Shown: in pieces, positions 1 through 64,000 of the stretch
Numbering within the stretch: the first letter of the stretch is position 1
Layout of the letters: each line of letters begins with the position of its first letter
From: Escherichia phage IME178
Strand: one strand, 5' to 3'
Length of the DNA: 64,000 bases
Sequence record: NC_104190.1
Translations under genes and position numbers: made by a program
Notes under the pieces: model-generated
The model's database searches: none
What the model saw: the letters and a program-made list of their open reading frames with translations, nothing else
Told to the model about the DNA's origin: nothing

Positions 1-393
1 CCAGATGATTATAAATGGGTTAAGCCTAATGTAATCTTCTTTGGAGAGCATGCCCCTGCATACGCAGAAATGTATAATGTTTTTGATGGTATTACCAGTC
101 AAGATATGATCATTGTGGTTGGTTGCTCTAACCAAGTAATTAACTTCTACTGGGAATTATTTCCTGTTCTTAATAGGACTGCTGCGAAATTTATGGTAGT
201 TAACTACTATGATAGTGCCCTAGCAGCAGAGCCAGGCTATCAAGGTATGACTCGTAGTGAGATGTACCAGTTGGAAGAACGCGGTGTCCCTTACTGGAGT
301 AAAGGTGCGGTAGATGCTTTCAGTGACCCTGATTTTATTGCTCGTGTAGAAGCTCATTTAGAGGGTAGACCTTATGTGTCAGGAAATAAGTAA
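1..393 (+). CDS. Sir2-family NAD-dependent deacetylase-like protein, C-terminal part (5' end lies before the window)
   Basis: Frame is open from base 1; translation PDDYKWVKPNVIFFGEHAPAY...DMIIVVGCSNQV resembles the Sir2 C-terminal region (PNV.FFGE, then hydrophobic stretch + G.S). Confidence 0.55.
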   Translation, partial: PDDYKWVKPNVIFFGEHAPAYAEMYNVFDGITSQDMIIVVGCSNQVINFYWELFPVLNRTAAKFMVVNYYDSALAAEPGYQGMTRSEMYQLEERGVPYWSKGAVDAFSDPDFIARVEAHLEGRPYVSGNK

Positions 394-886
394 TACTCCA
401 ATTATTTTTCTAGATATTGATGGGGTGCTCAATTCGAGCATCTCCCACCATCATGCACCTGATAATGAAAAGATTTTCTTTGGGAGTGACTGGGTTTTCA
501 AACCGCTTCTCAAGGCTTTTCAAGATTTTATTCGTCCTTCCTCGATAATGATTGTTGGGGTATCCTCATGGTTCTCTGTCAGGAATGAGATGGAGAACGT
601 TCAGATTATGACCGGATTAGGTCTTATCGATCGTTTTCTTGGTACAACGGATTTTACTGGGGGTGGGCTATCTAGAGGTAATTCTGTTCTCCGTTTCGTT
701 GAAAAGCATAAGCTCAAACATTGGTGTGTACTTGATGATGCGGGTGCTATGATGTATCAGTACCCAACGGTTATAGTCAACGGTAGGACTGGGATAAATC
801 TTCAGGATTTAAGAGCTGTTAGCTATATGCTAGAATTTAGCCCAGATCTTGAAATGTGTAAATCCTTACAACAATTTAAGGTGTAA
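374..886 (+). CDS. HAD-superfamily phosphatase-like protein
   Basis: 170-aa ORF with N-terminal IIFLDIDGVLN (HAD motif I, DxDG); overlaps the end of the Sir2-like gene. Confidence 0.55.
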   Translation: MCQEISNTPIIFLDIDGVLNSSISHHHAPDNEKIFFGSDWVFKPLLKAFQDFIRPSSIMIVGVSSWFSVRNEMENVQIMTGLGLIDRFLGTTDFTGGGLSRGNSVLRFVEKHKLKHWCVLDDAGAMMYQYPTVIVNGRTGINLQDLRAVSYMLEFSPDLEMCKSLQQFKV

Positions 887-898
887 ATATGTTCAATA

Positions 899-1315
899 AT
901 GTATTCTCTAAAGAAGCTAACCCAGTTTTGGTTAACTTTTGGCGTACTCTCCCAGCTAGTGTATAATGAGGCTATTAACTCTTTGAAAATATGGTGTGAG
1001 AATAACGAAATCTCCTTTGCTTTTAAAGATGATATTGATGAGGCCCCCTGTATTGGTTTAATTGTGCAGGTAGAGGATGGCCTTGAAGAGATTGTGGGCT
1101 GGAAAGAGTTAGACGAAATGGGCTTAGTTTTTGCGTTAAACTATAAGCTGTTTATGCCTGCTAAGCATCGCCTCGTTGTTAACTATAAAAATAGTGAATC
1201 TCCTGGTTTTCAGGTTAATGAACGTTATGGTTGGTCTTACTTACCGGAAGAAGTAAATGAGGGGATTCAGAAACTTCGACGTTTCGGGTATATGATCCCA
1301 GGTTTAACTGCTTAA
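899..1315 (+). CDS. hypothetical protein, tandem paralogue 1
   Basis: 138-aa ORF sharing D(E/D)(A/P)PCIG...W.EL..MGL..ALN...F and C-terminal R(F/V)G..(I/V)PGL with the next ORF. Confidence 0.55.
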   Translation: MYSLKKLTQFWLTFGVLSQLVYNEAINSLKIWCENNEISFAFKDDIDEAPCIGLIVQVEDGLEEIVGWKELDEMGLVFALNYKLFMPAKHRLVVNYKNSESPGFQVNERYGWSYLPEEVNEGIQKLRRFGYMIPGLTA

Positions 1316-1324
1316 GGAGGCAGA

Positions 1325-1714
1325 ATGGAACAAGTATACTGGCGTCAGATTGACCCTAGTTTGGTGAAGCGTGCGGAGAAGCTGCTACAACGTTGGTTGG
1401 GGGTAAGACAAGCCTCCTTCACTTTTCCTGAGCAGCAAACAGATGATCCCTGTATTGGTGTTTTCCTATCCGGCTACGCCGGGGAATGGGAGATGGACTG
1501 GAATGAATTGTCCGCTATGGGTTTAATTGTTGCCCTAAACTTCTCTATATTCCATCCACGTGGTTTGGCCATATGTCGTGTGCCTGATGACGGTTGTTCG
1601 CCCCATCTTTTACAGGTGGAAGATGATACTTGGGAGTATACTCCGGATATTCTTAAAGAAGCTAAAGAACAATTAAACCGTGTTGGGATCTATGTTCCGG
1701 GATTAAATGACTAA
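1325..1714 (+). CDS. hypothetical protein, tandem paralogue 2
   Basis: 129-aa ORF, paralogue of 899..1315; RBS GGAGG immediately upstream. Confidence 0.6.
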   Translation: MEQVYWRQIDPSLVKRAEKLLQRWLGVRQASFTFPEQQTDDPCIGVFLSGYAGEWEMDWNELSAMGLIVALNFSIFHPRGLAICRVPDDGCSPHLLQVEDDTWEYTPDILKEAKEQLNRVGIYVPGLND

Positions 1715-1808
1715 TGATTTTTATTAGCTGAACTATGATTACCGAGTCATTTTGGCTCGGTTTTATCCGTACTCAAGACCAATGATAGCACCATCCGGAA
1801 AATTTTAC

Positions 1809-1837
1809 TTGCAGGATGCCCAAAATCTTGATATAAT
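1809..1837 (+). promoter_or_regulatory. sigma70-type early promoter (TTGCAG, 17-bp spacer, TATAAT) with conserved downstream ATTGAATTGAGAGA
   Basis: Member of a repeated promoter family in this window; sits about 500 bp upstream of the likely start of the 2338..5127 gene. Confidence 0.4.
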
Positions 1838-2337
1838 ATTTATATTGAATTGAGAGACATTAGTAAAAATTGATTTTGCTAATTTTTCTTGTTTACAATC
1901 CGCGATACGGAACAGTTAGGCTGCCCCATTAAGGGTTGTTTTAACTGTTACATGTTAGTTTTTAAACAAATAGTTAATAGAATACTTAGCGATCTGCGCC
2001 CCATAGGAACCCTGGTAAGGCCTCGAAGCAACCTAGTATGAGGTGGTTGTGAAGTGAGATGGGAGGAGTGAAAAACTACCGAGACGTGATTCTGTAAGTT
2101 ATATTGCATCTAGTATGAGCTAGTATATGAAGCATTAGGTGAGCAAATCTGGCTTAGCGGCCATCCTCAAGGATTTGTGCGATATAGCAAAGCAGCAGCG
2201 CAGCGTGAAAGTGGAAGTTGCCACCCCACTTCAGTATTTGCGATTAATTTGTTGAGAAATTGACAGTAACAGTTGTTCTATTCTTTCTGAATAGTCCTAA
2301 AGAAAATTTATTTCATTTCCAACACAGGAGTATTGTT

Positions 2338-5127
2338 GTGTTCTCAATCCTACAAGGTCATGCAGGATTTCATCGCGATTTAGCCACAGGCAATTGGCGA
2401 GAAGTTAAAGCAGAAGATTATCTTTTTGCTAAAAGATTTTCCTCAAAGCATCCTGAAGGTAAACCAGCTTCAATGCCCTTCAAGTTTGATGTAATTGATG
2501 AAGTTGATCCTCAAACCCTAGTAGAAATGCTTCCTCTTATGAGACGTTTAACGTCTGACCCTCATATCGTTGCGGTACGAGGTAGATGTCTTGCACCTAA
2601 AAATAATGTGCGACGTAAGAAGGGCAACTTTAATGTATCTAACCCAAGTCATATAATTGCAATGGACGTGGATGGTATTGTGGATACAGGTGGTTGTAAC
2701 AAGTTTGATCTTGTTGGCATGGCTCGACATATTATTAGAATGTTAAATAGTATTAGTGAGGATATGTTTCCTCTTGATGCAGGGTTTATCGCTCATGCAT
2801 CGTCTTCGGCTGGGCTAAAACCAGGTATCCGAATGCACTTAATACTAGAATCTAATGTTAAAGTAACTCAGGGTCAAATCAAATTCTTATTTACATCTAT
2901 CAATGAAAGTAGTAGACAAAAGTATGGCTTTGATATTGCCGACTTAGCTTATTACTCTTCCGTACAGCTCCATTATTTTGCAGATCCGTTATTTACCGAT
3001 GGTATAGTAGATCCGTTTAAAGCGGAGGGTGCTTCACGTCTGGTATTTGTTAAAGGTTCTAAAGTAAATTTACCAAATAATCTGGTTGACTATGAAACAA
3101 CTAGAGGTGAGTTTAAGGAGGAGTTTTACTCTTTACTCGATCAAATTAAAGGTAAAAAAGCTGCCTCTGATAAAGTAGAGGAAACTATCAGCGAACTAGA
3201 AGAAGCTGAGGATGGGGTGTACTTGCGTATTATCCCCAAACTATACCATAGAGCATTAGAGGATGGTGTTGATTTTGCATGGCTAGAAAAAGAAATCCGT
3301 CCAGCCTTATCAGAATATATCGCAACTAAAGATAACAGTCGTAATATTCAAGATTACTTTAATAACGGTCGTAAACAGGCTCTGAAAGCATTTGTTAATA
3401 ATTCTAAACGCGATATACCTGATGTTTTAAAAGGTATTCCACTTAAAAAGCTAGAAACTAACTCCCTAGAAACTGATAACTTCTTGAAATTAAATACTGT
3501 GCCACCAGAAGGTTATATGACTTTTGTAAAAGCAAGTCTAGGTACAGGTAAAACCACGGCGGTTGTGCGTTGGTTAGATTCAGGAGTTATTAAAGGTAAT
3601 TTCTTAGCAATTACCAATACTAGAGCGCTGGTGTCTTCAAATGCTAAGAAATTCAGTGCAGGACAATATGATAAGTCTGTAGATATGCTTAATTTTAAGC
3701 GTGGTGCTATTGACCGTATGTCCACAACTATTCACTCTTTGCATAAGTTCAAGAGTTTTATTGGTCAAATTGATGCAATCTTTATCGATGAATGTGATGC
3801 TGTAATGAATGACCTGTTATTCGCCCCGGTTGTTAAACAACGTCGTGAGTGTATTCAGGTTCTTCGGGATATTCTTGCAACTGCAAAAATCATTATATTA
3901 TCAGATGGTGATATTAGTGCAGAAACAATTGAAGCATATGGTTCCTTGATTGAGTTTGATAAACCGGTTGCATTTTATAATCACCACCGTAAGATGTTGT
4001 CAAAAGCTCATGCTTATGAGTTCCCTGATGAATCCAGTATTTGGGTTGCACTTCAGACTTCTCTAGAGATGGGTGAGAAATCTATTCTGGTATCTGACTG
4101 TGGCCCTGATGAGCTGAATGAGAAGGGCATGGCATTACGTCGTAATACGGGTGCGTTAGTTAAGGAAATCCACTCAAACTCTACGTCTGATGTAGATATT
4201 CGACGTATTCTGGATTACACAACTAATGAGCTAATTGACCAACAAATTGATTGCTTATTATGTAGTCCATCCGTAACTAGTGGTGTTGACTTCAACTATT
4301 TTGATAACGTATTCGTTATTACTAGAACCAGCAACCAAGCGCCAAACATGCGTTTCCAAGCAATCAGGCGCGACCGTGGTGCTCAGAACATCTATTATTT
4401 TATTGATAAATCTACGAGTGGATTCTCCGCAGGTTCTGAACAATATAACATTGATGAAGGTTGGCTGGAGTTAGCACAGCAATTATACGCACGTCGCAGG
4501 GAGCTGGAATCTAGGAACTATACTAGTACTTTACGTTATTACTTGCTTGATCAGGGTGCAACTATTGATATTTTCAGTGAAAGCTGGGGAACTATCGAAG
4601 GTGCAGGCAAAGAGTATACAGAAGAGCGAATCAAAGCCATTTTGTATTCAACTCCTGATTATTGCGCTCCACGTCATGCGGATGCGTATGAAGCTAAACT
4701 ACTTCTTGTTCGCTACTATCATCTTGAGTCTATTAAAGATGTAACAGTTGAGCATGTTGAACAATATATCAAGGATAAACCGAATGATCGAGCTGCATTC
4801 TTCCATAAAATGCACGAGATGTTCTGGGAAGATATTAAGAAGTGTTCAAACGTCACTATCAAACCATTCATAGAAGCTCTGAAAGGTAAGAAGAAAGATT
4901 TCTTCCTTAAAACAGGTCAGAGTGCTAACCCAAAATATGCGAGAATGTATCTTGGTATGATGGGTATTGGTAAGGATATGAACACTGAAAATATTGTAGA
5001 CTGGTACAGAACCTATTGTAAAATCGAGTGTATGCCAATCCCATATAAGTTTATGACTGATGAGGAGAAACATATGCATGATGAAGCAATGGCAGAGCTA
5101 GGTGCTAGAAATGACAGTGAAGAATAA
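2338..5127 (+). CDS. putative primase-helicase: AEP-like primase domain fused to P-loop NTPase
   Basis: Long ORF (track 2260..5127); likely start GTG 2338 after RBS AGGAG. N-terminal IIAMDVDGI and GIRMHLIL resemble AEP primase motifs I/II; Walker A GTGKT and Walker B IFIDECD follow. Confidence 0.65.
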   Translation: MFSILQGHAGFHRDLATGNWREVKAEDYLFAKRFSSKHPEGKPASMPFKFDVIDEVDPQTLVEMLPLMRRLTSDPHIVAVRGRCLAPKNNVRRKKGNFNVSNPSHIIAMDVDGIVDTGGCNKFDLVGMARHIIRMLNSISEDMFPLDAGFIAHASSSAGLKPGIRMHLILESNVKVTQGQIKFLFTSINESSRQKYGFDIADLAYYSSVQLHYFADPLFTDGIVDPFKAEGASRLVFVKGSKVNLPNNLVDYETTRGEFKEEFYSLLDQIKGKKAASDKVEETISELEEAEDGVYLRIIPKLYHRALEDGVDFAWLEKEIRPALSEYIATKDNSRNIQDYFNNGRKQALKAFVNNSKRDIPDVLKGIPLKKLETNSLETDNFLKLNTVPPEGYMTFVKASLGTGKTTAVVRWLDSGVIKGNFLAITNTRALVSSNAKKFSAGQYDKSVDMLNFKRGAIDRMSTTIHSLHKFKSFIGQIDAIFIDECDAVMNDLLFAPVVKQRRECIQVLRDILATAKIIILSDGDISAETIEAYGSLIEFDKPVAFYNHHRKMLSKAHAYEFPDESSIWVALQTSLEMGEKSILVSDCGPDELNEKGMALRRNTGALVKEIHSNSTSDVDIRRILDYTTNELIDQQIDCLLCSPSVTSGVDFNYFDNVFVITRTSNQAPNMRFQAIRRDRGAQNIYYFIDKSTSGFSAGSEQYNIDEGWLELAQQLYARRRELESRNYTSTLRYYLLDQGATIDIFSESWGTIEGAGKEYTEERIKAILYSTPDYCAPRHADAYEAKLLLVRYYHLESIKDVTVEHVEQYIKDKPNDRAAFFHKMHEMFWEDIKKCSNVTIKPFIEALKGKKKDFFLKTGQSANPKYARMYLGMMGIGKDMNTENIVDWYRTYCKIECMPIPYKFMTDEEKHMHDEAMAELGARNDSEE

Positions 5128-5344
5128 AAAATGGGAAACAAGGAAGTTTCCAGTAAAAGAACGTAAAGTTCCTGTTTACGACACTTCGGAAAAGCTATGT
5201 AGGGTGGTACCGCATAGACTAGCTGGCATCCCTAACATATCCGAGTGGTTACTTAAACAACGGAAAACTAACGTGTCTCTTCGCGTAGGCTTTGAGTTAG
5301 ATAAAGTCTATGCTGAACTTGCTTCTTTGCTCAAGGAATCGTAA
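5111..5344 (+). CDS. hypothetical protein
   Basis: ORF track 5102..5344; ATG at 5111 overlaps the end of the upstream gene. Confidence 0.35.
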   Translation: MTVKNKKWETRKFPVKERKVPVYDTSEKLCRVVPHRLAGIPNISEWLLKQRKTNVSLRVGFELDKVYAELASLLKES

Positions 5345-5352
5345 AAATTTAT

Positions 5353-5381
5353 TTGCATAGTGCAAAAAATTTCTGTATAAT
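5353..5381 (+). promoter_or_regulatory. sigma70-type early promoter (TTGCAT-17-TATAAT) with conserved ATAAATTTGAGAGAGGAG leader
   Basis: Leader/RBS runs directly into the ATG at 5413. Confidence 0.5.
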
Positions 5382-5412
5382 AGATTCATAAATTTGAGAG
5401 AGGAGTTTAAAT

Positions 5413-6117
5413 ATGGCTGGTTCTCGTAGAAAGAAACATATCCATGAAATCCCGGATGAAGTCTTTAAAAAGGTTATAGAGCATCTGGAGAACGGTGGTA
5501 CTAAGAAAGCAGCATGTGAAATGCTCGGCGTATCGTCCAATCCAACTATGGAAAGGATGATTGAAGAATGGCAAGACCGCCAGATTCAGGTTGCCGAAAT
5601 GAAGAAAAAGAAACGTGGCACTCTCATTGAAGGCATTGAGTTAGCCAACGTTATTGAGCAGTATTTATCTGGTGATTCTTTTGAAGAAATTGCCGATCGT
5701 AATTATCGCTCTGTAGCAATGGTTAAATCTGTTCTGGAACGATATGGTGCTCTACTTCGTTTGAACGATATTGTAGATCCATTGAATCCTCCAATTATTC
5801 CTGATGATGCTGTAGCAGAAGAATTTGCAGTTGGTGAGCTTGTTTGGGTTCCTGGATACCAGTGTATCGGTGAAATCAAAAAAGCAATGGATAATCCTGT
5901 TGGTTGTTACCGTGTATGGCTTCTATCAGAAGGCAAACAACAGAACGTTCATTATATGAATTACGAGTTGGCCTCTGTTAAACATCTGGAAAAGTTAGGG
6001 GTTGACGTAAAATCTCTAGGATATAAATGGACTAGTGAAGAAATTATTACGTTGATTAACGAAGCTGTTAAGGCTGCCCTGAAACTTGATAAAGAAAAAG
6101 GAAAACGCCGTGAGTAA
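5413..6117 (+). CDS. helix-turn-helix DNA-binding protein (putative regulator)
   Basis: 234 aa; two HTH-like stretches (GGTKKAACEMLGVSSNPTMERMIEEW and SFEEIADRNYRSVAMVKSVLERYG). Confidence 0.55.
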   Translation: MAGSRRKKHIHEIPDEVFKKVIEHLENGGTKKAACEMLGVSSNPTMERMIEEWQDRQIQVAEMKKKKRGTLIEGIELANVIEQYLSGDSFEEIADRNYRSVAMVKSVLERYGALLRLNDIVDPLNPPIIPDDAVAEEFAVGELVWVPGYQCIGEIKKAMDNPVGCYRVWLLSEGKQQNVHYMNYELASVKHLEKLGVDVKSLGYKWTSEEIITLINEAVKAALKLDKEKGKRRE

Positions 6118-6373
6118 GCTAACAGATTTGCTTAAAGATGGAGATGTAAAATATCTCCAGCGGGATAGCTGGGGTAATTGGGATGCTCGTACTTATTACT
6201 CTACTATTATAAAAGTAGATGTTGATAATAATGATATTATCGAGTTTACCTGGTGGCCCAATGAAGATGGGTATACCAAGTTCGATATAAAAGACGCAAC
6301 ATGGAAGACCACCTCCCTAACCCTAGAAGAAGCTCTGGCGGATGATTGGGAGATCGTTGAGCTAGATGTATAG
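6110..6373 (+). CDS. hypothetical protein
   Basis: ORF track 6086..6373; probable GTG start at 6110 after AAGGA, overlapping the upstream stop. Confidence 0.45.
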   Translation: MSKLTDLLKDGDVKYLQRDSWGNWDARTYYSTIIKVDVDNNDIIEFTWWPNEDGYTKFDIKDATWKTTSLTLEEALADDWEIVELDV

Positions 6374-6393
6374 CAGTTATCGAAAAATTTCAG

Positions 6394-6422
6394 TTGCTTA
6401 ATCCTATAATTCTTGATATAAT
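6394..6422 (+). promoter_or_regulatory. sigma70-type early promoter (TTGCTT-17-TATAAT)
   Basis: Same family; upstream of the gene at 6480. Confidence 0.45.
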
Positions 6423-6479
6423 ATTCTCATAGTTTGAAAGAACTATTCTGTTTAATTCTTAATTAAGGAAATATAAAAT

Positions 6480-6890
6480 ATGACTACTCCAACTCAGTGG
6501 ACTGATGAACTGTTCGAAAAAATGTCTTCCGAATACGTTGCTCGTATGGAACAATTCCCAGAGGATGAACGTCCTGGTGTTAGCATGGAAATTGTTAGCG
6601 AAATTGCCCAGGAAAATGGTGTAACTCCGAACGGTTTTCGTATGAAGCTAACTAAAGCAGGTTTGTATATCAAGAAAGCTGCTGGCTCTGCTTCTAAATC
6701 TAGTGCATCTACTGGAGAAAAAGCTTCTGGTGGTTCTCGCACTTCTAAAGCTCAAGCTCATGCCGACCTTCGTTCAGCATTCTCTGATGCTGGCCTAGCA
6801 CCAGATTTTCTGGATGATGCAATTATCGACAAACTGACCGGTAAAGCGGCTGCTCATCTGGCAGAAGCAATCCGAGCTATCACTAAGTAA
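6480..6890 (+). CDS. A2-like paralogue (small, apparently highly expressed protein)
   Basis: 136 aa with E. coli-optimal codons; shares W(T/N)(D/E)E, EIA(Q/K), KLT(K/S)A and a C-terminal KL(T/E) helix with the 135-aa A2-like ORF at 56311..56718. Confidence 0.6.
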   Translation: MTTPTQWTDELFEKMSSEYVARMEQFPEDERPGVSMEIVSEIAQENGVTPNGFRMKLTKAGLYIKKAAGSASKSSASTGEKASGGSRTSKAQAHADLRSAFSDAGLAPDFLDDAIIDKLTGKAAAHLAEAIRAITK

Positions 6891-6926
6891 TTTTTAGATA
6901 AATCCACCAACAAAAGGAACACAGTT

Positions 6927-7223
6927 ATGACCAAAGCTGAAATTATCGCACAATGTGAAAAATTTGGTGAGTTTTATCTTCATTACGAGAAACTTCGTCA
7001 GAAAGGAACCACATACCTTCAGGGTACGATGGAATTTGATCCAGCCCAAGATAAATATCTAGCTGAGCGTATTAAACGTGAACGTATTCGTAAAGCGAAA
7101 GATGATGAGATCCTTGTCTTCTCTCGTACTAATGATAGTTTCCGTTTTATTCCTGTCGAGAAAGTCCGTCGTGTGACTAGCCTCCAATCAGAGTTAGATC
7201 GTGCTTCTCCAGTAGGCCGATAA
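6927..7223 (+). CDS. hypothetical protein
   Basis: 98-aa ORF followed by a terminator hairpin. Confidence 0.5.
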   Translation: MTKAEIIAQCEKFGEFYLHYEKLRQKGTTYLQGTMEFDPAQDKYLAERIKRERIRKAKDDEILVFSRTNDSFRFIPVEKVRRVTSLQSELDRASPVGR

Positions 7224-7233
7224 GAAACCAATT

Positions 7234-7256
7234 AGCCCCTATATGGGGCTTTTTGT
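7234..7256 (+). terminator. rho-independent terminator (AGCCCCT-ATAT-GGGGCT + T-run)
   Basis: Perfect stem followed by TTTTTG. Confidence 0.6.
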
Positions 7257-7273
7257 GTATTTGGAATATGTAA

Positions 7274-7582
7274 ATGAGCGAACAGGTAAATCAAAACTAT
7301 GAAGGACACGTTGATGACCAGTCCATCATACTTTGGGAGAAGGAGGGAGAACAAGTAAGATTAACAGTATCTGAATTTCGTGGGAATCTATACATGGGTA
7401 TTCGTTACTGGCTTCTTGATATTAATGATGAATGGTTTCCAACGAAATCTGGCTTCTCTTTTCCTTACACCCTAGAAACAACATCACAGCTTTTCTATGC
7501 GTTTACACAGATTCTTAGCGAATCTGAGGTTTTACATGAAGTACAGAAACGAGCTGAAGAACTCAAAGCCAAGAATGCCTAG
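7274..7582 (+). CDS. hypothetical protein
   Basis: 102-aa ORF; stop codon lies inside the terminator stem. Confidence 0.5.
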   Translation: MSEQVNQNYEGHVDDQSIILWEKEGEQVRLTVSEFRGNLYMGIRYWLLDINDEWFPTKSGFSFPYTLETTSQLFYAFTQILSESEVLHEVQKRAEELKAKNA

Positions 7583-7596
7583 TTCTTGGCTTTTTC
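7568..7596 (+). terminator. rho-independent terminator (GCCAAGAA...TTCTTGGC + TTTTT)
   Basis: Inverted repeat followed by T-run. Confidence 0.6.
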
Positions 7597-7609
7597 TTTA
7601 TAAATGTAT

Positions 7610-7638
7610 TTGCTTTCAACTCAGTTTTATTATATAAT
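7610..7638 (+). promoter_or_regulatory. sigma70-type early promoter (TTGCTT-17-TATAAT) with conserved ATAAATTGATGAGAGA leader
   Basis: Upstream of the ligase N-terminal ORF. Confidence 0.5.
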
Positions 7639-7669
7639 ATTTATATAAATTGATGAGAGATATAAATAA

Positions 7670-8640
7670 ATGACTAATGTAAAAGACTTTATTAAACGCT
7701 GTCAAGAAGCATATTATCAAGGTATGTCTTTAATCTCTGACGAAGAATATGATCGTCTGATTAAAAGATTTCCATTAGAAGAAGAGATCGGGCCTAAGGG
7801 TGATATTCCACATCTGTATCGTATGTATTCTTTACAGAAAGTTTATTATAATCGTGGAGATAAACCTCCGTTCAACCCGTTAGGTCAGGTAGAAACTGAT
7901 AAGTTAGATGGTTGTGCGATTTCTCTGTTATATATTAATGGAGAATTTGTTCAAGCACTAACTCGTGGTAATGGTATTCTAGGGAATGATGTCACAAGCA
8001 ACGTAAGATTGCTGAATATCCCTAAAAAGATTTCCCAAAAAGTACCTACTCAAATCACTGGTGAAGTTCTAATTACAAAAGAAGTAGAAAATAAACGTAA
8101 CTTTGCCTCTGGTGCTATTAACCTCAAAGATAGCGATGATTTCGTACAACGTATTGGGGAAGGTGGTTTAATCTTCGTTGCATATGGTATCCAGTGTTCT
8201 GCTGAATCTGTAGGTATTACAGAAGCGTACTTAAAAGATATGCTCTGGCTGGAGAATGAGACTTCTTAACAGTTGTTAATGTGCGTTCCTTCTTTAAGTG
8301 GATTCCGACGGATGGTAAAGTTGTTCGTATTAATGACAACAACAAATTCTTCCGTGAAGGCTGGACTAATAAATTTCCTCGTGGAGCATTCGCTATTAAA
8401 GAAGATGAAGAAGGCGAGATTACAACTCTTACTAAAGTTGAATGGCAGGTAGGGGCTTCTGGTAAAGTAACTCCAGTTGGTTATTTCGAATCGGTAATTA
8501 TTGATGATGCTACAATTGTTAAGGCGACTCTTAATAACGTTGATTATATTAACTCTCTTGATCTAGAGATCGGTTGCCAGATTCGAGTAATTCGTGCTGG
8601 TGGTGTAATCCCGTGCATAGTAGAGCGAGTATACGATTAA
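7670..8640 (+). CDS. NAD-dependent DNA ligase, N-terminal subunit (adenylation + OB domains); frame break near 8260-8269
   Basis: Two track ORFs (7670..8269, 199 aa, KLDG KxDG motif; 8281..8640, 119 aa) in different frames separated by 11 bp; together about 322 codons. Confidence 0.6.
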
Positions 8641-8692
8641 TATATGTAACCCTTTGCTACCCATCTACCATATAGGAATTATAAAGTGGTTA

Positions 8693-8721
8693 TTGACATT
8701 TTCGCCGCTTAGGTATATACT
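8693..8721 (+). promoter_or_regulatory. near-consensus sigma70 promoter (TTGACA-17-TATACT) inside the ligase spacer
   Basis: Followed by a 7-codon mini-ORF (MARVSKVS). Confidence 0.4.
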
Positions 8722-8785
8722 ATTATCATTCAGTTGAGGGATAGAAAGTTATGGCGAGGGTAAGCAAAGTTAGTTAAAATTGTAG

Positions 8786-8814
8786 TTGCTAAATGCTTAA
8801 ATACTTGCTATAAT
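8786..8814 (+). promoter_or_regulatory. sigma70-type early promoter (TTGCTA-17-TATAAT) with conserved leader
   Basis: Same family; leader AAATTGATAAGGAAG precedes ATG 8845. Confidence 0.5.
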
Positions 8815-8844
8815 ATTTATATAAATTGATAAGGAAGAAATTTG

Positions 8845-9615
8845 ATGAAAATCGAAATTCCAACACAATGTCCCTCTTGTGGTTCTAAGCTAGATCTTGT
8901 CAATGGACAATTATTCTGTCGTAATAAGTCCAACTGTCCAGCGCAATCAAGTAAGTTAATTGAGAACTTCTGTACAAAAATGAAGTTAAAGGGCTTTGGT
9001 CCAAAAACTATTGAGAAGCTGGAGCTGACGAAGATTTCAGAACTATTTTACCTAACCGAACAAGATTTGGTTAGAGCCGTGGGTAGCAAGGTTGCCGCTA
9101 AGTTAATTAGCGAATTAAATACTAAAGTTCGCGGAGACATTGACTTTGGTTCAGTTCTCGGTTCTTTAGGAATCCCTCTAATAGGAGAGGTTGCAGCAAA
9201 GAAATTATCCCAAAATTGCAACAGCTTCCATGATGTGAAGGCTGACGGCAAGGCTGGAGAAAACTATAAAGCCTGGCTAAATTCCCCACAAGGCAAGGAT
9301 GTTATCGAACTACCGTGGAAATTCTCAACTGGTGCTAAAGCTAAAACCGTCGTTACTGATGATTTAGTTGCCCAGCCAAATGGAATCGCGGTATGTATTA
9401 CCGGGTCTTTGCAAGACTTTGCAAATAGAACGGATGCAACAAACTATTTAGAAGGTCTAGGATATACGGTTAAGAAATCCGTTACCAAAGACGTCAAATA
9501 CCTGATCTGTGAGGATGAATCAAAACGTTCTTCCTCATCTTATAAGAAAGCCGAAACGAATGGGATAGAAATCCTGTCGATTAAAGAACTATTGGAGAAA
9601 AATAATAATGTCTAA
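8845..9615 (+). CDS. NAD-dependent DNA ligase, C-terminal subunit (Zn-finger, HhH, BRCT-like)
   Basis: CPSCGS...CRNKSNCPAQ zinc-finger motif; ORF track 8842..9615, ATG at 8845. Confidence 0.65.
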   Translation: MKIEIPTQCPSCGSKLDLVNGQLFCRNKSNCPAQSSKLIENFCTKMKLKGFGPKTIEKLELTKISELFYLTEQDLVRAVGSKVAAKLISELNTKVRGDIDFGSVLGSLGIPLIGEVAAKKLSQNCNSFHDVKADGKAGENYKAWLNSPQGKDVIELPWKFSTGAKAKTVVTDDLVAQPNGIAVCITGSLQDFANRTDATNYLEGLGYTVKKSVTKDVKYLICEDESKRSSSSYKKAETNGIEILSIKELLEKNNNV

Positions 9616-10375
9616 ACTGAACTGGAACGTAGAAGGTGTAACCGAGTCTCTGAAAGCAAAAGCCACTGCTCTGGGTGTTTCTGTAATCTCTCAAGAACAA
9701 GTAGCTGCTATCGCTGCTGAACTGGCTGCTGAAACTGGCAAAGATGTTACTGCTCGCTCTGTTGGCTCTAAACTGCGTAAAGAAGGTTTTGAAGTACAGA
9801 AAGCTAACGAAGTACAGAAATCCCCGTGGACTCCTGAGCAGGAAGCTGAACTGGTTGATTTCCTGAACGCTCATGCTGGTCAGTATACCTATGCTGAAAT
9901 CGCTGCTGCTGTAGCTGGTGGTCAGTTCGGTGCTAAGCAGGTACAGGGTAAGATTCTGAGCCTGGAAATGACCGCTTCTGTTAAGCCAACCGAAAAAGCT
10001 GCTGCTGTTCGTTCCTTCACTCCGGATGAAGAAACTGATTTTGTTAATCAGGTTGTTGCTGGTGCTACTATTGAAGCTATCGCTGCTCACTTCGGTCGTA
10101 ATATCAAGCAGATCCGTGGTAAAGCTCTGAGCCTGCTTCGTGAAGGTCGTATCGCTGCTATGCCGGTACAGGAAACTTCAAGTGCTAAAACTCGTGAAGA
10201 TTTGTTAGAAGGTCTGGATCTGGTTAACATGACTGTTGCTGAGATCGCTGAGAAAACTGGTAAGTCTGAGCGCGGTGTTAAATCTATGCTGTCTCGTCGT
10301 GGTCTGGTTGCTAAGGACTATGATGGTGCCGCTAAGCGTGCTAAACTGGATGCAAAAGCTGCGGCTGCTGAATAA
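9608..10375 (+). CDS. D5-like abundant early DNA-binding protein with four internal HTH-like repeats
   Basis: 255 aa, strongly E. coli-optimal codons; repeated module (W/F)TP(E/D)..E...V...(TYAEIAAAV/TIEAIAAHF)G....(Q/R)GK.LSL. Confidence 0.55.
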   Translation: MSKLNWNVEGVTESLKAKATALGVSVISQEQVAAIAAELAAETGKDVTARSVGSKLRKEGFEVQKANEVQKSPWTPEQEAELVDFLNAHAGQYTYAEIAAAVAGGQFGAKQVQGKILSLEMTASVKPTEKAAAVRSFTPDEETDFVNQVVAGATIEAIAAHFGRNIKQIRGKALSLLREGRIAAMPVQETSSAKTREDLLEGLDLVNMTVAEIAEKTGKSERGVKSMLSRRGLVAKDYDGAAKRAKLDAKAAAAE

Positions 10376-10392
10376 TCTGGTAAATTAAACCT

Positions 10393-10425
10393 AAGGGGAG
10401 GGGGCTATGCTCCTTCCCCTTTTTG
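10393..10425 (+). terminator. rho-independent terminator (GGGGAGGG...CCTTCCCC + TTTT)
   Basis: GC-rich hairpin and T-run directly after the D5-like stop. Confidence 0.6.
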
Positions 10426-10457
10426 CATTTAGAAGGCACGAAAGCGTGCAAAGGAGA

Positions 10458-11930
10458 ATGACCTTGTTTAACGTGCAAGCTGTAGTGTTGAAGATGCTTC
10501 TAGCTTCTGAACAGAAGCAAATAGCATTGGAAACATTCTCAAAACTGCATAAAGATCATTTTAATGACGCTTTCTCCTCAATTTACCAAGCCGTCCAGAA
10601 TTATTATAAAAAATATAACACAATGCCGTCCATTGACGCACTGATGCTTGAAGCTAATAGGAACGCCCGCCTTTCTCAAGCTCTAGTCGTCTTAGCTAAC
10701 ACTCAAATTCCAGAAGTGAGCATGGAACAGGCACTTGAAGTCCTAGAGGCTGAATATACACAGGATTTATTCCTGAAGCTTCTAGAAACAGACGTGCTTC
10801 AAGATTTAACAATGCTGGATCAGGGAGAAATTCTCAACCGAGTTGCCTCCCTTCACTTAAAATTAGAAGAGAAAGTAACGAATACTGGAAAAGTATTCAA
10901 CGCAGATAACATGCGTATTTTCCAGAGAGAAGAAGATACCAAACTGAACCTAATCGCTCTTGGTATTTGTAATGAGTTTGACGCTCAAATTGGTTTAGCT
11001 CGCACAGAAACGTTACTGCTTGGTGGTTGGCGTGGTACTGGTAAATCCATTATCTGTTCAAACATACAGGTTCAGCAATATTTGAATGGAGATATTGCTC
11101 CATACTTCTCAATTGAGATGAAAGAACATGAAGTATTTAGACGTAATCTAGCCATGTTAGCTGGTGTATCCGCACTAGCAATGCGTAATAATACTCTAGA
11201 AGGTGCAGCTCTGCTGAGATTAGCCAGAACTAGAGCTAGAATGTTTAATGGCGGTGAAGAGCTTTTCGATAACTTCGTTAAACAGTACACAATGGCTAAG
11301 ATGAGTGATTTCTACGATATGGAGAGTAAACTAATAGAAGGGTATGAACTACATACTCCTATGATTATCGTTTATGACCCTGAACTGTCCATTACAACAG
11401 TTGATGTAGAATTAAATAAATTAGTTGCTAGATATGGTGATAAAGTTACAGTAGCTTTATTGGACTATATTAACCAAACCCGACTTCCAGACTCTAAAAC
11501 CATTGATATGTATGACTGGAAAGAACAGATGGTTGTTAGCTCGTCTTTCAAATCTATCTGCCAGAAACATAACGTGGCTGGCGTAGCTCCTTACCAGATC
11601 GATCAAGATGGTAGAACACGTATGTCAAAGGGTATTCTTGATTCCGCAGACATGGCTGCTAATCTTAATGCTGCAAAAGCTGATAATGGTCAAGGTGCTA
11701 TTATGTTTGACTTCGTTAAGACTCGTTCTTCTGATAGCGTGAAGTTTATGCCTAAAATGAACTGGGAAACCTTGCGGATGGATAACACTACCAACCTAGC
11801 GATGGAAGATATATCTCAAATGGAAGCTGAGTTCGTTATCCCTATTGAGAAGGATAAGCCGGCTCAACCTAAACGTGCTAAGAAAGACAAAACCGAAAAT
11901 TCAACAGGTGAACAGGCCAGCGATATATGA
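10458..11930 (+). CDS. DnaB-like replicative DNA helicase
   Basis: Walker A GGWRGTGKS and FSIEM motif; track ORF starts at 10407 inside the terminator, ATG 10458 follows RBS AAGGAGA. Confidence 0.65.
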   Translation: MTLFNVQAVVLKMLLASEQKQIALETFSKLHKDHFNDAFSSIYQAVQNYYKKYNTMPSIDALMLEANRNARLSQALVVLANTQIPEVSMEQALEVLEAEYTQDLFLKLLETDVLQDLTMLDQGEILNRVASLHLKLEEKVTNTGKVFNADNMRIFQREEDTKLNLIALGICNEFDAQIGLARTETLLLGGWRGTGKSIICSNIQVQQYLNGDIAPYFSIEMKEHEVFRRNLAMLAGVSALAMRNNTLEGAALLRLARTRARMFNGGEELFDNFVKQYTMAKMSDFYDMESKLIEGYELHTPMIIVYDPELSITTVDVELNKLVARYGDKVTVALLDYINQTRLPDSKTIDMYDWKEQMVVSSSFKSICQKHNVAGVAPYQIDQDGRTRMSKGILDSADMAANLNAAKADNGQGAIMFDFVKTRSSDSVKFMPKMNWETLRMDNTTNLAMEDISQMEAEFVIPIEKDKPAQPKRAKKDKTENSTGEQASDI

Positions 11931-12818
11931 GTAGAATAACAGAACTACTTGATCTGAAAGGCATTGAATATAAAGACACAGGTGGGGACATCCTCATCTG
12001 TTGTCTCAATCCAGATCATGACGATAAACACCCAAGTTTGCGTATTGATCCTGAAACAGGTATTATGCACTGCTTGAGTTGTGGCTTCGGTAAAGGTATA
12101 CCGAGCATTTACCATTATTTTAATGAGACTCAGTACCGACAGTCCCCAAGGCTATCGCAAGTACGTAAAAAGATTTCAGAGATTAGGAATGGGTCAACGA
12201 ATCTTGCAATTCCTGAATCTGCTTACCTTTTCGAAGGTGATTTCCGAGGTATAAGTTCTAAGACCTTGAAGAAATATTTTGCTTTCCAACACCAAGCAGA
12301 CTGGGAAGGCAGAATTGTATTCCCAATCACAGATGCTGTTGGACGCAATATCCTATTTTTGGGTCGTTCTATAAACAGTTCTGCCCCTCCTAAATACTTA
12401 GTAAAACCAAAACAAGTTTCACCACCAATTTTTCCTGTACGATATAATACCCCAATTCTTATTCTAGTTGAAGGTATCTTTGATATGCTGAATCTAGAGG
12501 ATAATGGTATAGACTATGCTTCTTGTTGCTTCGGTACACATCAGTTTACTTCAGATAACATTGCAGATAAGTTTAGTCCGTATATTATTGCTGGTGTTAA
12601 AGTTGTTGTTATCTTACTAGATAATGATGCTTCTGGTAATAAAGCTGCACAAGCACTGGCTAAGCTAATTCGTACAAAAAACGCGTTTAACACCTGTAGT
12701 TGCTAACTTTCTTCTGCCTGAAGGTAAAGACCCAGGTGACTTAAGTAAAGAAGAAATTGATATGTTAGCAAAACGTATTGAAATTTTAGTTGCTGAATCG
12801 CTTAAAGATTTGGTATAA
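11927..12818 (+). CDS. DnaG-like DNA primase (zinc-binding + TOPRIM); frame break at A6 run near 12676-12681
   Basis: CCLNPDHDDKHPSLRIDPETGIMHCLSCGFGKG zinc motif; track ORF ends 12706 but the +1 frame continues with LPEGKDPGDL (TOPRIM-like) to stop at 12818. Confidence 0.65.
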
Positions 12819-12867
12819 TAGTCCTAAATAACTGAGGAGCTACTATGGAATATGTATATATATTTAT

Positions 12868-13176
12868 GTGGATGTTCCAGTGTATGATAGTATAACACAC
12901 AAAGAGGTTAAACTAGAGCGGTTTACAACACTGGAGTCCCTTAATAAACGAAAGAATTTCCATTTATTTGGTGATCCTAAATTACCTGCATCTTATATTT
13001 ACTTTAAAGTAAAAGATACAGGTCAAGAGGTATACCTAACATATGATTGGGCTGTTGTAGAAAATACTGAGCAATCTATGAAAGCGCTAGATGCTTTTCT
13101 GCGTATAGATGAAGAATTTCGGGTACTAGAAAAGCAGCGCAATGAAATGCGTAAATTACTTCACACCTATAAATAG
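12868..13176 (+). CDS. hypothetical protein
   Basis: 102-aa ORF with alternative start; an RBS-preceded ATG at 12845 is in another frame, so the start is uncertain. Confidence 0.4.
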   Translation: MDVPVYDSITHKEVKLERFTTLESLNKRKNFHLFGDPKLPASYIYFKVKDTGQEVYLTYDWAVVENTEQSMKALDAFLRIDEEFRVLEKQRNEMRKLLHTYK

Positions 13177-13179
13177 TAT

Positions 13180-13208
13180 TTGCTATTATCCCAATATTTT
13201 GATATAAT
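13180..13208 (+). promoter_or_regulatory. sigma70-type early promoter (TTGCTA-17-TATAAT)
   Basis: Upstream of the polymerase gene; leader carries GAGGAG. Confidence 0.5.
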
Positions 13209-13269
13209 ATATTGGTAAGTTAGAGAAGAAACACTGAAGTTATACTTACTTACCAAGAGGAGATTAAAT

Positions 13270-15837
13270 TTGAAAATCGCAGTAGTTGATAAAGCTCTAA
13301 ATAACACTCGTTATGATAAACATTTCCAGCTATACGGCGAGGAAGTTGATGTATTCCATATGTGTAACGAGAAGTTATCTGGTCGTTTGCTTAAAAAGCA
13401 CATTACTATTGGAACACCAGAAAACCCATTTGATCCGAATGATTATGATTTTGTTATACTAGTAGGTGCTGAACCTTTCCTGTATTTCGCAGGTAAGAAA
13501 GGCATTGGTGACTATACTGGTAAACGTGTAGAGTATAATGGATATGCTAACTGGATTGCGAGTATCAGCCCAGCCCAGTTACACTTTAAACCTGAAATGA
13601 AACCAGTTTTCGATGCAACAGTAGAAAATATCCACGATATTATCAATGGTCGTGAGAAGGTTGCAAAAGCTGGTGATTATCGTCCTATTACTGACCCTGA
13701 GGAGGCAGAAGAATATATCAAGATGGTGTATAATATGGTTATCGGACCTGTCGCATTCGACTCCGAAACCTCAGCACTATACTGTCGAGATGGTTATCTG
13801 CTTGGTGTTTCTATGTCTCACCAAGAGTATCAGGGTGTGTATATCGATTCTGATTGTCTCACAGAGGTTGCAGTATATTATCTCCAGAAAATTCTGGACA
13901 GTGAAAACCACACTATTGTTTTTCACAACTTGAAGTTCGATATGCACTTTTATAAGTACCATCTGGGGCTTACTTTTGATAAAGCGCATAAAGAACGCAG
14001 GCTCCATGATACCATGTTGCAGCACTATGTTCTAGATGAGCGTCGTGGTACTCATGGCTTAAAATCTCTAGCTATGAAGTACACCGATATGGGTGACTAT
14101 GACTTCGAACTAGATAAGTTTAAAGATGATTACTGCAAAGCACATAAAATTAAGAAAGAAGATTTCAGCTATGATCTGATTCCTTTTGATATTATGTGGC
14201 CATATGCTGCAAAAGATACAGATGCTACTCTACGTCTTCATAACTTCTTCTTACCAAAAATTGAGAAGAATGAAAAACTTTGCAGTCTGTATTATGATGT
14301 TCTAATGCCTGGTTGTGTATTTCTCCAGCGTGTTGAGGATCGTGGTGTACCTATTTCTATTGATCGTTTAAAAGAAGCTCAGTACCAGTTAACCCATAAT
14401 CTGAATAAAGCTCGTGAAAAGCTGTATACTTATCCAGAAGTCGTTCAGCTAGAGAAAGATCAGAACGAAGCATTTAATCCTAACTCTGTTAAGCAGCTAC
14501 GTGTTCTTCTGTTTGACTATGTTGGCTTAACTCCAACAGGTAAACTGACGGATACTGGAGCAGACTCTACAGATGCAGAAGCTCTGAACGAATTGTCTAC
14601 GCAGCATCCAATTGCTAAGACTCTACTAGAGATTCGTAAGCTGACTAAGCTGATCTCTACTTATGTTGAGAAAATTCTTCTGAGCATTGATGCAGATGGT
14701 TGCATTCGTACTGGCTTCCACGAACACATGACTACTTCTGGTCGTCTGAGTTCTTCTGGTAAACTGAACCTGCAACAGTTACCTCGTGATGAATCTATTA
14801 TCAAGGGTTGTGTAGTAGCTCCTCCGGGGTACCGTGTAATCGCGTGGGACTTAACAACTGCGGAAGTTTATTATGCTGCTGTTCTATCTGGTGATAGAAA
14901 TATGCAACAGGTATTTATCAACATGAGAAATGAACCTGATAAATACCCGGACTTCCACTCTAACATCGCACACATGGTATTTAAGCTCCAATGCGAACCC
15001 CGTGATGTTAAAAAGCTGTTCCCAGCTTTGCGTCAAGCAGCTAAAGCAATCACCTTTGGTATTCTGTATGGTTCTGGCCCAGCTAAAGTAGCTCATTCTG
15101 TTAACGAAGCTCTTCTGGAACAGGCTGCTAAGACAGGCGAACCGTTTGTAGAATGTACGGTTGCAGATGCTAAAGAGTATATCGAAACTTACTTCGGTCA
15201 GTTCCCACAGCTTAAGCGTTGGATTGATAAGTGCCACGATCAGATCAAGAATCATGGATTTATCTATAGTCACTTTGGTCGTAAGCGTCGTCTGCACAAT
15301 ATCCACTCCGAAGACCGTGGTGTTCAGGGTGAGGAAATCCGTTCTGGATTTAACGCAATCATTCAGTCTGCTTCTTCTGATAGTCTCCTTTTAGGTGCTG
15401 TAGATGCAGATAATGAGATCATTTCTCTTGGCCTAGAACAAGAGATGAAGATTGTTATGCTAGTTCACGACTCCGTAGTTGCTATTGTTCGTGAGGATTT
15501 GATCGACCAATACAATGAAATCTTGATTCGTAATATTCAGAAAGACCGCGGTATTAGTATTCCTGGCTGTCCGATTGGTATTGATTCAGATTCTGAAGCT
15601 GGAGGTTCTCGCGACTACTCTTGTGGTAAGATGAAGAAACAGCACCCATCAATCGCTTGTATTGATGATGATGAATATACTCGTTATGTCAAGGGTGTAT
15701 TACTTGACGCAGAATTCGAGTATAAGAAACTAGCTGCAATGGATAAAGAGCATCCAGATCATAGCAAATACAAGGATGATAAGTTTATTGCTGTATGTAA
15801 AGATTTGGATAACGTGAGAAGGATTCTCGGTGCTTGA
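13270..15837 (+). CDS. family A DNA polymerase with 3'-5' exonuclease domain
   Basis: 855-aa ORF, the length known for T5 DNA polymerase; TTG start 8 nt after GAGGAG. Confidence 0.85.
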   Translation: MKIAVVDKALNNTRYDKHFQLYGEEVDVFHMCNEKLSGRLLKKHITIGTPENPFDPNDYDFVILVGAEPFLYFAGKKGIGDYTGKRVEYNGYANWIASISPAQLHFKPEMKPVFDATVENIHDIINGREKVAKAGDYRPITDPEEAEEYIKMVYNMVIGPVAFDSETSALYCRDGYLLGVSMSHQEYQGVYIDSDCLTEVAVYYLQKILDSENHTIVFHNLKFDMHFYKYHLGLTFDKAHKERRLHDTMLQHYVLDERRGTHGLKSLAMKYTDMGDYDFELDKFKDDYCKAHKIKKEDFSYDLIPFDIMWPYAAKDTDATLRLHNFFLPKIEKNEKLCSLYYDVLMPGCVFLQRVEDRGVPISIDRLKEAQYQLTHNLNKAREKLYTYPEVVQLEKDQNEAFNPNSVKQLRVLLFDYVGLTPTGKLTDTGADSTDAEALNELSTQHPIAKTLLEIRKLTKLISTYVEKILLSIDADGCIRTGFHEHMTTSGRLSSSGKLNLQQLPRDESIIKGCVVAPPGYRVIAWDLTTAEVYYAAVLSGDRNMQQVFINMRNEPDKYPDFHSNIAHMVFKLQCEPRDVKKLFPALRQAAKAITFGILYGSGPAKVAHSVNEALLEQAAKTGEPFVECTVADAKEYIETYFGQFPQLKRWIDKCHDQIKNHGFIYSHFGRKRRLHNIHSEDRGVQGEEIRSGFNAIIQSASSDSLLLGAVDADNEIISLGLEQEMKIVMLVHDSVVAIVREDLIDQYNEILIRNIQKDRGISIPGCPIGIDSDSEAGGSRDYSCGKMKKQHPSIACIDDDEYTRYVKGVLLDAEFEYKKLAAMDKEHPDHSKYKDDKFIAVCKDLDNVRRILGA

Positions 15838-16327
15838 TTTCAAATTGCCCGTATATGCTTTACGGGCTTTTGTATCAATTGAGCAAGAAGGTGATTATTC
15901 CGTAATTACAACAAGATATAATAAATATGTGCTAGATAACAGGAAGTTGCCTGGCACTTTTTCTCAACGTAGGCTTATTCTATTTGAGAAACGGAAAGAA
16001 TTACCATATAAGCTCTATCCTATTAGAGGTAGAATATCAATGTTGTCTCAATTAGTTGGGTCAAAGCGTAGCCAATTTATAGATTCTGATGGAAATCTTA
16101 TTAACTGGAAGAAAACTACGTTCTATGATGTTGTCACCTCTAAAGTTTTGCATTCAGCTAGAATTTATAACGGAAAATACCAATGCTATGTAGCTAAAGT
16201 TCCGTATCCATTTGTATTATCCTATGTTCCAGCTTATATAAGCTATATTCTGGTAAATAATAGCCCTGTTATTTATCAAGTCCATCAAGAGGAGCCTGAA
16301 ATTCCTAGACTTAGAATAAAATTATGA
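15830..16327 (+). CDS. hypothetical protein (start uncertain, possibly ATG 16039)
   Basis: 165-aa track ORF begins inside the polymerase terminator; a shorter ATG-initiated version is more plausible. Confidence 0.35.
   Translation: MLDFKLPVYALRAFVSIEQEGDYSVITTRYNKYVLDNRKLPGTFSQRRLILFEKRKELPYKLYPIRGRISMLSQLVGSKRSQFIDSDGNLINWKKTTFYDVVTSKVLHSARIYNGKYQCYVAKVPYPFVLSYVPAYISYILVNNSPVIYQVHQEEPEIPRLRIKL
15847..15872 (+). terminator. rho-independent terminator (GCCCGTA-TATGCTT-TACGGGC + TTTTG)
   Basis: Perfect 7-bp stem directly after the polymerase stop. Confidence 0.55.
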
Positions 16328-17676
16328 AGGTTGTTATATCTAATAAAGCCTATTTCAAGCCCGATGATGAACTTTGGGATTATTGTAGTAAGCAAACCAC
16401 TTATCACATAGAGACAATGACTAGTAAATACCCTATTATGTATAAGAATAGTGGTGTTGTTGCCAAAGAGATTAAGTGGATTCCTATTACACGTCTGGAC
16501 TTACTAGATGCTAAAGGAGTAAAATACGAATTAGTAGATAAACGTACATTAGCTCCGGTAGATATACCAAAACCTAAGTTCAAGCTGCGTGAAGAAGACC
16601 AGCTCCCAATATATGAAGAGTGCGATGATACCTGTATTATTAATGGTAAGCCTGGGTTTGGTAAAACTATCCTAGCCCTTGCACTTGCGTATAAATTTGG
16701 CCAGAAAACTTTGGTAATCTGTACGAATACATCCATTCGTGAAATGTGGGCGGCAGAAGTTCGTAAATGGTTTGGGTTTGAACCGGGCATTATAGGTTCT
16801 GGGAAATACAATATTGATCCACCAATTGTGGTCAGTAATATTCAAACAGTGAATAAACATGCGAATAATCTTTCTAAAGTATTCGGTACTGTTATAGTTG
16901 ATGAAGTTCACCATTGTGTGGCTACAACTTTCACTAACTTCCTAGAAATATCATGTGCTCGCTATAAAATTGGACTATCCGGCACATTAAAACGGAAAGA
17001 TGGTCTACAAGTTATGTTCAAAGATTTCTTTGGATATAAGATCTTTAGCCCCCCGGTTAATAATACTGTTGCACCTACAATCCATAGGTACTCCGTACCT
17101 GTTGAGTTATCAGGAAACCAAAACGTACCATGGGCATTACGTGCTAACGATGTGTATAATCATCCTAAATATCGAGAGACTATTATAAACCTGGCACATT
17201 TATACGTGAATATGGGGCATAAAGTACTCATTGTAAGTGATAGAACAGAGTTAATCCAAACAGTATTAGAAGCTCTTGCACAGCGTGGTGTTACAACATA
17301 TGAAATTATAGGGGCAACCCACTTAGATGACCGATTAAAAATTCAGGAAGATATAGCAAAAGGTGGACCTTGTGTACTTGCAGCAGCTCAAAGCATCTTC
17401 TCTGAAGGTATTTCTCTTAATGAGTTGTCTTGTTTAATAATGGGAAGTCTCATTAATAATGAGTCTCTCATTGAACAGCTTGCAGGTCGTGTTCAACGTA
17501 TTGTCGATGGTAAACTCGACCCTATTGTTGTAGATCTAATTATGAAAGGTGGCACTGGACTAAGACAGGCTTCTGGACGTATGGCAGTATATCGTAACAA
17601 CGGGTGGAAAACTATTACCATGACTCCTGAGAAAGCAGTTCAATTAGCTAAAATTGCATTTGGCAACAGCTCATAA
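16324..17676 (+). CDS. SF2 ATP-dependent DNA helicase (D10-like)
   Basis: 450 aa; Walker A GKPGFGKT, DEVH box (VIVDEVHHC); ATGA start/stop overlap with the upstream ORF. Confidence 0.7.
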   Translation: MKVVISNKAYFKPDDELWDYCSKQTTYHIETMTSKYPIMYKNSGVVAKEIKWIPITRLDLLDAKGVKYELVDKRTLAPVDIPKPKFKLREEDQLPIYEECDDTCIINGKPGFGKTILALALAYKFGQKTLVICTNTSIREMWAAEVRKWFGFEPGIIGSGKYNIDPPIVVSNIQTVNKHANNLSKVFGTVIVDEVHHCVATTFTNFLEISCARYKIGLSGTLKRKDGLQVMFKDFFGYKIFSPPVNNTVAPTIHRYSVPVELSGNQNVPWALRANDVYNHPKYRETIINLAHLYVNMGHKVLIVSDRTELIQTVLEALAQRGVTTYEIIGATHLDDRLKIQEDIAKGGPCVLAAAQSIFSEGISLNELSCLIMGSLINNESLIEQLAGRVQRIVDGKLDPIVVDLIMKGGTGLRQASGRMAVYRNNGWKTITMTPEKAVQLAKIAFGNSS

Positions 17677-17760
17677 ATGATGTATAATATACACATAAAT
17701 TTGAGAGAGAAAGTTTCGGATTGATAAGAAAGTCCGAAGCAGAAAAATAAAAAATTTTAG

Positions 17761-17790
17761 TTGCTAAATTCTCTCGAAATCTAGTATAAT
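17761..17790 (+). promoter_or_regulatory. sigma70-type early promoter (TTGCTA-18-TATAAT) with conserved ATAAATTCGAGGAG leader
   Basis: Second of two tandem promoter-like elements; the first has TATAAT at 17683-17688. Confidence 0.45.
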
Positions 17791-17897
17791 ATATACATAA
17801 ATTCGAGGAGAAAATAAAAATTAAATTCTTCGATTATGAAAAGCTATACTTACTAGCTAGAGGAAATTCCGACCTAATTATTAAGCTATTCAAAAGA

Positions 17898-18182
17898 ATG
17901 CTTACAGAGCCTGATGCTCACCAATTATTGGTCGGTTCCTCATTCATTTTGAATGAATCAACAATAGTTGATAATCCAAATAAATTGTCTAATAGACAAC
18001 TGGCAGAATATCTAGGAATTTTAAGTCTACGAAATTATGCCGAATACAAGTTTACAAACGATCCTAGTTTGGACATACAATATGTTCCAGTATGGATACC
18101 ACGTTTAGTAATCGACACTAACCCACTAATCGCAATTAACAAATCGAAATTAATCTTTAAAGAGGAAATAAAATATGGCTAA
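17898..18182 (+). CDS. hypothetical protein
   Basis: 94-aa ORF between the promoters and the SSB-like gene; weak RBS. Confidence 0.35.
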   Translation: MLTEPDAHQLLVGSSFILNESTIVDNPNKLSNRQLAEYLGILSLRNYAEYKFTNDPSLDIQYVPVWIPRLVIDTNPLIAINKSKLIFKEEIKYG

Positions 18183-18948
18183 GTCTTGGGGCGAAACTAC
18201 TGGCGGTTCTAACGATAAAATCGAATTCCTGAAGTTCAACAACGGTATCACTCGTGTTCGTATCGTTTCTGGTGTTCTTCCACGTTATGTCTATTGGCTG
18301 ACTAATAAAGAGGGTAATGTAGCTCCTTTCGAATGTCTCCGTTTTAACCGTGACAAAGAGAGCTTTGTTCGTGGTAAAGCTGATCCGGTTCATGAGATGG
18401 GCTTTTTCGAGAAAGAGCTGGATAAAGACGGTAATCGTGTTCCGCTGAAACCGAAGAAAAACTATATCGCTTTTGTTATCGACCGTTCTGATAACAAACT
18501 GAAAGTAATGGAAGTCAAGGCTACTATTCTGAAAGGCATCCAGTCTATCATGAAGCAGTTGAATCTGGCAACTCCGTTTGATATTGATATTTCTATCGAG
18601 AAAAAAGGTAAAGGTTTCGATACTGAGTATGATGTACAGCAGATTGCTGCTATGCAGTTCCAGATTAAGCTGCAAGATCCCAACAGTGCAGAATCTAAGC
18701 AATACGCTGCAGATGTAGATCTGATCGGTGAAGCTATGTGTGATGGAGATGGCGACATCATTAAGTTCGAAAAAGTTCCTTCTCTGGAACAAACTTATCC
18801 GGTTCCTACCTATGAAGAGCAGAAAGAAGCAATTCAAGCCTTCATGGAGGGTCGTGAGAATAAAGATGATGATGCCAAATCTGGTAATAGCAATGCAGGC
18901 TCCCAGAAAGGTATTGACACAGAAGCTGCAAGCGATCTGGACGACTAA
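18175..18948 (+). CDS. putative single-stranded DNA-binding protein (acidic C-terminal tail)
   Basis: 257 aa with optimal codons; C-terminus DTEAASDLDD is acidic as in phage SSBs; strong terminator follows. Confidence 0.5.
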   Translation: MAKSWGETTGGSNDKIEFLKFNNGITRVRIVSGVLPRYVYWLTNKEGNVAPFECLRFNRDKESFVRGKADPVHEMGFFEKELDKDGNRVPLKPKKNYIAFVIDRSDNKLKVMEVKATILKGIQSIMKQLNLATPFDIDISIEKKGKGFDTEYDVQQIAAMQFQIKLQDPNSAESKQYAADVDLIGEAMCDGDGDIIKFEKVPSLEQTYPVPTYEEQKEAIQAFMEGRENKDDDAKSGNSNAGSQKGIDTEAASDLDD

Positions 18949-18954
18949 TAAATA

Positions 18955-18979
18955 GAGGGGCTTCGGCCCCTTTCTTTTT
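18955..18979 (+). terminator. rho-independent terminator (GGGGC-TTCG-GCCCC + TTTCTTTTT)
   Basis: GC stem with tetraloop and T-run. Confidence 0.65.
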
Positions 18980-18984
18980 AACCA

Positions 18985-19962
18985 ATGAGAATATTATTTA
19001 GTGCTGATCATCATATCAAACTAGGACAAGATAAAGTTCCAAAGGAATGGCAGAAGCGTCGCTTCCTGATGCTGGGAGAACGGTTAAATGATATATTCCA
19101 TAATCATAACTGTGATCTTCATATTGCTGGTGGTGATATACTTGATGTTGCCGATCCGTCGTCAGAAGAAATAGAACTGCTTGAACAGTTCATGTCAAGA
19201 CTTGACCATCCAGGCAAAATCTTTACTGGAAATCATGAAATGTTAACGAAAACTATTTCATGCCTATATCATTATGCGGGGGTTATTAATAAAGTAACGA
19301 GTGGGAAGTGGGAAGTAGTTACCAAACCATATCGTTCCCCTGAATTTGATATTGTTCCGTATGATGAAATCCATAAGTCTAAGTGGAAACCATCTGAATC
19401 AAAACTATGTTTCACGCATGTTCGTGGTGAAATCCCTCCACATGTAAAACCAGAAATTGATCTAACTAAGTACAACTGTTATGATACTGTAATTGCTGGC
19501 GATTTACATTCTTATACTAATAGCCAGACTATCGGGTCTACTAGACTCCTCTACCCAGGGTCCCCATTAACTACATCGTTCCATAGAGAACGCACAAAAG
19601 GTACAAATGGTTGCTTTATCGTTGATACCGACACATTAAAAGTAGAATGGATTGAACTCGGTGATTTACCACAACTGATTCGTAAAACAATCGGAGCTGG
19701 TGAAGAGATGGAACCTAGTGATTATGATCGTGTAGTCTATGAAGTTACTGGTGACGTTGTTCAACTAAAGTCTATCAAAGACTCTGATTTATTAGATAAG
19801 AAGATTAACCATCGAGTTACTAAAGATGCTAAGTTAAATCTTGTTGATCTTGATATGTTGGGCGAACTTGAACTTTACTTCCGTGAAGTCGAGAAGCTAT
19901 CTCAAGGCGACATTGATAGAATCTTGGCTAGAGCTGCGAAATATGTCAAAGATTACAATTAA
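18985..19962 (+). CDS. SbcD/Mre11-like nuclease (D12-like)
   Basis: Calcineurin-like phosphoesterase motifs (SADHH, GGDILD, GNHE). Confidence 0.7.
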   Translation: MRILFSADHHIKLGQDKVPKEWQKRRFLMLGERLNDIFHNHNCDLHIAGGDILDVADPSSEEIELLEQFMSRLDHPGKIFTGNHEMLTKTISCLYHYAGVINKVTSGKWEVVTKPYRSPEFDIVPYDEIHKSKWKPSESKLCFTHVRGEIPPHVKPEIDLTKYNCYDTVIAGDLHSYTNSQTIGSTRLLYPGSPLTTSFHRERTKGTNGCFIVDTDTLKVEWIELGDLPQLIRKTIGAGEEMEPSDYDRVVYEVTGDVVQLKSIKDSDLLDKKINHRVTKDAKLNLVDLDMLGELELYFREVEKLSQGDIDRILARAAKYVKDYN

Positions 19963-21781
19963 GACACTAAAATTTAGTAACGTTATGTCTTACGGTAAGG
20001 ACATCGTAATTCATTTCGATAAGAATCCAGTTACCCAACTAATTGGTGGCAATGGGTTAGGGAAATCCACTATTGCTACTGTTATTGAAGAACTATTTTA
20101 TAATAAGAACTCTCGAGGTATCAAGAAGGATGCTCTGTTCTCTTGGTCTTCTCAGAAAAAAGAGTATGATATGCACGCTTACTTCTCGAAAGATGAAGAT
20201 GAGTATGAACTACACAAAGTAGTTAAATCAACTGCTAAAGTAACTCTTATTAAGAATGGAGAAGATATTAGTGGACACACGGCAACCCAAACATACAAGA
20301 TGATTGAAGAGATTATGGGTGGTGACTTCCAAACATTCACCAAACTAATTTATCAATCAGTGGGTTCCAATCTAGACTTTCTAAAAGCAACAGATGCAAC
20401 ACGTAAGGCTTTCCTTGTTAACTTGTTTAATCAAGAACAGTACAAAGAAATGTCAGAAACTATTAAGGCTGACCGTAAAGAAATAGCAAATACCTTAAAT
20501 AATTTGCAGGGCCAAATGGCTGTAATTACGAAAATCCTTAATGGAAAGAATAACTTGGGAACCTTACAAGAACCAGTCGAAGTGCCTGAGTTTGATGAAG
20601 AGCCATTAGCACAAGAACTTACTGAATCGAAAATTAAGGCGGCATTAGCCAAGTCTCAAGAGGCTAATATTACTAAATTGCGTAATTTGGACAAAGCTGT
20701 ACAAGTTGCCGAACAATCTTTCGAGCCTTTCAAAAATTTACCCGCGCCCACTGACCAAAATGAAGAGATCTCGAGTGTTACGCGTGACCTAACGATTGTG
20801 ACCTCACGTGCGGGCGAAGTCAAGAAACGTTATCAGAAGTTCAAGCAAGAAGCTTCAAATACTGAATGTCCTACTTGTGGTACTCATCTGGATACAACTG
20901 CTGCTCAAAAAGCAATGGATATGGCCAGAATAGAATATGACCCCCTGTTCAAAGAGAAGCAATCTCTTGAAGCTAAGCTAGAACAGTTGAAGAAAGAACA
21001 ACTTGAGTACGTTGCGTATACTAGAGCAAAGGATGCTTTGGATAAAGCAGTAGCAGCTAGAGACGAATTCAAAAATTCAATGAGTGATACTTCTTTTGAA
21101 GAACTCAATGTGCAAAACCTACAGGTGCAAATCCGACAATTAGAACAGGAAATAGCTGATGGCCGTTCTAAGGTTGCAATTGCCAAAGAGCATAATGCAA
21201 ATATTGAACTAGCCAATGCAAAATATAAAGCGAAACTAGAACAGATTGAGAAAGCTGAGGCAGAAATGTCTGAGATTACTTCCAAACTGGATGGAGTATC
21301 AGAAGCTGTTGCTGATCTCGATATTCTGATCGCCGCATTGAAAAATCTGGTAGGGTATAAACTAGAACATAGTGTGAAAGTATTTGAAGAACTAATTAAT
21401 AAATATCTTTCTATTATGACTGGTGGTAAGTTCGCACTTGGATTTGAACTTGATGAAACGAAATTACAAGTAGTAATCTTCAATGATGGAAACCGTACTA
21501 GTATGGAGAACTGCTCTACTGGTCAGCAAAGTCGAATCAACCTAGCAACTCTGTTAGCTATTCGAATGCTACTAACATCTATTAGTAAAGTTAATATTAA
21601 TCTTCTATTCCTTGATGAAGTAATTAGCTTTATTGATACGAAAGGACTTGACACTCTTGTTGAATTATTAAATGAGGAAGAAAGTCTAAATTCTATCATT
21701 GTTTCTCATGGGCATACGCATCCATTAGCCCATAAGATTACTGTCAAAAAAGATGCAGAAGGATTTTCCTACTTAGAATAA
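19943..21781 (+). CDS. SbcC/Rad50-like ATPase (D13-like)
   Basis: Walker A GGNGLGKST, long coiled-coil, CPTCG zinc-hook, Walker B LLFLDEV; track 19841..21781, ATG 19943 in the same frame. Confidence 0.7.
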   Translation: MSKITIKTLKFSNVMSYGKDIVIHFDKNPVTQLIGGNGLGKSTIATVIEELFYNKNSRGIKKDALFSWSSQKKEYDMHAYFSKDEDEYELHKVVKSTAKVTLIKNGEDISGHTATQTYKMIEEIMGGDFQTFTKLIYQSVGSNLDFLKATDATRKAFLVNLFNQEQYKEMSETIKADRKEIANTLNNLQGQMAVITKILNGKNNLGTLQEPVEVPEFDEEPLAQELTESKIKAALAKSQEANITKLRNLDKAVQVAEQSFEPFKNLPAPTDQNEEISSVTRDLTIVTSRAGEVKKRYQKFKQEASNTECPTCGTHLDTTAAQKAMDMARIEYDPLFKEKQSLEAKLEQLKKEQLEYVAYTRAKDALDKAVAARDEFKNSMSDTSFEELNVQNLQVQIRQLEQEIADGRSKVAIAKEHNANIELANAKYKAKLEQIEKAEAEMSEITSKLDGVSEAVADLDILIAALKNLVGYKLEHSVKVFEELINKYLSIMTGGKFALGFELDETKLQVVIFNDGNRTSMENCSTGQQSRINLATLLAIRMLLTSISKVNINLLFLDEVISFIDTKGLDTLVELLNEEESLNSIIVSHGHTHPLAHKITVKKDAEGFSYLE

Positions 21782-21784
21782 AAC

Positions 21785-22267
21785 ATGGCTGTAGATAGTA
21801 GAGAGAAAGGCAAACGTGGTGAATATCAAGTAAGAGATATTTTACGTGAACGTACAGGTCTTGAGTGGGAACGTGTTCCTGGCTCTGGTGCTTTTGGCCA
21901 GAGCCATGGACTGAAGGGTGACATCTACCTTCCACCACAAAGCGGACACATTAGTAAATACTGCTTCGAAGTTAAGTGGTATAAAGATGATGCATTATCA
22001 AGTAATTTATTTAATGTTGGTGAATCTACTCTAGAGAAGTGGTGGCAGCAGTGCTCACGTGAAGGTGAGCAGATGAACTCCAAACCTGCATTAATATTCA
22101 AAAAAGACAGAGGACAGTGGTTAATAGCTTTGGATAGTTCAGACCCGATGGTTGACAACTTAATGAGTCGTACCCATATGGTGTTAAATAAGAAAGACAT
22201 GGAGATCGTAATTGGTTTATTTGAGCCGTGGCTACATCATGCATCTGTTGAGGACTTAATTAAATAA
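21785..22267 (+). CDS. Hjc-like Holliday-junction resolvase / PD-(D/E)xK nuclease
   Basis: KGKRGEYQVRDILRERTG...ERVPGSGA...GDIY...FEVKWYK matches the Hjc-type resolvase pattern. Confidence 0.5.
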   Translation: MAVDSREKGKRGEYQVRDILRERTGLEWERVPGSGAFGQSHGLKGDIYLPPQSGHISKYCFEVKWYKDDALSSNLFNVGESTLEKWWQQCSREGEQMNSKPALIFKKDRGQWLIALDSSDPMVDNLMSRTHMVLNKKDMEIVIGLFEPWLHHASVEDLIK

Positions 22268-23142
22268 TGAGTAAATCCTGGGGAAAATTTATTGAAGAAG
22301 AGGAAGCTGAAATGGCTTCCCGTCGTAATCTAATGATTGTTGATGGAACTAACTTAGGCTTTCGCTTCAAGCATAACAATAGTAAAAAACCATTTGCCTC
22401 AAGTTATGTTTCTACGATTCAATCTCTAGCAAAATCTTATTCTGCTAGAACTACAATAGTTTTAGGAGATAAAGGGAAGTCTGCATTCCGCTTAGAGCAT
22501 CTTCCAGAGTATAAAGGGAATCGAGATGAGAAATACTCTCAGCGTACGGAAGAGGAGAAAGCGTTAGATGAGCAGTTCTTCGAGTATTTGAAAGATGCTT
22601 TCGAACTATGTGAAACTACATTTCCAACCTTCACTATTCGTGGCGTAGAAGCAGATGATATGGCAGCTTATATTGTTAAGCTGATTGGGCATCTTTATGA
22701 TCATATTTGGCTAATTTCTACCGATGGTGACTGGGATACTTTATTAACTGATAAAGTATCTCGCTTCTCTTTCACAACACGTCGTGAATACCATCTTCGT
22801 GATATGTATGAGCATCATAATGTTGACGATGTAGAGCAGTTTATCTCTCTGAAAGCAATTATGGGTGATTTAGGAGATAATATCCGTGGTGTTGAGGGTA
22901 TTGGGGCAAAACGCGGGTATAACATTATTCGTGAATTTGGTAACGTTCTGGATATTATTGATCAGCTTCCACTGCCTGGAAAACAGAAATATATACAGAA
23001 TTTAAATGCTTCGGAAGAGTTGCTTTACCGAAACCTAATTCTGGTTGATTTACCTACCTACTGTGTGGATGCTATTGCTGCTGTAGGTCAAGATGTACTA
23101 GATAAGTTTACAAAAGATATTTTGGAGATTGCAAGACAATGA
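22267..23142 (+). CDS. flap endonuclease / 5'-3' exonuclease (D15-like)
   Basis: 291 aa, the length known for T5 D15; acidic metal-binding clusters and H3TH-like region. Confidence 0.8.
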   Translation: MSKSWGKFIEEEEAEMASRRNLMIVDGTNLGFRFKHNNSKKPFASSYVSTIQSLAKSYSARTTIVLGDKGKSAFRLEHLPEYKGNRDEKYSQRTEEEKALDEQFFEYLKDAFELCETTFPTFTIRGVEADDMAAYIVKLIGHLYDHIWLISTDGDWDTLLTDKVSRFSFTTRREYHLRDMYEHHNVDDVEQFISLKAIMGDLGDNIRGVEGIGAKRGYNIIREFGNVLDIIDQLPLPGKQKYIQNLNASEELLYRNLILVDLPTYCVDAIAAVGQDVLDKFTKDILEIARQ

Positions 23143-23585
23143 TTAAAATTAAGTTAACCCATCCAGATTGTATGCCTAAGATTGGTTCCGAAGATGCCGC
23201 AGGTATGGATCTACGAGCATTCTTTGGTACTAACCCTGCTGCAGATTTACGTGCTATTGCACCAGGCAAATCCTTAATGATTGACACCGGTGTCGCGGTA
23301 GAAATTCCGCGAGGTTGGTTCGGTTTGGTAGTTCCTCGCAGCTCTTTAGGTAAACGCCATCTGATGATTGCAAATACCGCAGGAGTGATCGACTCAGACT
23401 ATCGTGGAACTATTAAGATGAACCTTTATAACTATGGTTCTGAAATGCAAACTCTGGAGAATTTTGAAAGACTTTGTCAACTAGTAGTAGTACCACACTA
23501 CTCAACGCATAATTTTGAAATAGTTGATAAACTAGGGGAGACTGATCGTGGAGAAGGCGGATTTGGAAGCTCAGGAAGTAAATAA
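23139..23585 (+). CDS. dut: dUTP diphosphatase (dUTPase)
   Basis: 148 aa with conserved dUTPase motifs (AAGMDL, PRSS, IDSDYRG, RGEGGFGSSG). Confidence 0.85.
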   Translation: MIKIKLTHPDCMPKIGSEDAAGMDLRAFFGTNPAADLRAIAPGKSLMIDTGVAVEIPRGWFGLVVPRSSLGKRHLMIANTAGVIDSDYRGTIKMNLYNYGSEMQTLENFERLCQLVVVPHYSTHNFEIVDKLGETDRGEGGFGSSGSK

Positions 23586-23605
23586 TTTACATATCAAATA
23601 AATAA

Positions 23606-23641
23606 TAAACCCCAATGGACAAAATCCATTGGGGTTTTTAT
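23606..23641. terminator. bidirectional terminator hairpin between convergent early (+) and late (-) blocks
   Basis: AACCCCAATGG-ACAAAAT-CCATTGGGGTT flanked by T-runs on both strands. Confidence 0.65.
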
Positions 23642-25789
23642 TTACTTACTTGCCTTTAATTCCGCAATCTCAGCTTCCATCGCTTCGATCCTCTGCATTA
23701 ATACCTGCACAACGTGCATGGTATCCAGAAGCATCGGCGTGGTGTCCAGCTCCTTCTGCTCCACAACCTCTCCTGGATTATTGCCAACATATTTGCGCGT
23801 CTTAACATATAAAGGCTCAACAACCTCTGCTTGCTGTGCAATCACGCCATGCCGAACTCGATTTTGTTCGTCATTGTCATAAATGAACTCTACAAATTCC
23901 AGCCCTTTAATATTAGAGTATGATTTGTCAACTCCAACAGGGGCGATGCCGTGTTTTACACGTGAGTCAGAAGTACCATTTTTTGTATAACTAAAGTTCC
24001 CGTAATCAGTCGAACCATATATTTGACCATCAATATCAAAAAAGTAACGACAGAATTTTCCATTATCTCCACCGACCACCATGCAAGCTGTACCGAAGGC
24101 ATTATTACCTGGTATGTACATATGGAGCCCTATCTTGGTGGGATATCCGTTGGGGCGATATCCACCAATAGAATAACCACGAACTAGTGTGTCTGAACCG
24201 CTAGCAATGGCTACCCGATCCATGCCGTTGGTAGTCAGGTTGTCTATTCCAGCATCCGTAATGCCATTCCATGTGCCCATAGGCGTATTCATACGGAAGG
24301 TATTAATCTTACCCGATTGGCGGAAGTCTGCCGTACCATCTTCGTAAAACTTATAAGAGTGCTTAGCGGAGCCCTCAGCCTCAATAATCGCAGCCCCCGA
24401 GGAGCCCCAGATAGTATCAGAGTATAGACGAGCAAACCGCTTACCTGCTGGGTTGGAATATTCAGATACTACTTCACCACCACGAACGGAGGTATTCTGC
24501 GGAGGTGCGCTACTATCTGCATTCTTAACACTCCATGATGTATTTGCTGCAACGAAACCACCCGACGCACGGATTACCCACACACCGACAAAGTTTCGTG
24601 TAAGAATTTCATCATTTGATGTTCCGTAAATTGGACTTGAACGTGAGGCGTCAAAATTTAGTGTATTATAGCGCCCAGATAATGCAATATTTCCTGTACT
24701 TGGAATCGCATCCCCATCACCATTAGGAAAAATCGCATTATCAACAAAGAATGCACCACTAGCAGTAGAGCCAAATACCTGGGCGTAGCTAGTACTTGAG
24801 TAGCTAGGAACAGCAGCAGTAATATTAGGTGCAGCAGATTCAAATAGCTGGCCATTTGCACCACTATTTCCACCATCTCCACGACCATAAAGAGCGCGTA
24901 TTGATCCCTCCTGCACCCCATTCTTATCTGGAACACGAAAAGTTGTTGTCCCATTTCCTGATGAGTACTTACCGCGCTGAAATTTATCAGCCAGCCATTT
25001 AGAATCATCTATAGCACCCACCATTTGAGCGTAAGCCCAAAGCTCCGGCCAGTCAGCCCTGTTAAGAAGCTGCCCATCAGAAACTACCTCATAAGGTTGA
25101 ATATACGCACGACTATCGCGAAGGTGAAAATCACCTACACCATAGTTCATGACACCATTCATTGTGGGTCCTACTGTGCCAGTATTAATTTTGTTCTCCA
25201 CCCAACGCTTAGTTACAGCATCATAATCATTAACGGGGTCTCCCGCAAGGGGAGTAGATCCAATAGGTCGCACATTTAGCCACGCAGCTGCGCGATCTGC
25301 TAAATCTGATAAATTATTTTCAGTCAATAGGCTTTCGTCTTTTGTTGGCACATTATAACTTTGTCTAAAAGCTTCTTTTGATACTACTCCAGTACCTCCT
25401 TGTTCTATAGAAAGTGCAGTGGTTAAACCTGTTAAAGATTTAATAGTTGAGTTGGCACCATCCATGTCTATACTAGCAAATCTTGACCATGCAGTCCATG
25501 AATTGTAAAAAGATCTACTATATATCTCATTACGATTATAAGGTAAGTAAATTTGAGTACAAGAAGTCGCTAAATTGCTTGCATTATTTTTTAAAACTAG
25601 TAATGTACCTGCAGCCGCAACAGGATAGTTAAGAGAAGTAGGAGAGTTAGCATTTTCAGATTGCCAATACTTTCCATACACACTCCCATCAAGTGTATTT
25701 AAATTTGTTCCTGTAGTAATTAAACCATATACAGGTAAAGCGGCTACATCAGTAGCCTTTAAGTTAATTTTATCAATTCTAAGAGCCAT
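23642..25789 (-). CDS. L-shaped tail fiber protein (LtfB-like) with C-terminal intramolecular chaperone domain
   Basis: 715 aa; C-terminal ~130 aa resembles the self-cleaving chaperone of T5 pb1-type fibers. Confidence 0.65.
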   Translation of the reverse strand: MALRIDKINLKATDVAALPVYGLITTGTNLNTLDGSVYGKYWQSENANSPTSLNYPVAAAGTLLVLKNNASNLATSCTQIYLPYNRNEIYSRSFYNSWTAWSRFASIDMDGANSTIKSLTGLTTALSIEQGGTGVVSKEAFRQSYNVPTKDESLLTENNLSDLADRAAAWLNVRPIGSTPLAGDPVNDYDAVTKRWVENKINTGTVGPTMNGVMNYGVGDFHLRDSRAYIQPYEVVSDGQLLNRADWPELWAYAQMVGAIDDSKWLADKFQRGKYSSGNGTTTFRVPDKNGVQEGSIRALYGRGDGGNSGANGQLFESAAPNITAAVPSYSSTSYAQVFGSTASGAFFVDNAIFPNGDGDAIPSTGNIALSGRYNTLNFDASRSSPIYGTSNDEILTRNFVGVWVIRASGGFVAANTSWSVKNADSSAPPQNTSVRGGEVVSEYSNPAGKRFARLYSDTIWGSSGAAIIEAEGSAKHSYKFYEDGTADFRQSGKINTFRMNTPMGTWNGITDAGIDNLTTNGMDRVAIASGSDTLVRGYSIGGYRPNGYPTKIGLHMYIPGNNAFGTACMVVGGDNGKFCRYFFDIDGQIYGSTDYGNFSYTKNGTSDSRVKHGIAPVGVDKSYSNIKGLEFVEFIYDNDEQNRVRHGVIAQQAEVVEPLYVKTRKYVGNNPGEVVEQKELDTTPMLLDTMHVVQVLMQRIEAMEAEIAELKASK

Positions 25790-25798
25790 TTTAATTCC

Positions 25799-26104
25799 TC
25801 ATGCCCACATGCGAACAGGTGTTTCTGGGTTTACTATAAATTTATCTAGTATAGAGAGATCAAAATCATCAATATTCATAATACGCAGATTAACGTGATA
25901 TCCTTCTTGCACTACATACTCAATATCCTCTATATTTTGGTACTCTGTTAAGGGTTTTACAGGCTGACTAATAGTACCTATAAAATCAATACTGACATTT
26001 TCACAGTATAAACTACCTGTTTCTTCATCTAAACTAAAGCCAAATTTTATCAAATTAATTTTCATTTCATCAGCATTAGTAAATTTTAGATATAAATCTT
26101 TCAT
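25799..26104 (-). CDS. hypothetical protein between the two fiber genes
   Basis: 101-aa ORF. Confidence 0.45.
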   Translation of the reverse strand: MKDLYLKFTNADEMKINLIKFGFSLDEETGSLYCENVSIDFIGTISQPVKPLTEYQNIEDIEYVVQEGYHVNLRIMNIDDFDLSILDKFIVNPETPVRMWA

Positions 26105-26150
26105 TATAGAATCCTTAATTTTATGGGAGCATTATATAATGCTCCTGTAC

Positions 26151-28340
26151 TTACCGTAAGCCATTAATCTGATCATTATTTAAGGCCCTATACCATACTC
26201 GGAAATTCTTAATATGATATACAAATTTAGAAGGGGTAGGAGATGGTGATGCACCTAACCTAGACGGAATACCTGTCAAACTCACGGGAGTACTAGTAGA
26301 TTTAGCAGTTTTACCATTAAAATAGTTGCTTATTTCATTTCCAACTATTTTTTGAGCATAGGTCATAGGAGGTAGACTTTCTATATCTGGAATAGCTAAG
26401 GTTGGCCCTGTACTAGATCTATATGTTCTTATAGTGGCATTATCATCGCTATCACAGCGGCAGATAATGTCATACCTAGAACCTCTTACTTGCATAACTT
26501 CTACATAACTAGTATAAGGTCGTACTTTACAATTAAATTCAAAAGATACTGTGCGCTCAAAGTAGTCTGCTAGGGTTCTATAGCCGGCATTATCTGGTAT
26601 ACACCACCATTCATCTGCTGTTCTAGTAGTAGTGGTATTAGTACTATTACGGATGTAAGAAGTTGGAGCTATGCCTTCCTCAACCTGTATACCCCAAATG
26701 TAGAAACCAGAAACACCATCCCCCTCATAGACAGCAGTAGTAGTAGTTTTAGCCATCTGGAGTCTAAATATAGTGCTTTGACTTGCAGTGGCTGCAAAAG
26801 AAATCCAAATTCTATATATACCTCCAGTTAATCTCTCATACCCCCCTCTAATATTACTAGCAGAACCAGTTGTTACAACAGTTTCATTTTTAATATCAAA
26901 AAACATACCAGCAGTTGTACCAGAAGCTACACGTAGATATACTAAACGATTTGCAGTATCATCTTTAACGTAGGCAGAGTAACAATAAAAAGTATCAGCA
27001 GTCAAAGATATTCCTTTATCGTTGCAGTAGTGCTCGCTGTTACTGGTACTCTCGGTAAATTTAGTCATCAACATTTCGCCGGTAGGACAAGCCGAAGCAT
27101 TAGGGGTTGTAATAACTAGATTACCACCAGTAATTGCTTCTGAATTAGTATATAAATTAGTACACTGAGACTCCATTAATAAACCTTGCTTTTCAAATCT
27201 AGGTTCATTAATATCTGCAAAACACATTTTACCACTTTTATCTATATAACTGGCGGTAGTTGAGCGAGTAAAATTTGCAGATTTTGTTGGCAATTCCAGA
27301 GTTACATCATTAATTGTTGCTAAATCGTAAGGGGCCATACCAGATAATAATCTCATATCATCAGTTAAAGGTACCCAAACATCCGGATAGGGGACAGGTT
27401 CATATATAATAATACTAGCAGCAGAAGCAGCGGCGGCAGCTTCAGAAGCTTTAGCATTAATTTCAGAAGCTTTAGCATTAGTTTCAGATGTTTTAGCATT
27501 AGTTTCTGATGTTTTAGCATTAGTTTCTGATGTTTTAGCAGCATTTTTACTTGCTAAAGCATCTGCGGCACTTCCAGCAGCTGCATTTTTACTTGCTAAT
27601 GCGTTAGTTTCGCTAGTAGCAGCATTCGTCTCAGATGTTTTAGCATTAGTTTCAGAAGTTTTTGCTGCTGTTTGTGATTTAGCAGCAGCATTTTTACTTG
27701 CTAATGCATTAGTTTCGCTAGCAGCAGCATTCGTAGCCGAATTAGCTGCAGCTAATTCGGAAGCTTTAGCATTAGTTTCAGAAGTCTTAGCGTTAGTTTC
27801 AGAAATTTTTGCTGCTGTTTGTGAAGCTGCTGCTGCAGTTTTACTTGCTAATGCATTAGCTTCACTAGTAGCAGCATTCGTCTCGGAGGCTTTAGCTTTG
27901 GTTTCACTAGTCTTTGCATTAGTCTCAGAGGTTTTTGCATTAGTCTCAGAGGTTTTAGCCTTGGTTTCACTAGTCTTTGCATTAGTCTCAGAGGTTTTAG
28001 CTGCAGCTGCTGATTCTGCAGATTTAGTAGCTGATGCAGCAGACTTAGTAGCGGACGTAGCAGATTGAGTAGCAGAAGCTTCAGAAGCTTCAGCAGAAAT
28101 AGCAGCTTCCTGTTCAGAGTTCTTAGCATTAAGCTCTGAAGTCTTAGCAGCTATTTCGGAGTCTTTTGCAGCTGCAGCAGACTTAGCTGCAGCCTCAATA
28201 GATGATACTAACTCACTTGCAGTAATAGAGCTAATAGAGTTACCAAGAGTTACTGTATATCTAGGAAATTTACTAGCAGTAGCTTTAGTATCATCAATAT
28301 TTAATATCTGTTGTACAATAATCTTAGTAATTACTGCCAT
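26151..28340 (-). CDS. L-shaped tail fiber protein (LtfA-like): Ala/Ser/Thr-rich repeat shaft plus C-terminal lectin-like domain
   Basis: 729 aa; long (AKTSETN)n-type repeat tract then a globular C-terminal domain. Confidence 0.65.
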   Translation of the reverse strand: MAVITKIIVQQILNIDDTKATASKFPRYTVTLGNSISSITASELVSSIEAAAKSAAAAKDSEIAAKTSELNAKNSEQEAAISAEASEASATQSATSATKSAASATKSAESAAAAKTSETNAKTSETKAKTSETNAKTSETNAKTSETKAKASETNAATSEANALASKTAAAASQTAAKISETNAKTSETNAKASELAAANSATNAAASETNALASKNAAAKSQTAAKTSETNAKTSETNAATSETNALASKNAAAGSAADALASKNAAKTSETNAKTSETNAKTSETNAKASEINAKASEAAAAASAASIIIYEPVPYPDVWVPLTDDMRLLSGMAPYDLATINDVTLELPTKSANFTRSTTASYIDKSGKMCFADINEPRFEKQGLLMESQCTNLYTNSEAITGGNLVITTPNASACPTGEMLMTKFTESTSNSEHYCNDKGISLTADTFYCYSAYVKDDTANRLVYLRVASGTTAGMFFDIKNETVVTTGSASNIRGGYERLTGGIYRIWISFAATASQSTIFRLQMAKTTTTAVYEGDGVSGFYIWGIQVEEGIAPTSYIRNSTNTTTTRTADEWWCIPDNAGYRTLADYFERTVSFEFNCKVRPYTSYVEVMQVRGSRYDIICRCDSDDNATIRTYRSSTGPTLAIPDIESLPPMTYAQKIVGNEISNYFNGKTAKSTSTPVSLTGIPSRLGASPSPTPSKFVYHIKNFRVWYRALNNDQINGLR
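27420..28200 (-). repeat. in-frame tandem repeat tract of about 21 bp (7-aa) units inside the LtfA-like gene
   Basis: Repeated gtttcagatgttttagcatta-type units on the + strand encoding SETNAKT-like heptads. Confidence 0.6.
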
Positions 28341-28762
28341 TATTTAGTTACCCCATCACTGATAAATACTTTACCCTCCATTATACGAAAGGAGCTAATT
28401 GCGGATCCTATAACATCTCTAGTCATAATTATATCATAGTATCCTGCGAATCGCTGACGGGGGTTATATTTATCTCTATCTTTAGATGCTTTAGCTCCTA
28501 TATTTTCTACAGATTCTACCGGTAAACTTATAGCTACAGCCCCTTGAGCAGCATCAATAATACTAGTAGTAAAGGATGCTAATATCTCCGCATTCTCATC
28601 TAGGCTATTTTTTATTGTACCCCTTAGAGAATATCCGGTTAAATTAACAGGAGTATTTGTAGGCGGATAAGTAGTATCATCAACATCTAAGAATTGCATC
28701 ATTAGACCATAGGGTACTTTCTCATCTATCACTAAGTCTATAACTCTATTTTCAGTACTCAT
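28340..28762 (-). CDS. collar/fiber-attachment protein (p132-like)
   Basis: 140 aa, same length and position as T5 p132 between the pb4-like and fiber genes. Confidence 0.5.
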
Positions 28763-28766
28763 TATT

Positions 28767-30840
28767 TTACCTTATGTGAATATATCCATTTACTAGATCT
28801 ATCTTCATTTTGTACGCAGCTTCTGGATTTCCTGATAATGCTGCATTTCTATCATAAATAGTGTTAACCCCTATCTGGGATAAGAAAGCATTACCTGCCA
28901 CTATTTTATCCGCAGTAATAGTGCCATTAACTACCATATTACCATGCAGTACCATGGCCGGGTTGATCCAACCATAGCCATTCCATTGTCTAGTAAATGC
29001 TGTCTGCGGAGCACCACTATTAAATTGAGTTAGCACATCATATTTAACAGGAGGGGAGCCAAAGTTACTTTGGAAGAATGCATTAGCTTGGTTATCATCC
29101 CACCCGCCTAGCCCAGCTATTCCAACGGAATACATGCCAGGACCCCTTTGACCATCTGCACCAATCGTACCTTCAGTACCGCTCCATTGAACTACATCAG
29201 ACCAGCTAGTACCTTCTAATAGCTTATTAGTAACAGGATCTAGAGTACCAGTAGTAGCGTAGATATTCTGAGTCATATCAGTACGATTAGGAGGTGTTTT
29301 AGACCAACCAGGGGGTGGATAATCCTGTTCTAAGGGCTTAGCAGGTAGATTCTTACCTAGTTTGTAAACAAATACTGTTTGCTTACCCTGCATCCCAGTA
29401 CCAATATCTACGTCTCCATTAGGAGTACCAATAACAACTCCACTAGAAATACGAAGAGTATCGCCATCATAGCGTATCCACTGAGTAGCATTACCTATAT
29501 CTAACTTTGGCTTAGCAGAAGTGTTATCCATTCCCATCCAGATACCAGATTTTGTATCCCCCCAAGTTTTACCCTGAGTATATATTGCAGGGTTATCTTG
29601 GCCAGTTAGATTGGTCATTACAAAGTTAGCAGCATTGATAGTTTTAGTTATAACACTACCATCAACGTTAACTATCTTTTTAACCGGATCAAAAGATATT
29701 GGTGCTTTTCCTTCAGCATCTAGAAGACCTATATTAATAGCACCGGTAGCGGCATCAATTAAAAAATGTTTGTTTCCAAGTAGATCCATCTTTGATCTTA
29801 CCCTTAATATACGCATAGTTTACTTCAATACCCGTTTCATTAACAAAACTATTGTCAAGAGGAGTATCCTCATTTAGTGTAAAAGTCTGTACTGCAGAAT
29901 CTGTAACATCTTGAGCATCTGGTCCCCATGCTATAGAAGAGACTTTAAATTTATGCTCAATTTTCCACGGAAACGATATAATAGTTGCCGCTTGTGCAGC
30001 ACCTACGTTAATTTTTTGAGCTTTAGTCCATCCAGTTTTTTTGAATTCTACTGAATCTATATAAGAAACAACAAATTCGCGAACGTTAGCGCCAGCTCCT
30101 CTATACCATTCCCATTGTACACGGAGATCATATCTTTCTTTACCATCAGCAATCCTTGCAGCTTTGAAAGTAATGTTGTTAGGAGCAGTAGGAGGTACAA
30201 AGTTATACTCTACAGTAAGAACTTTGGAAAATTCAAAGTATCCAGAAGAGTCTACAGTTACACCATCTGGCATGGTAACTTGCCCAGATATGCGTACTTT
30301 GTAATCCCCAACAGGAACACCCCCAAATCTAATAGTGGGAGATAGTGGACCTATATAATACTTTACCCACGGGCTATTTGAAGGTTGAGTACTTTTTAAC
30401 TCAATAGTACAATAACTAGCTTCTCCTGTAGTCTCTATAACTACTATAGGGGCACCTACACCCACATCTACTGGATCAGCCTCTGATCTAGCGGCAGTAA
30501 TAGTAGGTTTTCTCTTAGTACTAAAGGTAGTTTTATTGGATAAGTTTATGCCAATTTTAGCCTCTAATAGCTCAGAGTCTATAATAGAGTCATAGAAAGC
30601 CCCTTGAACCTCATAAGAAGTTGAAGGGGTTAGATTATTAATCATTACAAAGAAAGTATCTATACCGGTATAGTCACGTCTATCAATACTTTCTCCTAAC
30701 TTTAACCAAAAGGATCTACCAATAACGTCATAATCAGTATATATAGAGTGCTGGACATACGCCATTGTATATCCAGTCATTATACTATTTAAGACCATTT
30801 TGGCTGGTGCATTATTCGAAATCATTAAATGGATGCCCAC
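28767..30840 (-). CDS. baseplate/tail-tip protein pb4-like; frame break near 29755-29816
   Basis: Two overlapping track ORFs (30840..29755, 361 aa; 29816..28767, 349 aa) in different frames; total span about 690 codons, close to T5 pb4. Confidence 0.5.
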
Positions 30841-33674
30841 TCCACAGACTGTTCCCCCTCATCTCCTTCTGCTCTAATACGAAAATATAGTTTTCTATTG
30901 ATCCCTAGAGCATCACTGTTATGGAGAGCAAAATCTGCCTTATTATACATTAATAAATAGTCATAAGTATACTGATTTTCAATACGTACACTTCTTAGCA
31001 TTCTATTCTGGGAGTCATAGATTTCCAGAGTATAGAATATACTTTCTATTATATCTTCTTCTGGTATCCTATCCCAAGCTAGTTTTACATCTGGGCCTAC
31101 AAATTCAGTTACATCCCTGGAAGCCGTATTAGTTACCCTAAAATTAGATACTACACTTAGGTTTTTAGCAGAGTTAAGTTCTATAGATAATGTTACTGGA
31201 GAACTTCTTCTACCATTTATATCCACAGCCCTTATTTCAAATATCGCTAAGCCTGCAGGCTCTCCAATTATCTCTTGGATCATGCGTTCATTGGGATTTG
31301 TTTCTAGTTGCTGCACAATATAAGGTTCAGCATGACCGGAATGCACGATAGAGTAATAAACTACGTTATTAGTTAAGCTTGGAAGCCAAGATAACTCACC
31401 ATTTTTTCCTATAGAACCAACTAAACCACCAGGTGTAGGGGTATATTTAAAATCCCTAGGAGGAAGAACGTTGTTACTAATATCTGGTATATCATTACCA
31501 CTATTATCTACTTGATCAGAGTTGATAAATACATCTTCCCCATACTCCTGTAGGGTAACATTTATCTTTCCTTCCCTAGAGTTTTCGACTTCATCTACTA
31601 AAAAGTACTTCTTATCCCATCCGTAACGGTCGTAGGTAAATGCAATAGCATCGTTAGGCTCAATACCAATGAATTGATATGGTAAAGAAAATGAGAGGGT
31701 TCTAGAATACCTAGATTTCTTAAGTTCTCTGTCTGCAAAACTTCTAGCAGTATAGTAGTTAGTTATATTTGCAAAAGATAACTGTAATTTTTGTCTAAAT
31801 TTTTATCTTGCTCTTTATATTTAGAGTTGTAAAAGGTAATAGAGTTAGTTTTCCAGCTAAGAGCTGGGTCTACGATGGATGCTTGAACTGAGTTGAATTT
31901 ATTTCTACCAGTAGTATCTGATAGCTCTAAATCACCATAAGTATCCAGAAAATTAATCTCTAATGGAGTATTAGAATATTTTTCTACAGTAATCCTATAT
32001 TGACCAGATAAGTTGTTAATAGCCCCACCGTAGGACTCTAGCAAACCTTGCACGTTTTTTAAATACTGATTCAGATGTGTCTAGAATAGTATTCATTTGT
32101 ACTATTTGTCTATTTTCTGCTAATGGATCAGTCCACCCAACATATCTCCAGTATGGCTGCCAGGATACTTGGTAAGATTCATCTATAATATCTAAGATAG
32201 CAGCTTCTTGTACCAATTGTTGGAGAGGGAACTGATCAATAGCAATGTTTGCACCATACCTATCTGAAGTTAAGTAGTCAAGTGTTTGCCAAATACCATT
32301 TAAACTAGTACTATTAGCAGTTACTCTACCATCAGAATGATAGATTTTTATCTTCTTACCCTGAATCTCAGCACTAACTTCTGGAATCTCAGTTCTATTT
32401 TCATTAATAGTAAAGCGTACTACCGCGTATGCAGTATCTAATAGTTTATATCTAGCATCCCAGTACTCAGGTCCATTGCCGTTCATATTTTGGAGATAGA
32501 ACCCACGTTCCTTCGCTATATTTACTAATACTTCAGAAGCCGTTTGATCAGCTTTTCCATGATAAGTCCAAATCCTTATATCACCATTACCATCGTTATA
32601 CTTATATTCCTGGCCATGCACAGAAGGACTACTAGAAGATATTCCTGATGCTATTCTTTGCATGGTGTCTCCGGCTACTTTTTTAACACCGAAACAGGTT
32701 CTAGCAGAACTATCATTAGAGTCCATACAAATCATGGGGTTATCCCCAAAGGAAAAGTCAAGAAAACCGTCTATCTCTCCTTCAGCAAAAGCATATACTA
32801 CATAAACTATATTAGGATTGTGTAATTCCGTATCCGCAAAAATAGGTATTCCCGGTATTTTCTGTACACCATAAACTACTGGTATATACTTAGCAGCAAG
32901 GTTAAAATCTATATCTACTTCTTTAGTAACAGTCTCATAATACTTTTTAAGACTATAACTTCTAGATAGTCCAAATAGCTTTTTCTTAGACTTTAGCTTG
33001 TATCTTTCTTCCTGTACCTGATACTTTGCTAGAATAGAGATACTTTTATTGGCGTGAAAGAAACCGTAGTCTTCTTGGTACTCAAGTCTTTTAGCCCCGT
33101 TAGATGGAACTAATTGTCCTGCTACAACCTCAAGCCCTCTATGAGAAGCATCATCAGTAAATCTACCGTTAACCCTATCAAAATCATAGAATTGGTTAGA
33201 ACAATTCCAAGTAATTGTAGAGGTTCCAACCCCAGAAATACTAATGTTGTCCTTAATACCTCCACCAGTAATTCTCCCTCTAAAGTATAATAAAGGGCCA
33301 TTTGTGTCTGGGTCTACAGGTAAAATAGAACCATCCTCTGTAATAATTGCTTGGTGGATTGATACTAGTCTATCTAAAAAGGACACCCCATTCTGCACTA
33401 GTTTCAGTACTTCATCCTGCGCTGTACCTGTAATAGTAAAAGATAGACTGCCAATAGATAAATCTCTGTTTTGTTTATGTGTGCTAATAGACTTAACTTT
33501 ACCGGCCTGGTACAAAATACCATTATATAGTACATCTCTAAAATAGTCAGTTAAGTAAATAAAAGCAGTACTAGTACCAGTAGAGCCGGGTAATTCTAGA
33601 GAAATTAGACTAGCAGTTTTTATTCTGCTATTATTTTTTAAGTAGTTTCTAGCACTATCTAATATTTTTTTCAT
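30825..33674 (-). CDS. baseplate hub protein pb3-like; two compensating frame breaks
   Basis: Span is exactly 950 codons (T5 pb3 is 949 aa). Frame holds 33674..32016, shifts for 32053..31763, then returns to the original frame from about 31802 to 30825 (hand translation is open and coding-like). Confidence 0.6.
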
Positions 33675-34284
33675 AGACTTTCCCGTAAATTTAATGAGAT
33701 GTTGGAGTATGTTCCGTTATTATTTAGTGTAGATCCAAAAGCATCACCATTCATGAGTTTTGTTCTAAATAGTATTCCATTAAATACTGGCTTCTCCGCT
33801 CCAGTAGTAGTTATAAATAAATCAGGGTATAAGTTTATGGACCATGTATTACCTGATTTGTTAAATGATGTTATTTTATATACTTTTGGGTGGTTAGATA
33901 GCTTAAATAGATCCCCTGGTTTTGGAGTACCTGTAAGAAGCCCTTTTGTATCCATAGTTATATTAGAACCCTTCTGTCCAGCAGGTATACTTACTAGACT
34001 AGTATTACCTCTAACTCTAAAAGCTTCGTATTGGGGTAATATAACGTCTATATAACCACCAGTCCTTTTGTATTCTAGAATAAAAGCATCTAGAACACTA
34101 TATTCATCTGGAAATAATTCTGGATAAGAAATATTTATACCCCAGTATTGAGCAGATACCTTACTTCGTTAACTTTACCATTTGGTAACTCATCACGAAT
34201 TACTGGGTCATTGTCAATCAGGTTAACACTTTCGAATCCTAAGCCTGAAAGTTCTGGATTCGTGTATGGGTCTGGTAATCTCAT
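33671..34284 (-). CDS. distal tail protein pb9-like; frame break
   Basis: ATG 34284 after AGGAG opens a frame that stops near 34090; C-terminal part is track ORF 33955..33671 in another frame; span about 204 codons as in T5 pb9. Confidence 0.5.
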
Positions 34285-34393
34285 AGTTAATTTCTCCTCT
34301 TTAATAACAATATTATAATAGTATTAGAAAATTTTATCAAGAAATTTTTATTTTTCCATAAAGAAAAGGAGGACTCAAAGTCCTCCTCCAGTT

Positions 34394-37300
34394 TTAAGAA
34401 TTTCCTAATGTTTTCAGACTAGCACCGTTCTCATTCAGAGCTAATTCTACTGCGTCTCTTAGAGCACTACTATTACTAGAAGCAAATTCTCTGAAACTTG
34501 CAGCATCCATAGCACTAATATTCAGGATGATAGGTCTTCCTGAAGTTGAGTTAGATGAAGTTTTTAGCTCATCATTAGGTGTAGCTTTCATAGGAACCAT
34601 AGGGGTAACTACTTCTGTACCATGCTCACCCATTTGATAGCTAACCCCAGGGTACATATTACCACCCTCAGCACGAGGAACGAAGGAGTTAGCACCGCCT
34701 ATACCTTTATCGCCTCGAATATAAGATAATTCACCTGCGTTAGCAGACATAGACACATCTATATTCTTTTGACGCTCTCCTAAGGTTAAGTAACTAGTTG
34801 TATCCGCTCCAGAATCTGCAATACTTGACATACCAGATGCAGAAGATGCTTGAGCAAGAGCTAAGGCACCTGCCAAACCTGCCGCCACCATCAAAGGAAT
34901 AGAGAACGGGTACGGTACAGCTGTCGCCGCTTGCATTACAGCTACTGCAGTTTGGATGATGATCTGCTTCTTAGCTGCGTCTTGTTGAATCTTCAACTTT
35001 TCAGCTTCTAGTTTCTTCAACTTAGCTTTAGATGCTTCTGATTTACCATCACGTTTCTGCTCTGCTGCAATAGCCTGATCAATTGCACTAACCTGTTGAC
35101 TAGTACTATATTGAATCATAGAGGCCACAGTCTGCATACCTGCTGCGATCGTGGAAGTAGTGTCTAAAGACCCCATAGAGAACTGAATCATAGCATTGGT
35201 TAAATTACCCATGCTTTGAGCTACAGCAGTTGCTTCGGAATTTAACTCAGATAGTTTAGAAATTGCCTGATCATAAGAAGCCATTCTATTTCCCATATCA
35301 GCAAAATCTTTATCTTCTCCAGATAGTCCAGTTGTAGGAGTGTACACAGCACCTAAAGAAGATCCAACAGAAGCTTGCATCTCCGCATTTCTCTGTGCCC
35401 TTAAACCTGCTAGTTGTGCCCTAGTTTCAGCTATCTTTTTATTATATTCCGCTTGTGCCGCAGCATTACCTAATGTTTTCTGCTTTAAGTCTTCATATAA
35501 TTTTAGCTGTTCCTGTAAGCGCTCCGCATTTCCCATTAATGGTTTAGCAGTAAATTGTCTTTGCTGTTCTTCCTCTCTACCAGCAGCCATTGAAGCAATC
35601 TGATCTTGGCGGAATTTCCAGATTTCACGTTCAATTTGGGCTTGAGCACGTCTAGACTGTTCCGCCTCTTTCTGTTTATCAGCTTGTTTTGTGTACCATT
35701 CGTACTTCTCTTTTTCAACGGTCAATTCAAGATTTAACTGTGCTAGACGATACTGAGTATCTGTCATAGTACGGTTATTTAAGAGGGCTATCTCACGATC
35801 TACACCCAGAATTTTATCTGTGTAATCCTTAACCTTCTTCTGAGCCTCCATACCCTGATTGGTAAGTTTAAGTTTCTCCAGCTGAATTTTTTCAATTTCT
35901 TTCTCAACAGCTTTATTTCCCTGATTAGTTTGAAGTACACGGCGTAAAGCAGCTTCTTGCTCTTCTAACTGTTGGAGTTCTAAACGCCTACCGGCTTCCT
36001 GTGCCTTTTCTTTATCTTTAGTTTGATTGTATACGTCAGCTATCTTCTGTTGAACTGCTAACTGGTTCTTAGTCTCATTACCAGTTAGTTTAACGTACTC
36101 AGATAAGGCCTGAGACGCAGTTTTCATTTCAGACAGAGTATTGTAGCCTAGGTTAAGATTTTTAACATATTCATCAGCACTCTTACCAGTACCTAGAGAT
36201 AGAGATTCTATGTTTTTTATAGCATCTGCTAAAGTAGCACTAGTTTTAGCAGCAGTATCTGTATTCTGAGCAACGTTCTGTATATCATTAGCTAAGTCAC
36301 TAGCAGTTTTCTTAGTCTGATTGTACGCTTTCTGCTGCTCAGTTAGTCCTTTTAATACAGTAGAGTTAAAATCGTATACAGCGCCAGGATCTGTAGAATC
36401 TCTCTGTAGATTAATCTGTTTCTGAAACTGTGGATTAGCTTTTGCAGCAGCAGCTCCAGCAGCTTGATACGCTGATTTCCAAGCATTGAGGTTCTCTGTA
36501 GAATCCTCTACTTCCTTACCAAGTCTAGTTACTTGTAGACCCATAGCTGCAGTTTCTGCTACAAATTGCTTATTGGCCTCCGAAGCACCTGCTGCTGCAA
36601 GACCAATAGGAATACCTTCGCCAACTTGACGTATAGCTAGTTTTGTATAGAAATCTGCTTGTTCCATTCGTTTATCGAACTCAGATTTTAGCTTATTACG
36701 CTTATCAAGAGATTCCTTATACATATCTAGAGCTTTATTATAGCCTTCTTCAGAAGCAGCTAAACTTAAAGCAACAGCACCAACGTTGGTAGGGTCTATC
36801 TGTCTATTAGTTTTTTCTTGAGCTCTAGCTGCCTCCGCAGATATAGAAGCCTGAGATGTATAAAATACTGTATTGATAGCATCAATTACCGGCCCTAAAT
36901 ACTTAGCAGCAGCTTGTTGTATTTTTCTTAGTGCAGCATCTGCATTAGCAGCAAATTGCTCCCATGGAGTTGCACGTAGTACTTCATCTAGGTAGCCAAA
37001 CCGCTTAGTAGATTCAGCAATTACCGCGTTAGCGTATGCTTGTTGTTTCTGGAAAGTGGTAAGACTATTAACATTATATGTTATACCTGTGTTTGCAGCA
37101 TTTAACTGTTTAACATAATCAGCATATGCGTCATTAAGACGGATGGTGACACCAAGTTCATCCAGAAGTTCGATTTCTTGTTTAGATACGCCCTTAATTA
37201 CACGGTTAAGTGCATCAGTCATATCAACACCAAGAACAGCAGCAGCACGACGAGCTACTAAACCAAATTTATTAAGTTGTTCGGCATCAAATCCATAAGC

Positions 37301-38074
37301 AGATGCTGAAGATGCCTGTCTCATTGCTTCCTCAAAAGAAATAGCATATCCAGCAGCTTCTTGTAGTGATCTAGCAAGGGTCTGAACAGGAGTACCTGTC
37401 TGAGTACCTACTATAACACCAAATTTTTCTAGACGATTTAGCTGATCACCTAGTTTAAGTTGTTCAAATGCTGATTGCAAAACGAAGATGTTGGAAGCAA
37501 GAGCTGCGTACATAATAGGTAAACTACCACCGATCTTAGCCATTGCCGCAAAATCACGAGTTGCACCACGTGCTGAACCAGAAGTATTACCAATAGCTCT
37601 AGAAGCTCTACCAGCGGCACCAGCAGTATCATTAAAACCCCTAGCTGTGCCACCTAATGCTCTATTAGTATCATATAATCTATCCTGGACTTTTTCTGTT
37701 GCAGCTGCAACATCATTACCCATTGTTTTAACAGATCTAGAAACTCCATCGAATCCAATTTCTAGTTTATCTGTTACTTCAATAAGCTGGATAGCCAGGT
37801 AGTCTAGCTTATCACCAATACCATCAATGGATTTAGTGATACCAGCCATACCCCTACTAGCTTGCATTTTAGTAAGACTTTTCGCTGCTCTGTCTGCTGC
37901 CCTCTCAATGGAATAAAGAGTTCTGGGCATTTTACCTAACTGCTCATTTGTCAGTTCGGAAGCAGCAGCAGCATTTTCCAACGCATCAGATACGTTTTCA
38001 ATAGACTTTGCAGTACGAGTTGCCCCCTTCTGTTTAACGTCTATTAGTAATTCTCGTATTAGCTTATCAGTCAT
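34394..38074 (-). CDS. tail tape-measure protein (pb2-like)
   Basis: 1226-aa ORF, coiled-coil rich with hydrophobic segments and Gly-rich C-terminal region; sits between chaperone and tip genes. Confidence 0.8.
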   Translation of the reverse strand: MTDKLIRELLIDVKQKGATRTAKSIENVSDALENAAAASELTNEQLGKMPRTLYSIERAADRAAKSLTKMQASRGMAGITKSIDGIGDKLDYLAIQLIEVTDKLEIGFDGVSRSVKTMGNDVAAATEKVQDRLYDTNRALGGTARGFNDTAGAAGRASRAIGNTSGSARGATRDFAAMAKIGGSLPIMYAALASNIFVLQSAFEQLKLGDQLNRLEKFGVIVGTQTGTPVQTLARSLQEAAGYAISFEEAMRQASSASAYGFDAEQLNKFGLVARRAAAVLGVDMTDALNRVIKGVSKQEIELLDELGVTIRLNDAYADYVKQLNAANTGITYNVNSLTTFQKQQAYANAVIAESTKRFGYLDEVLRATPWEQFAANADAALRKIQQAAAKYLGPVIDAINTVFYTSQASISAEAARAQEKTNRQIDPTNVGAVALSLAASEEGYNKALDMYKESLDKRNKLKSEFDKRMEQADFYTKLAIRQVGEGIPIGLAAAGASEANKQFVAETAAMGLQVTRLGKEVEDSTENLNAWKSAYQAAGAAAAKANPQFQKQINLQRDSTDPGAVYDFNSTVLKGLTEQQKAYNQTKKTASDLANDIQNVAQNTDTAAKTSATLADAIKNIESLSLGTGKSADEYVKNLNLGYNTLSEMKTASQALSEYVKLTGNETKNQLAVQQKIADVYNQTKDKEKAQEAGRRLELQQLEEQEAALRRVLQTNQGNKAVEKEIEKIQLEKLKLTNQGMEAQKKVKDYTDKILGVDREIALLNNRTMTDTQYRLAQLNLELTVEKEKYEWYTKQADKQKEAEQSRRAQAQIEREIWKFRQDQIASMAAGREEEQQRQFTAKPLMGNAERLQEQLKLYEDLKQKTLGNAAAQAEYNKKIAETRAQLAGLRAQRNAEMQASVGSSLGAVYTPTTGLSGEDKDFADMGNRMASYDQAISKLSELNSEATAVAQSMGNLTNAMIQFSMGSLDTTSTIAAGMQTVASMIQYSTSQQVSAIDQAIAAEQKRDGKSEASKAKLKKLEAEKLKIQQDAAKKQIIIQTAVAVMQAATAVPYPFSIPLMVAAGLAGALALAQASSASGMSSIADSGADTTSYLTLGERQKNIDVSMSANAGELSYIRGDKGIGGANSFVPRAEGGNMYPGVSYQMGEHGTEVVTPMVPMKATPNDELKTSSNSTSGRPIILNISAMDAASFREFASSNSSALRDAVELALNENGASLKTLGNS

Positions 38075-38156
38075 GTTTTATTTTTCCCAATAAAAAGGCT
38101 CTGGGCAAATCACCCAGAGCCAAGCCTCATCGTGGAACGCCCATTGGAGGAAAATT

Positions 38157-38525
38157 TTACCGTGCACGAGATCTAGCATGTGGCTTAACGTTAGGAATCC
38201 TCCCGTTTTGCGGTTTATGCTTCTCAGCACGTTTACGTGCAGCATCTACAGCTTTAGCATCAAATATATTGATAATGTGTAGAACAAATTCTTTTTCTAT
38301 GGGATCAGTAATCCCATAAATATCAAATAAAACACCTAGAGCAGCTTTGTCTTTACCTATAAAGATAGGAAAGTCACCCGGTATGAAACAGTCAATCAGA
38401 CTGTTATAAATATTCATACTAATAGATACAATAGGTGGAAAATCCTCAAGTTCAACGGGCATAGCCTTTGGATCAGGTTCTATACCCATTGACTCGCAAA
38501 GTATTAAATATTGTTGTTTAGTCAT
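38157..38525 (-). CDS. tail assembly chaperone, downstream frame (possible G-T fusion segment)
   Basis: 122-aa frame is open upstream to about 38600 and overlaps the end of the 134-aa ORF by about 23 nt in a +1 offset. Confidence 0.5.
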   Translation of the reverse strand: MTKQQYLILCESMGIEPDPKAMPVELEDFPPIVSISMNIYNSLIDCFIPGDFPIFIGKDKAALGVLFDIYGITDPIEKEFVLHIINIFDAKAVDAARKRAEKHKPQNGRIPNVKPHARSRAR

Positions 38526-38586
38526 TTTAGATGCTGAGCTTTTAATACATTTGTCTGCAAAATCAGCAACAGCATCTAGAAGTTCT

Positions 38587-38991
38587 TTACGCTTTTGAGC
38601 TACGAAAAGTGTCTAAGTGGAACACTGTCTGGTTGATCCAAGAATCAAACGCAGCAGAGTTCTGCATGAGCATTACAGCATTGTCGCGGCTAAAAGGAAC
38701 TTCAGTAGCAGGATCAGCATCTGTTTCAATCAGCATCAGTTTTTCAACGTCACCTACAGTCAAACCAGTCCAACCTTTAATAGCTGCGTCAACAAATGCT
38801 TCAATGAACTTATCATCATCCTGGACTTGCATCAGCGTACCATTAACCCATTCATCACGTTTAGCAGAAGAAATAACACGTTTAGAGGTAGCACGAGACA
38901 TATAGTTAAGTTCTAGTTTAAAGTTCGGCATACCTGGGTAGGAAAGAGTAATAGTACGAGTATCAAGAGTAATATCTTTTAAATTAATCAT
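38587..38991 (-). CDS. tail assembly chaperone (G-like)
   Basis: 134-aa ORF immediately upstream of the tape-measure operon position. Confidence 0.55.
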   Translation of the reverse strand: MINLKDITLDTRTITLSYPGMPNFKLELNYMSRATSKRVISSAKRDEWVNGTLMQVQDDDKFIEAFVDAAIKGWTGLTVGDVEKLMLIETDADPATEVPFSRDNAVMLMQNSAAFDSWINQTVFHLDTFRSSKA

Positions 38992-39888
38992 TTTTTAATT
39001 TCTCCAAAGAAATCTATTCTCACTGGGTCTGAAGAAGCAGTAGGTATAATATCCCACTCAACTCTATACACATCTGAGAGATCTAGGCGTTTTGTAATAC
39101 GTGCTGAAGGAAAATCTATAGAAATATTATTATTTCTTATATTTAAAGGTACATCTGTCTCCGGTTCGATATTGTAAACCATATCTCCTGCAAAACGTTT
39201 TTAAGTAATATAGAGAAATGGTTGCCGAAGCATTCATTTCATTTACATAAGCTCTTTTATTATTATAAATTTTATTTATATCAAAAACACTCTTATCTTC
39301 TCTCCAAGAGCACTGCTGCTGGAAAGATAAGGAGGCAGAGATAAGACCGGGTAAGATGCTACCATTAGTAGAAGCTATTACTGGGCTATAAGACATTACT
39401 TCACCCTGTATAATAGAAGCTGCTTCTCTATAGGTAGATACTTCTGAGAATTTCCCAGACTCAATACCAACATTAAGAATTGGTATGTTCTTATCTAAAG
39501 AAAAATCTACCGTAGATACATAACAGTTTTCAAAATATACACAGTTACTATCTTTGTTTACTATATAGATATTGAATATAATAGGTTCAATATTACTACT
39601 ATATAGTGGGAGTAAGAAAGTATTACCTTTTCTATCAAAACCTAACCATTCAAAGAAGTTAGCCTCTGTAAGAGTATTACTGAAATTTACGGCTAGAGAG
39701 ATAGAAGAGGGGGTTTGAGCATTTATAATAGAGTCTGCATAGTTAGTTCTACGATGAACAGTCCTACGAAGAGTCTTGAATTCCTCGTAGGAAGTCTGTA
39801 TATCATAGTTTGATAGGGCATCAAAATGAAATGCCCTACCATCATACTCAACTATAACTTTTGACTCTCTCATTAGAGAGTAGTACAT
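38988..39888 (-). CDS. tail protein p140-like; frame break near 39130-39182
   Basis: Track ORFs 39888..39130 (252 aa) and 39182..38988 (64 aa) overlap in different frames; span about 300 codons (T5 p140 is 298 aa). Confidence 0.5.
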
Positions 39889-39892
39889 TTAA

Positions 39893-41287
39893 TTAACCAC
39901 CTGTTGTTACAGTAATCTGTTTAGTACCTTTAACTCCAGAACCATCCTTAGCTGTAGCTTCAACAGTTACCGCACCTGTTTTACTAGCATGGGCTGTTAA
40001 TAGTCCTGCTGCATTGATAGTAGCTGCATCACCAGCAGTGATAGCCCAAGTAACTTCTTTATTCTTTGCGGAAGAAGGAGTAATTTCAACACTCATCTGA
40101 AGAGTAGCCGAGTTGTTTACTGTAGTAGCATCACCAGCAGATTTAACAGTAATTGCGGTTACAGCATTAGTAGCACCATCACCATTAACAATCAAGTTAT
40201 TAATAGTTGTTTTGGTATATTTACTAGAGAAGCCTAAGTAACCTTCATCACCAGCATCCAGATCAGATGGAATAGCTTTAAACTCTACTGAAGTACCAAG
40301 TACATCATCAGTTTCAATAGTAGGAATATTAACGTGTGCTTGTTTAGCTACCAAAATAGCCGCAGGACGTTCTTCATCGTATTCACCACCAAGTACTAGA
40401 GCAATTTCGAAGCGGTTAACTACCTTCAGAGTTTTGATAAGATCTTTATACAGCTCCATAGAACCAAGAGATTTATCATTCAGATAGGCAGTTAATGAAC
40501 CAGTTAGTTCAAATGCGCCAGTAAATGAACCGATCGGAATATTTACACGGGACATAATATTCGGGGTTAGATACGTGATGTTATTATTAATGGTGAAAGT
40601 ACCACCAGTAATAGGTATGTCATAAGACTTATTGGTATCCATATCCTTGATCTTCAAGATCGTTAGTTTGTTCTTAATATAAGAACCCTGGATAGTCATA
40701 TAAGTTTCATCATCAATACCTAACTCATCTGGGTCAAATGGTTGCTCATCCAGAGGAATAAGCTGATTACCATTACCGGACCAAGTTACACGGCCAATAT
40801 CTTCGATATCAACGTTAACTTCTGCCTGATTAATCTGACAGGAATCGATATAACTCCATGCTTTATCAGTCAGAATATAAATATGTAACATTGCTAACTC
40901 ATGATAGGAGTTATCTTTGAAGTTAACCATGAAGTTAGCCTCGTTATTGTGTGCCCCTGTATTACCTTCTAAGTTAATAGCTTTACCACTAGAAAGTGCA
41001 TGCCATAACATATAGTCAGGAACGATTTGCTTCTGATCATCTTTATTGATATAGGGCAGGATGTAAGTAGAGAAACTCCACTCAGCCGCGTTTAAAGAGT
41101 CGTTAAAACGTTTAGAACCACGAGTTGGACGCGGACCAGCTTCATTAACAGTAATATCTGTTGAGTTACTGTCCTGACCCCAAGAAATATCATCCTGAAC
41201 TAGAATCTCTTGCGTGTTGGTCTTATTATGACCAGTCTTAACCGTAGACACGAAGATTCGAGTATTACGTAATAGTTGTAAAGACAT
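39893..41287 (-). CDS. major tail tube protein (pb6-like) with C-terminal Ig-like domain
   Basis: 464 aa, the length of T5 pb6; C-terminal Ig-like segment (TWAITAGDAATINAAGLLTAH...). Confidence 0.8.
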   Translation of the reverse strand: MSLQLLRNTRIFVSTVKTGHNKTNTQEILVQDDISWGQDSNSTDITVNEAGPRPTRGSKRFNDSLNAAEWSFSTYILPYINKDDQKQIVPDYMLWHALSSGKAINLEGNTGAHNNEANFMVNFKDNSYHELAMLHIYILTDKAWSYIDSCQINQAEVNVDIEDIGRVTWSGNGNQLIPLDEQPFDPDELGIDDETYMTIQGSYIKNKLTILKIKDMDTNKSYDIPITGGTFTINNNITYLTPNIMSRVNIPIGSFTGAFELTGSLTAYLNDKSLGSMELYKDLIKTLKVVNRFEIALVLGGEYDEERPAAILVAKQAHVNIPTIETDDVLGTSVEFKAIPSDLDAGDEGYLGFSSKYTKTTINNLIVNGDGATNAVTAITVKSAGDATTVNNSATLQMSVEITPSSAKNKEVTWAITAGDAATINAAGLLTAHASKTGAVTVEATAKDGSGVKGTKQITVTTGG

Positions 41288-41313
41288 TTAATTATTTTCT
41301 CCTAATCTGTAAC

Positions 41314-41799
41314 TTATCTGCGAAGTGACCTACGTGGAGGCTGATACCTCACTGTTACATTTATTTCTGCTAAACCATATGGGGCCAGTAGACCCTCATC
41401 TGTACTAACTGATGTAATGATCATATCAGTTGCCTCACATGGGAAGGTCGATCCATTAGGTTTACTAACAGTATATTCTAAATTTCCACCTGTGTCAATA
41501 ACGGTTTTTATATCCGCTACGAGTTTTTCAAGTTGCTCTTGAATGTCTGTTTTCTCTTTATCGTACACCAGGATTGGAAGTTCTAAAAACATCCACTGTT
41601 GGCCCGAAGGAAGATACTGCCCAGTTTCAGTTCCGATATGAACTGCCACATAAGGAAACTCTCGTATTTCCTCAAATTTATAAGTTTGACGAGAAACGTT
41701 TCCATATAGGTTATTAAAATATTCGTCAGGTTGAGAACCATCCAACTGTTTAGATATACGGTCAACCAGAGCTTGTGCAATACTTGTTCTATGATCCAT
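41314..41799 (-). CDS. tail completion protein (p142-like)
   Basis: 161 aa, same length and position as T5 p142. Confidence 0.55.
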   Translation of the reverse strand: MDHRTSIAQALVDRISKQLDGSQPDEYFNNLYGNVSRQTYKFEEIREFPYVAVHIGTETGQYLPSGQQWMFLELPILVYDKEKTDIQEQLEKLVADIKTVIDTGGNLEYTVSKPNGSTFPCEATDMIITSVSTDEGLLAPYGLAEINVTVRYQPPRRSLRR

Positions 41800-41802
41800 T
41801 TA

Positions 41803-42571
41803 TTAGGTTCCTTGATTAACCTTGATTTTATATCTAGAGTGAATCAGGTCTCTTGCAGCTTTTGCTATAGCCTCACCAATAAGTTTTTGGGGGTTTCTAG
41901 CGCCTGGGTAAGGTCGTAGAGATAATCTTTGATATGTAGATACTGCTGGATTAAATACAGAATATGGACGTACCATATAATTATACGTCACGTTTAATTC
42001 AGGAGCACCTTTACTAGTCTCTGCATCTCTAAGCATAACATCCTTAATTTTCAGAGAATTTGCAAACCTGCCAGTTCTAAATTTTAATGGCGCTCCTGTC
42101 TTTTTCATATCCTTTATTAAGTACTCTTTAGCAACTATCTCTAATATAACCTTCATATTGCTATTTGATACAAAACGTCCGGAAGCACCTGTTACTGCAC
42201 CTGAGTATCCATCCTCTACGTCTCTAGGATCCCCAAAGTTTACCTGTACTCTGCCTGTAGAACGTTTTTTTACCTACAGAGGATTTTTTACCCGCGGTTG
42301 CTTGTATTAAGTTCTCTAGAGCACCTAAATCCCCCGAAAGATCTAAACTAGAGGATACTGCTTTTAGTATAGAGGCTGTTCTAACATCAAGAAGATCTTG
42401 TGATACGGGTTTTGAAAACTTAAAAGATACTTGAGCAACAGTACCATCTCTGGTAGGATCTTTTAACCCTGTCTCAACAGAATACACAACAGTATTCTTA
42501 TTATTTTCAGATCGTCCTGCAGTATCTAGCTGCTCTTTAATAATTTGTTTAGCTAGATCGGAAAGAGACAT
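41803..42571 (-). CDS. head-tail joining protein (p143-like); frame break near 42156-42224
   Basis: Track ORFs 42571..42224 (115 aa) and 42156..41803 (117 aa) in different frames; T-runs in the gap; span about 256 codons. Confidence 0.45.
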
Positions 42572-43083
42572 TATACTCTCCTATACACTTCAATAATAGT
42601 ACGAATATGCTCTGGGATACCAGACTTAGTGCTATTGAAGGTTACTGTTTCACCACCAATTGTTTTAGCTTGGCGGTAATCTTGTTTGTGCCAATGATCT
42701 ACTAACATACATGCTGCAAGTTTGAGATCTTCAGGTATTGGATTGAATCCACCTTGTGTATATGCTACATCCATATAACCTTCTGGAGGATTAAATTTGA
42801 GAAGGATAATACCATCAGAGTATAGCTTATACTGCTCTGGGTCAATCTCATTATCGTTAATCGTCACTTTAGTTACGGAGGTAGCAGATGGTGAGCTCAG
42901 AAAATATTTCCTACGTGTAGGTTTTGTATTGATTAACTGGTCTACCGCATCAGCATCATCCATGCCTAGAAGGCTCGTAATCAGCGCATTGGCAGCAGTA
43001 ATCATCATTTCTACACCAGATTCTAATTCAGGTCGTTTTAAACCACCATATAATCTATAATCTTCGGCTGTGATGATTTGCAT
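42571..43083 (-). CDS. head completion / adaptor protein (p144-like)
   Basis: 170-aa ORF between capsid and tail-joining genes; ATGA overlap with the downstream gene. Confidence 0.55.
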   Translation of the reverse strand: MQIITAEDYRLYGGLKRPELESGVEMMITAANALITSLLGMDDADAVDQLINTKPTRRKYFLSSPSATSVTKVTINDNEIDPEQYKLYSDGIILLKFNPPEGYMDVAYTQGGFNPIPEDLKLAACMLVDHWHKQDYRQAKTIGGETVTFNSTKSGIPEHIRTIIEVYRRV

Positions 43084-43142
43084 TTATTTTTCCCAATAAA
43101 AAAGGAGAGCCGAAGCTCTCCTTATCGGCTGAAAAGCCTGTA

Positions 43143-44519
43143 TTAAGATGCAGCGTAAGTACCGGATACAACGCCGTTATTAAAGTAACGTTGCAGGTTA
43201 ACACGCTGGGTAACGTAGTACGCGTCACGCTGTTTACCAGCTTGGCGCTCACGTTCAACAGTAACAGCACGCTGACGCGGCATTACAAAGTTATCTTTAT
43301 AAACGATAACTGCGAATTCTGCGGAAGCAGCTTTAGCAGGGAAGTATTCAGAAACTACAACTGGCAGACCATAAATACGACCAACCTGACCTTGCAGTTT
43401 AACAGCATCGTTACCAACCTGTGCAACATCCTGCCATTCTTCATCTTCCAGCAGATCGTAATAAGCATCCATAGATACGATCAGTACTAGTTTGCTAAGT
43501 TTCAGACCATGACGGCCCAGTTTACGACGCAGTTTAGAAATAGTTTTAGCAGTTACTAATACAGAACCATCAGCTTTAGCCTCGGTAACAACCTTAGCAC
43601 TATCTTCGCTAGCAAGGGTCAGCAGACCTTTCGGCTTACCAGAACCATCACCAGTCATGAAAGCTTCTTCGATAGAAACAGCGTGTGCTTCAATCAGGCG
43701 TTTACGCAGCAGAGGCAGCAGAGAGAAGATTGCATCTTCTTCAGTTTCATCAGTAATGAAGGACTTAGCAGCTAATTTGTAAGTACTGAAATGAATTTCA
43801 GTCAGAGCACCTTTAACTTCTTCACCAGTAGTTGCATCAGTACCATAAGTAGAAGCAGCAACCCAAGTAGCTTTACCAGCATCTGGTTCAACTAGCATAG
43901 TAAGAATCTTACTAGACATCGGCAATTCTTCGAACAGTGCACCAACTACCAGCTCTTTCTGCAGATCACGAATGATACGCTGGGAGAAAATAGTTTCATA
44001 GTTTTCACTAGAAACCTGAACTGAAGAAGAGGTGTTTACAGCTTTAAGGTGATTCTGACCATGTTCAGTTTCGAATACGCCTTTTTCCATTACATAAGAT
44101 AGCAGAACTAGTTTTTCAACTTCATCTTCGAAAGCTTCCTGAGTACCATACAGTGCTTTAGCTACGCTATCACCGACGAAGGAACGTCCTTCACGAGCTG
44201 CCAGTAGAGATTTGATTTCGTCCTGAAGACCAACAATAGTTTCCTGTTGTTTTTCTACAGTCTGTGCAAACAGTTCTGCGCTCTTTTTAGATTTTTCATC
44301 CAGGGATTTAACCAGTTCCAGAGCTTCTTCTAGCTTCTGACGATCTTCGCCAACTGCTTTAGAAACCAGATCATTCATACGAGCCAGTTCTTTTTCTTCC
44401 TGCTCTTTACGCATACGTTCAGCTTCAGCAGCTTTCTGAGCAGCGGTCAGACCTTCCAGAGATTTAGCCAGATCACCCAGACCAAGTTCTTCTTTCAGCT
44501 TATTAATATCAATAGTCAT
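43143..44519 (-). CDS. major capsid protein (pb8-like) with N-terminal scaffolding delta domain
   Basis: 458 aa (the length of T5 pb8); coiled-coil N-terminal ~150 aa, HK97-fold-like remainder; strongly optimal codons. Confidence 0.85.
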   Translation of the reverse strand: MTIDINKLKEELGLGDLAKSLEGLTAAQKAAEAERMRKEQEEKELARMNDLVSKAVGEDRQKLEEALELVKSLDEKSKKSAELFAQTVEKQQETIVGLQDEIKSLLAAREGRSFVGDSVAKALYGTQEAFEDEVEKLVLLSYVMEKGVFETEHGQNHLKAVNTSSSVQVSSENYETIFSQRIIRDLQKELVVGALFEELPMSSKILTMLVEPDAGKATWVAASTYGTDATTGEEVKGALTEIHFSTYKLAAKSFITDETEEDAIFSLLPLLRKRLIEAHAVSIEEAFMTGDGSGKPKGLLTLASEDSAKVVTEAKADGSVLVTAKTISKLRRKLGRHGLKLSKLVLIVSMDAYYDLLEDEEWQDVAQVGNDAVKLQGQVGRIYGLPVVVSEYFPAKAASAEFAVIVYKDNFVMPRQRAVTVERERQAGKQRDAYYVTQRVNLQRYFNNGVVSGTYAAS

Positions 44520-44536
44520 TTTTAAATAATTCTCCG

Positions 44537-45168
44537 TTATTCTTTAACGTAGCCTAAAGCTATCGCAAGTTTTTCTAGTTCAGAAAGATTACGTTCTTGA
44601 GCTGGGACAGCTTTAGAACTTATTGCAGTAAAAGATTTACGCCATTCAGTGTAATCATGACCATTCATGCTCTTAGCGAGATTGAATGTTGAGTCCTGAT
44701 TACAAGGTACAGAAACTACCGAACTTCGTATAGTTCTAAATCTTTAATAATAAATATATCAGTAGCTTCATCCCACTCTGCATCTAGGCAGCGGAATCCG
44801 ATACTAAAAGTTTTCAGTACACCGTTTCTAATTAGTGAAAAGATAGCCGGATCAGAACTTTCATAGATCTCGCATTCGATTTCGAGACCCATTTCAGTAG
44901 GGTTAAGATCAATACACTTGCCGATTGGACGACGATGGTCGTGTCCGAAAAGAATAATCGGGTTTTTCATATAGTTAGCAAGTGCATTAGATGTTTTCCA
45001 TGCCGAAGCAGGAATTACATCACCAGCACGATCTTTACTAATTGTATTAGCGAATCCACGGATCTTTACAACACCTTCTTTGGATTCGCTATCAATAGAT
45101 TTAATATAAGCATCTAAATGAACCGGTGCTGATTTTAACTTGTTATAGTCAATAGCAGCTTGTGTCAT
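44537..45168 (-). CDS. prohead protease (pb11-like); frame break near 44716-44730
   Basis: Track ORF 45168..44716 (150 aa, GHDH motif); coding continues in another frame to a stop at 44537; span 210 codons + stop less one base. Confidence 0.55.
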
Positions 45169-45171
45169 TTA

Positions 45172-45657
45172 TTAGCCTCCAGGAACAGTAGGATTAACTG
45201 TTACAGCACATGCAGTAGAATCCTTACTTACTTGCTTACTATCTGTTACAGTTACTTTATAAGAGCCGGCATCCTCAGCTGCTGCTGTAGGCTTAGTATA
45301 GGTAGCTCCTGAAGCATCCGGAATCGGAGAACCATCTTTAGTCCATGCGTAAGTATATGGACCAGTACCACCAGCTGCAGTAACAGAAAGTGTTAATGCT
45401 GCTCCCTCTTCAACGGACGTGCTAGCAGTTAAATCTTTAGAAAGAGTTAATGGGGGAGCAGGAGGAACTGCTTTACCATATGCCTCTACAAATTTCTTCC
45501 ATACTTTGCGGTTAGTATGCGCAGATGAAAGTCCTAGTTCTCTACGCAGAAAAGCATAGCTAGGAACATATTTATGCGCAGCAACCGTAGCAAAGAAGAT
45601 ATGAGATTCTGGTAGTTTTTCACCAAAAATGGTCTTTAGACCACTATAATCAATCAT
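45172..45657 (-). CDS. capsid decoration protein with Ig-like domain (pb10-like)
   Basis: 161 aa; C-terminal Ig-like segment (LTLSVTAAGGTGPYTYAWTKDGSPI...SYKVTVTD). Confidence 0.6.
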   Translation of the reverse strand: MIDYSGLKTIFGEKLPESHIFFATVAAHKYVPSYAFLRRELGLSSAHTNRKVWKKFVEAYGKAVPPAPPLTLSKDLTASTSVEEGAALTLSVTAAGGTGPYTYAWTKDGSPIPDASGATYTKPTAAAEDAGSYKVTVTDSKQVSKDSTACAVTVNPTVPGG

Positions 45658-46871
45658 TCTTTATCTCCCTCGGTGGAACCTTGAGGTCTACCACCTTCTT
45701 GACCGGATACGCCTGTTGCAGAACCAGCGACGTTAGCAGGAATACGAATCTTATTCATCTGCTCATCATCTAAAGGCTCAAGGTTCAGCTCTAAACGAGC
45801 TTCGTTACCAGTTATAATACCATTATTAACCAATGAGGTTAAATGTTTAGCCTCAGATTCTTTATCTGGTGTTAATGCAGCTACTTCCTTAGTATTAGGA
45901 GTAATCTTATAACCAAAAAAGAAAGTAAGAGAACTAGTCAGCTTGTTCAGCATAGGGATGATAGTCATGTAATAGAACAGTTCGATGTTTGGTCGAATGT
46001 TCGCGTTATTACCACCATCAAGTAGCACTTGCGGAACACCAAAGGCTAGACAGATAGATTTATTAAATCCTTCGATGTCTTCCTTAAAGTCTAGATCTTT
46101 AAAAGAGGATATTTGGGAGTACGGTTTAGCTTTCATACCACCATCTAGAATCAGGACAGAAGACTGACCCGTACTAGGATTATAATCGAGTTGTAATTCT
46201 TCTTGTTTACGCTCACGCAATTTCTTGTTCAGAATTTCATCCGTCTCAAGAATAAGACCAATCACGGTTCCGTTATCGAGAAACTTCTCTTTAAAGTTAA
46301 GCATCTTGGAACGCTTCTCAAGAGAATCAATAACAGTAGCAACACGAGATTGTCCAGAAATTTGAGAATTTGTGCCACACACGTAACTGTTATCCTTTAT
46401 AAAGATAATCTCATCTACGCGATAGTCTATCTGGTTATTAAATATAAATTTTTTGATAAACTTATTGGCATCTGCCTCTACTTGCATTAGTGCAGCAGGG
46501 ACATGATAAAGTGCTGTGCCATCCCAATAGATGTATGCACAACCTTCAAAAAGTAGGTCAGTGACTACAAGTCTACGGAATGTGCTTATATCCATGAATG
46601 GATTAGGTCGTACATTTAAGAGAGTGTCTAGAGTCTTTGCCTTGATGCCATTGGCATACGTGACAATATTATATTTATCTCCGACAGTATAAGAACACTC
46701 CGCCGCACTATCTATAACCATATTAGCAGTTCTATTGAGAATCTCAATTTTACTGTAGGCTTGTCCAGTGGTAAAAGGCTTACGGTTAGTGCGATGACTA
46801 ACTGGTTCCATGTCTCTTATAATACGTTGACCCGGATTTAGCTTTTCAGTAATCCAGCTTTTAAAACCCAT
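45654..46871 (-). CDS. portal protein
   Basis: 405-aa ORF between terminase and protease genes; acidic C-terminus. Confidence 0.75.
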   Translation of the reverse strand: MGFKSWITEKLNPGQRIIRDMEPVSHRTNRKPFTTGQAYSKIEILNRTANMVIDSAAECSYTVGDKYNIVTYANGIKAKTLDTLLNVRPNPFMDISTFRRLVVTDLLFEGCAYIYWDGTALYHVPAALMQVEADANKFIKKFIFNNQIDYRVDEIIFIKDNSYVCGTNSQISGQSRVATVIDSLEKRSKMLNFKEKFLDNGTVIGLILETDEILNKKLRERKQEELQLDYNPSTGQSSVLILDGGMKAKPYSQISSFKDLDFKEDIEGFNKSICLAFGVPQVLLDGGNNANIRPNIELFYYMTIIPMLNKLTSSLTFFFGYKITPNTKEVAALTPDKESEAKHLTSLVNNGIITGNEARLELNLEPLDDEQMNKIRIPANVAGSATGVSGQEGGRPQGSTEGDKE

Positions 46872-47308
46872 TATAAGAACCTTGCGAATCCTGATTTTGT
46901 TTCAGTCTTGACTTGTGTCTTTTCTTGAGGATTCTGTAATTTGTCTTTCTGCTTTTGAACCCACACTTTTTGCTTATTAGCAGAAAATAAAGGAGGTTCT
47001 TTTGTGTAAACCTTATGTAATAATTGGTGATGGTGTACACAAAGGGTAACAGTGTCTTCTACTAGCTCATGCCTATATCGATCATAGAATGCCGTCCTAT
47101 TTGAAAGGACTATTTCTTCGTCAGTGAAATCCAATTGGAGTTCTTTAGCAAATTTTTTAACTAGTAGAGACACCGTATGGTAATGATGAAGCTCTAATTC
47201 TTCAGCACAACCGCAGATAGCACATTGAGAGTCTTTTTTATATTGACTTTTTATTCCGTCTCTCATAAGGGATATAGCATCGCGTTTATATTTTATATTG
47301 CTTGCCAT
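46871..47308 (-). CDS. HNH endonuclease-like zinc-binding protein
   Basis: CAICGC...HHYH...CVHHHQLLH motifs; ATG at 47308 follows RBS GAGGAG (track ORF 46871..47395). Confidence 0.6.
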   Translation of the reverse strand: MASNIKYKRDAISLMRDGIKSQYKKDSQCAICGCAEELELHHYHTVSLLVKKFAKELQLDFTDEEIVLSNRTAFYDRYRHELVEDTVTLCVHHHQLLHKVYTKEPPLFSANKQKVWVQKQKDKLQNPQEKTQVKTETKSGFARFL

Positions 47309-47422
47309 AGTGTTCTCCTCAACTGTATGAATATAGTATACATAATCGTATCGAATTTGTAAAGGGGATTTTAAAATGCAGGAATGGGATACCAACTGAG
47401 TAGTATCCCTTCCTATACTTAT

Positions 47423-48739
47423 TTATTTACCACGGGAAATAGAGTAAATTCCATAGCGCAGAGCATCACAGAGGTGAGAGTTAGCATCATGACGTGGTTT
47501 TTCACGTGATAATTTTTCTTCACCTTCTTGGAAATCCCACTTGTAATTCTGCAATGCGTGAATTAATGAGGAACATGAAGCATCCACAATAATCTTGCCT
47601 TGTTGGAATAGTGCTTGCAAGCATGCTAGACCATCTAGGACAGATTTTTTAGCTGGAGCTGATGCAATTTCATGTTCATAAGCTAAGTCCTGACGGAACT
47701 GAGCTGCTGCAGAGTCAACAAAAATACGATCAACTTTATAACGATCTATACAGTGCTGAATATACGCAGCATGTTGCGCTGTAGTTTTCTCCGCCTGCTG
47801 GTACTCTTCTAATACATAGTAAGTATCTGTATCATAGTGGTACTTAATAGTAAGAACTGCTGTAGGATCACGATAACCAACGTCAATACCAAGCAACGTT
47901 TCGAATGCTTCATCATCTTTAAAGAAGTGACGCATACCTTTGAGATCTTTAACATGGTCGATGGCATTAAAGGTATCGAAGATCTGACCTTCGAATACAG
48001 AAAAGTCAGCCTCATATTCCTGGCGGAAGTAGTTTTTACTAACTGTGCGACGTGCTTCTTCGATATCATTCAGATCAGCACGTGGGTTATCACGATATGT
48101 ACCATGAATAGATACCCAGTTAGGTAATGTATCATCAAATCCATAGGCGTAAAACTCTTTAAACCAGTTACCCCCACGAGGAGTGGAAATAAATAGAGCC
48201 TTAGAATTAGGCTTATCTAGAGTAGGACGCAACTGAACTCTAAAGGCATCACCACCCACATCTGAAATTGCCGCCTCATCGAATATGATAAAGTCATATG
48301 AACGTCCAACTGCGGAGTCAGCCTGCGCCGCAGAAGCTAGTTTAAACAGAGAACCATTAGCCAACTCTATTTCTTTATCTTTAGCGTTTTCACGTTCAGT
48401 TTGTAGGCCATACTTCTTAATAAGACCACGAATCTGAGACCATCCAATGTTGGCCAGTGAGTAGTTAGGAGCAACTACTAGCACCTTTACGTTAGGCTCC
48501 AGCAATTTTAGGAATCCAAGTGTATATGCTATAAAGGATTTGCCTACACGGCGTGACACACACGCCGTTACAAAACGATGTCTAGGGTCCTCTAAAGCAT
48601 TGATGATTGCTATTTGAGGACCATTAGGTGTAATACCTTCTTGTGCTAGTATTCCTGAAACAGGTAGACGAAAGAAACGTTTATCTATCCCGAAATCAAT
48701 AACATCTACTGTGTTAACGTAGGGTCTTGATACTTCCAT
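47423..48739 (-). CDS. terminase large subunit
   Basis: 438 aa (the length of T5 TerL); Walker A-like VSRRVGKS, Walker B IIFDEAA, C-terminal nuclease-like region. Confidence 0.85.
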   Translation of the reverse strand: MEVSRPYVNTVDVIDFGIDKRFFRLPVSGILAQEGITPNGPQIAIINALEDPRHRFVTACVSRRVGKSFIAYTLGFLKLLEPNVKVLVVAPNYSLANIGWSQIRGLIKKYGLQTERENAKDKEIELANGSLFKLASAAQADSAVGRSYDFIIFDEAAISDVGGDAFRVQLRPTLDKPNSKALFISTPRGGNWFKEFYAYGFDDTLPNWVSIHGTYRDNPRADLNDIEEARRTVSKNYFRQEYEADFSVFEGQIFDTFNAIDHVKDLKGMRHFFKDDEAFETLLGIDVGYRDPTAVLTIKYHYDTDTYYVLEEYQQAEKTTAQHAAYIQHCIDRYKVDRIFVDSAAAQFRQDLAYEHEIASAPAKKSVLDGLACLQALFQQGKIIVDASCSSLIHALQNYKWDFQEGEEKLSREKPRHDANSHLCDALRYGIYSISRGK

Positions 48740-49221
48740 TACTTCTTACCTCCAGTAGCTAGGGAAGTAATTAAGTCCATGTAGTTTTGATCCCCAGCTC
48801 CAGCAATAATATTATTCTGGATATTGGTCTGGTTAGCTGGAGTACGGGCTGCTGCCTTCACTTTCTCCAATTCTACCATCATTTTCATTTCTTCCATCTT
48901 CATCTTGTGTGCCTTCCAGAGAATGTCCATAATATCCTGGTCAGAACCCATGCCGGTTTCTTCTAGTTCCTCTAGTTTACGCTTAATAACTTCATCTAGA
49001 ACACCAAACAAACGATCTCTGTTACGGAATCCACTTTCCATAAAAATATCGTTTAAGTAGTTCTTAACTTCGCTACGATTCATAATATCTCGGAAAGCAA
49101 TTTCGGACATTCCAAGACTACGTGCGGCAGAAGGCACATCACTCCCGCACTGTAAATAAGCTTCAATCACATCCATCCCTTCAGGGGACATAAGATCTGG
49201 TACTAATACATCATTTGCCAT
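48739..49221 (-). CDS. putative terminase small subunit / DNA-binding protein
   Basis: 160 aa with N-terminal HTH-like segment ([22 protein letters not shown]); directly upstream of TerL with start/stop overlap. Confidence 0.45.
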
Positions 49222-49231
49222 ATTTCCTCCT

Positions 49232-50989
49232 TTAGGTAAGGCGTTGAACTGTTACTCTTAATCTAGGTAGGAAAACTGCACTACCTAAACTTACGTGCAT
49301 AACTACCCCTAACTCTACATTTCCGTTCCCCAGATTTTTAGCAGTGTATATAAAACTATTTCTACTTAGGGCATTGTTAGGTGTGTATCTAAAAGCAGAT
49401 GTAGTATGAAAAGGTACTAAATACCCTACTGGTAGTGTTAAAATCTGGTGGAATATCGCGTCTCCATTGCTATAACTATATGCTCTTCTTCCTTGCACTT
49501 GAAACACACCGTTATTCCATGTATTAGCAGGAACACCTGCACAGTTAAGATTACCTGATATAACTTCAGTGGTAAGAATTACTGTAGCATTGCCACCCGG
49601 TATACCTAGCCCAATAGTTGATAAACCAACGTATCTATCTCCTGTTCCCGGGTAGCTAGGAGTAATATCATCTCCCATATAAGAACTACCTACATTTCCA
49701 CCAAAAAGTCGTAATGGAACTGCTGAAGGCCCCCAAACAACCCCGTGTTCATTACCGATAGTATTATCATTAGAGTTTACGTACCATTGCTTACCAGCTC
49801 CGAATTTGTAAATACTAATTTGAGACTTAGCCCCTCCATAGTCTACAGGAGACCATAAACTCCCGTTACTAGAACCTACAAGTTCACACCTTGCAGTGGT
49901 ATCCCCAAAGGCCCCAGTGTACGCTGCATTATTTCCAATATATTCCATATCTGGTCTATAACCTAAGTTACCGAAAGCGTTCTGGTTAATAAACTTGTAT
50001 CCAGTATTGGGAAGACTAACCCCTTTAATTATGAAATTAGAAGGAGATATAAGAATATCTGAACCAGTAAAAGGATTACCAGAGATACTCATACCACCAT
50101 TTGAGTATCTTAAATTCAAAACGTACCAAATAACTTTAGTAGGGGTTATGTTATACCAATCCTGTAATATTGTAGCGTTACCAGATTGGTTAGCTAAATT
50201 AGTTGTAGAACCCCTACAAACAAATCTGTTACCTCCATCATGATACATAGTATTTACATTACCAGGAAGACCTTGTCTTACCCCACCATACCCACGTATG
50301 TTAGAGTTACAAACATAAAACCAATCGTGCCCTCTGTGTGCTGATCCTAAAGGAGACATCCATCCTGGGTCCCAGTAATATTGGTTATTACCATCTATAG
50401 GTACTGTACTACTATTAGTAGGGAATCCTAACTGTGCAAAAGCTTCTGCAACAGTAATACCTACTGGAGCTCCTGCACCTGGCCTAACTATACCATGATA
50501 CGTACTATGTAAGGTAGTACCCCCTGTACCATTCCTAGAAATAGATTCTTCATGTCCTATAGATGGATTATAGTTATATGTACCAGATGCCAGGCTATTA
50601 CCAAATGCAAATCCACTAGTCTGGGAAACACTAGCAAAAGATCTAAAAGGATCTGCTTGAGTGGCAACTATAGTTTGACCCACCTTACTCTGAGTACCAT
50701 TAAGAAAAGCCCTATGAGTACCATTTATCTCAATAGCAGTTAGTATAACTCTACCAGGATCGTTAGATTTAATATTTATTATGTCAGCGGGCATTTGACA
50801 TACAAAAAACCCATTACCGGCATCACCTAACCCAGACTCATAAGTACCATCAACTAGGACAAATGGCATGTCACTATGAAAAATACTATTGGCATTTGGA
50901 CTATAGTGACGATTAATGTCACCACCAGATTCAGTATTTAAAGATAGTACGGTCTTACCATCGCTATATTTTCCAGCGAAAAAACCCAT
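49232..50989 (-). CDS. receptor-binding tail protein (pb5-like)
   Basis: 585-aa Gly/Asn/Ser/Thr-rich protein encoded divergently from a lipoprotein gene, the arrangement known for T5 oad(pb5)/llp. Confidence 0.6.
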
Positions 50990-51014
50990 ATAATCTCCTA
51001 TTATAAAAATGTAT

Positions 51015-51043
51015 TTGCTTTCATCCCTCTATTTTGCTATAAT
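51015..51043 (+). promoter_or_regulatory. sigma70-type early promoter (TTGCTT-17-TATAAT) with conserved ATAAATTAGAAATGGAGAGA leader, driving llp
   Basis: Same promoter family as the replication genes, in the divergent pb5/llp intergenic region. Confidence 0.5.
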
Positions 51044-51074
51044 AGATTCATAAATTAGAAATGGAGAGATAAAT

Positions 51075-51341
51075 ATGAAAAAGTTTGTGATTGCACTAGT
51101 TGCCGCAGTTATGTTATCTGGTTGTGCACCTGCTCCCAAACCATTTTGTACTGGATTTGTAAAATCTTTTGGGGGTGCGGGAGAAGAACATTATGGCCTC
51201 AAGGTTCAAAAAGTTCGTATTAAGGGAGATCGCTTCCCAGTAGTACAACTCCGTACTAAATTTGGGTGGTGGGATCTCAGTCAGTTTGACCTTAAATATG
51301 GTGATTGTAAATTTAAACTAGAGCAATCTAACTACCTGTAA
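51075..51341 (+). CDS. llp: Llp-like lytic-conversion lipoprotein
   Basis: 88 aa with signal peptide and lipobox LSGC; divergent from the receptor-binding gene. Confidence 0.65.
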   Translation: MKKFVIALVAAVMLSGCAPAPKPFCTGFVKSFGGAGEEHYGLKVQKVRIKGDRFPVVQLRTKFGWWDLSQFDLKYGDCKFKLEQSNYL

Positions 51342-51518
51342 TTAGTATAAAGCAAAAAGACATCTAAGTAAACTAAATTTTTTATTTTTTGGACGGTATA
51401 TTGGCAGAAACCACTATGTAAGAAAAGTAGAAGTCCTTCTAGGAAGTCACAAGCATGGTTGGTTGTGCACAAATTATAAAATAATTTAAAATACCACATT
51501 TATTGGAGCATGAAAGAT

Positions 51519-51647
51519 ATGTCAAATAAAAGAAAGAACAGGCGTGGAGAAGTTTACGAAGCGTGGATTAATATTTACGGATTTGGTTTTGTATTATTCC
51601 TAATCTTCGTAGGTTTTTGGTTAGCAGCTATGGCGGGGTGGATCTAA
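51519..51647 (+). CDS. small single-pass membrane protein (42 aa)
   Basis: MSNKRKNRRGEVYEAW then hydrophobic helix; below the ORF-track length cutoff. Confidence 0.4.
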   Translation: MSNKRKNRRGEVYEAWINIYGFGFVLFLIFVGFWLAAMAGWI

Positions 51648-51802
51648 TGGAATGGGTAATTATTGGCATATTCGTCTTATTGATACTTATCTTTGTAGGC
51701 TTACGTGTAATAGATACCTCTATAACCCAAACAGAGATTAAATTAATGCAGTTGAGCAATAGATTATCTAGAATTGAGACTTTATTAGAGGAGCGTAAAT
51801 AA
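51647..51802 (+). CDS. small membrane protein, MEWVII family member 1
   Basis: MEWVIIGIFVLLILIFVG...RIETLLEERK; ATG overlaps previous stop. Confidence 0.5.
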   Translation: MEWVIIGIFVLLILIFVGLRVIDTSITQTEIKLMQLSNRLSRIETLLEERK

Positions 51803-51909
51803 TGGAATGGGTAATTATTGCACTACTAGGGATTGTGATTATCGGGCAGTGTATTTTAGATAATCATCTAGCTAGAATTGAAACCTTATTATTGGAGAAA
51901 CGTAAATGA
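51802..51909 (+). CDS. small membrane protein, MEWVII family member 2 (35 aa)
   Basis: MEWVIIALLGIVIIGQ...RIETLLLEKRK; paralogue of the preceding ORF. Confidence 0.45.
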   Translation: MEWVIIALLGIVIIGQCILDNHLARIETLLLEKRK

Positions 51910-52100
51910 TGGAAGCGGCAATTACACTAATGGTAATATTAGTTTGGATAATCTTTATTGCCTCTCGTATTGTGTACGTTCGCCTAAAAACTCTAGAAGC
52001 CCAGGTAAAACAACAACAAGTTGCTCTAGAAAAGCTAGTATTACTCCAACGTTGTGATAGCACCCGTATTCTGCAAATTGAGAGGGAATTAGATGTTTAG
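51906..52100 (+). CDS. small membrane protein (64 aa)
   Basis: N-terminal TM helix then coiled charged tail; ATGA overlap. Confidence 0.5.
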   Translation: MMEAAITLMVILVWIIFIASRIVYVRLKTLEAQVKQQQVALEKLVLLQRCDSTRILQIERELDV

Positions 52101-52338
52101 TATTGTAATTGCTTTTATTATCGGGATACTCGCGGGAGTTTTCGGAACAACTGCGGCAATTAACAAGCATCGGGAATATATTGCGGGAGTGACGCGGGAG
52201 ATTGCGGAAAGGGAGCGGAAGTTTGACGAGAAACGTGCGGAGTTTGAACGAGAATGGTCGGATGGTTCTCGGGCGTCGCGGAAGAGATTTCGCATGTCAG
52301 AATCAGGAGACAAGCCGGTAGACAGGAGAAGCTCATGA
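52093..52338 (+). CDS. small membrane protein with charged C-terminal tail (81 aa)
   Basis: TM helix MFSIVIAFIIGILAGVFG then Arg/Glu-rich tail. Confidence 0.5.
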   Translation: MFSIVIAFIIGILAGVFGTTAAINKHREYIAGVTREIAERERKFDEKRAEFEREWSDGSRASRKRFRMSESGDKPVDRRSS

Positions 52339-52538
52339 AAGAATTCGGGCAGTTTAAAATAACCCAAGAAAAACTAGAAAAGATGGGTATCACCCAAAAG
52401 ATGCTACAGGTTTTTCCTAAGTCTTCGGAAATTCCAGAAGGATTTATGAGGTTTTATGAAGCTATAGAGTACATTAATAATCTTGTTAAAACGGACCCTA
52501 CGTGGCAATCAGTTCTCAAGCAGTTAGCCCATAAATAG
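52335..52538 (+). CDS. hypothetical protein (67 aa)
   Basis: ATG 52335 six nt after AGGAG (track 52254..52538). Confidence 0.45.
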   Translation: MKEFGQFKITQEKLEKMGITQKMLQVFPKSSEIPEGFMRFYEAIEYINNLVKTDPTWQSVLKQLAHK

Positions 52539-52695
52539 CGCTAATTACCAATCCTCCAAATTTCATAAGATTACACATGGAGGTGTGTCCAGTGGCCCCC
52601 CAGATGAGAATGAGTCTCATTACCGCCCGGTACTTAGCAGGCTAATAGTCACGGCATGTTACCATTACACACCGTGACTATTTCAACTTTAATTA

Positions 52696-53430
52696 TTACG
52701 CAACTTTTAATTTCTCAATATATTGTTGCGGGCTGCAACTATATTCTGCGCGTTCTTCCTCGGTCATACCTTCCCAGCATAATTTCAAACGATCAGCTAG
52801 GAACTGATAATCATTATCATCGTCGAGAGATTCATCAATAAAGGTTTCACCTATCAATGCCACGCCGATTGATAGAATATCATTAACGGCTTGTGCGTCC
52901 AGCGTTTTAAATCCGTATGACGCTGCCGCTGATAACACGCCTTTATGATCATCAATCATTGTAAATTCAGCGTTCGGATATAACTGTTTAAATAACTCAA
53001 AATAATAAGATTTATATACTGCGTCTTTACTATGGTAAATTTCGCTAACCTTATCAGCTTTAAAATATTTATGCAGTGTATCACGGGAAAATACGCGAAT
53101 ATTGCTTTTATCACGACCGCGTAAACCTTGTTTGCGCAGGAAGTAATAATCTGATTTGCTCATTAGTCGAGCGGTACAAATAATGTTTAAAGTATTTGCG
53201 TCATTCATGCACTGGCGCATGTATTCAACTAATGGTAATAATGTATCTTGCATTATTAAATGATGTTTGCAGGCTTCATTTTTATATTTATTTAAATCTA
53301 AATTGCCCTCATTATCAAAGCAAGGCGCTACACGATGGAAAGAATTAACGATAGTGCCGTCTAAATCCCAAATCATAACGCGGGAAATATGCGGGAAGCT
53401 GCGGGAAATGTTCATAATAGCTTTATTCAT
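52696..53430 (-). CDS. dmp: 5'-deoxyribonucleotidase (dmp-like, HAD family)
   Basis: 244 aa with HAD motif I WDLDGT; same length as T5 Dmp; lies in the pre-early block. Confidence 0.7.
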   Translation of the reverse strand: MNKAIMNISRSFPHISRVMIWDLDGTIVNSFHRVAPCFDNEGNLDLNKYKNEACKHHLIMQDTLLPLVEYMRQCMNDANTLNIICTARLMSKSDYYFLRKQGLRGRDKSNIRVFSRDTLHKYFKADKVSEIYHSKDAVYKSYYFELFKQLYPNAEFTMIDDHKGVLSAAASYGFKTLDAQAVNDILSIGVALIGETFIDESLDDDNDYQFLADRLKLCWEGMTEEERAEYSCSPQQYIEKLKVA

Positions 53431-53516
53431 TTGTTACGTTCTCCATTTAAGGGATTAGATTAATTCAATCTAGCCCACTAATTATATTTTATTAGTGGGC
53501 TATGTTCAATTAACTA

Positions 53517-53915
53517 TTAGAACGCCAGACCAAAAGCAAGAGCATCAGCGATAAAACTAACATCCTCACCTGATACATGGGAACGAATACCCGCGCAGGT
53601 ATATACTTTTGCGCTGATCAATTGATCATCGAGGCAAGCGAGGCAAGGCGCGACAACTGCAAAGGCTAGACCGGATTTTACGGCGTCAATGATAATCGTT
53701 TCTTGTTTCACTGTGTCAACATAAACACCTGCGGCCTTAATGTAGCTACTTGCGCGGCCTTGCGCATAGGCAAAGGTAGTAACCTGCAAAGCGTCATTGA
53801 AATCTAACAGATCATCAATAACGTGCCCCGCCTCGACGTGGTAACGTTCACCATTAGAATAAACCAGAACAATGGAAGACTGAGCGCGGTCAAATGGAAT
53901 ATTTTGCTTTTTCAT
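53517..53915 (-). CDS. hypothetical pre-early protein
   Basis: 132-aa ORF flanked by intergenic stem-loops. Confidence 0.45.
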   Translation of the reverse strand: MKKQNIPFDRAQSSIVLVYSNGERYHVEAGHVIDDLLDFNDALQVTTFAYAQGRASSYIKAAGVYVDTVKQETIIIDAVKSGLAFAVVAPCLACLDDQLISAKVYTCAGIRSHVSGEDVSFIADALAFGLAF

Positions 53916-53953
53916 GTTTATAAAACTCCAATTAGTTTAATAATGGATTTAAT

Positions 53954-54211
53954 TTATTTGATAATAATCTGCATCTGGTACGGCGTTAATTCACCGTTTA
54001 CGGGTAAATTATTATCGCTTAGCCACTCATAAAAAGCGCTATCGTCATCAAAAGGAACAACATCATTATCACGGGAATCGACGGAAATAATGCCATCAGT
54101 ATTAGTTTTGGCGGCTAGGATAGGCCCGAAGCTGTAAACTTTATCGGATTCCATTTCATCCGGTGAAATGAATACTTTTTCGTCCAATGTTTTGGGTAAT
54201 GTAACTTTCAT
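53954..54211 (-). CDS. hypothetical pre-early protein (acidic)
   Basis: 85-aa ORF. Confidence 0.45.
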   Translation of the reverse strand: MKVTLPKTLDEKVFISPDEMESDKVYSFGPILAAKTNTDGIISVDSRDNDVVPFDDDSAFYEWLSDNNLPVNGELTPYQMQIIIK

Positions 54212-54267
54212 TTTTTGTGACTCCTGTAATAGCGGCTGTATTTCAAGCCGCTAGGGAAATAATTTAA

Positions 54268-55932
54268 TTACGCAAAGAATTTACCATTCTTAAAGTCAAT
54301 CAAAGTGCGTTGACCGTTTGCATAGGTAATTAAATGCGTTTGCGTCCAGCTTGACGCGCCAACGTTGTAACCCATATCCAGACTACCCGCTACGCCAGCG
54401 GTATATACGCCACCGTAAATGCTGGCGGTATGGGTGTGCCCCGTGTTCAATTTACCCAATTTCTTAAATTGTTTCGGGTTGCCACGGCTGCCGTTAATGC
54501 CGTTGTGACCGTGTACGCCGCATTCAATACCTGCAATCTTGAAAGATTGGTCAGTGGTTAGGAAAATGGCGTTAAACTCACAACCTGCAACCTTGCGCAA
54601 CGCATAATCTAGCACGTTGAAGGTATCGTCATGCTCACCGATTGCCGCATAGATTGCAGCATTCAGGCGGTGATACAGTTCCGCGTTCGCGGGATCGTCT
54701 TTGATGTTAGCATTACGATCATCAAGCCAACGGGATAACGCTAGATCGTGATTTGATTCAACAATGATTGTTTGACTAAAATCACGTTCCATTGACTCCA
54801 GCACGCGACCGGTATCGATAAGGTCATCCAGAACTTTATCACGTCCGGCGGCATACTGTTTCGCTAGGAATACACCCGAAGCGCGGTTATGATGATTGCG
54901 CGATGTAAAATCGTGAACGTCATGGATAAACTGATATTTTGGTTTAAGAATATCAAGCAAGCTATTTTCGCCAGCCCAAGATGCGGCGGCGCACTCTTCA
55001 TCTAATTTTTCGGCGTGAATATCACCATACTGCAAGCCTAAAACATGCCCCGATGTCTCATAGCATCCGGCAGGAGTAGCGCACACATTCAGATCATAAA
55101 ATACCCCGCTTTCGTCCATCGTTTCGAGCTGGCGTACAAAAAATTCCCCGTCCTCGTCGAACTCAACAATCAGCGCACCGAAGTTATGCAGTGCTTCCGC
55201 TTTTTGTCCTGCTTTCTGCTGAATGTAGTTTTTGAGCGTTGCCGTTCCGGTTGAGTACATACGGCGCACTACTTCACCTTTTAAAGCTGGTACGCTTTCA
55301 GCGGTAATTTTAGCGTGACCAATTGCCAGACCTTCAATATTTAAAGCCGTTGCAGTTTCTGCGAATCCAGAAAGCGGATAATCTGCGGTAGGCAAAACAT
55401 TAATTTCAGCCATGAAAGCAAAACGGCGGTTATTTAAAAACACGTTTTTGCTGCAAATATATTTATCAAACGCAGAATCATATTTGATTCCGTCTGCACC
55501 TTCTCCATTTTGGAAGCCGTTTTTATTATAAATATACTTAGAAACAAGCAAATCGGCACCGATATATTCAGCGAATTTTTCCAGACTTGCTAAAAAGTTT
55601 TTATGCGGGAAAGTATTATTCTGAATCGACGTAATAATAAAACGTTTACCCTGTTTTACTTCCCATTGCTCAACCGTACTAGAAACAATCCCAGCCGCTT
55701 CGGGGCGCTCGTCGTTTTTAATGGCTTTTGCTACTTTTGCCGCTTTCGGTTTAGCTGGTTTGTTTGCTTCCAGCCAATCACAAATGGCGGTGGAATGTTT
55801 CGTTGTATCGTAGACTGCTTTTGATATATCGTCGCAGACCTCCAGTTTAGTAGCGCGCAGACGTTTACCATAGAAATTAAAGTCAGCGGCCATTTTCAGA
55901 ATAACGGTTTGTTTTTCTGCGGAAATAATCAT
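54268..55932 (-). CDS. A1: A1-like pre-early protein (metallophosphoesterase-type nuclease)
   Basis: 554 aa (T5 A1 is 556 aa); metallophosphatase motifs GDIHAE, GVHGHNG, GHTHT. Confidence 0.7.
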   Translation of the reverse strand: MIISAEKQTVILKMAADFNFYGKRLRATKLEVCDDISKAVYDTTKHSTAICDWLEANKPAKPKAAKVAKAIKNDERPEAAGIVSSTVEQWEVKQGKRFIITSIQNNTFPHKNFLASLEKFAEYIGADLLVSKYIYNKNGFQNGEGADGIKYDSAFDKYICSKNVFLNNRRFAFMAEINVLPTADYPLSGFAETATALNIEGLAIGHAKITAESVPALKGEVVRRMYSTGTATLKNYIQQKAGQKAEALHNFGALIVEFDEDGEFFVRQLETMDESGVFYDLNVCATPAGCYETSGHVLGLQYGDIHAEKLDEECAAASWAGENSLLDILKPKYQFIHDVHDFTSRNHHNRASGVFLAKQYAAGRDKVLDDLIDTGRVLESMERDFSQTIIVESNHDLALSRWLDDRNANIKDDPANAELYHRLNAAIYAAIGEHDDTFNVLDYALRKVAGCEFNAIFLTTDQSFKIAGIECGVHGHNGINGSRGNPKQFKKLGKLNTGHTHTASIYGGVYTAGVAGSLDMGYNVGASSWTQTHLITYANGQRTLIDFKNGKFFA

Positions 55933-56022
55933 AGTAATAAAACTCCATTAAAGGGATTAGATTAATAATGGCAATATTGCCAAATATAACGCCTCAAATA
56001 ATAGGCGTTATAATTTGCAACA

Positions 56023-56220
56023 TTAATTTAAAGGCACTAGGCTAGAACTAACACCACAAGCAACGGCAGCGATAAAACAAAGCAGACCTAAACGTTTTGC
56101 TAACTTAGATTTACGTTTAAAATAATACGAATCTAAATCATTTTGAAAATAAGCGAACAATAATGAGGCCGCCATAATAAACAAGCCTAGAATCAAAGAT
56201 TCAGTAGGGAAGAAAACCAT
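56023..56220 (-). CDS. small two-helix membrane protein
   Basis: 65 aa, two hydrophobic segments. Confidence 0.45.
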   Translation of the reverse strand: MVFFPTESLILGLFIMAASLLFAYFQNDLDSYYFKRKSKLAKRLGLLCFIAAVACGVSSSLVPLN

Positions 56221-56310
56221 TTTTAAAACTCCTGATTTAAGGGAAGAAAATAACTATCGCTAAACAGTTATATTATTGCCCCCTCACTAGAAGGGGGCAA
56301 GGTATAACTA

Positions 56311-56718
56311 TTATTCGCCTGCGGCTTGTTTTACTTCATCAGCAACGCCTAACAATTGCGCTACTGCGTCCAGCGTTTCAAGTTTTGCACTTTCAAGGCT
56401 TGCCAGATCATCGGCGTCTTTGATAATACCGGAATCGATAGCGTGTTTTGCAATTACTCGCACATAGTGAGCTTTACGCACAGAGCTACCGCCGCCAACT
56501 TTACGCGGCTTATCGCTTTTTTGATAGGCTTTTGCACTGGTCAATTTTGAGCGAACGGATACAGGGGAAGCCGCGCCTACTGCTTTTGCAATCTCTTTCA
56601 GGCCGTCGCTATTTGCGAAATCTAAACCGTTTTCATTGATTAACTGCTGGTACATAGAAACAGCTTTCTGAGTGTTTTCTTCGTTCCATGCGAATTTTGC
56701 GGTTTTAGCGTTAGTCAT
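56311..56718 (-). CDS. A2: A2-like pre-early DNA-binding protein
   Basis: 135 aa, adjacent to A1 as in T5; paralogous to the ORF at 6480..6890. Confidence 0.55.
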   Translation of the reverse strand: MTNAKTAKFAWNEENTQKAVSMYQQLINENGLDFANSDGLKEIAKAVGAASPVSVRSKLTSAKAYQKSDKPRKVGGGSSVRKAHYVRVIAKHAIDSGIIKDADDLASLESAKLETLDAVAQLLGVADEVKQAAGE

Positions 56719-56816
56719 GATAAAAACTCCTATTAGTTTAATTTAAGGGATTAGATTAACTTAATGTTAATCGTTATATCCCCCTGAAATAAGGGGGATA
56801 TAAAGTTAACACTAAA

Positions 56817-57068
56817 TTACAACACAGCTTCCCATTTTTCGTTGCGTTGAACAACCTTTACAACATCGCCGGATTTAACGCGAACGCTAAAAACGGGCTT
56901 GCCGTTGTTACTGCGTTCATTTTCAGCATATACCGCGTCGATTGTATCGAATGGCATAAGCGCCGCACCTTTAATACGTTCGGCCTTTCCGGTTAATTCA
57001 TCCGTTTTAGTAACGAAAGGAATAAAGACGGATTGACCAATTTTAGGCGCGGTAATAACGTTTTGCAT
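56817..57068 (-). CDS. hypothetical pre-early protein
   Basis: 83-aa ORF followed by stem-loop and leader motif. Confidence 0.45.
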   Translation of the reverse strand: MQNVITAPKIGQSVFIPFVTKTDELTGKAERIKGAALMPFDTIDAVYAENERSNNGKPVFSVRVKSGDVVKVVQRNEKWEAVL

Positions 57069-57829
57069 AATATAGACTCCAGTTATTTGATGGATTGTTC
57101 CGCATTACCTGCTAGAAGGTAGCAGGTAATAAGTAACAATCCGCTCGCCAGTTTAATCAATTTAAAGAACTCCACGTAGGCCGCTATATCCCGTTAGGGG
57201 GCGGGGCGCATTATGGTAAGCACCGACCGTCAAATTTTATCAAGTTATCGCTCTTATCGAACTGGGTACATCTTAAAACCTATCGGCTAGGTTGTCAAAT
57301 AATTTTTTGCAGTTTTTTATGATTTTCTTTCAAGTCAATCATAATGTTTCGCCAGATCATTTCCAGACCTTGCTGGCGACCTTTCTTGTACTGCGTGAAT
57401 CTATATTTTACTGATCTTTGAGCTACTGTCAACAAATTTTTTTGTTTTGCTATCTAGTGCCTTAATAGGCTTGCCAGTGATCAAAAGCGTTTGTTTCATA
57501 TCGTCGATTCCTTATAATGAATAAGTTTACCGCCGATAGGCTTTAAGATATACCCAATTTTTTAAAGAGCGCGGCGGTAAACTTTCCGCCGTGTAGTTCG
57601 TCATTGCCGCCCTACGAGATAAATAATAACAAACAACGAAAAAAGGCGCAACCTTATTTTTGTAAAGAAATGTAAAGACACGATCCACCGAACGGCGTGC
57701 GGCGACGGCCTAAAATTAAAAGAAACGGGCGCGCGAATACCACAAAACAGAGCAAATAGGCAAGTAATTTTTTCATTTATATTTGCTTTGCCCTACTTGA
57801 CAAAATCTAAAAAGCTCGTGGCAGCGATA

Positions 57830-58320
57830 AACGGCTTATCCCCTTATGATGGGATGGCTAAAAACTTTATTGCGTTCTGGAGCGTTTTAGACGCATTCTA
57901 GCCCTGTTGATAACTTATCCCCAAAAGCAAAAATGAAATTTTCCTAGTTATCCACTTGACTTTTATTTTCCAGTGGATAACTACTTATTTTATGAAATAA
58001 ATTAATTGACTTTTGTTTGCTAGTATGTATCGGAAAGATAGCAGACTAATAATTGCTAGAATGATAATCATGCTGGTGGATTGTAACAGCGTAAACTATT
58101 AGCAGACTATTAATCACGGAAAATCTCATTAGCTAACTAACTATTTCATGTTATATAATATACATATAAATTAATGAGAAATAATAACTACAAGAAATCA
58201 TCTAGCTAAGTGAGAACCACTATCATTTAAGTTATCCACAACGTTATCTACAGCACAAAATAACTTGACACGATAGGCGGCGATATAAGGACTTTTGCAC
58301 AGACTTATCCACAGGTTATT
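57830..58320. promoter_or_regulatory. non-coding region with DnaA-box cluster and inverted repeats
   Basis: Exact TTATCCACA at 58232-58240 and 58305-58313; inverted TTATCCACT pair at 57948-57956/57972-57980; TTATCCCC half-boxes nearby. Confidence 0.55.
58131..58159 (+). promoter_or_regulatory. early-family promoter-like element (TATAAT at 58154-58159, conserved ATAAATTAATGAGAAA leader)
   Basis: Matches the conserved -10/leader motif; weak -35; about 450 bp upstream of 58608. Confidence 0.35.
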
Positions 58321-58607
58321 CCACTGTATAAATATACAGGGTAAAAAGGTAGTGTTAACAACTGCAATCAATTTTAAGCGGCCTAAATCGCATTCTAACG
58401 AGCTAAACGCTGCAAGGTAATAGTAAAGTAAAGCCTCAATGTTGCGGCCTGGTGGCTTCACCGTGTTTTGCTCTTTACTACACCGCTGCGCGGTTATCAT
58501 AAAAGTAGGCGCTAGGCAAGGAATAAAAAACATTTTCTTTTTTCTTGCCCCTAGTGAACAAATATCTATATCATTCACCTACCGATTAACGAGGGGGACA
58601 AAATAAA

Positions 58608-59612
58608 ATGTCTACTGTAAGAATTGCAGTACCAGCAAACGCCACTATTATTAAAGGCAGTTTGCGCAATCTGTTAGATGGTAGTAGCGTGGCAAGCGTA
58701 CAGCATACCGCTACTATTATCGAAAAGATTCATGATAGAATTTTAGACGATGAGGATACTCATTATTCAGTTGAAGATTTCACACAATTACTAGACCAGA
58801 AAAGGGCGCTAGTAATTTTCAACCGTGATTATCACATTTTCCGCAATCAACGTGGAAGTGATATTGATTTTATCATTGTTGGTTATAGTGAGTCTAATAG
58901 TGGTTACATTGCGCGATTATATAACGTGCGAGAAAAAGAGCAAGTAACAGCAACAAAAGTAAGTAATATCAGGACTGATAGTGTCGGATCGTTATTAACT
59001 AGCATTTGGCGTGAACTATCAGCTAATTACAAAAGTGCTGATAGTGATGTAATTTCTACAACTGGCGTGTTATGTTTTGAACGCGCTAGTGGCAACATGT
59101 TGATCCCTAGTGATTATTTAGAGTATGGGAATGAATCAAACGTTGCAAATGCTGGATTTACACTAAAACCAGTTGACAATATTGAAAAACATGCTGTAAA
59201 TTCTAACACTCAAAGCGTTAATACTCAAACTACTGAAAACAAAGGAAAAAACACCATGACCAAGATTGCTAACATCGTTGCCGCTAATAAATCCGCTGTT
59301 GTAAATGCTGCAAAACTGGAAGCGGGTAAAATTGCATTAACTCAAATCACGAAAGTAGCGGCTAAAAAAGCACCGTTCATGATCAAAGGTTATATCGATA
59401 CGCCTATTGGTCGGGTAGTGATTGCTAACCTGCTGAGTGTAGCGGTTGACCAGTACGCACCGACTAACCAAAAAGCGAAAGCGGTAGCAGGGGCGGCTAT
59501 GGAAGCGGCAATGCTGGAAATGGTGCAAAGTTTTAACATCGCTGAAATGATTGATGAAATGGTGAAAGGTATTGATATTTCTACTTTTACCACTAGCACC
59601 GAAATCGAGTAA
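58608..59612 (+). CDS. hypothetical protein
   Basis: 334-aa ORF with RBS GAGGGGGA; no recognisable motif. Confidence 0.55.
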   Translation: MSTVRIAVPANATIIKGSLRNLLDGSSVASVQHTATIIEKIHDRILDDEDTHYSVEDFTQLLDQKRALVIFNRDYHIFRNQRGSDIDFIIVGYSESNSGYIARLYNVREKEQVTATKVSNIRTDSVGSLLTSIWRELSANYKSADSDVISTTGVLCFERASGNMLIPSDYLEYGNESNVANAGFTLKPVDNIEKHAVNSNTQSVNTQTTENKGKNTMTKIANIVAANKSAVVNAAKLEAGKIALTQITKVAAKKAPFMIKGYIDTPIGRVVIANLLSVAVDQYAPTNQKAKAVAGAAMEAAMLEMVQSFNIAEMIDEMVKGIDISTFTTSTEIE

Positions 59613-59677
59613 TAATATTTAGTGGGGATTATTTCCCCACTTTACTATTCCCTTGTTAATTAATAGGAGGCTAATAA

Positions 59678-60172
59678 ATGGCTGAGGAAAAATACGGCTT
59701 CTCGCTAGGAGAAGTGAGCACGGCTAAACATGATATGATCATTTTAGTCGATTGTCATACTGGCTATTGCGGGGAAGGGAATACCGAGGAATATTTTGTT
59801 CCTGCTGGTACGGATCTAGACGCTTTAGCTCACGAAATGGCTATTGATAATGCTTCTCGTTTTGGTAGCGATGGATATGAGGATGAGGAAACGGGCGAAT
59901 GGTATGAGAATGAAAACGTATATGCAAGCCTTTATCATTATCAGTTAAGTAAATCCGGCACATATGTAAACGGCGGCGATCCTATTAATTCCGTCATGAA
60001 ATTAATTATTAAATATGGCGGCGTCGAGATAGTTGGTAACAAAGCGGTAATATACGCAAATCGACTAAAACAGCTTGTTTATATTCCTGATAGTACCCGA
60101 TGGGAGGAATACGCTGTTTTGCATGACGAATTGAAACGATGTTTCAATGTTGAATCCTTACAAGTAGTCTAA
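59678..60172 (+). CDS. hypothetical protein
   Basis: 164-aa ORF, RBS TAGGAGG. Confidence 0.55.
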   Translation: MAEEKYGFSLGEVSTAKHDMIILVDCHTGYCGEGNTEEYFVPAGTDLDALAHEMAIDNASRFGSDGYEDEETGEWYENENVYASLYHYQLSKSGTYVNGGDPINSVMKLIIKYGGVEIVGNKAVIYANRLKQLVYIPDSTRWEEYAVLHDELKRCFNVESLQVV

Positions 60173-60276
60173 TGTAAAGTTTTGTAAAGGTCGCCTTTTA
60201 TGGCGGCCTTTTTTGTTATAATGCCTTTACACCAAAACGGTGGATTGAAAATTTCCCAAAAATTTGGAGGCTTAAA

Positions 60277-60507
60277 ATGGTTGCTTATTCTTCTGCTAGT
60301 CATCTGTTCACCGCTCAAGGTTGGGTGTCCAATCGCGTTGTTATCCATGAGATGGTGCAGGAGTTCGGTATTGCTAAAACTTATAATACCATTCAGGAGC
60401 TTTATAACGCCGATAAAATCGATCAGCAAACGGCTGGCTTTTTACTGGATACCCTGAAAGCGGAACACTGTACCAAAAAACAAGCTGCAAAAATTGTTTT
60501 AATGTAA
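60277..60507 (+). CDS. hypothetical protein
   Basis: 76-aa ORF, RBS GGAGG. Confidence 0.5.
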   Translation: MVAYSSASHLFTAQGWVSNRVVIHEMVQEFGIAKTYNTIQELYNADKIDQQTAGFLLDTLKAEHCTKKQAAKIVLM

Positions 60508-60553
60508 TTAGTAACGGGGGATATTATATCCCCCACTGACTAGGAGAATAAAA

Positions 60554-60703
60554 ATGATTATTTTTCGAGCTATTCTGGCGGGTATCTTGGGCGCTATTTT
60601 ATCGTTGTTTGCAATAGCTTTCGGTGTTCACGCCGTTATTATCGGCGCTGGCATTGCTGCGTTTTCTTATCTGCTGGGCTGCATGACTAGTAAAGGAGAA
60701 TAA
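60554..60703 (+). CDS. small hydrophobic membrane protein (49 aa)
   Basis: MIIFRAILAGILGAILSLFAIAFGVHAVIIGAGIAAFSYLLGCMTSKGE; RBS TAGGAGAA; below the ORF-track cutoff. Confidence 0.45.
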   Translation: MIIFRAILAGILGAILSLFAIAFGVHAVIIGAGIAAFSYLLGCMTSKGE

Positions 60704-60705
60704 AA

Positions 60706-60918
60706 ATGATTCGTAACGTTTCCCTTGCGCGTTCGAAAGGTTTTAAGCTGGTGGATGTTAACACGTTCGAGCGGGAAGATTGTAAAATCGAATATGTAGC
60801 ACGTAACAAAAATGCCTTTCGTGTTACTGAGAAAAAATTCGACAAGCGCGGCAACGTGATAGCTGAAACAGTTAAACACTTTGCCACCTTTTACGCTGCG
60901 TTTCGTGGGGTATTATAA
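60706..60918 (+). CDS. hypothetical protein
   Basis: 70-aa ORF, RBS AAAGGAGAA. Confidence 0.5.
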   Translation: MIRNVSLARSKGFKLVDVNTFEREDCKIEYVARNKNAFRVTEKKFDKRGNVIAETVKHFATFYAAFRGVL

Positions 60919-60919
60919 A

Positions 60920-61264
60920 ATGGTTATTTATGAGGGCAATCGTTTTGTTGCTAATTGCCGTCCGGCATTATTAGCAAACTACTTAAACCAGCTTTCACCA
61001 GCTTATAAGGGCGTTATTAATATTTATGAGGGCAAGGCGCATTATAAAGTCAATGCGGTTGTTGCCCGTGAACTAGCGTTTCAATTTTTGACCTTTGCAT
61101 CTTGCGACGTTCAGGTTATGGGTGAAGCATTAATTGCAGAAAATGATGATGATTTTATTAATATTTTCCGCAAGGTATGTACCGAGCGCCTGATAATGAA
61201 AGGCGCGTATATTCAATCCACTGCGGATAGTATTGAAACAGCGTTTCGAAAGGTGGCGCAATGA
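60920..61264 (+). CDS. hypothetical protein
   Basis: ATG 60920 in frame with track ORF 60881..61264. Confidence 0.5.
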   Translation: MVIYEGNRFVANCRPALLANYLNQLSPAYKGVINIYEGKAHYKVNAVVARELAFQFLTFASCDVQVMGEALIAENDDDFINIFRKVCTERLIMKGAYIQSTADSIETAFRKVAQ

Positions 61265-61476
61265 GCGAAATTACTTGGGGTACACTGCTGAAGGTTAAAC
61301 GGGTAAAATTAACACAAGATTTATGGGGAGTAGGTAAAACAGGGGATGTATTCAATGTGTTTAAAGACTCACATCATAGGTTTATAAGAAGAAATAACAA
61401 TATGGGCACAGCGTTTTATTTAATTGATTTAATCAAGTTATATGGTGAGGATATTTTCGAGCTAGAATATGAATAA
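61261..61476 (+). CDS. hypothetical protein
   Basis: 71-aa ORF with ATGA overlap. Confidence 0.45.
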   Translation: MSEITWGTLLKVKRVKLTQDLWGVGKTGDVFNVFKDSHHRFIRRNNNMGTAFYLIDLIKLYGEDIFELEYE

Positions 61477-61609
61477 CTATATAATTTTTTTGAGGTATTG
61501 CAATGAGATTATATATTTTCGTTGGTAATGTTGAGGCAGCTAATGATTCCGCTGGTGGCGATAACGTTCGCCGCTATTGACAAAAATATATTTACTAGGA
61601 GTTATTATT

Positions 61610-61804
61610 ATGGTTACGCTGATTTGCATTAAAGCCGATGGCGACACGATAGCACGGAAAGGGCAAAAGTATAAAGCCCAAAAAGATCGACTACTCAAAA
61701 CAGTTGAGCGTTACACAGTGCCCGATCTCAAATATTCAGTAGTTGGGCGCGAGGGGATTCTAAGGGCGACACTTGAGAACGCTATTTTTGAGATAGTCAA
61801 CTAA
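61610..61804 (+). CDS. hypothetical protein
   Basis: ATG 61610 after AGGAG (track 61577..61804). Confidence 0.45.
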   Translation: MVTLICIKADGDTIARKGQKYKAQKDRLLKTVERYTVPDLKYSVVGREGILRATLENAIFEIVN

Positions 61805-61819
61805 TAACGGGGCGTTACT

Positions 61820-62014
61820 ATGAGCAATAAAATTGTTGTAACCAAAATCAGTACAATGGTTGATGTTTTTTACGTGCCCGATACGCCGGAAAACCGACAA
61901 GCGGTCGAGCGTGGTGAGTATGATAAGGTGATTTATGATCACGATGGTTATTATCAGCATTTAGTGGATTCCTACGGGGAGGAGGAGAAGATCACGCATC
62001 GACTACCCGACTAA
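61820..62014 (+). CDS. hypothetical protein
   Basis: 64-aa ORF. Confidence 0.45.
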   Translation: MSNKIVVTKISTMVDVFYVPDTPENRQAVERGEYDKVIYDHDGYYQHLVDSYGEEEKITHRLPD

Positions 62015-62291
62015 TAATCACGGGGCGCAACTATCAGGAAGTGCCCCCAATTGTCAAATGAGAATGCTTCTCATTTGACCGCGCCCGCGATGGTTAGCCT
62101 GCTAATGGTTAGGGTGTTACGTGTCGCCTTGTGTGATCGTTAGCGAGCTAACTAATTTCTAAGCCTCCTCCAATTTTGCCCCTGTTTTAGTATCCCCAAC
62201 AAAATTAAACGCGTTAGAATGCGATCTAGGACGTTTTAGCGGTATATTAGAATTATTCACTGCGTAGGAATACTGTATATTTGTACAGTAG

Positions 62292-62381
62292 GATAAGCTG
62301 TTGATAAGTCTGTTGATAACGCTTCAAAATGGCTAGGATTTTGTCAAGTCAAATCGTGCTGTTGATAAGTCTGTGGATAAC
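62292..62381. promoter_or_regulatory. duplicated GCTGTTGATAAGTCTGT(T/G)GATAAC element with exact DnaA box on the reverse strand
   Basis: Two copies about 60 bp apart; TGTGGATAA at 62372-62380. Confidence 0.5.
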
Positions 62382-62614
62382 TTAAATAATAGTGTTTCTC
62401 ACTTCCATTCTTGAATGATTCTCATTATCATTCGCATTTCACTATCTAACTAATAATCATTTCACTTTTTAAATGAGAATCGTTTCACTTCCTGAATAAT
62501 TTTTATTTCACTTTCTAAATACAAATCATTATCATTCGCATTCCGCTTTTTAAATGAGAATGATTCTCATTTTTATTCGCATTCAGGCGAGCAGGGCAAT
62601 TGCCCTGCGCTTTT

Positions 62615-63264
62615 GTGCAAAACCGACATTTGCCCCCATGGATTACGCGTGGGCGTGTATGTGCGAATCCGACAATTTTTGGTAGTGTGCAAATCCGACC
62701 CGAAAAATTTTCATAGTGTGCGAATCCGACAATGAATTTTCCTAAAAACTCCAGCAATCCGATGCTGCGCATCAATCCTGTGGAATTAGCTAGAATATGT
62801 GCAAATCCGACATGGGTTTATTTGTGCGAATCCGACAAGATTTTTGTGACTTCGATGAGAGGGTGTGTGATTGTGTGGGTTTGGGGAGAAGTTGAGAGAG
62901 CGAGAGAAAATTAGGGGAACTGCGAGAGGGGCGCATGTTTGGTGCGGAGCACCCGATTTGCGGGGGTTTTGGAGAAGAGTTGAGAAGATTTGGGTTAATT
63001 TGAGATAAGTGCAGATAAAGTAAAATTTTATTAGCTAAATTGGGTTAATTTGAGATAAGTGCAGATAAAGTAAAATTTTATTAGCTAAATGGGGCAAAAT
63101 AGCTTGACAAGTGAAAATTTCTGTGGCTCTAAAAACTCAGGCAATCATGGGCCTTCGGCCCGAAATAATGCTGCCATTTTCAGGAGATTATATATTCCTA
63201 AAAACTTAGGCAATTGTGCAAATCCGACCATAAATTTCTAGAAACACAATGTGCAAATCCGACA
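62615..63264. repeat. array of eight irregularly spaced copies of GTGC(A/G)AA(T/A)CCGAC(A/C)
   Basis: Copies at 62615, 62661, 62687, 62718, 62799, 62824, 63216, 63251; an 18-bp perfect palindrome GCAGGGCAATTGCCCTGC at 62591-62608. Confidence 0.6.
62991..63090. repeat. perfect 50-bp tandem duplication
   Basis: TGGGTTAATTTGAGATAAGTGCAGATAAAGTAAAATTTTATTAGCTAAAT occurs twice back to back. Confidence 0.7.
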
Positions 63265-63728
63265 GTAATTTCTGGAAATGTGTTTTCAAAAAATGTCTCC
63301 TAGAAATAACCGCCCTCCCTATAACCGCCCTGTATTAAACCGCCTAGTATATGTTCCTAGAAACTTAGGAGAACCGCCCACTAGAAGTGTGATATCTCGT
63401 GAGAACTCTGGAGTTTCTAGGAAAGTGTTGTGCCATCCTAGCAGATGAGCGGCAACAGGTGTATCATCTTGAACACAGATATTGCCTTTAAATATTATAA
63501 AATAAATTAAAAGTAAAGTAGCCCCCATTACATGTGTGCTTACTCGTGGGGCGCGTGATTAATTACGTAAGTCCTCGACTGTCATACCTCTGTTGCTCGG
63601 TCGCAAAGAGTTAACGAAGTCTCGTGTAATAATCATCGCCCCTAGAGTTCAAAACAAGAGTTGTTTTTAATCTATGTGATTATTATAACATGTGCCGCAA
63701 TGAGTTGTCAAGAAGATTTTGTTAACGT

Positions 63729-64000
63729 TTATACATCCCCTTCGAGATTGGTATTGGGATCGTAAATCTTCTTGGCTCCTGTATTTAATAGGAATCGCTC
63801 TGCAAGTTGTGGGTGAATATCAAAGAACTCTGTGCATCCTTCGAATCCCTTTAAATTACAGCGGTATTTCTTAAAGTAGATATGAGCAGCGGCTTCTAGA
63901 TCTCTAGGATTATGGGTTTCATAGATCCCATACACGTATAAATCATCAAAACCACGATAGACTATCTTATCTAAGTTTAGTGTTTGAATCCTATTATGTG
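63729..64000 (-). CDS. hypothetical protein (5' end beyond window)
   Basis: Minus-strand frame is open from the window edge to stop at 63729; track ORF 63729..63935. Confidence 0.4.
   Translation of the reverse strand, partial: HNRIQTLNLDKIVYRGFDDLYVYGIYETHNPRDLEAAAHIYFKKYRCNLKGFEGCTEFFDIHPQLAERFLLNTGAKKIYDPNTNLEGDV

What the first reader, a model, noticed from the sequence alone, without database searches (positions are those of the whole stretch)
1..1714. Sir2-like, HAD-like phosphatase and two tandem PCIG paralogues form a compact early module
A Sir2-family C-terminus (NAD-dependent deacetylase / ADP-ribosyltransferase fold) is followed immediately by a ~170-aa HAD-type phosphatase (IIFLDIDGVLN, similar to small HAD domains of RNA-repair proteins) and two paralogous 130-aa proteins of unknown function. 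Sir2 domains are NAD-consuming effectors in several bacterial defence systems, so a phage-encoded Sir2 next to a phosphatase could act in NAD/nucleotide metabolism, RNA repair or counter-defence. The N-terminus and any upstream partner are outside the window.
Basis: inference. Interest (0 to 1): 0.5.

Follow-up and report, generated by a model that had tools for sequence, protein, structure and literature searches.

The report
T5-phage sirtuin, phosphatase, DUF7415 genes
This is the well-conserved end of an accessory operon of T5-like phages: a zinc-less sirtuin, a small HAD phosphatase and two duplicated DUF7415 proteins, all already catalogued but none functionally tested, and they look like separable add-on genes rather than one machine.

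Summary
Window 1-1714 carries four tightly packed + strand genes that end at a terminator hairpin.

- **Sirtuin:** the last 130 codons of a 271-aa gene.
- **Phosphatase:** a 170-aa HAD_SAK_2 protein.
- **Paralogues:** two proteins of about 130 aa, 32% identical, each made of two DUF7415 units.

The window is a T5-like phage (Tequintavirus). The same block is 95-98% identical in more than 200 GenBank phages, so the genes are already catalogued.

The sirtuin is CobB/Sirt5-like (class III). Its catalytic residues are invariant across seven phage lineages, but it has no zinc-binding cysteines. It does not match the defence-type SIR2 models in PADLOC. The HAD keeps all four catalytic motifs and is cap-less.

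"Module" is only partly supported. The four genes are syntenic only in Demerecviridae:

- Phage Shivani has lost the sirtuin and the HAD N-terminus.
- Sugarlandvirus lacks the HAD.
- Elsewhere the three families occur apart.

One new lead: in a Vequintavirinae lineage a 38-40% identical HAD sits directly upstream of the NAD+-rebuilding genes Adps-Namat (NARP1). An unbiased scan of neighbours in 55 other viral loci found no recurrent partner.

DUF7415 has no solved structural analogue. It occurs fused to dNTP-metabolism enzymes or beside nrdD.

In this window the first paralogue carries a private 2-nt frameshift.

Interest is modest.

The parts
1..393 (+). 3' part (last 130 codons plus stop) of a 271-aa zinc-less, class-III (CobB/Sirt5-like) sirtuin gene. 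It holds the FFGE and GxS motifs and a C-terminal tail specific to the phage clade.
374..886 (+). Stand-alone, cap-less HAD_SAK_2 phosphatase of 170 aa. Its start overlaps the sirtuin stop by 20 nt and is preceded by a GAGG Shine-Dalgarno sequence.
889..966 (+). Remnant of the canonical 5' end of the first DUF7415 gene. ATG 889 has an AAGGTG Shine-Dalgarno sequence. A 2-nt deletion at 959/960 shifts the frame, so this reading stops at 964-966.
   Evidence: Alignment with Lindwurm and SIA3lw. The translation of 889-1315 breaks into stops from 964-966 on. The intact allele is present in 4 relatives, and the deletion allele is absent from IMG/VR.
899..1315 (+). First DUF7415 paralogue as it reads in this window (138 aa). 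Residues 1-21 are out-of-frame relative to relatives; from Tyr22 on the sequence is the native one. It holds two DUF7415 units.
1325..1714 (+). Second DUF7415 paralogue (129 aa) with two DUF7415 units. An AGGAGG Shine-Dalgarno sequence lies at 1314-1319.
   Evidence: AF2 model pLDDT 84.6, pTM 0.81.
1741..1766 (+). Intrinsic-terminator-like hairpin (ACCGAGTCA-TTT-TGGCTCGGT followed by TTTAT) that closes the gene string.
   Evidence: Fold energy -13.3 kcal/mol, z -2.7. A terminator is annotated at the equivalent place in Lindwurm.

Best explanation
The region is the distal half of a Demerecviridae-specific accessory operon. In relatives the order is nrdD, three small ORFs, sirtuin, HAD, DUF7415a, DUF7415b, terminator. 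Its products most likely act separately on host and phage metabolism rather than as one machine.

1. **Sirtuin.** It is an active NAD+-dependent lysine deacylase of class III. It would bind NAD+ through GAGxS/TxNVD, use His113 as the general base, and use Tyr58/Arg61 (YxxR) to accept acetyl or acidic acyl (succinyl/malonyl) lysines. The products would be nicotinamide plus O-acyl-ADP-ribose. The usual Cys4 zinc knuckle is replaced by a cysteine-free hairpin.
2. **HAD.** It is an Mg2+-dependent phosphomonoesterase with Asp14 as nucleophile and Asp16 as general acid. Because it has no cap, it probably acts on a bulky or polymer-borne phosphate. The best guess is a phosphorylated ribose or ADP-ribose-type NAD+ derivative, or a 2'/3'-phosphate nucleic-acid end.
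3. **DUF7415 proteins.** Each is a fused pair of a small (about 55 aa) phage-only alpha/beta domain. Because this domain turns up fused to dNTP-metabolism enzymes and next to nrdD/nrdG, it most likely serves as a binding or adaptor module for nucleotide-metabolism proteins.

**Shown:** gene structure, family membership, conserved catalytic residues, distribution and separability.
**Inferred:** every activity, substrate and target.
For: **Identity and packing**
- T5-like identity and conserved block: 526 phage records match, and 219 of them cover at least 80% of the query. Gene order is seen.

**Sirtuin**
- Pfam SIR2 at 87.6 bits.
- Best solved relatives are E. coli CobB (2e-17) and Sirt5.
- GAG, FR, FYNxRR, TxNVD, HG, FFxE and the motif Gly182 are invariant across seven phage lineages at 39-64% identity.
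- There is no cysteine where CobB has its four.
- No PADLOC hit.

**HAD**

**DUF7415**
- Each half hits PF24187 at 5e-16 to 6e-20.
- 158 representative clusters match.
- Fusions to dATP/dGTP pyrophosphohydrolase, thymidylate kinase and DUF3850/ASCH are seen, and lie on real contigs.
- A stand-alone copy lies between nrdD and nrdG in T4-like Klebsiella phages.

**Separability**
- Shivani lacks the sirtuin and the HAD N-terminus but keeps both DUF7415 genes.
- Sugarlandvirus has the sirtuin and two DUF7415 genes but no HAD.
- Five non-Demerecviridae sirtuin loci, and more than 60 non-Demerecviridae HAD loci, carry none of the other families nearby.
- The block diverges far faster than the flanking nrdD: 61-88% against 97.9% identity.
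Against: - No activity has been measured for any of the four proteins.
- Translational coupling of the sirtuin and HAD, and retention of the order across three genera, could mean real cooperation.
- The sirtuin scores far below NCBIfam CobB equivalog cut-offs (100 against 243 bits) and lacks the zinc site. Its chemistry could therefore differ (ADP-ribosyl transfer or NAD+ hydrolysis).
- 'Early' timing is taken from general knowledge of the T5 map, not tested here.
Confidence: 0.5

Rival explanations
1. NAD+-centred counter-defence pair. The HAD is a non-Macro analogue of the phage phosphatase Adpp. It would strip a phosphate from defence-generated ADP-ribose phosphates (ADPR-1''P from RES-type enzymes, or 2'-phospho-ADPR from NADP+ cleavage). 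Together with the sirtuin it would manage the NAD+/ADPR pool that T5 needs, for example for its NAD+-dependent DNA ligase.
For: - HAD homologues 38-40% identical to the window protein lie directly upstream of Adps (Prs-like) and Namat (Nampt-like) in Serratia phage ChuuTotoro and Acinetobacter phage ABPH49, overlapping Adps by 4 nt. In a 152-kb metagenomic phage contig a 116-aa ORF lies between the HAD and Adps.
- That Namat is 40% identical to the Namat of Bas63/JohannRWettstein, the phage in which NARP1 was discovered.
- Genes inserted in NARP1 operons have twice been shown to be 'feeder' enzymes: Macro Adpp (10.64898/2026.01.28.702374) and RyDEP (10.64898/2026.05.28.727677).
- In T5-like phages the same HAD is translationally coupled to an NAD+-consuming enzyme.
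- Nampt- or Prs-like genes lie within 8 kb of 4 of 55 distant viral HAD loci.
Against: - The NARP1 association comes from one lineage (3 GenBank records at 80% identity or more).
- An unbiased Pfam scan of 150 immediate neighbours of 55 distant HAD loci shows no NAD-related partner.
- The window holds no Adps or Namat, so dephosphorylated ADPR could not be rebuilt into NAD+ by the phage itself.
- A sirtuin consumes NAD+ and does not make a phosphorylated product.
- The Adpp paper does not mention HAD proteins.
Confidence: 0.2
2. RNA (tRNA) end-healing. The HAD would remove 2'/3'-phosphates from RNA cut by host anticodon nucleases. The sirtuin would take part in NAD+-dependent processing, and a host ligase (for example RtcB) would seal the break.
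For: - The Pfam family is defined on RNA-repair 'Swiss Army Knife' proteins.
- In Vequintavirus APECc02 the orthologous sirtuin is preceded by an Rnl1-type RNA ligase and a cREC_REC cyclic-phosphate-processing domain.
- cREC_REC (2), PTH2 (2) and an Rnl1 gene occur near a few distant HAD loci, and an RNA_ligase gene lies 4 kb from one more.
Against: - No RNA ligase, cREC or kinase is found in the 64-kb window.
- Rnl1 homologues are found in only 18 Salmonella phage records, against about 270 T5-like Salmonella phages.
- No sirtuin is known to act on RNA ends.
- T5-like phages carry their own large tRNA sets, an alternative answer to tRNA cleavage (general knowledge).
Confidence: 0.08
3. A pair of 'erasers' for protein modifications. 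The sirtuin would strip acyl-lysines and the cap-less HAD would strip phospho-groups from the same host proteins, resetting host regulation early in infection.
For: - The sirtuin has an intact deacylase site.
- The two genes are translationally coupled.
Against: - No shared target is known.
- The HAD occurs without any sirtuin in every non-Demerecviridae locus examined.
Confidence: 0.1
4. The sirtuin is not a deacylase. It would be an NAD+ glycohydrolase or ADP-ribosyltransferase used for host shut-off or to modify a defence protein.
For: - The zinc module that helps form the peptide-binding cleft is missing.
- Scores are far below the CobB equivalog cut-offs.
- The gene evolves fast relative to its neighbours (61% against 97.9% for nrdD).
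Against: - The acyl-lysine-related YxxR and FFGE elements are invariant.
- There is no similarity to defence SIR2 models.
- T5-like phages use an NAD+-dependent ligase (annotated), so wholesale NAD+ destruction would hurt the phage.
Confidence: 0.07

Closest known systems
E. coli CobB / human Sirt5 (class III sirtuins, Pfam PF02146)
   Same: - Rossmann NAD+-binding core with the GAGxS, TQN(I/V)D-like, HG and FGE motifs.
- The class-III YxxR pair is present.
- These are the best sequence matches among solved structures.
   Different: - No Cys4 zinc-binding module.
- An extra C-terminal tail of about 60-85 aa, conserved only among phage sirtuins.
- Scores are far below the CobB equivalog cut-offs.
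- The gene is phage-encoded.
Zinc-less sirtuins of KVP40-like Vibrio phages (PMC5107563)
   Same: - Same phage sirtuin clade (39% identity to the ValKK3 protein).
- The absence of the zinc ligands has already been described, and that paper lists T5 as carrying a homologue.
   Different: - Different neighbourhood: no HAD or DUF7415 nearby.
- KVP40-like phages also carry NAD+ salvage genes.
Pfam HAD_SAK_2 (HAD domain of 'Swiss Army Knife' RNA-repair proteins)
   Same: - Full-length match to the model (positions 1-138 of 139).
- All HAD motifs are present.
   Different: - It is a stand-alone 170-aa protein, not a domain of a multi-domain repair enzyme.
- No ligase or kinase partner is found in the window.
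Adpp, the Macro-domain ADPR-1''P phosphatase of extended NARP1 operons (bioRxiv 10.64898/2026.01.28.702374)
   Same: - A phosphatase gene embedded in, or next to, NAD+-handling phage genes.
- HAD homologues occupy a comparable position next to Adps-Namat in one Vequintavirinae lineage.
   Different: - Unrelated fold (HAD, not Macro).
- No Adps or Namat in this window.
- The substrate is unknown.
MDP-1 and Scp1/Fcp1 cap-less HAD phosphatases
   Same: - Cap-less (C0) architecture.
   Different: - Only 13-15% identity.
- These are eukaryotic proteins that act on protein substrates.
- No evidence of a shared substrate.
Pfam DUF7415 (PF24187)
   Same: - Both paralogues match it, each twice.
- Structural matches in BFVD are only other DUF7415 proteins.
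   Different: - Here the domain is duplicated within each gene and the gene itself is duplicated, giving four units.
- Elsewhere it is single, or fused to dNTP-metabolism enzymes.

Membership tests
Sirtuin (Pfam SIR2, PF02146) | Profile match above the curated cut-off | tested here: met
   The window fragment scores 25.0 bits against a cut-off of 24. The full-length orthologue scores 87.6 bits.
Sirtuin (Pfam SIR2, PF02146) | NAD+-binding GAGxS and TQN(I/V)D motifs and the catalytic His | tested here: met
   These residues lie upstream of the window, so they were checked in orthologues. S8-G9-A10-G11, N90/T92/N94/V95/D97 and H113-G114 are invariant in 7 phage lineages and align to CobB.
Sirtuin (Pfam SIR2, PF02146) | Cys4 zinc-binding small domain | tested here: not met
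   There is no Cys in the segment aligned to CobB's C...CHCC. No Cys is conserved in that region across phage sirtuins. The same absence is reported for KVP40-like phages.
Class III sirtuin (CobB/Sirt5) | YxxR acidic-acyl recognition pair | tested here: met
   In F57-Y58-N59-x-R61-R62, all five named residues are invariant. The segment aligns to CobB FYNARRR.
CobB equivalog (NCBIfam NF040867 / NF001753) | Score above the curated equivalog or subfamily cut-off | tested here: not met
   89.5 bits against 320, and 100.4 bits against 243.
Sirtuin | NAD+-dependent deacylase activity | not testable with these tools
   Needs an enzyme assay.
Defence-type SIR2 NADase (Thoeris ThsA, DSR, SIR2-HerA and similar) | Match to a PADLOC defence SIR2 model | tested here: not met
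   There is no SIR2 model hit. The only hit is a chance-level REase_I match, E 0.059.
HAD superfamily / HAD_SAK_2 (PF18143) | Profile match above the cut-off | tested here: met
   72.7 bits against a cut-off of 27.5, covering profile positions 1-138 of 139.
HAD superfamily / HAD_SAK_2 (PF18143) | Four catalytic motifs (DxDx[TV]; S/T; K/R; DD) | tested here: met
   D14, D16, S64, S65, R101 and D121 are invariant, and D122 is at least 90% conserved, in 25 homologues down to 28% identity.
HAD superfamily / HAD_SAK_2 (PF18143) | Rossmannoid HAD fold without a cap domain | tested here: met
   [not shown]
'Swiss Army Knife' RNA-repair protein | HAD fused to, or next to, RNA ligase, kinase or cyclic-phosphodiesterase domains | tested here: not met
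   It is a stand-alone ORF. No Rnl1 or cREC homologue is found in the 64-kb window, and Rnl1 is rare in T5-like phages.
NARP1 / NARP1-AP NAD+ reconstitution pathway | Adps and Namat genes present | tested here: not met
   tblastn of ChuuTotoro Adps and Namat against the window finds nothing. They are present next to HAD homologues only in the ChuuTotoro lineage.
NARP1 / NARP1-AP NAD+ reconstitution pathway | Associated phosphatase is a Macro (Poa1p-like) domain acting on ADPR-1''P | tested here: not met
   The protein here has a HAD fold. Its activity on ADPR-1''P cannot be tested with these tools.
DUF7415 (PF24187) | Profile match above the cut-off | tested here: met
   101.9 and 109.7 bits against a cut-off of 27. 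The N- and C-halves each score 53-72 bits alone. My own N-half versus C-half profile comparison was not significant, so the internal duplication rests on the Pfam model.
Phage tail tube protein (name given to these ORFs in several GenBank records) | Tail-tube fold | tested here: not met
   [not shown]

The most novel reading that the evidence does not exclude
HAD_SAK_2 proteins would be a second, non-Macro class of phage phosphatases. They would convert defence-generated phosphorylated ADP-ribose species back into usable ADPR/NAD+ precursors. In T5-like phages this phosphatase would be paired with a zinc-less sirtuin as a previously unrecognised NAD+-centred anti-defence unit. The DUF7415 proteins would be further players that bind nucleotide-pool enzymes.
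Probability: 0.15. Interest if true: 0.7.

Novelty: already known. Interest (0 to 1): 0.33.

Why it matters
Phage-encoded sirtuins occur in about a thousand sequenced phages, yet none has a demonstrated role. NAD+ is now known to be a central battleground between phages and bacterial immunity.

If the HAD turns out to handle ADP-ribose phosphates, it would add a new enzyme class to the phage NAD+-rescue toolkit. It would also give a reason why T5-like phages, which depend on an NAD+-dependent ligase, keep an NAD+-consuming enzyme next to it.

As it stands, the finding mainly tidies up annotation:
- The sirtuin is CobB-type, not defence-type.
- The 'Sir2 (x2)' and 'tail tube protein' labels on the neighbouring genes are wrong.
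- The four genes should not be assumed to be one system.

Tried and rejected
- **Non-coding RNA.** An Rfam scan of 1-3000 at E up to 1 found nothing. No tRNA genes are found in the window.
- **Defence models.** A PADLOC scan of all four proteins gave no meaningful hit.
- **HAD against PDB by sequence.** No hit even at E 10, so fold search was needed.
- **Internal duplication of DUF7415.** My own HMM built from single-domain members, and an hhalign of the N-half against the C-half, were weak or not significant. The Pfam model does match both halves strongly.
- **DUF7415 near the sirtuin in other phages.** The Vequintavirus 'nucleotide pyrophosphohydrolase' next to the sirtuin has no DUF7415.
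- **General partner of the HAD.** A Pfam scan of 150 neighbours of 55 distant viral loci found no recurrent family. The NARP1 link is therefore lineage-restricted.
- **The 2-nt deletion allele.** It was not found in IMG/VR or in four relatives.
- **Literature.** No paper mentions DUF7415 or HAD_SAK_2. The Burroughs & Aravind 2016 RNA-repair paper (PMC5062991) is not held, so what I say about 'Swiss Army Knife' proteins rests on the Pfam name and my own knowledge.
- **Promoters.** The promoter scan is at chance level, so the transcription start of the operon is not established.
Full report
**What is there.** Window 1-2300 matches 526 phage records by megablast, and in 219 of them one match covers at least 80% of the query. 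The best is Salmonella phage TUMS_E3 at 97.8%, and nearly all are Tequintavirus or other Demerecviridae. The window is therefore part of a T5-like phage genome. On the + strand there are four ORFs:
- 1-393, open from the window edge
- 374-886
- 899-1315
- 1325-1714

The first two overlap by 20 nt and the others are separated by 2-12 nt. A 9-bp hairpin followed by a T-run at 1741-1766 closes the string. A terminator is annotated at the same place in phage Lindwurm. In relatives the gene order is nrdD, terminator, three small ORFs, Sir2-like, HAD, two ORFs of about 130 aa, terminator, a long gap, then the replication-origin-binding/primase gene.

**The sirtuin.** The 130-aa fragment only just passes Pfam SIR2 (25.0 bits against 24). 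However, it hits phrog_2162 at 3e-45 and is 96% identical to the C-terminal 130 residues of the 271-aa Lindwurm protein. That protein scores 87.6 bits on Pfam SIR2. Its best solved relatives are E. coli CobB (2e-17), archaeal Sir2 proteins and human Sirt5.

I aligned seven phage sirtuins from Tequintavirus, Sugarlandvirus, two Vequintavirinae, Grimontviridae, Stephanstirmvirinae and a KVP40-like Vibrio phage, which are 39-64% identical. The following are invariant:
- the NAD+ loop (SGAG...SG..FR)
- the class-III FYNxRR element (Y58, R61)
- TxNVD
- the catalytic H113-G114
- FFxE and the motif Gly182 (the following Ser is not invariant)

This looks like an enzyme under selection for catalysis. 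It has no cysteines where CobB has its zinc ligands, and none are conserved there in the phage clade. The zinc-less state was already described for KVP40-like phage sirtuins, in a paper that also lists T5 as a carrier (PMC5107563). The protein is well below the NCBIfam CobB equivalog cut-offs and matches no PADLOC defence model.

**The HAD.** The 170-aa protein matches Pfam HAD_SAK_2 end to end (E 5e-20). In 25 homologues down to 28% identity:
- motif I is FLDIDGVLN, with D14 and D16
- motif II is GVSSWF
- motif III is R101-G102
- in motif IV, D121 is invariant and D122 is at least 90% conserved

**The paralogues.** They are 32% identical over 108 aa (E 8e-18), and both match DUF7415. The N-half and C-half of each protein match the 53-position Pfam model separately, at 5e-16 to 6e-20. 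Each gene therefore carries two units, four in all. My own profile comparison of the halves was not significant, so the duplication rests on the Pfam model.

An exhaustive profile search found 158 representative clusters. The conserved core corresponds to the C-terminal unit. It occurs in three forms:
- as proteins of about 80 aa
- as the double form seen here
- fused to dATP/dGTP pyrophosphohydrolase, thymidylate kinase, DUF3850/ASCH and unannotated domains, on real contigs

**Is it a module?** Only within Demerecviridae.
- All 19 close IMG/VR loci have sirtuin, HAD and two DUF7415 genes in order.
- Sugarlandvirus has the sirtuin and both DUF7415 genes, but a 54-aa ORF in place of the HAD.
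- Phage Shivani carries a deletion that removes the sirtuin and the catalytic N-terminus of the HAD while keeping both DUF7415 genes.
- Sirtuin homologues occur in 1006 phage records, HAD homologues in 499 and DUF7415 in 893, with clearly different taxon profiles.
- None of five non-Demerecviridae sirtuin loci, or of more than 60 non-Demerecviridae HAD loci, carries another member of the trio nearby.
- Between Lindwurm and Epseptimavirus S116, nrdD is 97.9% identical, but the sirtuin is 61%, the HAD 88% and the DUF7415 genes 73-74%.

These are dispensable, fast-changing accessory genes that happen to share an operon.

**Context leads.** Two neighbourhoods elsewhere are informative.

First, HAD homologues 38-40% identical to the window protein lie directly upstream of a Prs-like and a Nampt-like gene. 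This is seen in Serratia phage ChuuTotoro, in Acinetobacter phage ABPH49 and in a 152-kb metagenomic phage. In the first two the HAD overlaps the Prs-like gene by 4 nt. This gene pair is the NARP1 NAD+ reconstitution pathway (Adps plus Namat; bioRxiv 10.1101/2024.02.11.579819). The ChuuTotoro Namat is 40% identical to that of Bas63/JohannRWettstein, where NARP1 was found. Extra genes in NARP1 operons have been shown to be feeder enzymes: a Macro-domain ADPR-1''P phosphatase and a cADPR glycosidase. No HAD is mentioned in the Adpp paper.

Second, in Vequintavirus APECc02 the sirtuin follows an Rnl1-type RNA ligase and a cREC_REC domain.

Both leads are narrow. The NARP1-linked HAD type is present in only three GenBank records. 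A Pfam scan of 150 neighbours of 55 distant viral HAD loci found no recurrent partner: NinB 4, cREC_REC 2, PTH2 2. The window has no Adps, Namat, Rnl1 or cREC, and Rnl1 is rare in T5-like phages.

**Interpretation.** The best-supported reading is three independent accessory functions.
- The sirtuin is an NAD+-dependent class-III lysine deacylase.
- The HAD is a cap-less phosphomonoesterase. Its substrate is most plausibly a phosphorylated ribose or ADP-ribose derivative, or a nucleic-acid phosphate end.
- The double DUF7415 proteins probably bind or adapt nucleotide-metabolism enzymes.

All activities are inferred. The NAD+-centred counter-defence pairing is the most interesting alternative, at about 0.2. 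RNA repair, a modification-eraser pair and a non-deacylase sirtuin are less likely.

**Novelty and score.** The same genes are present and annotated in hundreds of T5-like genomes, and the T5 Sir2-like gene is cited to the 2005 T5 genome paper in the literature read here. The families are in Pfam and PHROGs, and the zinc-less phage sirtuin has been described. I therefore rate the finding as already known, with untested function, and of modest interest. The HAD-NARP1 association is the one new, testable lead.

Noticed in passing
window 955-966: The first DUF7415 gene has a 2-nt deletion (GCTAGCCTGT to GCTAGTGT) relative to four Tequintavirus relatives. The canonical ATG 889, which has a good Shine-Dalgarno sequence, now stops at 964-966. 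The 899 ORF has 21 out-of-frame N-terminal residues and no obvious Shine-Dalgarno sequence. The allele is absent from IMG/VR. It is either a real inactivating or start-shifting mutation, or a sequencing error.
   Followed up: yes
window 1767-2338: An unusually long non-coding gap (about 570 nt) lies before the D5-like 'replication origin binding protein' (GTG 2339). It has a few short repeats and no Rfam hit. In relatives an HNH homing endonuclease is inserted here (Shivani, L011:4791-5243), which explains the two-piece megablast matches.
   Followed up: partly
window 608-886 (HAD residues 79-170): phrog_18062 is labelled 'Sir2 (NAD-dependent deacetylase)' but corresponds to the C-terminal 92 aa of the HAD (E 5e-58). 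This probably explains the 'Sir2 (x2)' annotations on the HAD gene in many GenBank T5-like genomes.
   Followed up: partly
L021:1874-2083, L022:3830-4012, L010:4818-4982: A small ORF of 54-69 aa with the motif HPDDI..W(P/A)(D/N)GSWCYR..SDDY lies between the sirtuin and the HAD in TUMS_E3 and S116, and in place of the HAD in Sugarlandvirus. It is absent from this window and from Lindwurm.
   Followed up: no
L002 versus L022 (Lindwurm versus Salmonella phage S116): Divergence is mosaic. nrdD is 97.9% identical at the protein level, but the adjacent sirtuin is 61%, the HAD 88% and the DUF7415 genes 73-74%. The accessory block is being exchanged, or is evolving, much faster than its core neighbour.
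   Followed up: yes
L012:5001-8217, L013:5001-8222, L016:4001-7569: A HAD_SAK_2 gene lies directly upstream of Adps (Prs-like) and Namat (Nampt-like) in a Vequintavirinae lineage (ChuuTotoro, ABPH49 and a JGI contig). It is a candidate three-gene NARP1 variant with a HAD in place of the published Macro phosphatase.
   Followed up: partly
L003:2728-4762 (Escherichia phage APECc02): In Vequintavirus the orthologous sirtuin is the third gene of a string made of an Rnl1-type RNA ligase, a cREC_REC cyclic-phosphate-processing domain and the sirtuin. An ATP-dependent DNA ligase follows 1.3 kb downstream.
   Followed up: partly
L007:3495-3713 (Klebsiella phage KP179): A stand-alone 72-aa DUF7415 gene is wedged between nrdD and nrdG in T4-like Jiaodavirus/Slopekvirus phages. 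This echoes the position of the DUF7415 pair downstream of nrdD in T5-like phages.
   Followed up: partly

Follow-up and report, generated by a model that had tools for sequence, protein, structure and literature searches.

What are the promoter-like sequences repeated along the window examined here (the whole stretch of 64,000 nucleotides from Escherichia phage IME178, record NC_104190.1), and what is the conserved sequence just downstream of their presumed start points for? The original prediction, made from the letters alone, described at least nine near-identical, strong early promoters with a shared leader that supplies the ribosome-binding site.

Ten related sites on one strand

The pattern TTGCWW-N{16,19}-TATAATW has seven matches in the window, all on the + strand, at 5353, 6394, 7610, 8786, 13180, 17761 and 51015; shuffled versions of the window contain 0.34 matches on average, and none of 100 shuffles reaches seven. 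All nine predicted sites do exist, and seven of them fit the pattern exactly with a spacer of 17 or 18 bp, but the proposed -35 hexamer TTGC(T/A)(T/A) is not found at 1809 (TTGCAG) or at 58131 (TAGCTA). The list was also one short. A modular position-weight scan of the window (upstream block plus -35, a spacer of 16-18 bp, and the -10 plus 26 nt downstream) gives ten sites at 43-54 bits, namely the nine and a further strong member at 17660. The next best scores are 29, 23 and 23 bits, and the top score over 20 shuffles is 16.9.

All ten are on the + strand, are intergenic and face a downstream ORF of the same orientation; the sole overlap with a preceding ORF is that of the -35 of the 17660 site, at that ORF's end. 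They are as follows.

1795-1863, + strand: promoter of the origin-binding-protein gene; -35 TTGCAG at 1809, TGn and -10 TATAAT at 1832, predicted +1 near 1844 (ATTGAATTGAGAGA); score 46.9; 98% identical to the T5 promoter annotated at 58999-59073; leader of more than 400 nt, highly structured (fold z = -3.7)
5339-5407, + strand: orthologue of T5 P-N25, promoter of the D2 gene; -35 TTGCAT at 5353, -10 at 5376, predicted +1 A at 5388 (ATAAATTTGAGAGAGGAG), ATG at 5413; 25-nt leader that provides the Shine-Dalgarno sequence (SD); 89% identity to T5 63025-63144
6380-6448, + strand: orthologue of T5 P-N26, promoter of the D3 gene; -35 TTGCTT at 6394, TGn and -10 at 6417, predicted +1 near 6429 (ATAGTTTGAAAGAACTAT, a 5'-terminal hairpin); 51-nt leader; 98% identity to T5 64077-64170
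7596-7664, + strand: ligA promoter; -35 TTGCTT at 7610, -10 at 7633, predicted +1 at 7645, ATG at 7670, 25-nt leader; 97.5% identity to T5 65267-65386, where a promoter is annotated at 65284-65358
8772-8840, + strand: orthologue of T5 P-K28a, ligB promoter; -35 TTGCTA at 8786, TGn and -10 at 8809, predicted +1 at 8821, ATG at 8845, 24-nt leader; 100% identity to T5 66442-66561; in tandem with an orthologue of P-K28b (TTGACA at 8693, TATACT at 8716), which is of another type, canonical sigma-70
13166-13234, + strand: DNA polymerase promoter Ppol; -35 TTGCTA at 13180, TGn and -10 at 13203, predicted +1 G near 13215; 55-nt leader with a 5' hairpin GUAAGU...ACUUAC
17646-17714, + strand: orthologue of T5 P31A; -35 TTGGCA at 17660, identical to that of T5 P31A, -10 at 17683, predicted +1 at 17695 (ATAAATTTGAGAGAGAAAG); 98% identity to T5 75450-75569; leader fold z = -3.9; in tandem with, and 102 bp upstream of, the next site
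17747-17816, + strand: orthologue of T5 P31B; -35 TTGCTA at 17761, 18-bp spacer, -10 at 17785, predicted +1 at 17797 (ATAAATTCGAGGAG); 101-nt leader to ATG 17898
51001-51069, + strand: promoter of the gene for a llp/Cor-like superinfection-exclusion lipoprotein; -35 TTGCTT at 51015, TGn and -10 at 51038, predicted +1 at 51050, ATG at 51075, 25-nt leader; it diverges from the gene of the receptor-binding tail protein, and the llp-like product matches the PHROG Cor protein (E = 1.8e-26)
58117-58185, + strand: uncertain member in the terminal-repeat (pre-early) region; TAGCTA in the -35 position (58130-58135), 18-bp spacer, -10 TATAAT at 58154, ATAAATTAATGAGA from 58166; score 43.3

The -35 agrees with the TTGCTW of T5-type early sigma-70 promoters: seven of the ten fit TTGCWW exactly, and the variants are TTGCAG, TTGGCA and TAGCTA. 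As predicted, the spacer is 17-18 bp (17 bp in eight sites, 18 bp in two) and the -10 reads TATAATA in all ten. To this we add an A-rich block near -43 (AAAAATT), whose A columns 5' of the -35 are invariant or at least 90% conserved. In the alignment of sites no variation occurs in the A-tract, in TATAATA or in the TTG of the -35, and very little in the +1 region. "Near-identical" is nevertheless too strong a term for sites that have a common consensus and a mean column identity of 65% over 91 columns.

The leader has to be redefined as well. TATAAT-N6-ATAAATT without mismatch occurs at exactly seven of the ten sites and nowhere else in the window, so ATAAATT does stand 6 nt after TATAAT as a shared element; but the motif as first written, ATAAATTKAGAGA, is found at chance level when up to two mismatches are allowed (10 found, 9.06 expected). 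The actual consensus, CATAAATTnRnGAGAG, is one base longer. The other three sites have ATTGAAT, ATAGTTT and GTAAGTT in the +1 region, each identical to its T5 orthologue.

One may ask whether an A/T-rich genome would yield such sigma-70-like matches by chance. A generic TTGACA/TATAAT scan of the window would indeed give that impression, since its 65 sites are close to the 57.8 of shuffled sequence. However, the specific extended pattern is far above chance in both searches and in the TATAAT-N6-ATAAATT count, the sites are restricted to intergenic gaps on the coding strand, and their orthologous positions are conserved across genera. We consider this explanation refuted, with practically no room left for it.

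Counterparts in T5 and its relatives

The window, with 77-97% identity to T5, comes from a T5-like phage, a Tequintavirus. By position, nine of the ten sites are orthologous to annotated T5 promoters (NC_005859), with the same placement and orientation before early genes: P-N25, P-N26, PligA, P-K28a, Ppol, P31A, P31B and the promoters of the origin-binding-protein and llp genes. Applied to T5 itself, the position-weight scan gives 34 hits, 32 of them on annotated promoters; the remaining pair stem from a single unannotated site that is present in both terminal repeats. The nine sites share with their T5 counterparts not only place and gene, but also -35, spacer, -10, A-tract and +1 region, and eight of them are 89-100% identical to T5 sequence. 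There are differences. The P-N25 orthologue has TTGCAT and another spacer; the upstream half of Ppol has been replaced, owing to an inserted cassette (see below); and the llp site, at the place of the T5 promoter 110349-110423 upstream of lpp/llp, matches by position only, as it lies in a diverged receptor-binding/llp module without a close T5 match.

The T5 early promoters were selected by function long ago (Gentz and Bujard 1985, cited in PMC7472727), and host sigma-70 polymerase transcribes every class of T5 gene (PMC7472727). For Ppol of T5, early kinetics were established by primer extension (PMC7472727). In the T5-like phage AKFV33, Niu et al. (2012) described 32 such promoters with the consensus TTGCTw, 17-18 bp, TATAATA, AAAAATT upstream of -43 and TAAATT at +1 (PMC3326045); all these elements are found in the family described here, whereas the GAGAG segment and the fixed geometry of a 24-25-nt leader are undiscussed in that paper (PMC3326045). 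Further away, the architecture, including ATAAATTGA at +1, recurs before orthologous genes in a Klebsiella Sugarlandvirus and a Vibrio Thalassavirus.

With nine of ten sites on annotated T5 promoters and the same consensus in AKFV33, we are highly confident that the original prediction was right in its main point and that host sigma-70 RNA polymerase reads these sites as the early promoters of a T5-like phage. Host transcription, early timing and the escape effect of N25 are carried over by analogy from the T5 literature, and strength, timing and start sites in IME178 we infer. The family as such is already known as the strong host-polymerase early promoters of T5 and its relatives, and is ordinary for such a virus. 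The genes it heads are the replication and repair operons (origin-binding protein, D2, D3, ligA, ligB, pol, D11-D15) and llp.

The site at 58131 is another matter. It is conserved in T5 (6075, + strand), Seabear, bux and oldekolle, with an invariant -35/spacer block, and it lies directly 5' of the arm of an inverted repeat (58180-58339 / 62273-62432) that bears DnaA boxes; about 440 nt separate it from the next sizeable + strand ORF. A promoter annotation for the T5 site is absent from both T5 records checked, NC_005859 and AY587007. Because of this, of its poor -35 and of its location in the pre-early region, its activity is uncertain, and in our opinion it should not be counted among the established early promoters. 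The pre-early repeat region also contains LexA-box-like palindromes.

What the transcribed segment may do

A member of this family is built, and would work, as follows. An UP-like A-rich block AAAAWTT, from about -46 to -38, is followed by the -35 hexamer TTGCTW and a spacer of 17-18 bp, which in many cases has TGn at its end (an extended -10); then come a -10 that is always TATAAT, with an A after it, and an A/T-rich discriminator. Transcription would start at the A of CATAAATT, as it does in N25 (PMC7472727), and the initial transcribed sequence from +8 to +18 is purine-rich and GAGAG-like. So many good contacts would make polymerase binding very fast and very stable, promoter escape would thereby become rate limiting, and the conserved transcribed segment would help escape. 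In about 40-60% of members, where the start codon is 24-25 nt from +1, the purine run could double as Shine-Dalgarno sequence, making promoter and translation start one compact cassette; in the remaining members the leader is longer, with a separate Shine-Dalgarno for the gene.

The original prediction gave the leader to translation at every site, and it may be asked whether the segment is mainly a shared translation-initiation region that brings the same strong ribosome-binding site to each early gene. Part of this stands. At four of the ten sites (5353, 7610, 8786 and 51015) the leader is 24-25 nt long and does supply the ribosome-binding site, with the GAGAG/GGAG run at Shine-Dalgarno distance; among 59 sites in four genomes the start codon is 18-34 nt from +1 in about 60%, with a sharp peak at 24-25 nt, and the G fraction of +8 to +18 is greater in short-leader members (0.39) than in long-leader ones (0.28). 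It is at these four sites only, however, that the conserved leader has this role. At the other six the next ORF begins about 51 to about 440 nt further on (leader lengths follow a heuristic ORF/SD rule, which makes the short/long split approximate), and the three nearest long-leader genes, D3, pol and the one at 17898, visibly use a separate SD of their own. Yet all six retain a purine-rich +8 to +18, mostly with ATAAATT at +1; the purine content is 0.87 in short-leader and 0.81 overall in long-leader members, against a background of 0.50. This retention argues that the primary role of the segment is transcriptional, and it agrees with what is known of N25, whose initial transcribed sequence acts in promoter escape: changing +3 to +20 of N25 lowers productive RNA about 10-fold (PMC12464699). 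A mainly translational role is, in our judgement, quite improbable.

Conservation of -6 to +8 beyond the needs of sigma-70 could also point to additional control, for instance by a phage regulator, which our main reading can do without. The A/T-rich discriminator and CATAAATT would then be kept as the target of a phage factor that lowers early transcription at the early-to-late switch. Early and late promoters of T5 differ mainly in the discriminator, the early ones having a common ATATT (Klimuk et al., PMC7472727); gpT5.026 weakens polymerase binding to the -12/+2 strand of N25 about 8-fold, and without it early transcripts rise (PMC7472727). Conservation of the segment extends even to a Vibrio phage of the same family. 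However, the in vitro effect of gpT5.026 is small and held to be indirect by its authors (PMC7472727), no sequence-specific binder of -6 to +8 is known, and plain selection for strength and escape also predicts an A/T-rich discriminator and a purine-rich transcribed region. We therefore regard a phage factor as unlikely and prefer strength and escape.

Two promoter copies around the Ppol cassette

A further site, well below the ten in score, illustrates how the upstream half of Ppol came to differ from T5.

12776-12846, + strand: hybrid promoter copy, with the weaker scan hit itself at 12790-12819; -35 TTGCTG at 12790, 18-bp spacer, -10 at 12814; score 28.7

In a three-way alignment with T5 Ppol, this copy consists of the ancestral Ppol upstream half joined at TATAATA to a different transcribed region with GAGGAG and ATG 12845. 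The ORF that follows is an inserted phrog_35630 (PHROG match), which the slur09 annotation starts at ATG 12845; judged from the sequence, the hybrid copy is the putative promoter driving it. The inserted cassette is 378 bp long, holds one ORF (12821-13198) and has a promoter copy at either end. Up to TATAATA, the T5 Ppol sequence is that of the left copy; from TTTGRTATAATA on, it is that of the right one. The half of the present Ppol upstream of the -10 is not T5 sequence and arrived with the cassette. The cassette occurs in 49 of 437 relatives, and the junction has one of the same two precise forms in 60 of 60 sampled records.

Could the repeated promoters then also be portable recombination modules, comparable to the promoter-terminator cassettes (PeSL) of T4-like phages, with short homology between copies that would let genes insert, delete and swap among T5-like genomes? 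The cassette between two copies, with T5 Ppol matching one half of each, and the two precise junction forms throughout the sample point that way. In a comparison of four phages, several further indels have an end no more than 40 bp from a family promoter, terminator hairpins adjoin promoters (for example 7565-7593, directly 5' of the ligA promoter), and PeSLs are documented for T4-like phages (PMC2839356, PMC4122927). On the other hand, a clear promoter-to-promoter crossover is seen at one junction only; at the other indels next to promoters no second promoter copy is present (in one case an ORF has been inserted between leader and ligA), and the larger indels correspond to HNH endonuclease genes that do not lie near promoters. 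Since intergenic gaps are few and mostly promoter-occupied, proximity by itself says little.

The likeness to the T4-like cassettes (PMC2839356, PMC4122927) thus lies in a repeated early-promoter motif at gene boundaries, at times beside a stem-loop, and in one indel between two copies with a hybrid junction. The composite of promoter and stem-loop or terminator is seen at 7565-7593/7610 and in several overlapping terminator and promoter annotations of T5, and is absent at most sites of the window. The phage family and the motif are different, and there is a single such junction here, with no systematic association shown by the comparison. Recombination would in any case be an added role and no alternative to promoter function; we put it forward tentatively, as something possible but short of probable.

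The presence of these promoters in a T5 relative is not new biology. For annotation it means that the transcription units of the IME178 early right arm are directly transferable from T5, and promoters of this kind, P-N25 in particular, have long served as tools and models in the study of strong sigma-70 initiation and of promoter escape. What is added is modest: the purine-rich transcribed segment is retained in long-leader members, and Demerecviridae phages of Klebsiella and Vibrio still show the complete architecture, with ATAAATTGA at +1. Perhaps a family conserved to its first transcribed bases among Escherichia, Salmonella, Klebsiella and Vibrio Demerecviridae may also, though we would not yet wager on it, serve as a recombination substrate that shuffles small early genes, a T5-family counterpart of the T4 PeSL. 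If this is true, the Ppol cassette (12790-13209) would be a caught example of promoter-mediated gene shuffling.

The promoter family and its T5 counterparts

In a local BLAST comparison the window and T5 (NC_005859) share the colinear blocks given below, and a megablast search with window positions 5000-9000 returned 474 phage records, almost all of them T5-like Salmonella and Escherichia phages at 80-98% identity. Taken together, these matches identify the window as a Tequintavirus-type genome.

Blocks matching T5 in the window
382-23588: right arm of the early region (origin-binding protein to dUTPase), T5 57.6-81.4 kb
28-49 kb, minus strand: late structural genes
52.7-63.0 kb: terminal repeat with the pre-early genes

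The original prediction listed nine early-promoter sites, and all nine indeed exist. The pattern TTGCWW-N16-19-TATAATW has seven matches in the window, all on the plus strand and all at listed sites (0.34 in shuffles); the remaining two sites are present with a deviant -35, TTGCAG at 1809 and TAGCTA at 58131. A weight matrix of two modules with a 16-18 bp spacer, run on the window and on shuffles, places ten sites at 43-54 bits, against 29, 23 and 23 for the next best and at most 16.9 in shuffles. The tenth member had been overlooked; its -35 lies at 17660 and its -10 at 17683, 102 bp upstream of site 17761. Seven of the ten sites, and no other place in the window, have a perfect match to TATAAT-N6-ATAAATT. 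All ten lie between ORFs, each facing a co-oriented gene. The whole-window motif search, which had been named as a check, thus finds a real family, far beyond chance. The description of its members as near-identical is too strong: averaged over the aligned columns of the ten sites, identity is 65%, with the A-tract, TTG and TATAATA invariant, and a strong shared consensus describes them better. A generic sigma-70 scan was uninformative (65 sites found, 58 expected).

Sites in the window (-35 coordinate) and their T5 counterparts or genes
1809: T5 promoter 58999-59073, before the origin-binding protein gene
5353: T5 P-N25 (D2)
6394: T5 P-N26 (D3)
7610: T5 ligA promoter
8786: T5 P-K28a (ligB); the P-K28b orthologue at 8693 is of the canonical sigma-70 type, not of this family
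13180: T5 Ppol
17660: T5 P31A
17761: T5 P31B
51015: T5 promoter of the gene for the llp/Cor-like lipoprotein

Reading the sites as T5-type early promoters is correct and, through the annotated T5 promoters, can be assigned gene by gene. The T5 RefSeq record has about 48 annotated promoters, about 30 of which (46 extracted) show the same architecture. When the matrix derived from the window is run on T5, 32 of its 34 matches are annotated promoters, the remaining pair being the counterpart of site 58131 in its two terminal-repeat copies. The consensus is also that published for the T5-like phage AKFV33, whose 32 promoters have TTGCTw, a 17-18 bp spacer, TATAATA, AAAAATT near -43 and TAAATT at +1 (PMC3326045). 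T5 genes of all classes are transcribed by the host sigma-70 polymerase, Ppol is an early promoter by primer extension, and an ATATT discriminator is common to T5 early promoters (PMC7472727). Our literature search for T5 yielded no usable TSS or RNA-seq data of genome-wide scope. In short, the feature is known from the reference phage and annotated there.

With the same matrix, the architecture is found upstream of orthologous genes in a Klebsiella Sugarlandvirus and in a Vibrio Thalassavirus, the latter belonging to a different subfamily. Genes with conserved promoters across phages include those for the origin-binding protein, D2, D3, ligB, pol and the D11 operon, and the ligB and pol promoters can be aligned across the window, T5, Klebsiella and Vibrio phages. 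This cross-genus comparison lends strong support to function and shows the design to be a family-wide trait.

Sigma-70-like sites of a different type lie upstream of late genes on the minus strand (34290-34340 and 47300-47345). One is the orthologue of T5 P-G25, with TTGATA-17-TATAAT followed by AAAGAGGAGAAA; the other reads TTACAA-16-TATACT. Neither has the early-type +1 region.

The conserved transcribed segment and the leaders

The leader motif as originally written occurs at chance frequency (10 found, 9.06 expected), because the true consensus, CATAAATTnRnGAGAG, is longer by one base. Even the corrected motif, ATAAATTNRNGAGR, is by itself weakly enriched (6 found, 2.9 expected), and only in combination with the -10 does the signal reach significance. 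The first transcribed bases have the consensus ATAAATT in all four genomes compared, and predicted leader lengths at 59 sites in these genomes peak sharply at 24-25 nt.

The proposal that this shared leader supplies the RBS holds at four window sites (5353, 7610, 8786 and 51015), where the geometry is 24-25 nt and the GAGAG/GGAG run is the Shine-Dalgarno sequence. It fails at the other six, where about 51 to about 440 nt of leader precede the next ORF; for the D3, pol and 17898 genes a separate Shine-Dalgarno is visible. Purine content at +8 to +18 is nevertheless 0.87 at short-leader and 0.81 at long-leader sites, against a background of 0.50, so that the segment is kept also where a role as RBS is impossible. 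In the N25 promoter, whose start is the A of CATAAATT (PMC7472727), replacement of +3 to +20 gives about 10-fold less productive RNA and slower escape, and purine-rich transcribed sequences favour escape (PMC12464699). In our opinion, the best reading is that the segment would primarily help the polymerase, as an initial transcribed sequence, to escape from a promoter that it binds very tightly, and that it would double as RBS in the compact, short-leader cassettes. This corrects the emphasis of the original prediction and leaves its main conclusion intact.

The long leaders match no Rfam family at the gathering threshold, and ARAGORN finds no tRNA or tmRNA genes. Folding is significantly better than in shuffles for only the P31A leader (17695-17796, z = -3.9) and the origin-binding-protein leader (1844-1960, z = -3.7), not for those of D3, pol, P31B and 58131; a general rule of a 5' hairpin in long leaders is therefore unsupported by energy alone. 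In both well-folding leaders, neither with an Rfam match, the conserved GAGAG segment pairs with a downstream pyrimidine run, which in the P31A leader falls within the spacer of the next promoter, P31B.

A hairpin opens the pol mRNA leader (window 13213-13254; 27697-27735 in genome L004 and 25863-25890 in genome L005). Its stem is GGTAAGT/ACTTACC in the window, T5 and the Klebsiella phage and GGTAAT/ATTACC in the Vibrio phage, a compensatory change between genera. The hairpin is reminiscent of a 5' stabiliser, or of a translational operator like the one in T4 gene 43.

Downstream of the ligA promoter, a 1-bp deletion relative to T5 at 8261 (GAGAAC to GAGAC) leaves the 323-codon ligA as two ORFs, 7670-8269 and 8281-8640; either the sequence is in error here or the gene is a pseudogene. 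Phages Seafire and SP3 carry an extra ORF of 58-66 codons, its stop codon overlapping the next start codon, at the exact junction of the conserved ligA leader with the start codon of the gene. This ORF is missing from the window (7659-7670) and from T5.

Site 58131 and the pre-early repeat

In the terminal repeat, site 58131 separates the divergent pre-early units. Its -10 and +1 region resemble those of the family, but TAGCTA stands at the -35 position. Conservation of the site extends to T5, Seabear, bux and oldekolle, with an invariant -35/spacer block, ATTAGCYAACTAACTAT. No promoter is annotated there in NC_005859 or AY587007. Directly downstream begins an inverted-repeat arm, 58180-58339 (partner 62273-62432); this arm is the IRC-spacer-IRD element, containing DnaA boxes, that Davison discusses (10.1101/866236). 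We regard the site as a doubtful candidate rather than an established early promoter.

The matching ends of both arms carry LexA-box-like palindromes, CTGTATAAATATACAG at 58324-58339 and CTGTATATTTGTACAG at 62273-62288, the first invariant in five phages; DnaA boxes (TTATCCACA at 58232, 58305 and 62372) adjoin them. The pre-early DnaA boxes are described in the literature, and the Davison preprint (10.1101/866236) does not mention the SOS-box resemblance. Just upstream of site 58131, TAGCAGACTAWTAAT occurs twice within 58040-58115 and is conserved in relatives; it could be a protein-binding site. At 63650-63720 on the minus strand, just beyond the end of terminal-repeat homology and oriented back towards the repeat, there is a canonical TTGACA-18-TATAAT promoter-like site with CATAGATT at +1, in a stretch for which megablast finds no T5 match.

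A promoter-bounded cassette at Ppol

The window holds 378 bases (12821-13198) extra to T5, in a region (12790-13209) with a promoter copy at each border where T5 has a single promoter. The T5 Ppol sequence is that of the upstream copy (12790-12820) as far as the end of TATAATA and, starting with TTTGRTATAATA, that of the downstream copy (from about 13198). The cassette holds one ORF, phrog_35630, served by the upstream hybrid promoter with a 20-nt leader. It is present in 49 of 437 relatives; in a spread sample of 60 of the 437 records, the full-length matches showed forms with or without the cassette and no third arrangement. The junctions have the form that recombination between two promoters of the family leaves behind, whether it inserted or deleted the cassette, and resemble the PeSL-mediated shuffling of promoter-terminator cassettes in T4-like phages (PMC2839356).

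Within the cassette, a (TA)n run (about 12850-12866) is two bases longer than in slur09. The ORF is thereby out of frame with the ATG at 12845 and opens only at the GTG at 12868. The difference is likely an assembly error or a phase-variable tract.

In a survey of four phages other indels lie near promoters, none with duplicated motifs, and the larger ones are HNH endonuclease genes away from promoters, so promoter shuffling as a general process is a tentative proposal. The closeness of indel boundaries to promoters in these four genomes is suggestive, yet confounded by the scarcity of intergenic DNA. What our analysis adds to a known feature is the member at 17660, a limit on the RBS claim, the doubtful standing of 58131, conservation across genera and a single promoter-bounded cassette.

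What the first reader, a model, noticed from the sequence alone, without database searches (positions are those of the whole stretch)
1838..2337. 500-nt GC-richer untranslated leader between a promoter and the primase-helicase gene
The promoter at 1809-1837 is followed by about 500 nt without a convincing ORF, locally GC-richer than the surroundings and containing only tiny ORFs. It may be a structured 5' UTR or a small RNA; no tRNA-like features were seen.
Basis: seen in the sequence. Interest (0 to 1): 0.35.

Follow-up and report, generated by a model that had tools for sequence, protein, structure and literature searches.

The report
Large folded RNA upstream of T5 helicase
The 500 "empty" bases between an early promoter and the replication-helicase gene of this T5-like phage encode a large, elaborately folded RNA that related phages preserve by compensatory mutations, that matches no described RNA family, and whose function is not established (a role in starting replication is my leading guess).

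Summary
An upstream terminator hairpin (1741-1761) and a promoter (TTGCAG-17-TGaTATAAT, 1809-1837) are followed by 494 nt without a conserved ORF, up to the GTG start (2338) of the T5 D2 helicase gene. T5 records annotate the matching promoter as "putative early promoter T5P32".

The region encodes a plus-strand structured RNA:
- a 5' hairpin (H1) and a conserved small hairpin (L2);
- a ~41-bp AU-rich long-range stalk (P1, 1942-1986 with 2233-2275);
- a ~245-nt GC-richer core inside the stalk, with an invariant UUAGCG loop.

Main evidence:
- Eight sequence types of Markadamsvirinae keep the helices with unrelated sequences. Mean cognate stalk energy is -25.6 kcal/mol, against -11.4 for non-cognate pairings.
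- 51 base pairs show changes on both sides, against 10 +/- 2 in shuffles.
- The helices hold many G.U pairs and are much weaker on the minus strand.
- No Rfam family, tRNA, conserved ORF, repeat family or DnaA box was found.

Function is inferred, not shown. I favour (0.4) a discrete RNA module coupled to the replication initiator, perhaps an origin or pre-primer transcript. A purely cis-acting D2 leader is the main rival (0.3). No transcript data were available.

The parts
1741..1768 (+). Intrinsic terminator of the upstream operon (ACCGAG..CTCGGT hairpin followed by a T run)
   Evidence: Sequence and inverted repeat I13. It is conserved in relatives. T5 records annotate a rho-independent terminator at the equivalent place. 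The scanner missed it because the loop is 9 nt.
1809..1837 (+). Early sigma-70 promoter: -35 TTGCAG, 17-nt spacer, extended -10 TGaTATAAT. The start is predicted near 1844.
   Evidence: The hexamers are conserved and the spacer varies across 8 types. It is annotated in T5 as 'putative early promoter T5P32'. T5 early promoters carry ATATT after the -10 (PMC7472727). The transcription start itself is inferred.
1852..1890 (+). H1: 5'-terminal AU-rich hairpin of 16-17 bp, beginning about 8 nt after the predicted start
   Evidence: It is present with different sequences in Sugarland, Eos, DU_PP_V, My1 and PR1. It has 3 G.U pairs, and the minus-strand version is much weaker.
1895..1939 (+). P2 (1895-1901 and 1904-1906 with 1928-1930 and 1933-1939) closing the conserved L2 element ACGGAACAGTTAGGCTGCCCC (1907-1927). 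L2 is itself a small hairpin: 1909-1910 and 1913-1916 pair with 1920-1925.
   Evidence: P2 is kept with different sequences in all types. The L2 motif occurs once per genome, and only at this locus, in 32 viral and 9 metagenome contigs. A G-C to A-U change in the L2 stem is read off the type C sequence.
1942..1986 (+). P1 stalk, 5' strand (pairs with 2233-2275): about 41 bp, AU-rich, long-range
   Evidence: Cognate duplexes are -18 to -31 kcal/mol in 8 types, against -11.4 +/- 3.3 for non-cognate pairings. The pair 1947:2270 runs G-C, then G.U, then A-U across type A, T5 and other type B phages.
1987..2232 (+). Core enclosed by P1. It holds helix 1989-1999/2198-2206; subdomain 2000-2063; hairpin 2065-2080; a conserved single strand GAGACGUGAU (2081-2092); subdomain 2093-2194 with P5 (2143-2149/2172-2178); the invariant GGCUUAGCGGCC mini-hairpin (2151-2162, loop UUAGCG 2154-2159); and the L7 hairpin 2209-2231.
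   Evidence: Structure and per-pair counts are. For example, 1996:2201 and 1998:2199 are G-C in 11 sequences and A-U in 6. P5 is kept in all types with different sequences. CUUAGCGG is present in every type at a constant 224-240 nt from L2. GC is 0.486.
2233..2275 (+). P1 stalk, 3' strand
   Evidence: As for the 5' strand.
2278..2294 (+). Small 3' hairpin (CTATTC/GAATAG)
   Evidence: Type C has CUAUC/GAUAG at the same place. Support is weaker than for the other helices (helix 20).
2295..2340 (+). AU-rich tail, SD AGGAG (2326-2330) and GTG start (2338) of D2
   Evidence: The start and SD are conserved in all relatives. The region is not specifically sequestered: P(unpaired) is 0.2-0.48, against a leader mean of about 0.36.
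2338..5127 (+). D2 / 'replication origin binding protein': SF2 helicase and proposed replication initiator
   Evidence: Pfam Herpes_ori_bp, PHROG 3712 and NCBIfam CyRepA1 at 4.7e-35, which is below its curated cut-off. T5 D2 biochemistry is in PMC3632103.

Best explanation
Shown by comparison. The interval encodes a conserved, elaborately folded RNA on the plus strand, the same sense as D2. In order it has:
- a 5' hairpin H1;
- the invariant small hairpin L2, closed by P2;
- a ~41-bp AU-rich long-range stalk P1, enclosing a ~245-nt multi-helix core with an invariant UUAGCG hexaloop hairpin;
- a small 3' hairpin, then an AU-rich tail that carries the D2 ribosome-binding site.

It is made from an early sigma-70 promoter. 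In this phage it is co-transcribed with D2, because no terminator or second promoter lies between them.

Inferred.
- The RNA is a discrete functional module tied to the replication-initiator gene rather than a simple translational operator.
- The long stalk is the kind of double-stranded RNA that host RNase III cuts. Cleavage would excise the core as a stable RNA of roughly 300 nt and leave the D2 message with a short leader.
- Its most likely job is in initiating replication at this locus. It could act as an origin or pre-primer type transcript, or as an RNA partner of D2. The models are RNA II of ColE1 and the transcript upstream of the D2-like primase-helicase CyRepA1 on the cyanobacterial plasmid pSYSA.

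Confidence that this is a selected RNA structure is about 0.9. Confidence in the replication-linked mechanism is about 0.4.
For: The structure is real.
- The stalk P1 is found in 8 independent sequence types. In every type the cognate duplex beats all non-cognate ones (mean -25.6 against -11.4 +/- 3.3 kcal/mol).
- P5, H1 and P2 behave the same way.
- In alignment A2, 153 pairs include 51 with changes on both sides. Shuffles give 10.0 +/- 2.2 (0 of 500 reach the observed value) and slid controls give 7-15. 96.6% of cells are paired, against 36-50% when slid.
- The T5-type set gives 28 double-change pairs, against 7.9 +/- 1.4.

It is RNA, in the sense of D2.
- P1 holds 2-8 G.U pairs, and the minus-strand versions are 10.9 kcal/mol weaker on average.
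- H1 begins 12-14 nt after the -10 in all types. This holds even where an HNH gene has brought in a different promoter.

The geometry is constrained.
- The L2-to-UUAGCG distance is 224-240 nt, and most leaders are 471-497 nt.
- The 5' part is 100% identical to T5, while D2 is 86% identical.

It is separable from the D2 message in some relatives.
- Proteus phage Stubb has a second consensus promoter (12 of 12) directly before D2.
- Both Pectobacterium phages have a 10 of 12 promoter-like site inside the 3' strand of the stalk.
- Vibrio phage D145 has tandem terminators before obp.
- The D2 translation start is not specifically occluded.

Link to replication.
- The element stays next to the obp/D2 gene throughout Demerecviridae, even where the upstream gene differs.
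- D2 is the proposed initiator (PMC3632103).
- T5 origins were mapped near the centre of the DNA (bioRxiv 10.1101/866236). This locus lies at 48.9% of the T5 genome.
- D2 matches CyRepA1. On pSYSA the transcript just upstream of CyRepA1 'likely primes' replication (PMC9978351).
Against: - No transcript, processing or replication data were available, so every functional step is inferred.
- There is no antisense promoter in the window's leader. No repeat families, which an iteron-type origin would show, and no DnaA boxes were found. There is no GC-skew change at the locus.
- One study found that T5 editing behaves as if replication were mainly unidirectional from one end (PMC10055335).
- In this phage D2 has no promoter of its own, so the RNA is physically its 5' UTR and could act on it.
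- Homology with the Vibrio and Aeromonas upstream regions is not shown. The only signs are a UUAGCG hairpin in Aeromonas phage TS3 and structure-compatible substitutions between Luma and PVo5.
- The thermodynamic z-score is modest, at -2.6.
- The covariation counts were made on a structure predicted from the same alignment.
Confidence: 0.4

Rival explanations
1. A purely cis-acting regulatory leader. The folded 5' UTR controls the stability, processing, Rho sensitivity or translation of the D2 message. Examples would be autoregulation by D2 or another early protein binding the conserved loops, or timing of initiator synthesis. The models are the long structured leaders of plasmid rep genes, rne, pnp and T4 genes 32 and 43.
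For: - In this phage, and in T5, Epseptimavirus, Sugarland and Eos types, the element is the only transcribed route to D2. The order is promoter, then 494 nt, then SD, with no terminator or second promoter.
- A 5'-terminal hairpin is typical of stabilised messages.
- The G-rich, C-poor, highly paired leader would resist Rho.
- RNAalifold offers an alternative pairing of 1902-1908 with 2330-2336, between the SD and the start codon.
Against: - The translation start is no more paired than the rest of the leader.
- The 1902-1908/2330-2336 pairing is not kept in DU_PP_V or My1 and competes with P2, which does covary.
- Stubb has its own consensus D2 promoter, and the two Pectobacterium phages have a 10 of 12 promoter-like site, yet all three keep the element.
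- A multi-junction fold of about 440 nt with a ~41-bp closing stalk is far larger than known operators.
Confidence: 0.3
2. A trans-acting non-coding RNA or RNP scaffold unrelated to replication. It could be a decoy for a host nuclease or defence system, a sponge for an RNA-binding protein, or a structural RNA like other large phage-borne RNAs of unknown function. On this reading it sits next to D2 only by linkage.
For: - It is a large, multi-domain fold with a few invariant loops (L2, UUAGCG, L7) of the kind that bind partners.
- The stalk could release a discrete RNA.
- In D145 the region is bounded by terminators on both sides.
- The two core versions, A-like and T5-like, are exchanged as a module.
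Against: - Synteny with obp/D2 holds across the whole family, including where the upstream gene differs.
- No complementary target for the conserved loops exists in the 64-kb window.
- It has no similarity to ROOL, GOLLD, 6S, Y-like or any other Rfam family.
Confidence: 0.15
3. A single-stranded DNA structure. The plus strand, once unwound, folds in the same way and serves as an origin signal. The models are the single-strand origins of rolling-circle plasmids, the M13 minus-strand origin, and the OriS* hairpin recognised by the D2-like herpes UL9.
For: - Strand-specific pairing that includes G.T-compatible positions would also suit plus-strand DNA.
- The neighbouring gene is a UL9-like origin-binding helicase.
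- T5 origins were mapped near the genome centre.
Against: - A conserved promoter is placed at a fixed 12-14 nt before H1 in all types, and is recreated where an HNH cassette replaced the upstream DNA. That points to a transcript with a defined 5' end.
- With 2-8 G.U pairs per stalk, the DNA form would be much less stable.
- 22 helices over 440 nt exceed any known single-strand origin.
Confidence: 0.07
4. A decayed mobile element or non-functional spacer. On this reading the inverted repeats are terminal repeats of a MITE-like insertion and the region is tolerated junk.
For: - AT-rich inverted repeats of about 40 bp flank a segment of about 245 bp.
- The core is swapped between otherwise near-identical phages.
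- An optional 100-nt insert and an HNH gene occur nearby in relatives.
Against: - Terminal repeats decay independently. Here both strands change together in 8 lineages, with a G-C, G.U, A-U series.
- The element is single-copy, sits at one locus only, and has constant internal distances.
- Its 5' part is better conserved than the flanking genes.
Confidence: 0.03
5. Missed small protein-coding genes. Candidates are the 50-aa TTG ORF at 1889-2041, the 38-aa GTG ORF at 2139-2255 and the 53-aa minus-strand ORF at 1948-2109.
For: These ORFs exist in the window. Some GenBank records of distant relatives annotate tiny ORFs in the equivalent gap.
Against: - No ORF is kept in frame or position across types. 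T5-type leaders, identical over the first 100 nt, lack the ORF.
- The starts are TTG or GTG without an SD.
- Translated similarity is confined to stretches that are conserved at nucleotide level.
Confidence: 0.02

Closest known systems
ColE1 RNA II pre-primer, and the ssr7036 transcript upstream of CyRepA1 on plasmid pSYSA
   Same: A transcript of several hundred nt from a strong sigma-70 type promoter at the replication-control locus, whose fold matters (my own knowledge for ColE1; PMC9978351). In pSYSA the transcript lies directly upstream of a primase-helicase Rep protein that D2 resembles (NCBIfam hit).
   Different: No antisense (RNA I-like) promoter is present in the window. The T5 RNA runs on into the initiator ORF. 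No RNA-DNA hybrid site is known, there is no sequence or Rfam similarity, and a lytic phage has no obvious need for copy-number control.
RNase III processing stalks that flank rRNAs in rrn operons, and phage T7 early RNase III sites
   Same: Sequences 5' and 3' of a structured RNA pair over more than 25 bp to form a double-stranded stalk within a longer precursor (my own knowledge). P1 is about 41 bp.
   Different: Cleavage is not shown. The enclosed RNA is unrelated to rRNA. T7 sites are local hairpins, not pairings 300 nt apart.
Long structured leaders of replication or RNA-metabolism genes (plasmid repA/repZ, rne, pnp, T4 genes 32 and 43 operators)
   Same: A folded 5' UTR lies in front of a gene whose product binds nucleic acid, so autoregulation is plausible.
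   Different: This one is several times larger and has a closed multi-junction core. The SD is not sequestered. The element is kept in relatives in which D2 appears to have its own promoter.
Large phage-associated RNAs of unknown function (ROOL, GOLLD)
   Same: Phage-borne, several hundred nt, complex fold supported by covariation, function unknown.
   Different: There is no match to their Rfam models. This RNA lies next to a replication gene rather than near tRNAs, and it is confined to T5-like phages.
T4 oriF/oriG and the T7 primary origin
   Same: A promoter and the leader of a downstream gene double as an origin, with the transcript used for initiation (my own knowledge).
   Different: Those rely on a short DNA-unwinding element and need no conserved RNA fold. 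Here the conserved feature is the fold.

Membership tests
Any Rfam 15 family (riboswitches, ribozymes, group I/II introns, RNase P, 6S, tmRNA, ROOL, GOLLD, RNA I and others) | A match to the family covariance model | tested here: not met
   The evalue-mode scan of 1500-2700 gave only a chance snoRNA hit at E = 8.4. Eleven related loci gave nothing relevant. The whole window at gathering thresholds gave 0 matches.
tRNA / tmRNA | Cloverleaf or tmRNA architecture detected by ARAGORN | tested here: not met
   0 genes in the whole window.
ColE1-type RNA II / RNA I replication control | An antisense promoter giving a countertranscript within the first ~100-150 nt of the pre-primer | tested here: not met
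   There is no minus-strand promoter-like site in 1844-2337. One such site occurs in DU_PP_V only and is not conserved.
ColE1-type RNA II / RNA I replication control | A persistent RNA-DNA hybrid and an RNase H-processed primer 3' end at the origin | not testable with these tools
   This needs R-loop mapping or 3'-end mapping in infected cells.
RNase III processing stalk | A long-range duplex of at least ~20 bp formed by the flanks of the enclosed RNA | tested here: met
   P1 is 1942-1986 with 2233-2275, about 41 bp, and is conserved in 8 types.
RNase III processing stalk | Staggered cleavage in the stalk that depends on rnc | not testable with these tools
   No RNA end data are available.
Riboswitch or attenuator leader | An expression platform: an intrinsic terminator, or sequestration of the SD, coupled to the conserved fold | tested here: not met
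   No terminator-like site lies between 1844 and 2337. The SD-to-start region is paired no more than the leader average in 9 types.
Iteron / DnaA-box double-stranded origin | Clustered direct repeats or DnaA boxes | tested here: not met
   Only short two-copy repeats at chance level were found. No DnaA box with up to 1 mismatch lies in the leader, while clusters exist elsewhere in the window.
Protein-coding gene | An ORF conserved in frame and position, with a start codon and SD | tested here: not met
MITE-like mobile element | Multiple dispersed copies with terminal inverted repeats that decay independently | tested here: not met
   The element is single-copy per genome at one locus. The two arms change together.

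The most novel reading that the evidence does not exclude
The element is a new class of large phage RNA that works as an RNA partner of the D2 initiator helicase. On this reading a structured transcript marks or primes the replication origin of a classical lytic phage, and is excised from the initiator's own precursor by a rRNA-like stalk. Functional counterparts would exist upstream of obp throughout Demerecviridae.
Probability: 0.2. Interest if true: 0.85.

Novelty: new variant of a known kind. Interest (0 to 1): 0.62.

Why it matters
- T5 is a textbook phage, yet its origin and its way of starting replication are still undefined. Its annotation shows nothing between promoter T5P32 and the initiator gene.
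- A covariation-supported RNA of about 440 nt at exactly that place gives a concrete, mutable object for testing how T5-like phages start replication or control their initiator.
- It adds a large structured RNA family, confined to Demerecviridae, to the short list of complex phage RNAs.
- It explains why annotation pipelines place spurious small ORFs or extended D2 starts in this gap.
- T5-like phages are widely used in therapy and biocontrol collections, so a conserved essential RNA would also be a useful marker and engineering constraint.

Tried and rejected
Known RNA classes and coding:
- Rfam (three scans) and ARAGORN found nothing.
- Coding potential was rejected.

DNA-level origin signs:
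- The direct and inverted repeat scan found no repeat families of the kind iterons would give.
- No DnaA boxes lie in the leader.
- GC skew shows no change at the locus.

Other tests of the RNA:
- Complementary targets of the conserved loops in the 64-kb window: none.
- Thermodynamic z-scores are only modest for the window (-2.6) and uninformative for Vibrio phages.
- SD accessibility is not distinctive.
- A loop-loop pairing of L2 (GGCUGC) with the UUAGCG hairpin (GCGGCC) was considered by eye. I dropped it because types C and Eos do not keep it.

Methods that failed or were abandoned:
- Structure-aware MAFFT is not installed.
- A covariance model of the UUAGCG hairpin was abandoned because MAFFT put the 3' strands out of register.
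- The pattern scan of genome contigs gave one Arthrobacter hit, about what chance predicts (my estimate, roughly 2 expected).

The D2 N-terminal 'primase' domain could not be verified:
- No Pfam or PDB sequence match.
- Single-sequence AlphaFold gave pLDDT 36.
- The homologue search returned only 2 fragments.

Literature:
- No T5 transcriptome or earlier description of this RNA was found.
- Bourguignon 1976 is not held.
Full report
**What the window is.** The window is a T5-like phage (Tequintavirus). Bases 1700-2400 are 98.6% identical to Escherichia phage T5_ev212, and 533 phage records match them. The finding lies in the gap between a 129-aa DUF7415 gene (1325-1714) and a 929-aa gene starting at GTG 2338.

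The downstream gene is T5 D2, annotated as 'replication origin binding protein'.
- It matches Pfam Herpes_ori_bp, PHROG 3712 and NCBIfam CyRepA1 (4.7e-35, below that model's curated cut-off).
- Published work describes D2 as a bipolar SF2 helicase and the proposed replication initiator (PMC3632103).
- The N-terminal domain that gives it the name 'primase' could not be verified.

**Checking the observation.**
- The upstream operon ends in a hairpin followed by a T run (1741-1768).
- The promoter is TTGCAG, 17 nt, TGaTATAAT at 1809-1837. The scanner missed both sites for technical reasons: the -35 matches 3 of 6, and the terminator loop is 9 nt.
- Both features are conserved in relatives. Both are annotated in the T5 records, the promoter as 'putative early promoter T5P32'. 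Nothing is annotated between it and obp.
- T5 early promoters carry ATATT after the -10 (PMC7472727), and this one reads TATAATATT.
- From the predicted start (~1844) to the start codon is 494 nt.
- ORFs here are 53 aa or less and are not conserved.
- The gap is the second largest ORF-free stretch of the window.
- 'GC-richer' is true of the core only. Bases 1989-2231 have GC 0.486, in the top 1.7% of windows. The leader as a whole equals the window mean, 0.389 against 0.390.

**The interval is conserved as a unit.** I fetched the locus from 35 viral contigs, 9 metagenome contigs and several GenBank phages.
- Forty distinct leaders were collected at first, and four GenBank loci were added later.
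- Lengths are tightly constrained: 471-497 nt in most, 591-595 where a 100-nt insert is present, 511 in oselot, and 612-616 in the Providencia phages.
- There are eight sequence types: A (the window), B/T5 with Epseptimavirus, Yersinia phiR2-01, Klebsiella Sugarland, Eos, Pectobacterium DU_PP_V, My1, and Providencia PR1/PSTCR5.
- These types share only islands of sequence: the L2 motif ACGGAACAGTTAGGCTGCCCC, (G)CTTAGCGG, and a few others.
- The distance from L2 to CUUAGCGG is 224-240 nt in every type.
- Against T5, the 5' 108 nt of the leader are 100% identical and D2 is 86% identical. The core is only ~59% identical, which is effectively unalignable. The break points lie inside the long stalk, so the core has been exchanged as a module.

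**Evidence for a fold.**

First, an alignment-free test. In every type, the 40 nt after L2 pair with a segment 90-140 nt beyond CUUAGCGG to give a long interrupted helix (P1).
- Cognate energies are -18 to -31 kcal/mol (mean -25.6). Strands taken from different types give -11.4 +/- 3.3.
- In all eight types the cognate partner is the best one.
- The stem closing the UUAGCG element (P5), the 5' hairpin H1, and the stem closing L2 (P2) are likewise present everywhere with different sequences.

Second, covariation counts on an alignment of 15 type-A leaders plus DU_PP_V and My1.
- RNAalifold predicts 153 pairs in 22 helices.
- 51 pairs show changes on both sides, against 10.0 +/- 2.2 in column shuffles (0 of 500) and 7-15 when partners are slid.
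- 96.6% of cells are paired, against 36-50% when slid.
- Several double changes occur among near-identical type-A phages, where the alignment is gapless. Examples are 1996:2201 and 1998:2199 (G-C in 11 sequences, A-U in 6), 2065:2080, 2093:2194 and 2212:2228.
- The T5-type set gives 28 double-change pairs, against 7.9 +/- 1.4.
- One stalk pair (1947:2270) runs G-C in type A, G.U in T5 and A-U in other type B phages.
- Caveat: the structure was predicted from the same alignments, so the counts lean towards it. The alignment-free test does not share this weakness.

**Which molecule folds.** The helices contain many G.U pairs (2-8 in P1). When the same helices are computed on the minus strand they are much weaker, by 10.9 kcal/mol on average for P1, 7.4 for H1 and 3.5 for P5. 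This excludes an antisense RNA and argues against a duplex-DNA cruciform or terminal inverted repeats.

H1 starts 12-14 nt after the -10 in all types. Some relatives carry an HNH endonuclease gene inserted just upstream. There a different promoter sits at the same distance. I conclude that the functional form is a plus-strand transcript with a defined 5' end. A fold of the plus-strand DNA remains a minor alternative.

**Anatomy in window coordinates**:
- H1: 1852-1868 with 1874-1890.
- P2: 1895-1901 and 1904-1906 with 1928-1930 and 1933-1939, closing L2 (1907-1927).
- P1: 1942-1975 with 2242-2275, plus 1980-1986 with 2233-2239.
- Inside P1: helix 1989-1999 with 2198-2206; a subdomain at 2000-2063; a hairpin at 2065-2080; a conserved single strand at 2081-2092; and a subdomain at 2093-2194 holding P5 (2143-2149 with 2172-2178) and the GGCUUAGCGGCC mini-hairpin (2151-2162). 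The L7 hairpin is at 2209-2231.
- After P1: a small hairpin at 2278-2294, an AU-rich tail, the SD at 2326-2330 and GTG at 2338.

**What it is not.**
- No Rfam family matches the window or eleven relatives, and there is no tRNA or tmRNA.
- No conserved ORF.
- No repeat families of the kind iterons would give, no DnaA boxes in the leader, and no skew change.
- No minus-strand promoter in the window's leader.
- No complementary targets of the conserved loops elsewhere in the window.
- The L2 motif occurs once per genome, at this locus only. It is absent from bacterial genomes apart from one hit of the number I estimate by chance.
- I found no paper describing this RNA and no T5 transcriptome.

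**How it may work.** In this phage the RNA is physically the 5' UTR of D2. Four observations argue that it is more than a translational operator.
- The D2 start region is no more paired than the rest of the leader.
- Proteus phage Stubb keeps the same architecture (H1, an L2-like motif, a ~30-bp AU-rich long-range stalk and a UUAGCG hairpin), yet has a second perfect consensus promoter just before D2.
- Both Pectobacterium phages have a 10 of 12 promoter-like site within the 3' strand of the stalk.
- More distant Demerecviridae keep a 640-1600-nt ORF-poor region next to obp, even when the upstream gene differs. In Vibrio phage D145 that region is closed by tandem terminators before obp. Between Luma and PVo5, none of 13 substitutions in predicted pairs breaks a pair. 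Homology of these distant regions is not shown.

A ~41-bp stalk formed by the two flanks of a structured RNA is the arrangement RNase III uses to excise rRNAs (my own knowledge). Cleavage here would release a core of about 300 nt and leave D2 with a short AU-rich leader. This step is inferred.

The conserved link is to the initiator gene.
- T5 origins were mapped near the centre of the DNA (bioRxiv 10.1101/866236). This locus lies at 48.9% of the T5 genome.
- D2 resembles the cyanobacterial primase-helicase CyRepA1. The transcript immediately upstream of CyRepA1 'likely primes' plasmid replication in a ColE1-like scheme (PMC9978351).

I therefore rank a replication-linked RNA first (origin or pre-primer transcript, or RNA partner of D2) at 0.4. 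The remaining readings are:
- a purely cis-acting D2 leader, 0.3;
- an unrelated trans-acting RNA, 0.15;
- a plus-strand DNA structure, 0.07;
- mobile-element debris, 0.03;
- missed small genes, 0.02.

Against the first choice:
- there are no experimental data;
- there is no antisense partner;
- one report suggests mainly unidirectional T5 replication from one end (PMC10055335).

**Verdict.** This is a covariation-supported RNA of about 440 nt with a rRNA-like closing stalk. It is specific to T5-like phages, unannotated and not in Rfam. Its function is unknown, and the mechanisms above are inferences that simple experiments can test.

Noticed in passing
L013/L026/L035 (the same contigs as L042/L059/L063), L119:1165-1262, L121:1190-1287; the equivalent site in the window is 1890/1891: An optional insert of about 100 nt (AGTGAAGCTGACAAGGGATTTACGGCGAGAGGAATCGATGACC...) sits between H1 and P2 in some type-A, type-B and phiR2-01 leaders. 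It is flanked by a TTTTTCTT duplication. It occurs only at this locus, once per genome. It may be an extra RNA hairpin module or a small insertion.
   Followed up: partly
L029:838-1344 (also L009, L016, L023, L120): A 168-aa HNH endonuclease gene (Pfam HNH_3, 2.9e-11) is inserted just upstream of the leader in several relatives. It brings a different promoter at the same distance from H1. L029 carries two copies of promoter plus H1. This fits homing next to a highly conserved target.
   Followed up: partly
L002:1670-1700 (Salmonella phage oselot): The 3' strand of H1 is expanded by a tandem GCTAATTTT repeat (three copies), annotated as 'repeat_region' in the record. This gives a 511-nt leader.
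   Followed up: no
window 1952-2265 compared with T5 (L024): The core of the RNA is only ~59% identical to T5, while its flanks are 90-100% identical and D2 is 86% identical. The break points lie inside the P1 stalk. Two core versions, A-like and T5-like, circulate within one genus. The T5-like version shares motifs with the Providencia phages.
   Followed up: partly
window 57069-58197 and 62015-62514: These are the largest ORF-free gaps of the window. They carry clusters of DnaA boxes (57905-58313 and 62299-62380; 30 boxes in the window against 18.8 +/- 4.2 expected). This fits the injection-stop region of the T5 terminal repeat described in bioRxiv 10.1101/866236.
   Followed up: no
window 374-886, 899-1315 and 1325-1714: The genes just upstream are a HAD domain of the 'Swiss Army Knife RNA repair' type (HAD_SAK_2, 5e-20) and two paralogous DUF7415 proteins of unknown function. 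The DUF7415 pair is syntenic with the RNA in the close relatives whose annotation I read (T5_ev212, oselot, Stitch, T5, phA11). They are candidates for RNA partners.
   Followed up: no
L002 (CDS from 2053), L121 (CDS from 1656), window ORF 2260-5127: Some GenBank records start the D2 CDS 26-32 codons upstream, in frame, inside the RNA's stalk and 3' hairpin. The SD-preceded GTG or ATG shared by all relatives (window 2338) is the likely true start.
   Followed up: partly
L073:1308-1932 (Vibrio phage D145); L072:1626-1859: Tiny ORFs (29-77 aa, one of them antisense) are annotated inside the equivalent non-coding region of Vibrio phages. They are probably spurious calls over a structured RNA.
   Followed up: no
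L074:1430-1600 (Vibrio phage PG07): The region upstream of obp holds a direct repeat of about 60 nt (GACTATCACTTTGTAGCCTCAATCCTCGGATTGTGTGAGTCAGTTAACTTCTGTCG, twice). This accounts for its strong folding z-score on both strands.
   Followed up: no
window, about 24000 and about 56000: GC skew changes sign, from positive to negative near 24 kb and back near 56-60 kb. This presumably marks the switch between early genes on the plus strand and late genes on the minus strand.
   Followed up: no

Follow-up and report, generated by a model that had tools for sequence, protein, structure and literature searches.

Two candidate priming modules in a T5-like phage: the D2 protein with an AEP-like domain and a UL9-like helicase, and a DnaB-like/DnaG-like pair

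The 64,000-nucleotide stretch of Escherichia phage IME178 (NC_104190.1) analysed in this study, referred to as the window, belongs to a T5-like phage and shares 97-98% nucleotide identity with Salmonella and Escherichia T5-like phages. We consider it fairly probable (about 0.6) that two priming modules are encoded here, one formed by the D2 protein alone, acting as a Rep-type initiator, and the other by a DnaB-like helicase together with a DnaG-like primase. The domain identities, the conservation of both active sites and the synteny of the replication module are established. Because D2 carries an AEP-like first third and an ordinary bacterial-type helicase/primase pair is encoded as well, the whole T5-like family, of which several hundred genome sequences are present in the phage collection used for the search, probably has two ways to prime DNA synthesis. 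Judged from sequence and a structural model, the AEP domain of D2 may synthesize primers; the two systems may also work independently of each other, and origin and lagging-strand priming could be split between them.

T5 is a classical model phage, and the initiation of its replication is poorly understood. Assignment of an AEP fold offers a testable role for the unexplained third of D2 and may help to explain the odd bipolar behaviour of this helicase. The novelty is modest because some GenBank records already name D2 orthologs "DNA primase". All features discussed below are collected in Table 1.

Table 1. Features of the two candidate priming modules (positions in the window)
Feature	Position	Strand	Evidence
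D2-like gene (929 aa): AEP-like domain, helical domain, UL9-like SF2 helicase, C-terminal region	2338..5127	+	PHROG 3712 full-length match
AEP-like catalytic core, residues about 1-250	2338..3087	+	Fold match, motifs
AEP-like motif I, IIAMDVDGI (D110, D112), residues 106-114	2653..2679	+	Invariant in alignments A2 and A3; predicted strand 104-114
AEP-like motif II, SSSAGLKPGIRMHLIL (S155, S157, G159, H167)	2800..2847	+	S155 and H167 invariant (A2, A3); H167 on predicted strand 164-176
AEP-like motif III aspartate, D202	2941..2943	+	Invariant in A2 and A3
Helical bundle between AEP-like core and helicase, residues about 260-356	3115..3405	+	Predicted helices 261-356
UL9-like SF2 helicase core, residues about 389-725	3502..4512	+	Pfam, NCBIfam and PDB UL9 matches
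Conserved C-terminal region of D2, residues about 726-929	4513..5124	+	Moderate conservation
DnaB-like (SF4) helicase, 507 aa	10407..11930	+	Pfam DnaB_C, 35.7 bits (cut-off 27); PHROG 19 at 1e-62
DnaG-like primase, in-frame part, 259 aa: CHC2 zinc ribbon, DNAG_N, TOPRIM	11927..12706	+	Pfam; PHROG 47 at 1.7e-47
A6 run with one extra A, frameshifting the DnaG-like gene	12676..12681	+	Alignment to phage I14
Out-of-frame last 46 codons of the DnaG-like primase, including PEGKDPGD	12681..12818	+	Shifted frame matches 296-aa primase of relatives

The D2 gene and its UL9-like SF2 helicase

The first product in Table 1 is an ortholog of T5 D2. It starts at a GTG preceded by the ribosome-binding site AGGAG, and its residues 1-926 align end to end with positions 1-927 of PHROG 3712. 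From the length of 929-955 aa given in the first-pass annotation, the lower value was retained; the 955-aa mechanical ORF (2260..5127, TTG start) was set aside on account of the AGGAG before GTG 2338 and the end-to-end PHROG alignment. The protein shows no difference from published T5 D2 (AAU05245; Wong et al. 2013, PMC3632103) in length or motif numbering, including Walker A at 396-406 and K405.

Published work describes T5 D2 as an SF2 helicase that is "bipolar" and akin to UL9 of herpesviruses, with ATPase activity and with part of its unwinding independent of ATP hydrolysis; the K405E substitution abolishes the ATPase, and an initiator role was proposed by the 2013 authors (PMC3632103). 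Primase or polymerase activity is absent from the results of that biochemical study, in which the N-terminal ~390 residues were left without assignment except for a predicted HTH at 308-329, a coiled coil being predicted at 907-928 (PMC3632103).

The large protein does combine AEP-like motifs with Walker A and B, as had been noted at first pass, and its P-loop part can be named more specifically. Walker A (GTGKT, residues 402-406, nt 3541-3555) and Walker B (FIDECD, residues 482-487, nt 3781-3798) are invariant in a 51-sequence D2 alignment, together with SPSxTxGxD and QAxxRxR. Pfam Herpes_ori_bp (PF02399) scores 29.2 bits against a cut-off of 20, NCBIfam CyRepA1 (NF042913) matches the helicase at 4.7e-35, and UL9 in the PDB is matched at 1.9e-5 with the single sequence and at 9.7e-7 with the family profile. 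The profile score and the presence of motifs I, II, V and VI identify D2 as a UL9-like SF2 helicase. These matches are limited to PF02399 profile positions 51-197 of 820 and to UL9 residues ~80-234.

Neither the Pfam profile nor PDB UL9 matched the UL9 C-terminal origin-binding domain to the D2 C-terminus, and no family or PDB match was found for residues about 726-929 in Pfam, NCBIfam or the PDB. D2 orthologs in T5-like phages with 97-98% nucleotide identity are annotated "replication origin binding"; because the DNA-binding C-terminal domain of UL9 is unmatched in D2, "origin binding" is an inherited label only. "Primase-helicase (AEP/SF2)" fits the evidence better, the binding part of the current name being unsupported.

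D2 lies at the head of the replication module, which corresponds to its genomic place in the early replication module of T5. Vibrio phage Ceto and metagenomic relatives with 33-36% D2 identity have retained the gene order D2 ... ligA/ligB ... D5 ... DnaB ... DnaG ... PolA, so that the module is syntenic down to 33%. The upstream region 1650-2400 yielded no origin, iterons, binding sites or terminator; short two-copy repeats and one weak promoter-like site were seen there, none beyond chance.

The AEP-like N-terminal domain of D2

An AlphaFold model of the N-terminal domain, built with a 40-homolog alignment as input, reached a pLDDT of 89.9; a single-sequence model (pLDDT 34.7) was unusable and was replaced by it. 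In a Foldseek search of the PDB, the best 50 matches were all AEP members. The LigD polymerase domain ranked first (E 1.1e-3, probability 0.99), followed by AsfvPrimPol, RepB', Prim-PolC, S-2L PrimPol, D5/E5, UL52, CAPP and human PrimPol, and structure matches in BFVD other than orthologs were phage primases and primase-helicases. Over long stretches the confident model matched AEP-superfamily primase-polymerases only, and not the non-primase fold that would have spoken against the first-pass reading.

The motifs spotted by eye at first pass, IIAMDVDGI and GIRMHLIL (residues 163-170, nt 2824-2847), correspond to catalytic motifs, and all three AEP motifs are invariant family-wide. D110, D112, S155, H167 and D202 are invariant in the 51-sequence family alignment (25-82% identity) and reach at least 95% conservation across 95 full-length relatives, and S157 and G159 of motif II are at least 90% conserved (alignments A2 and A3). 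Fold and motifs I, II and III together suggest that the domain is a member of the AEP superfamily, in which the acidic triad and histidine (D110, D112, H167, D202) appear intact. Placement of residues ~1-250 in the AEP fold, as indicated by the model, would be an addition to the published picture of T5 D2.

Sequence profiles were less informative. Profile searches, which had been proposed at first pass for both parts of the protein, recovered the SF2 helicase (PF02399) and returned no curated AEP profile for residues 1-390 in Pfam or NCBIfam, nor any AEP family when 40 homologous N-domains were compared with Pfam at E up to 10. PDB phmmer and hmmsearch with residues 1-390 gave no sequence match, and word-indexed homolog searches with the same residues found no route to a known AEP family. 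Among distant relatives found by phmmer, a D2-type N-domain stands N-terminal, directly ahead of PriCT_2, D5_N, DUF5906, Pox_D5 or VapE modules. That the resemblance is spurious, with motifs that occur by chance on an alpha/beta fold unrelated to AEPs, is extremely improbable.

The helical bundle is conserved in full-length D2-type proteins only. A bundle HMM (residues 255-385) searched against the distant relatives matched other D2-type proteins only and gave no link to PriCT-2, and D2 showed neither a zinc finger nor a recognisable PriCT domain that could support dinucleotide synthesis. The undetectable accessory zinc or PriCT domain, a divergence too great for curated AEP profiles and the lack of reported priming activity for D2 (PMC3632103) are compatible with a catalytically dead AEP fold that only provides the helicase with a DNA-binding or loading module and leaves the DnaG-like protein as the sole primase. 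We regard this as very unlikely: the metal-binding triad and histidine, which inactive domains usually lose, are invariant down to 25% identity and are kept even in distant relatives having other helicase types.

An active domain might instead be a repair or restart PrimPol that reprimes or fills gaps at damage or at T5 nicks, regular priming being left to the DnaB-like/DnaG-like pair. The best structural matches are indeed repair and repriming AEPs (LigD polymerase domain, Prim-PolC, human PrimPol), and T5 DNA carries natural single-strand nicks, which also counts for this explanation. Moreover, IEE, which joins an AEP and an SF2 helicase, is an Mn-dependent polymerase and end-joining enzyme and not a replicative primase (PMC9943667). 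It nevertheless appears unlikely for D2, whose nearest helicase relatives, UL9 and CyRepA1, are replication initiators, whose AEP-domain sequence relatives occur in primase-helicase replication proteins and whose gene heads the replication module.

The DnaB-like/DnaG-like pair and a one-base frameshift

The separate DnaB-like helicase and zinc/TOPRIM DnaG-like primase reported at first pass are present, both above Pfam gathering scores. The DnaB-like protein has a C-terminal RecA-like domain with Walker A (GGWRGTGKS, residues 206-214, nt 11022-11048); no DnaB N-terminal domain was found by Pfam at E <0.01, and TIGR00665 (31.4 bits against a cut-off of 385) stays below equivalog level. The DnaG-like protein contains the CHC2 zinc ribbon, the RNA-polymerase core N-subdomain and the TOPRIM domain of a DnaG-type primase, with bits over cut-offs of 28.5/24.9 for Zn_ribbon_DnaG, 28/26 for DNAG_N and 32.8/25 for Toprim_4, Toprim_2 being above its cut-off as well. 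Its motifs include C26/H31...C49/C52, E183 and D232xD234. TIGR01391 gives 69 bits against a cut-off of 284, and Pfam detected no DnaG C-terminal helicase-binding domain. The start of the DnaG-like gene overlaps the stop of the DnaB-like gene by 4 nt, which is consistent with translational coupling of the two.

The end at 12818 given for this region at first pass can be reached only by crossing a one-base frameshift: the DnaG-like ORF, read in frame, stops at 12706, and 12818 is the stop of the shifted frame. The frame through the last TOPRIM acidic motif is consequently not intact in the window, PEGKDPGD lying out of frame. The extra A occurs in none of 179 related records, in all of which the gene is intact. 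Being private and located in a homopolymer, the frameshift is probably a sequencing error, a reading supported by a second private one-base indel of the window, in ligA.

If the frameshift were genuine, its tolerance could reflect redundancy, with D2 as the main primase-helicase at the fork and the DnaB-like/DnaG-like pair accessory or redundant. Unwinding of both polarities by T5 D2 (PMC3632103) and the mostly replicative nature of primase-helicase fusions (PMC4889955) would fit such a role. The probable sequencing error and the conservation and synteny of the pair across the family argue against it, and we consider it highly improbable.

A proposed initiation scheme and comparison with known systems

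In the preferred reading, D2 would act in the manner of a plasmid or viral Rep-type initiator. Its helicase would open duplex DNA at internal start sites, exposing a strand on which the AEP domain of D2 would make the first primer, and the T5 family-A polymerase would then extend this primer; the displaced strand would be loaded with the DnaB-like helicase, and the DnaG-like primase would make repeated primers for the lagging strand. Relatives of the D2 helicase that are fused to primase-type domains, CyRepA1 and the All3500 family (below), count in favour of this reading. T5-like phages would then allow the sharing of work between two primase types in one replisome to be tested.

According to a survey covering 1574 genomes of dsDNA viruses, a virus has an AEP primase or a DnaG primase but not both, with one exception (PMC4889955). 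If two priming modules operate here, this generalisation would gain a second exception comprising the entire T5-like family. A bolder version, which we think distinctly unlikely, would hold Demerecviridae-wide: D2, as a self-contained initiator, would carry out both the opening and the priming of the origin, uniting the functions of UL9 and UL52 in one chain before handing over to the DnaB/DnaG fork machine, and the AEP-or-DnaG rule would fail. D2-like proteins would then be close to the form from which the initiation proteins of herpesviruses descend, as tailed phages and herpesviruses belong to one realm.

In herpesviruses, the origin helicase UL9 and the AEP primase UL52 are separate proteins, whereas D2 has both parts in one chain; UL52 partners the SF1 helicase UL5, whereas the D2 helicase is SF2, and UL9 itself has low identity to D2. 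The CyRepA1 plasmid Reps (NF042913; Slr7037 of pSYSA), which are essential for plasmid replication (PMC9978351), have a UL9-like helicase homologous to the D2 module (4.7e-35; tblastn) preceded by ~400 residues of primase-type domain. D2 stays below CyRepA1 membership (121.6 bits against a cut-off of 200) although the helicase module is homologous. An architecture common to both was rejected because the N-domain is TOPRIM/DUF3854 in the two members examined, as opposed to AEP in D2, and hhalign of the D2 N-domain profile with these two N-termini found no relation; the helicase alone is shared.

D5/pRN1 ORF904-type proteins (AEP, PriCT, SF3 helicase) represent the exact architecture of the distant relatives of the D2 N-domain, and the AEP domains of VACV D5 and MPXV E5 are among its structural matches. 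Their helicase is of the SF3 type and is accompanied by PriCT; that of D2 is SF2, and PriCT was not detected in D2. The bacterial DnaB-DnaG and phage T4 gp41-gp61 pairs, like the pair in the window, consist of separate adjoining genes for an SF4 helicase and a zinc-ribbon/TOPRIM primase, but both proteins here are very divergent. Rhodothermus phage RM378, the sole dsDNA virus reported among the 1574 genomes to carry both AEP and DnaG-type primases (PMC4889955), has both types as here but is an unrelated phage. In the PrimPol-PV1 supergroup, All3500-family AEPs occur as fusions with UL9-like SF2 helicases (Kazlauskas et al. 2018, PMC5862659); as described, they follow the domain order of D2, AEP and then UL9-like SF2 helicase, and come from bacterial mobile elements, whereas D2 comes from T5-like phages.

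The D2 gene and its helicase part

The features of the replication region are compiled in the table below. The GTG start codon of D2 sits 8 nt after AGGAG, and the resulting protein of 929 aa matches PHROG 3712 over its whole length (residues 1-926 against 1-927). The first-pass annotation had given a length of 929-955 aa; the shorter form is retained here, and the 955-aa form represents only the mechanical reading frame. Because its residue numbering coincides with that published for T5 D2 (Walker A 396-406, K405 and Walker B 475-489), the protein is, judged by sequence, the ortholog of T5 D2. The T5 protein is a DNA-dependent ATPase and helicase that unwinds from a 5' or 3' tail, and the K405E substitution abolishes both activities (Wong et al., PMC3632103). 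In the same study, similarity to herpesvirus UL9 and plasmid Rep helicases was noted for residues 389-690, and the N-terminal ~390 residues were given no assignment beyond an HTH predicted at 308-329 and a coiled coil. The ~620 nt upstream of D2 hold just tiny ORFs, where relatives annotate three small hypothetical genes; a scan of this region detected a single weak promoter-like site, and neither iterons nor a terminator.

Features of the replication region and their coordinates in the window
Feature	Coordinates	Product	Start or family evidence
Region upstream of D2	1715..2337	ORFs of 20-53 aa
D2, mechanical ORF	2260..5127	955 aa	TTG start
D2	2338..5127 (+)	929 aa	GTG start
Gene annotated 'helicase' in relatives	5413..6117	234 aa
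Ligase subunit A (ligA), whole	7670..8640
ligA piece, adenylation domain	7670..8269
ligA piece, OB fold	8281..8640
Ligase piece, HhH and BRCT	8842..9615
DnaB-like helicase	10407..11930	507 aa	DnaB_C passed; Walker A GGWRGTGKS; PHROG 19 at 1e-62
DnaG-like primase	from 11927	259 aa	Zn_ribbon_DnaG, DNAG_N and Toprim passed; PHROG 47 at 1.7e-47
SF2 helicase, corresponding to T5 D10	16324..17676		ResIII and Helicase_C

Residues ~389-725 of D2 match Pfam Herpes_ori_bp (29.2 bits against a cut-off of 20), and the helicase part also matches NCBIfam CyRepA1 at 4.7e-35, under the family cut-off. Its sole significant sequence relative in the PDB is herpesvirus UL9 (1.9e-5 when the single sequence is the query, 9.7e-7 for the family profile), with matches confined to the first RecA-like domain of UL9. 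Since profile and PDB sequence searches detected no match in D2 to the C-terminal origin-binding domain of UL9, the word 'binding' in the usual product name is unsupported.

The N-terminal domain of D2

The first-pass annotation proposed profile searches for a helicase superfamily and for AEP/PrimPol. The helicase was recovered above cut-off and AEP/PrimPol was not: searches of Pfam, NCBIfam and PDB sequences gave no match to the N-terminal domain. When 1.84 billion representatives were searched exhaustively with phmmer, 81 relatives of this domain were identified. Near relatives are D2-type proteins of full length, and in the distant ones the domain lies N-terminally, ahead of VapE-like, DUF5906, PriCT_2, D5_N or Pox_D5 modules. 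In one of these (P0045), the domain (7-258) is followed by PriCT_2 (246-323), D5_N (414-567), DUF5906 (599-711) and Pox_D5 (775-862), and thereby takes the position that an AEP occupies in D5-type primase-helicases.

Across an alignment of 40 domains, D110, D112, D202 and P217 are invariant, and conservation reaches 90% or more at R81, R93, S155, S157, G159, H167, P226 and R234. The same key residues do not vary among 51 proteins of full length (25-82% identity), and in a set of 95 they are conserved to 95% or more. These residues fit the AEP pattern of a DxD in motif I, S-S-S-x-G...H in motif II and D in motif III. The two AEP-like strings picked out in the first-pass annotation correspond to motifs I and II, and the third motif was found in addition. 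That the domain has the fold and is inactive is a lesser alternative.

AlphaFold gave no usable model from the single sequence (pLDDT 34.7), and reached a pLDDT of 89.9 with the 40-sequence alignment. In the latter model, D110 and D112 fall within strand 104-114, and H167 within strand 164-176. The best 50 Foldseek matches in the PDB are all members of the AEP superfamily, including the LigD polymerase domain (E 1.1e-3, probability 0.99), ASFV PrimPol, RepB', Prim-PolC, S-2L PrimPol, poxvirus D5/E5, HSV UL52, CAPP and human PrimPol; among predicted viral structures, once the orthologs are set aside, the matches are to phage primases and primase-helicases. The Foldseek scores are moderate, and a spurious fold match is a further lesser alternative; based on the consistency of four lines of evidence together, we assign the N-terminal domain to the AEP fold with a probability of about 0.9.

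The DnaB/DnaG-like pair and the surrounding module

The DnaB/DnaG-like pair reported in the first-pass annotation is confirmed by Pfam domains and PHROG matches. The two genes overlap by 4 nt at stop and start, and both proteins are very divergent from cellular enzymes. An extra A in the A-run 12676-12681 breaks the DnaG-like frame, leading to a stop at 12706 and a product shorter than the 296 aa of relatives, and the last 46 codons, with PEGKDPGD, run in another frame to 12818. Similarly, ligA is one base short at ~8258 compared with relatives, and this deletion divides the gene into the reading frames 7670..8269 and 8281..8640. The extra A was found in none of 179 related phage records and the ligA deletion in none of 183; two such private homopolymer-type indels suggest sequencing errors rather than biology. 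The NAD-dependent ligase (7670..9615) lies in separate pieces with a gap of ~200 nt before the HhH and BRCT part, in agreement with the division into ligA and ligB that T5-like phage records annotate and that distant relatives retain.

The gene at 5413..6117 is labelled 'helicase' in related records (I14, Ceto); the family search gave only a sub-threshold HTH_28 and no P-loop family, and the label looks doubtful. A third helicase lies after the polymerase, and its T5 counterpart D10 is published as a branch-migration protein; counting it, the module contains three different helicases.

Region 2260-12818 is 97-98% identical at the nucleotide level, over its full length, to many Salmonella and Escherichia T5-like phages, and 539 phage records match it with the same gene order. 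Relatives annotate this order as 'replication origin binding protein', small proteins, split NAD-dependent ligase, D5-like regulator, DnaB-like helicase, DNA primase, DNA polymerase and helicase. The record of phage vB_EcoS_I14 (PP892525.1) places it in Ounavirinae/Felixounavirus, yet it is 97% identical to the T5-like region of the window; this filing is probably a taxonomy error. GC skew turns from positive to negative at ~22000-24000 (cumulative maximum at ~24 kb), which presumably marks the early/late switch in gene orientation.

The order D2, ligA/ligB, D5, DnaB-like, DnaG-like and PolA is retained in Vibrio phage Ceto (Demerecviridae), whose D2 N-terminal domain shows ~35% identity, and in metagenomic contigs with D2 only 33-36% identical. 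Both modules therefore travelled together through deep divergence. Taken together, the analyses establish the identity of the domains and their conservation.

Possible roles and comparison with known systems

We infer that D2 primes and that, as the first-pass annotation suggested, labour is divided between the two systems. As an initiator, D2 would open the DNA and lay the first primer, and the DnaB/DnaG-like proteins would serve the fork. This reading is favoured by analogy because UL9 and CyRepA1, the nearest functional analogues of the D2 helicase, are initiators (CyRepA1 is essential for pSYSA replication; PMC9978351), because part of T5 D2 unwinding needs no hydrolysis of ATP and an initiator role was put forward in that study (PMC3632103), and because plasmids and phages usually start replication with primase-helicase fusions (PMC4889955). 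The main alternative, a repair or repriming enzyme, draws on the LigD/PrimPol-type structural matches and the IEE precedent (PMC9943667); that D2 is instead the main fork enzyme is a lesser one.

The D2 protein is already known and its helicase characterised, and AEP-helicase fusions, UL9-like ones included, are a known kind (Kazlauskas et al., 2018, PMC5862659). The labels 'DNA primase' and 'DNA primase C' are already in use for D2 orthologs in some GenBank records. The literature searched yielded no published description of the D2 AEP domain and rarely mentions the D2 helicase itself. According to a 2016 survey of 1574 dsDNA virus genomes, viruses have an AEP or a DnaG primase but not both, RM378 alone excepted (PMC4889955). 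On these grounds, the N-terminal domain is a divergent and so far uncatalogued AEP-superfamily member. It implies that two primases are a conserved feature of a classical phage family, and does not amount to a new kind of system.

Two CyRepA1 Rep proteins share the D2-type helicase, encoded at 1822-5295 of Nostoc pNPUN01 and 1768-4962 of a Legionella fallonii plasmid. Like D2, they carry ~400 residues ahead of the helicase; unlike D2, this front region is TOPRIM/DUF3854 (DUF3854/Toprim_3) rather than AEP, and no profile similarity to the D2 N-terminal domain was found in either. All3500-family AEPs, in turn, are fused to UL9-like helicases (Kazlauskas et al., 2018, PMC5862659). The helicase has thus been paired repeatedly with either primase type, which shows, at the sequence level, that the module preceding a UL9-like helicase is interchangeable between TOPRIM and AEP types, and by analogy supports reading the N-terminus of D2 as a working primase module.
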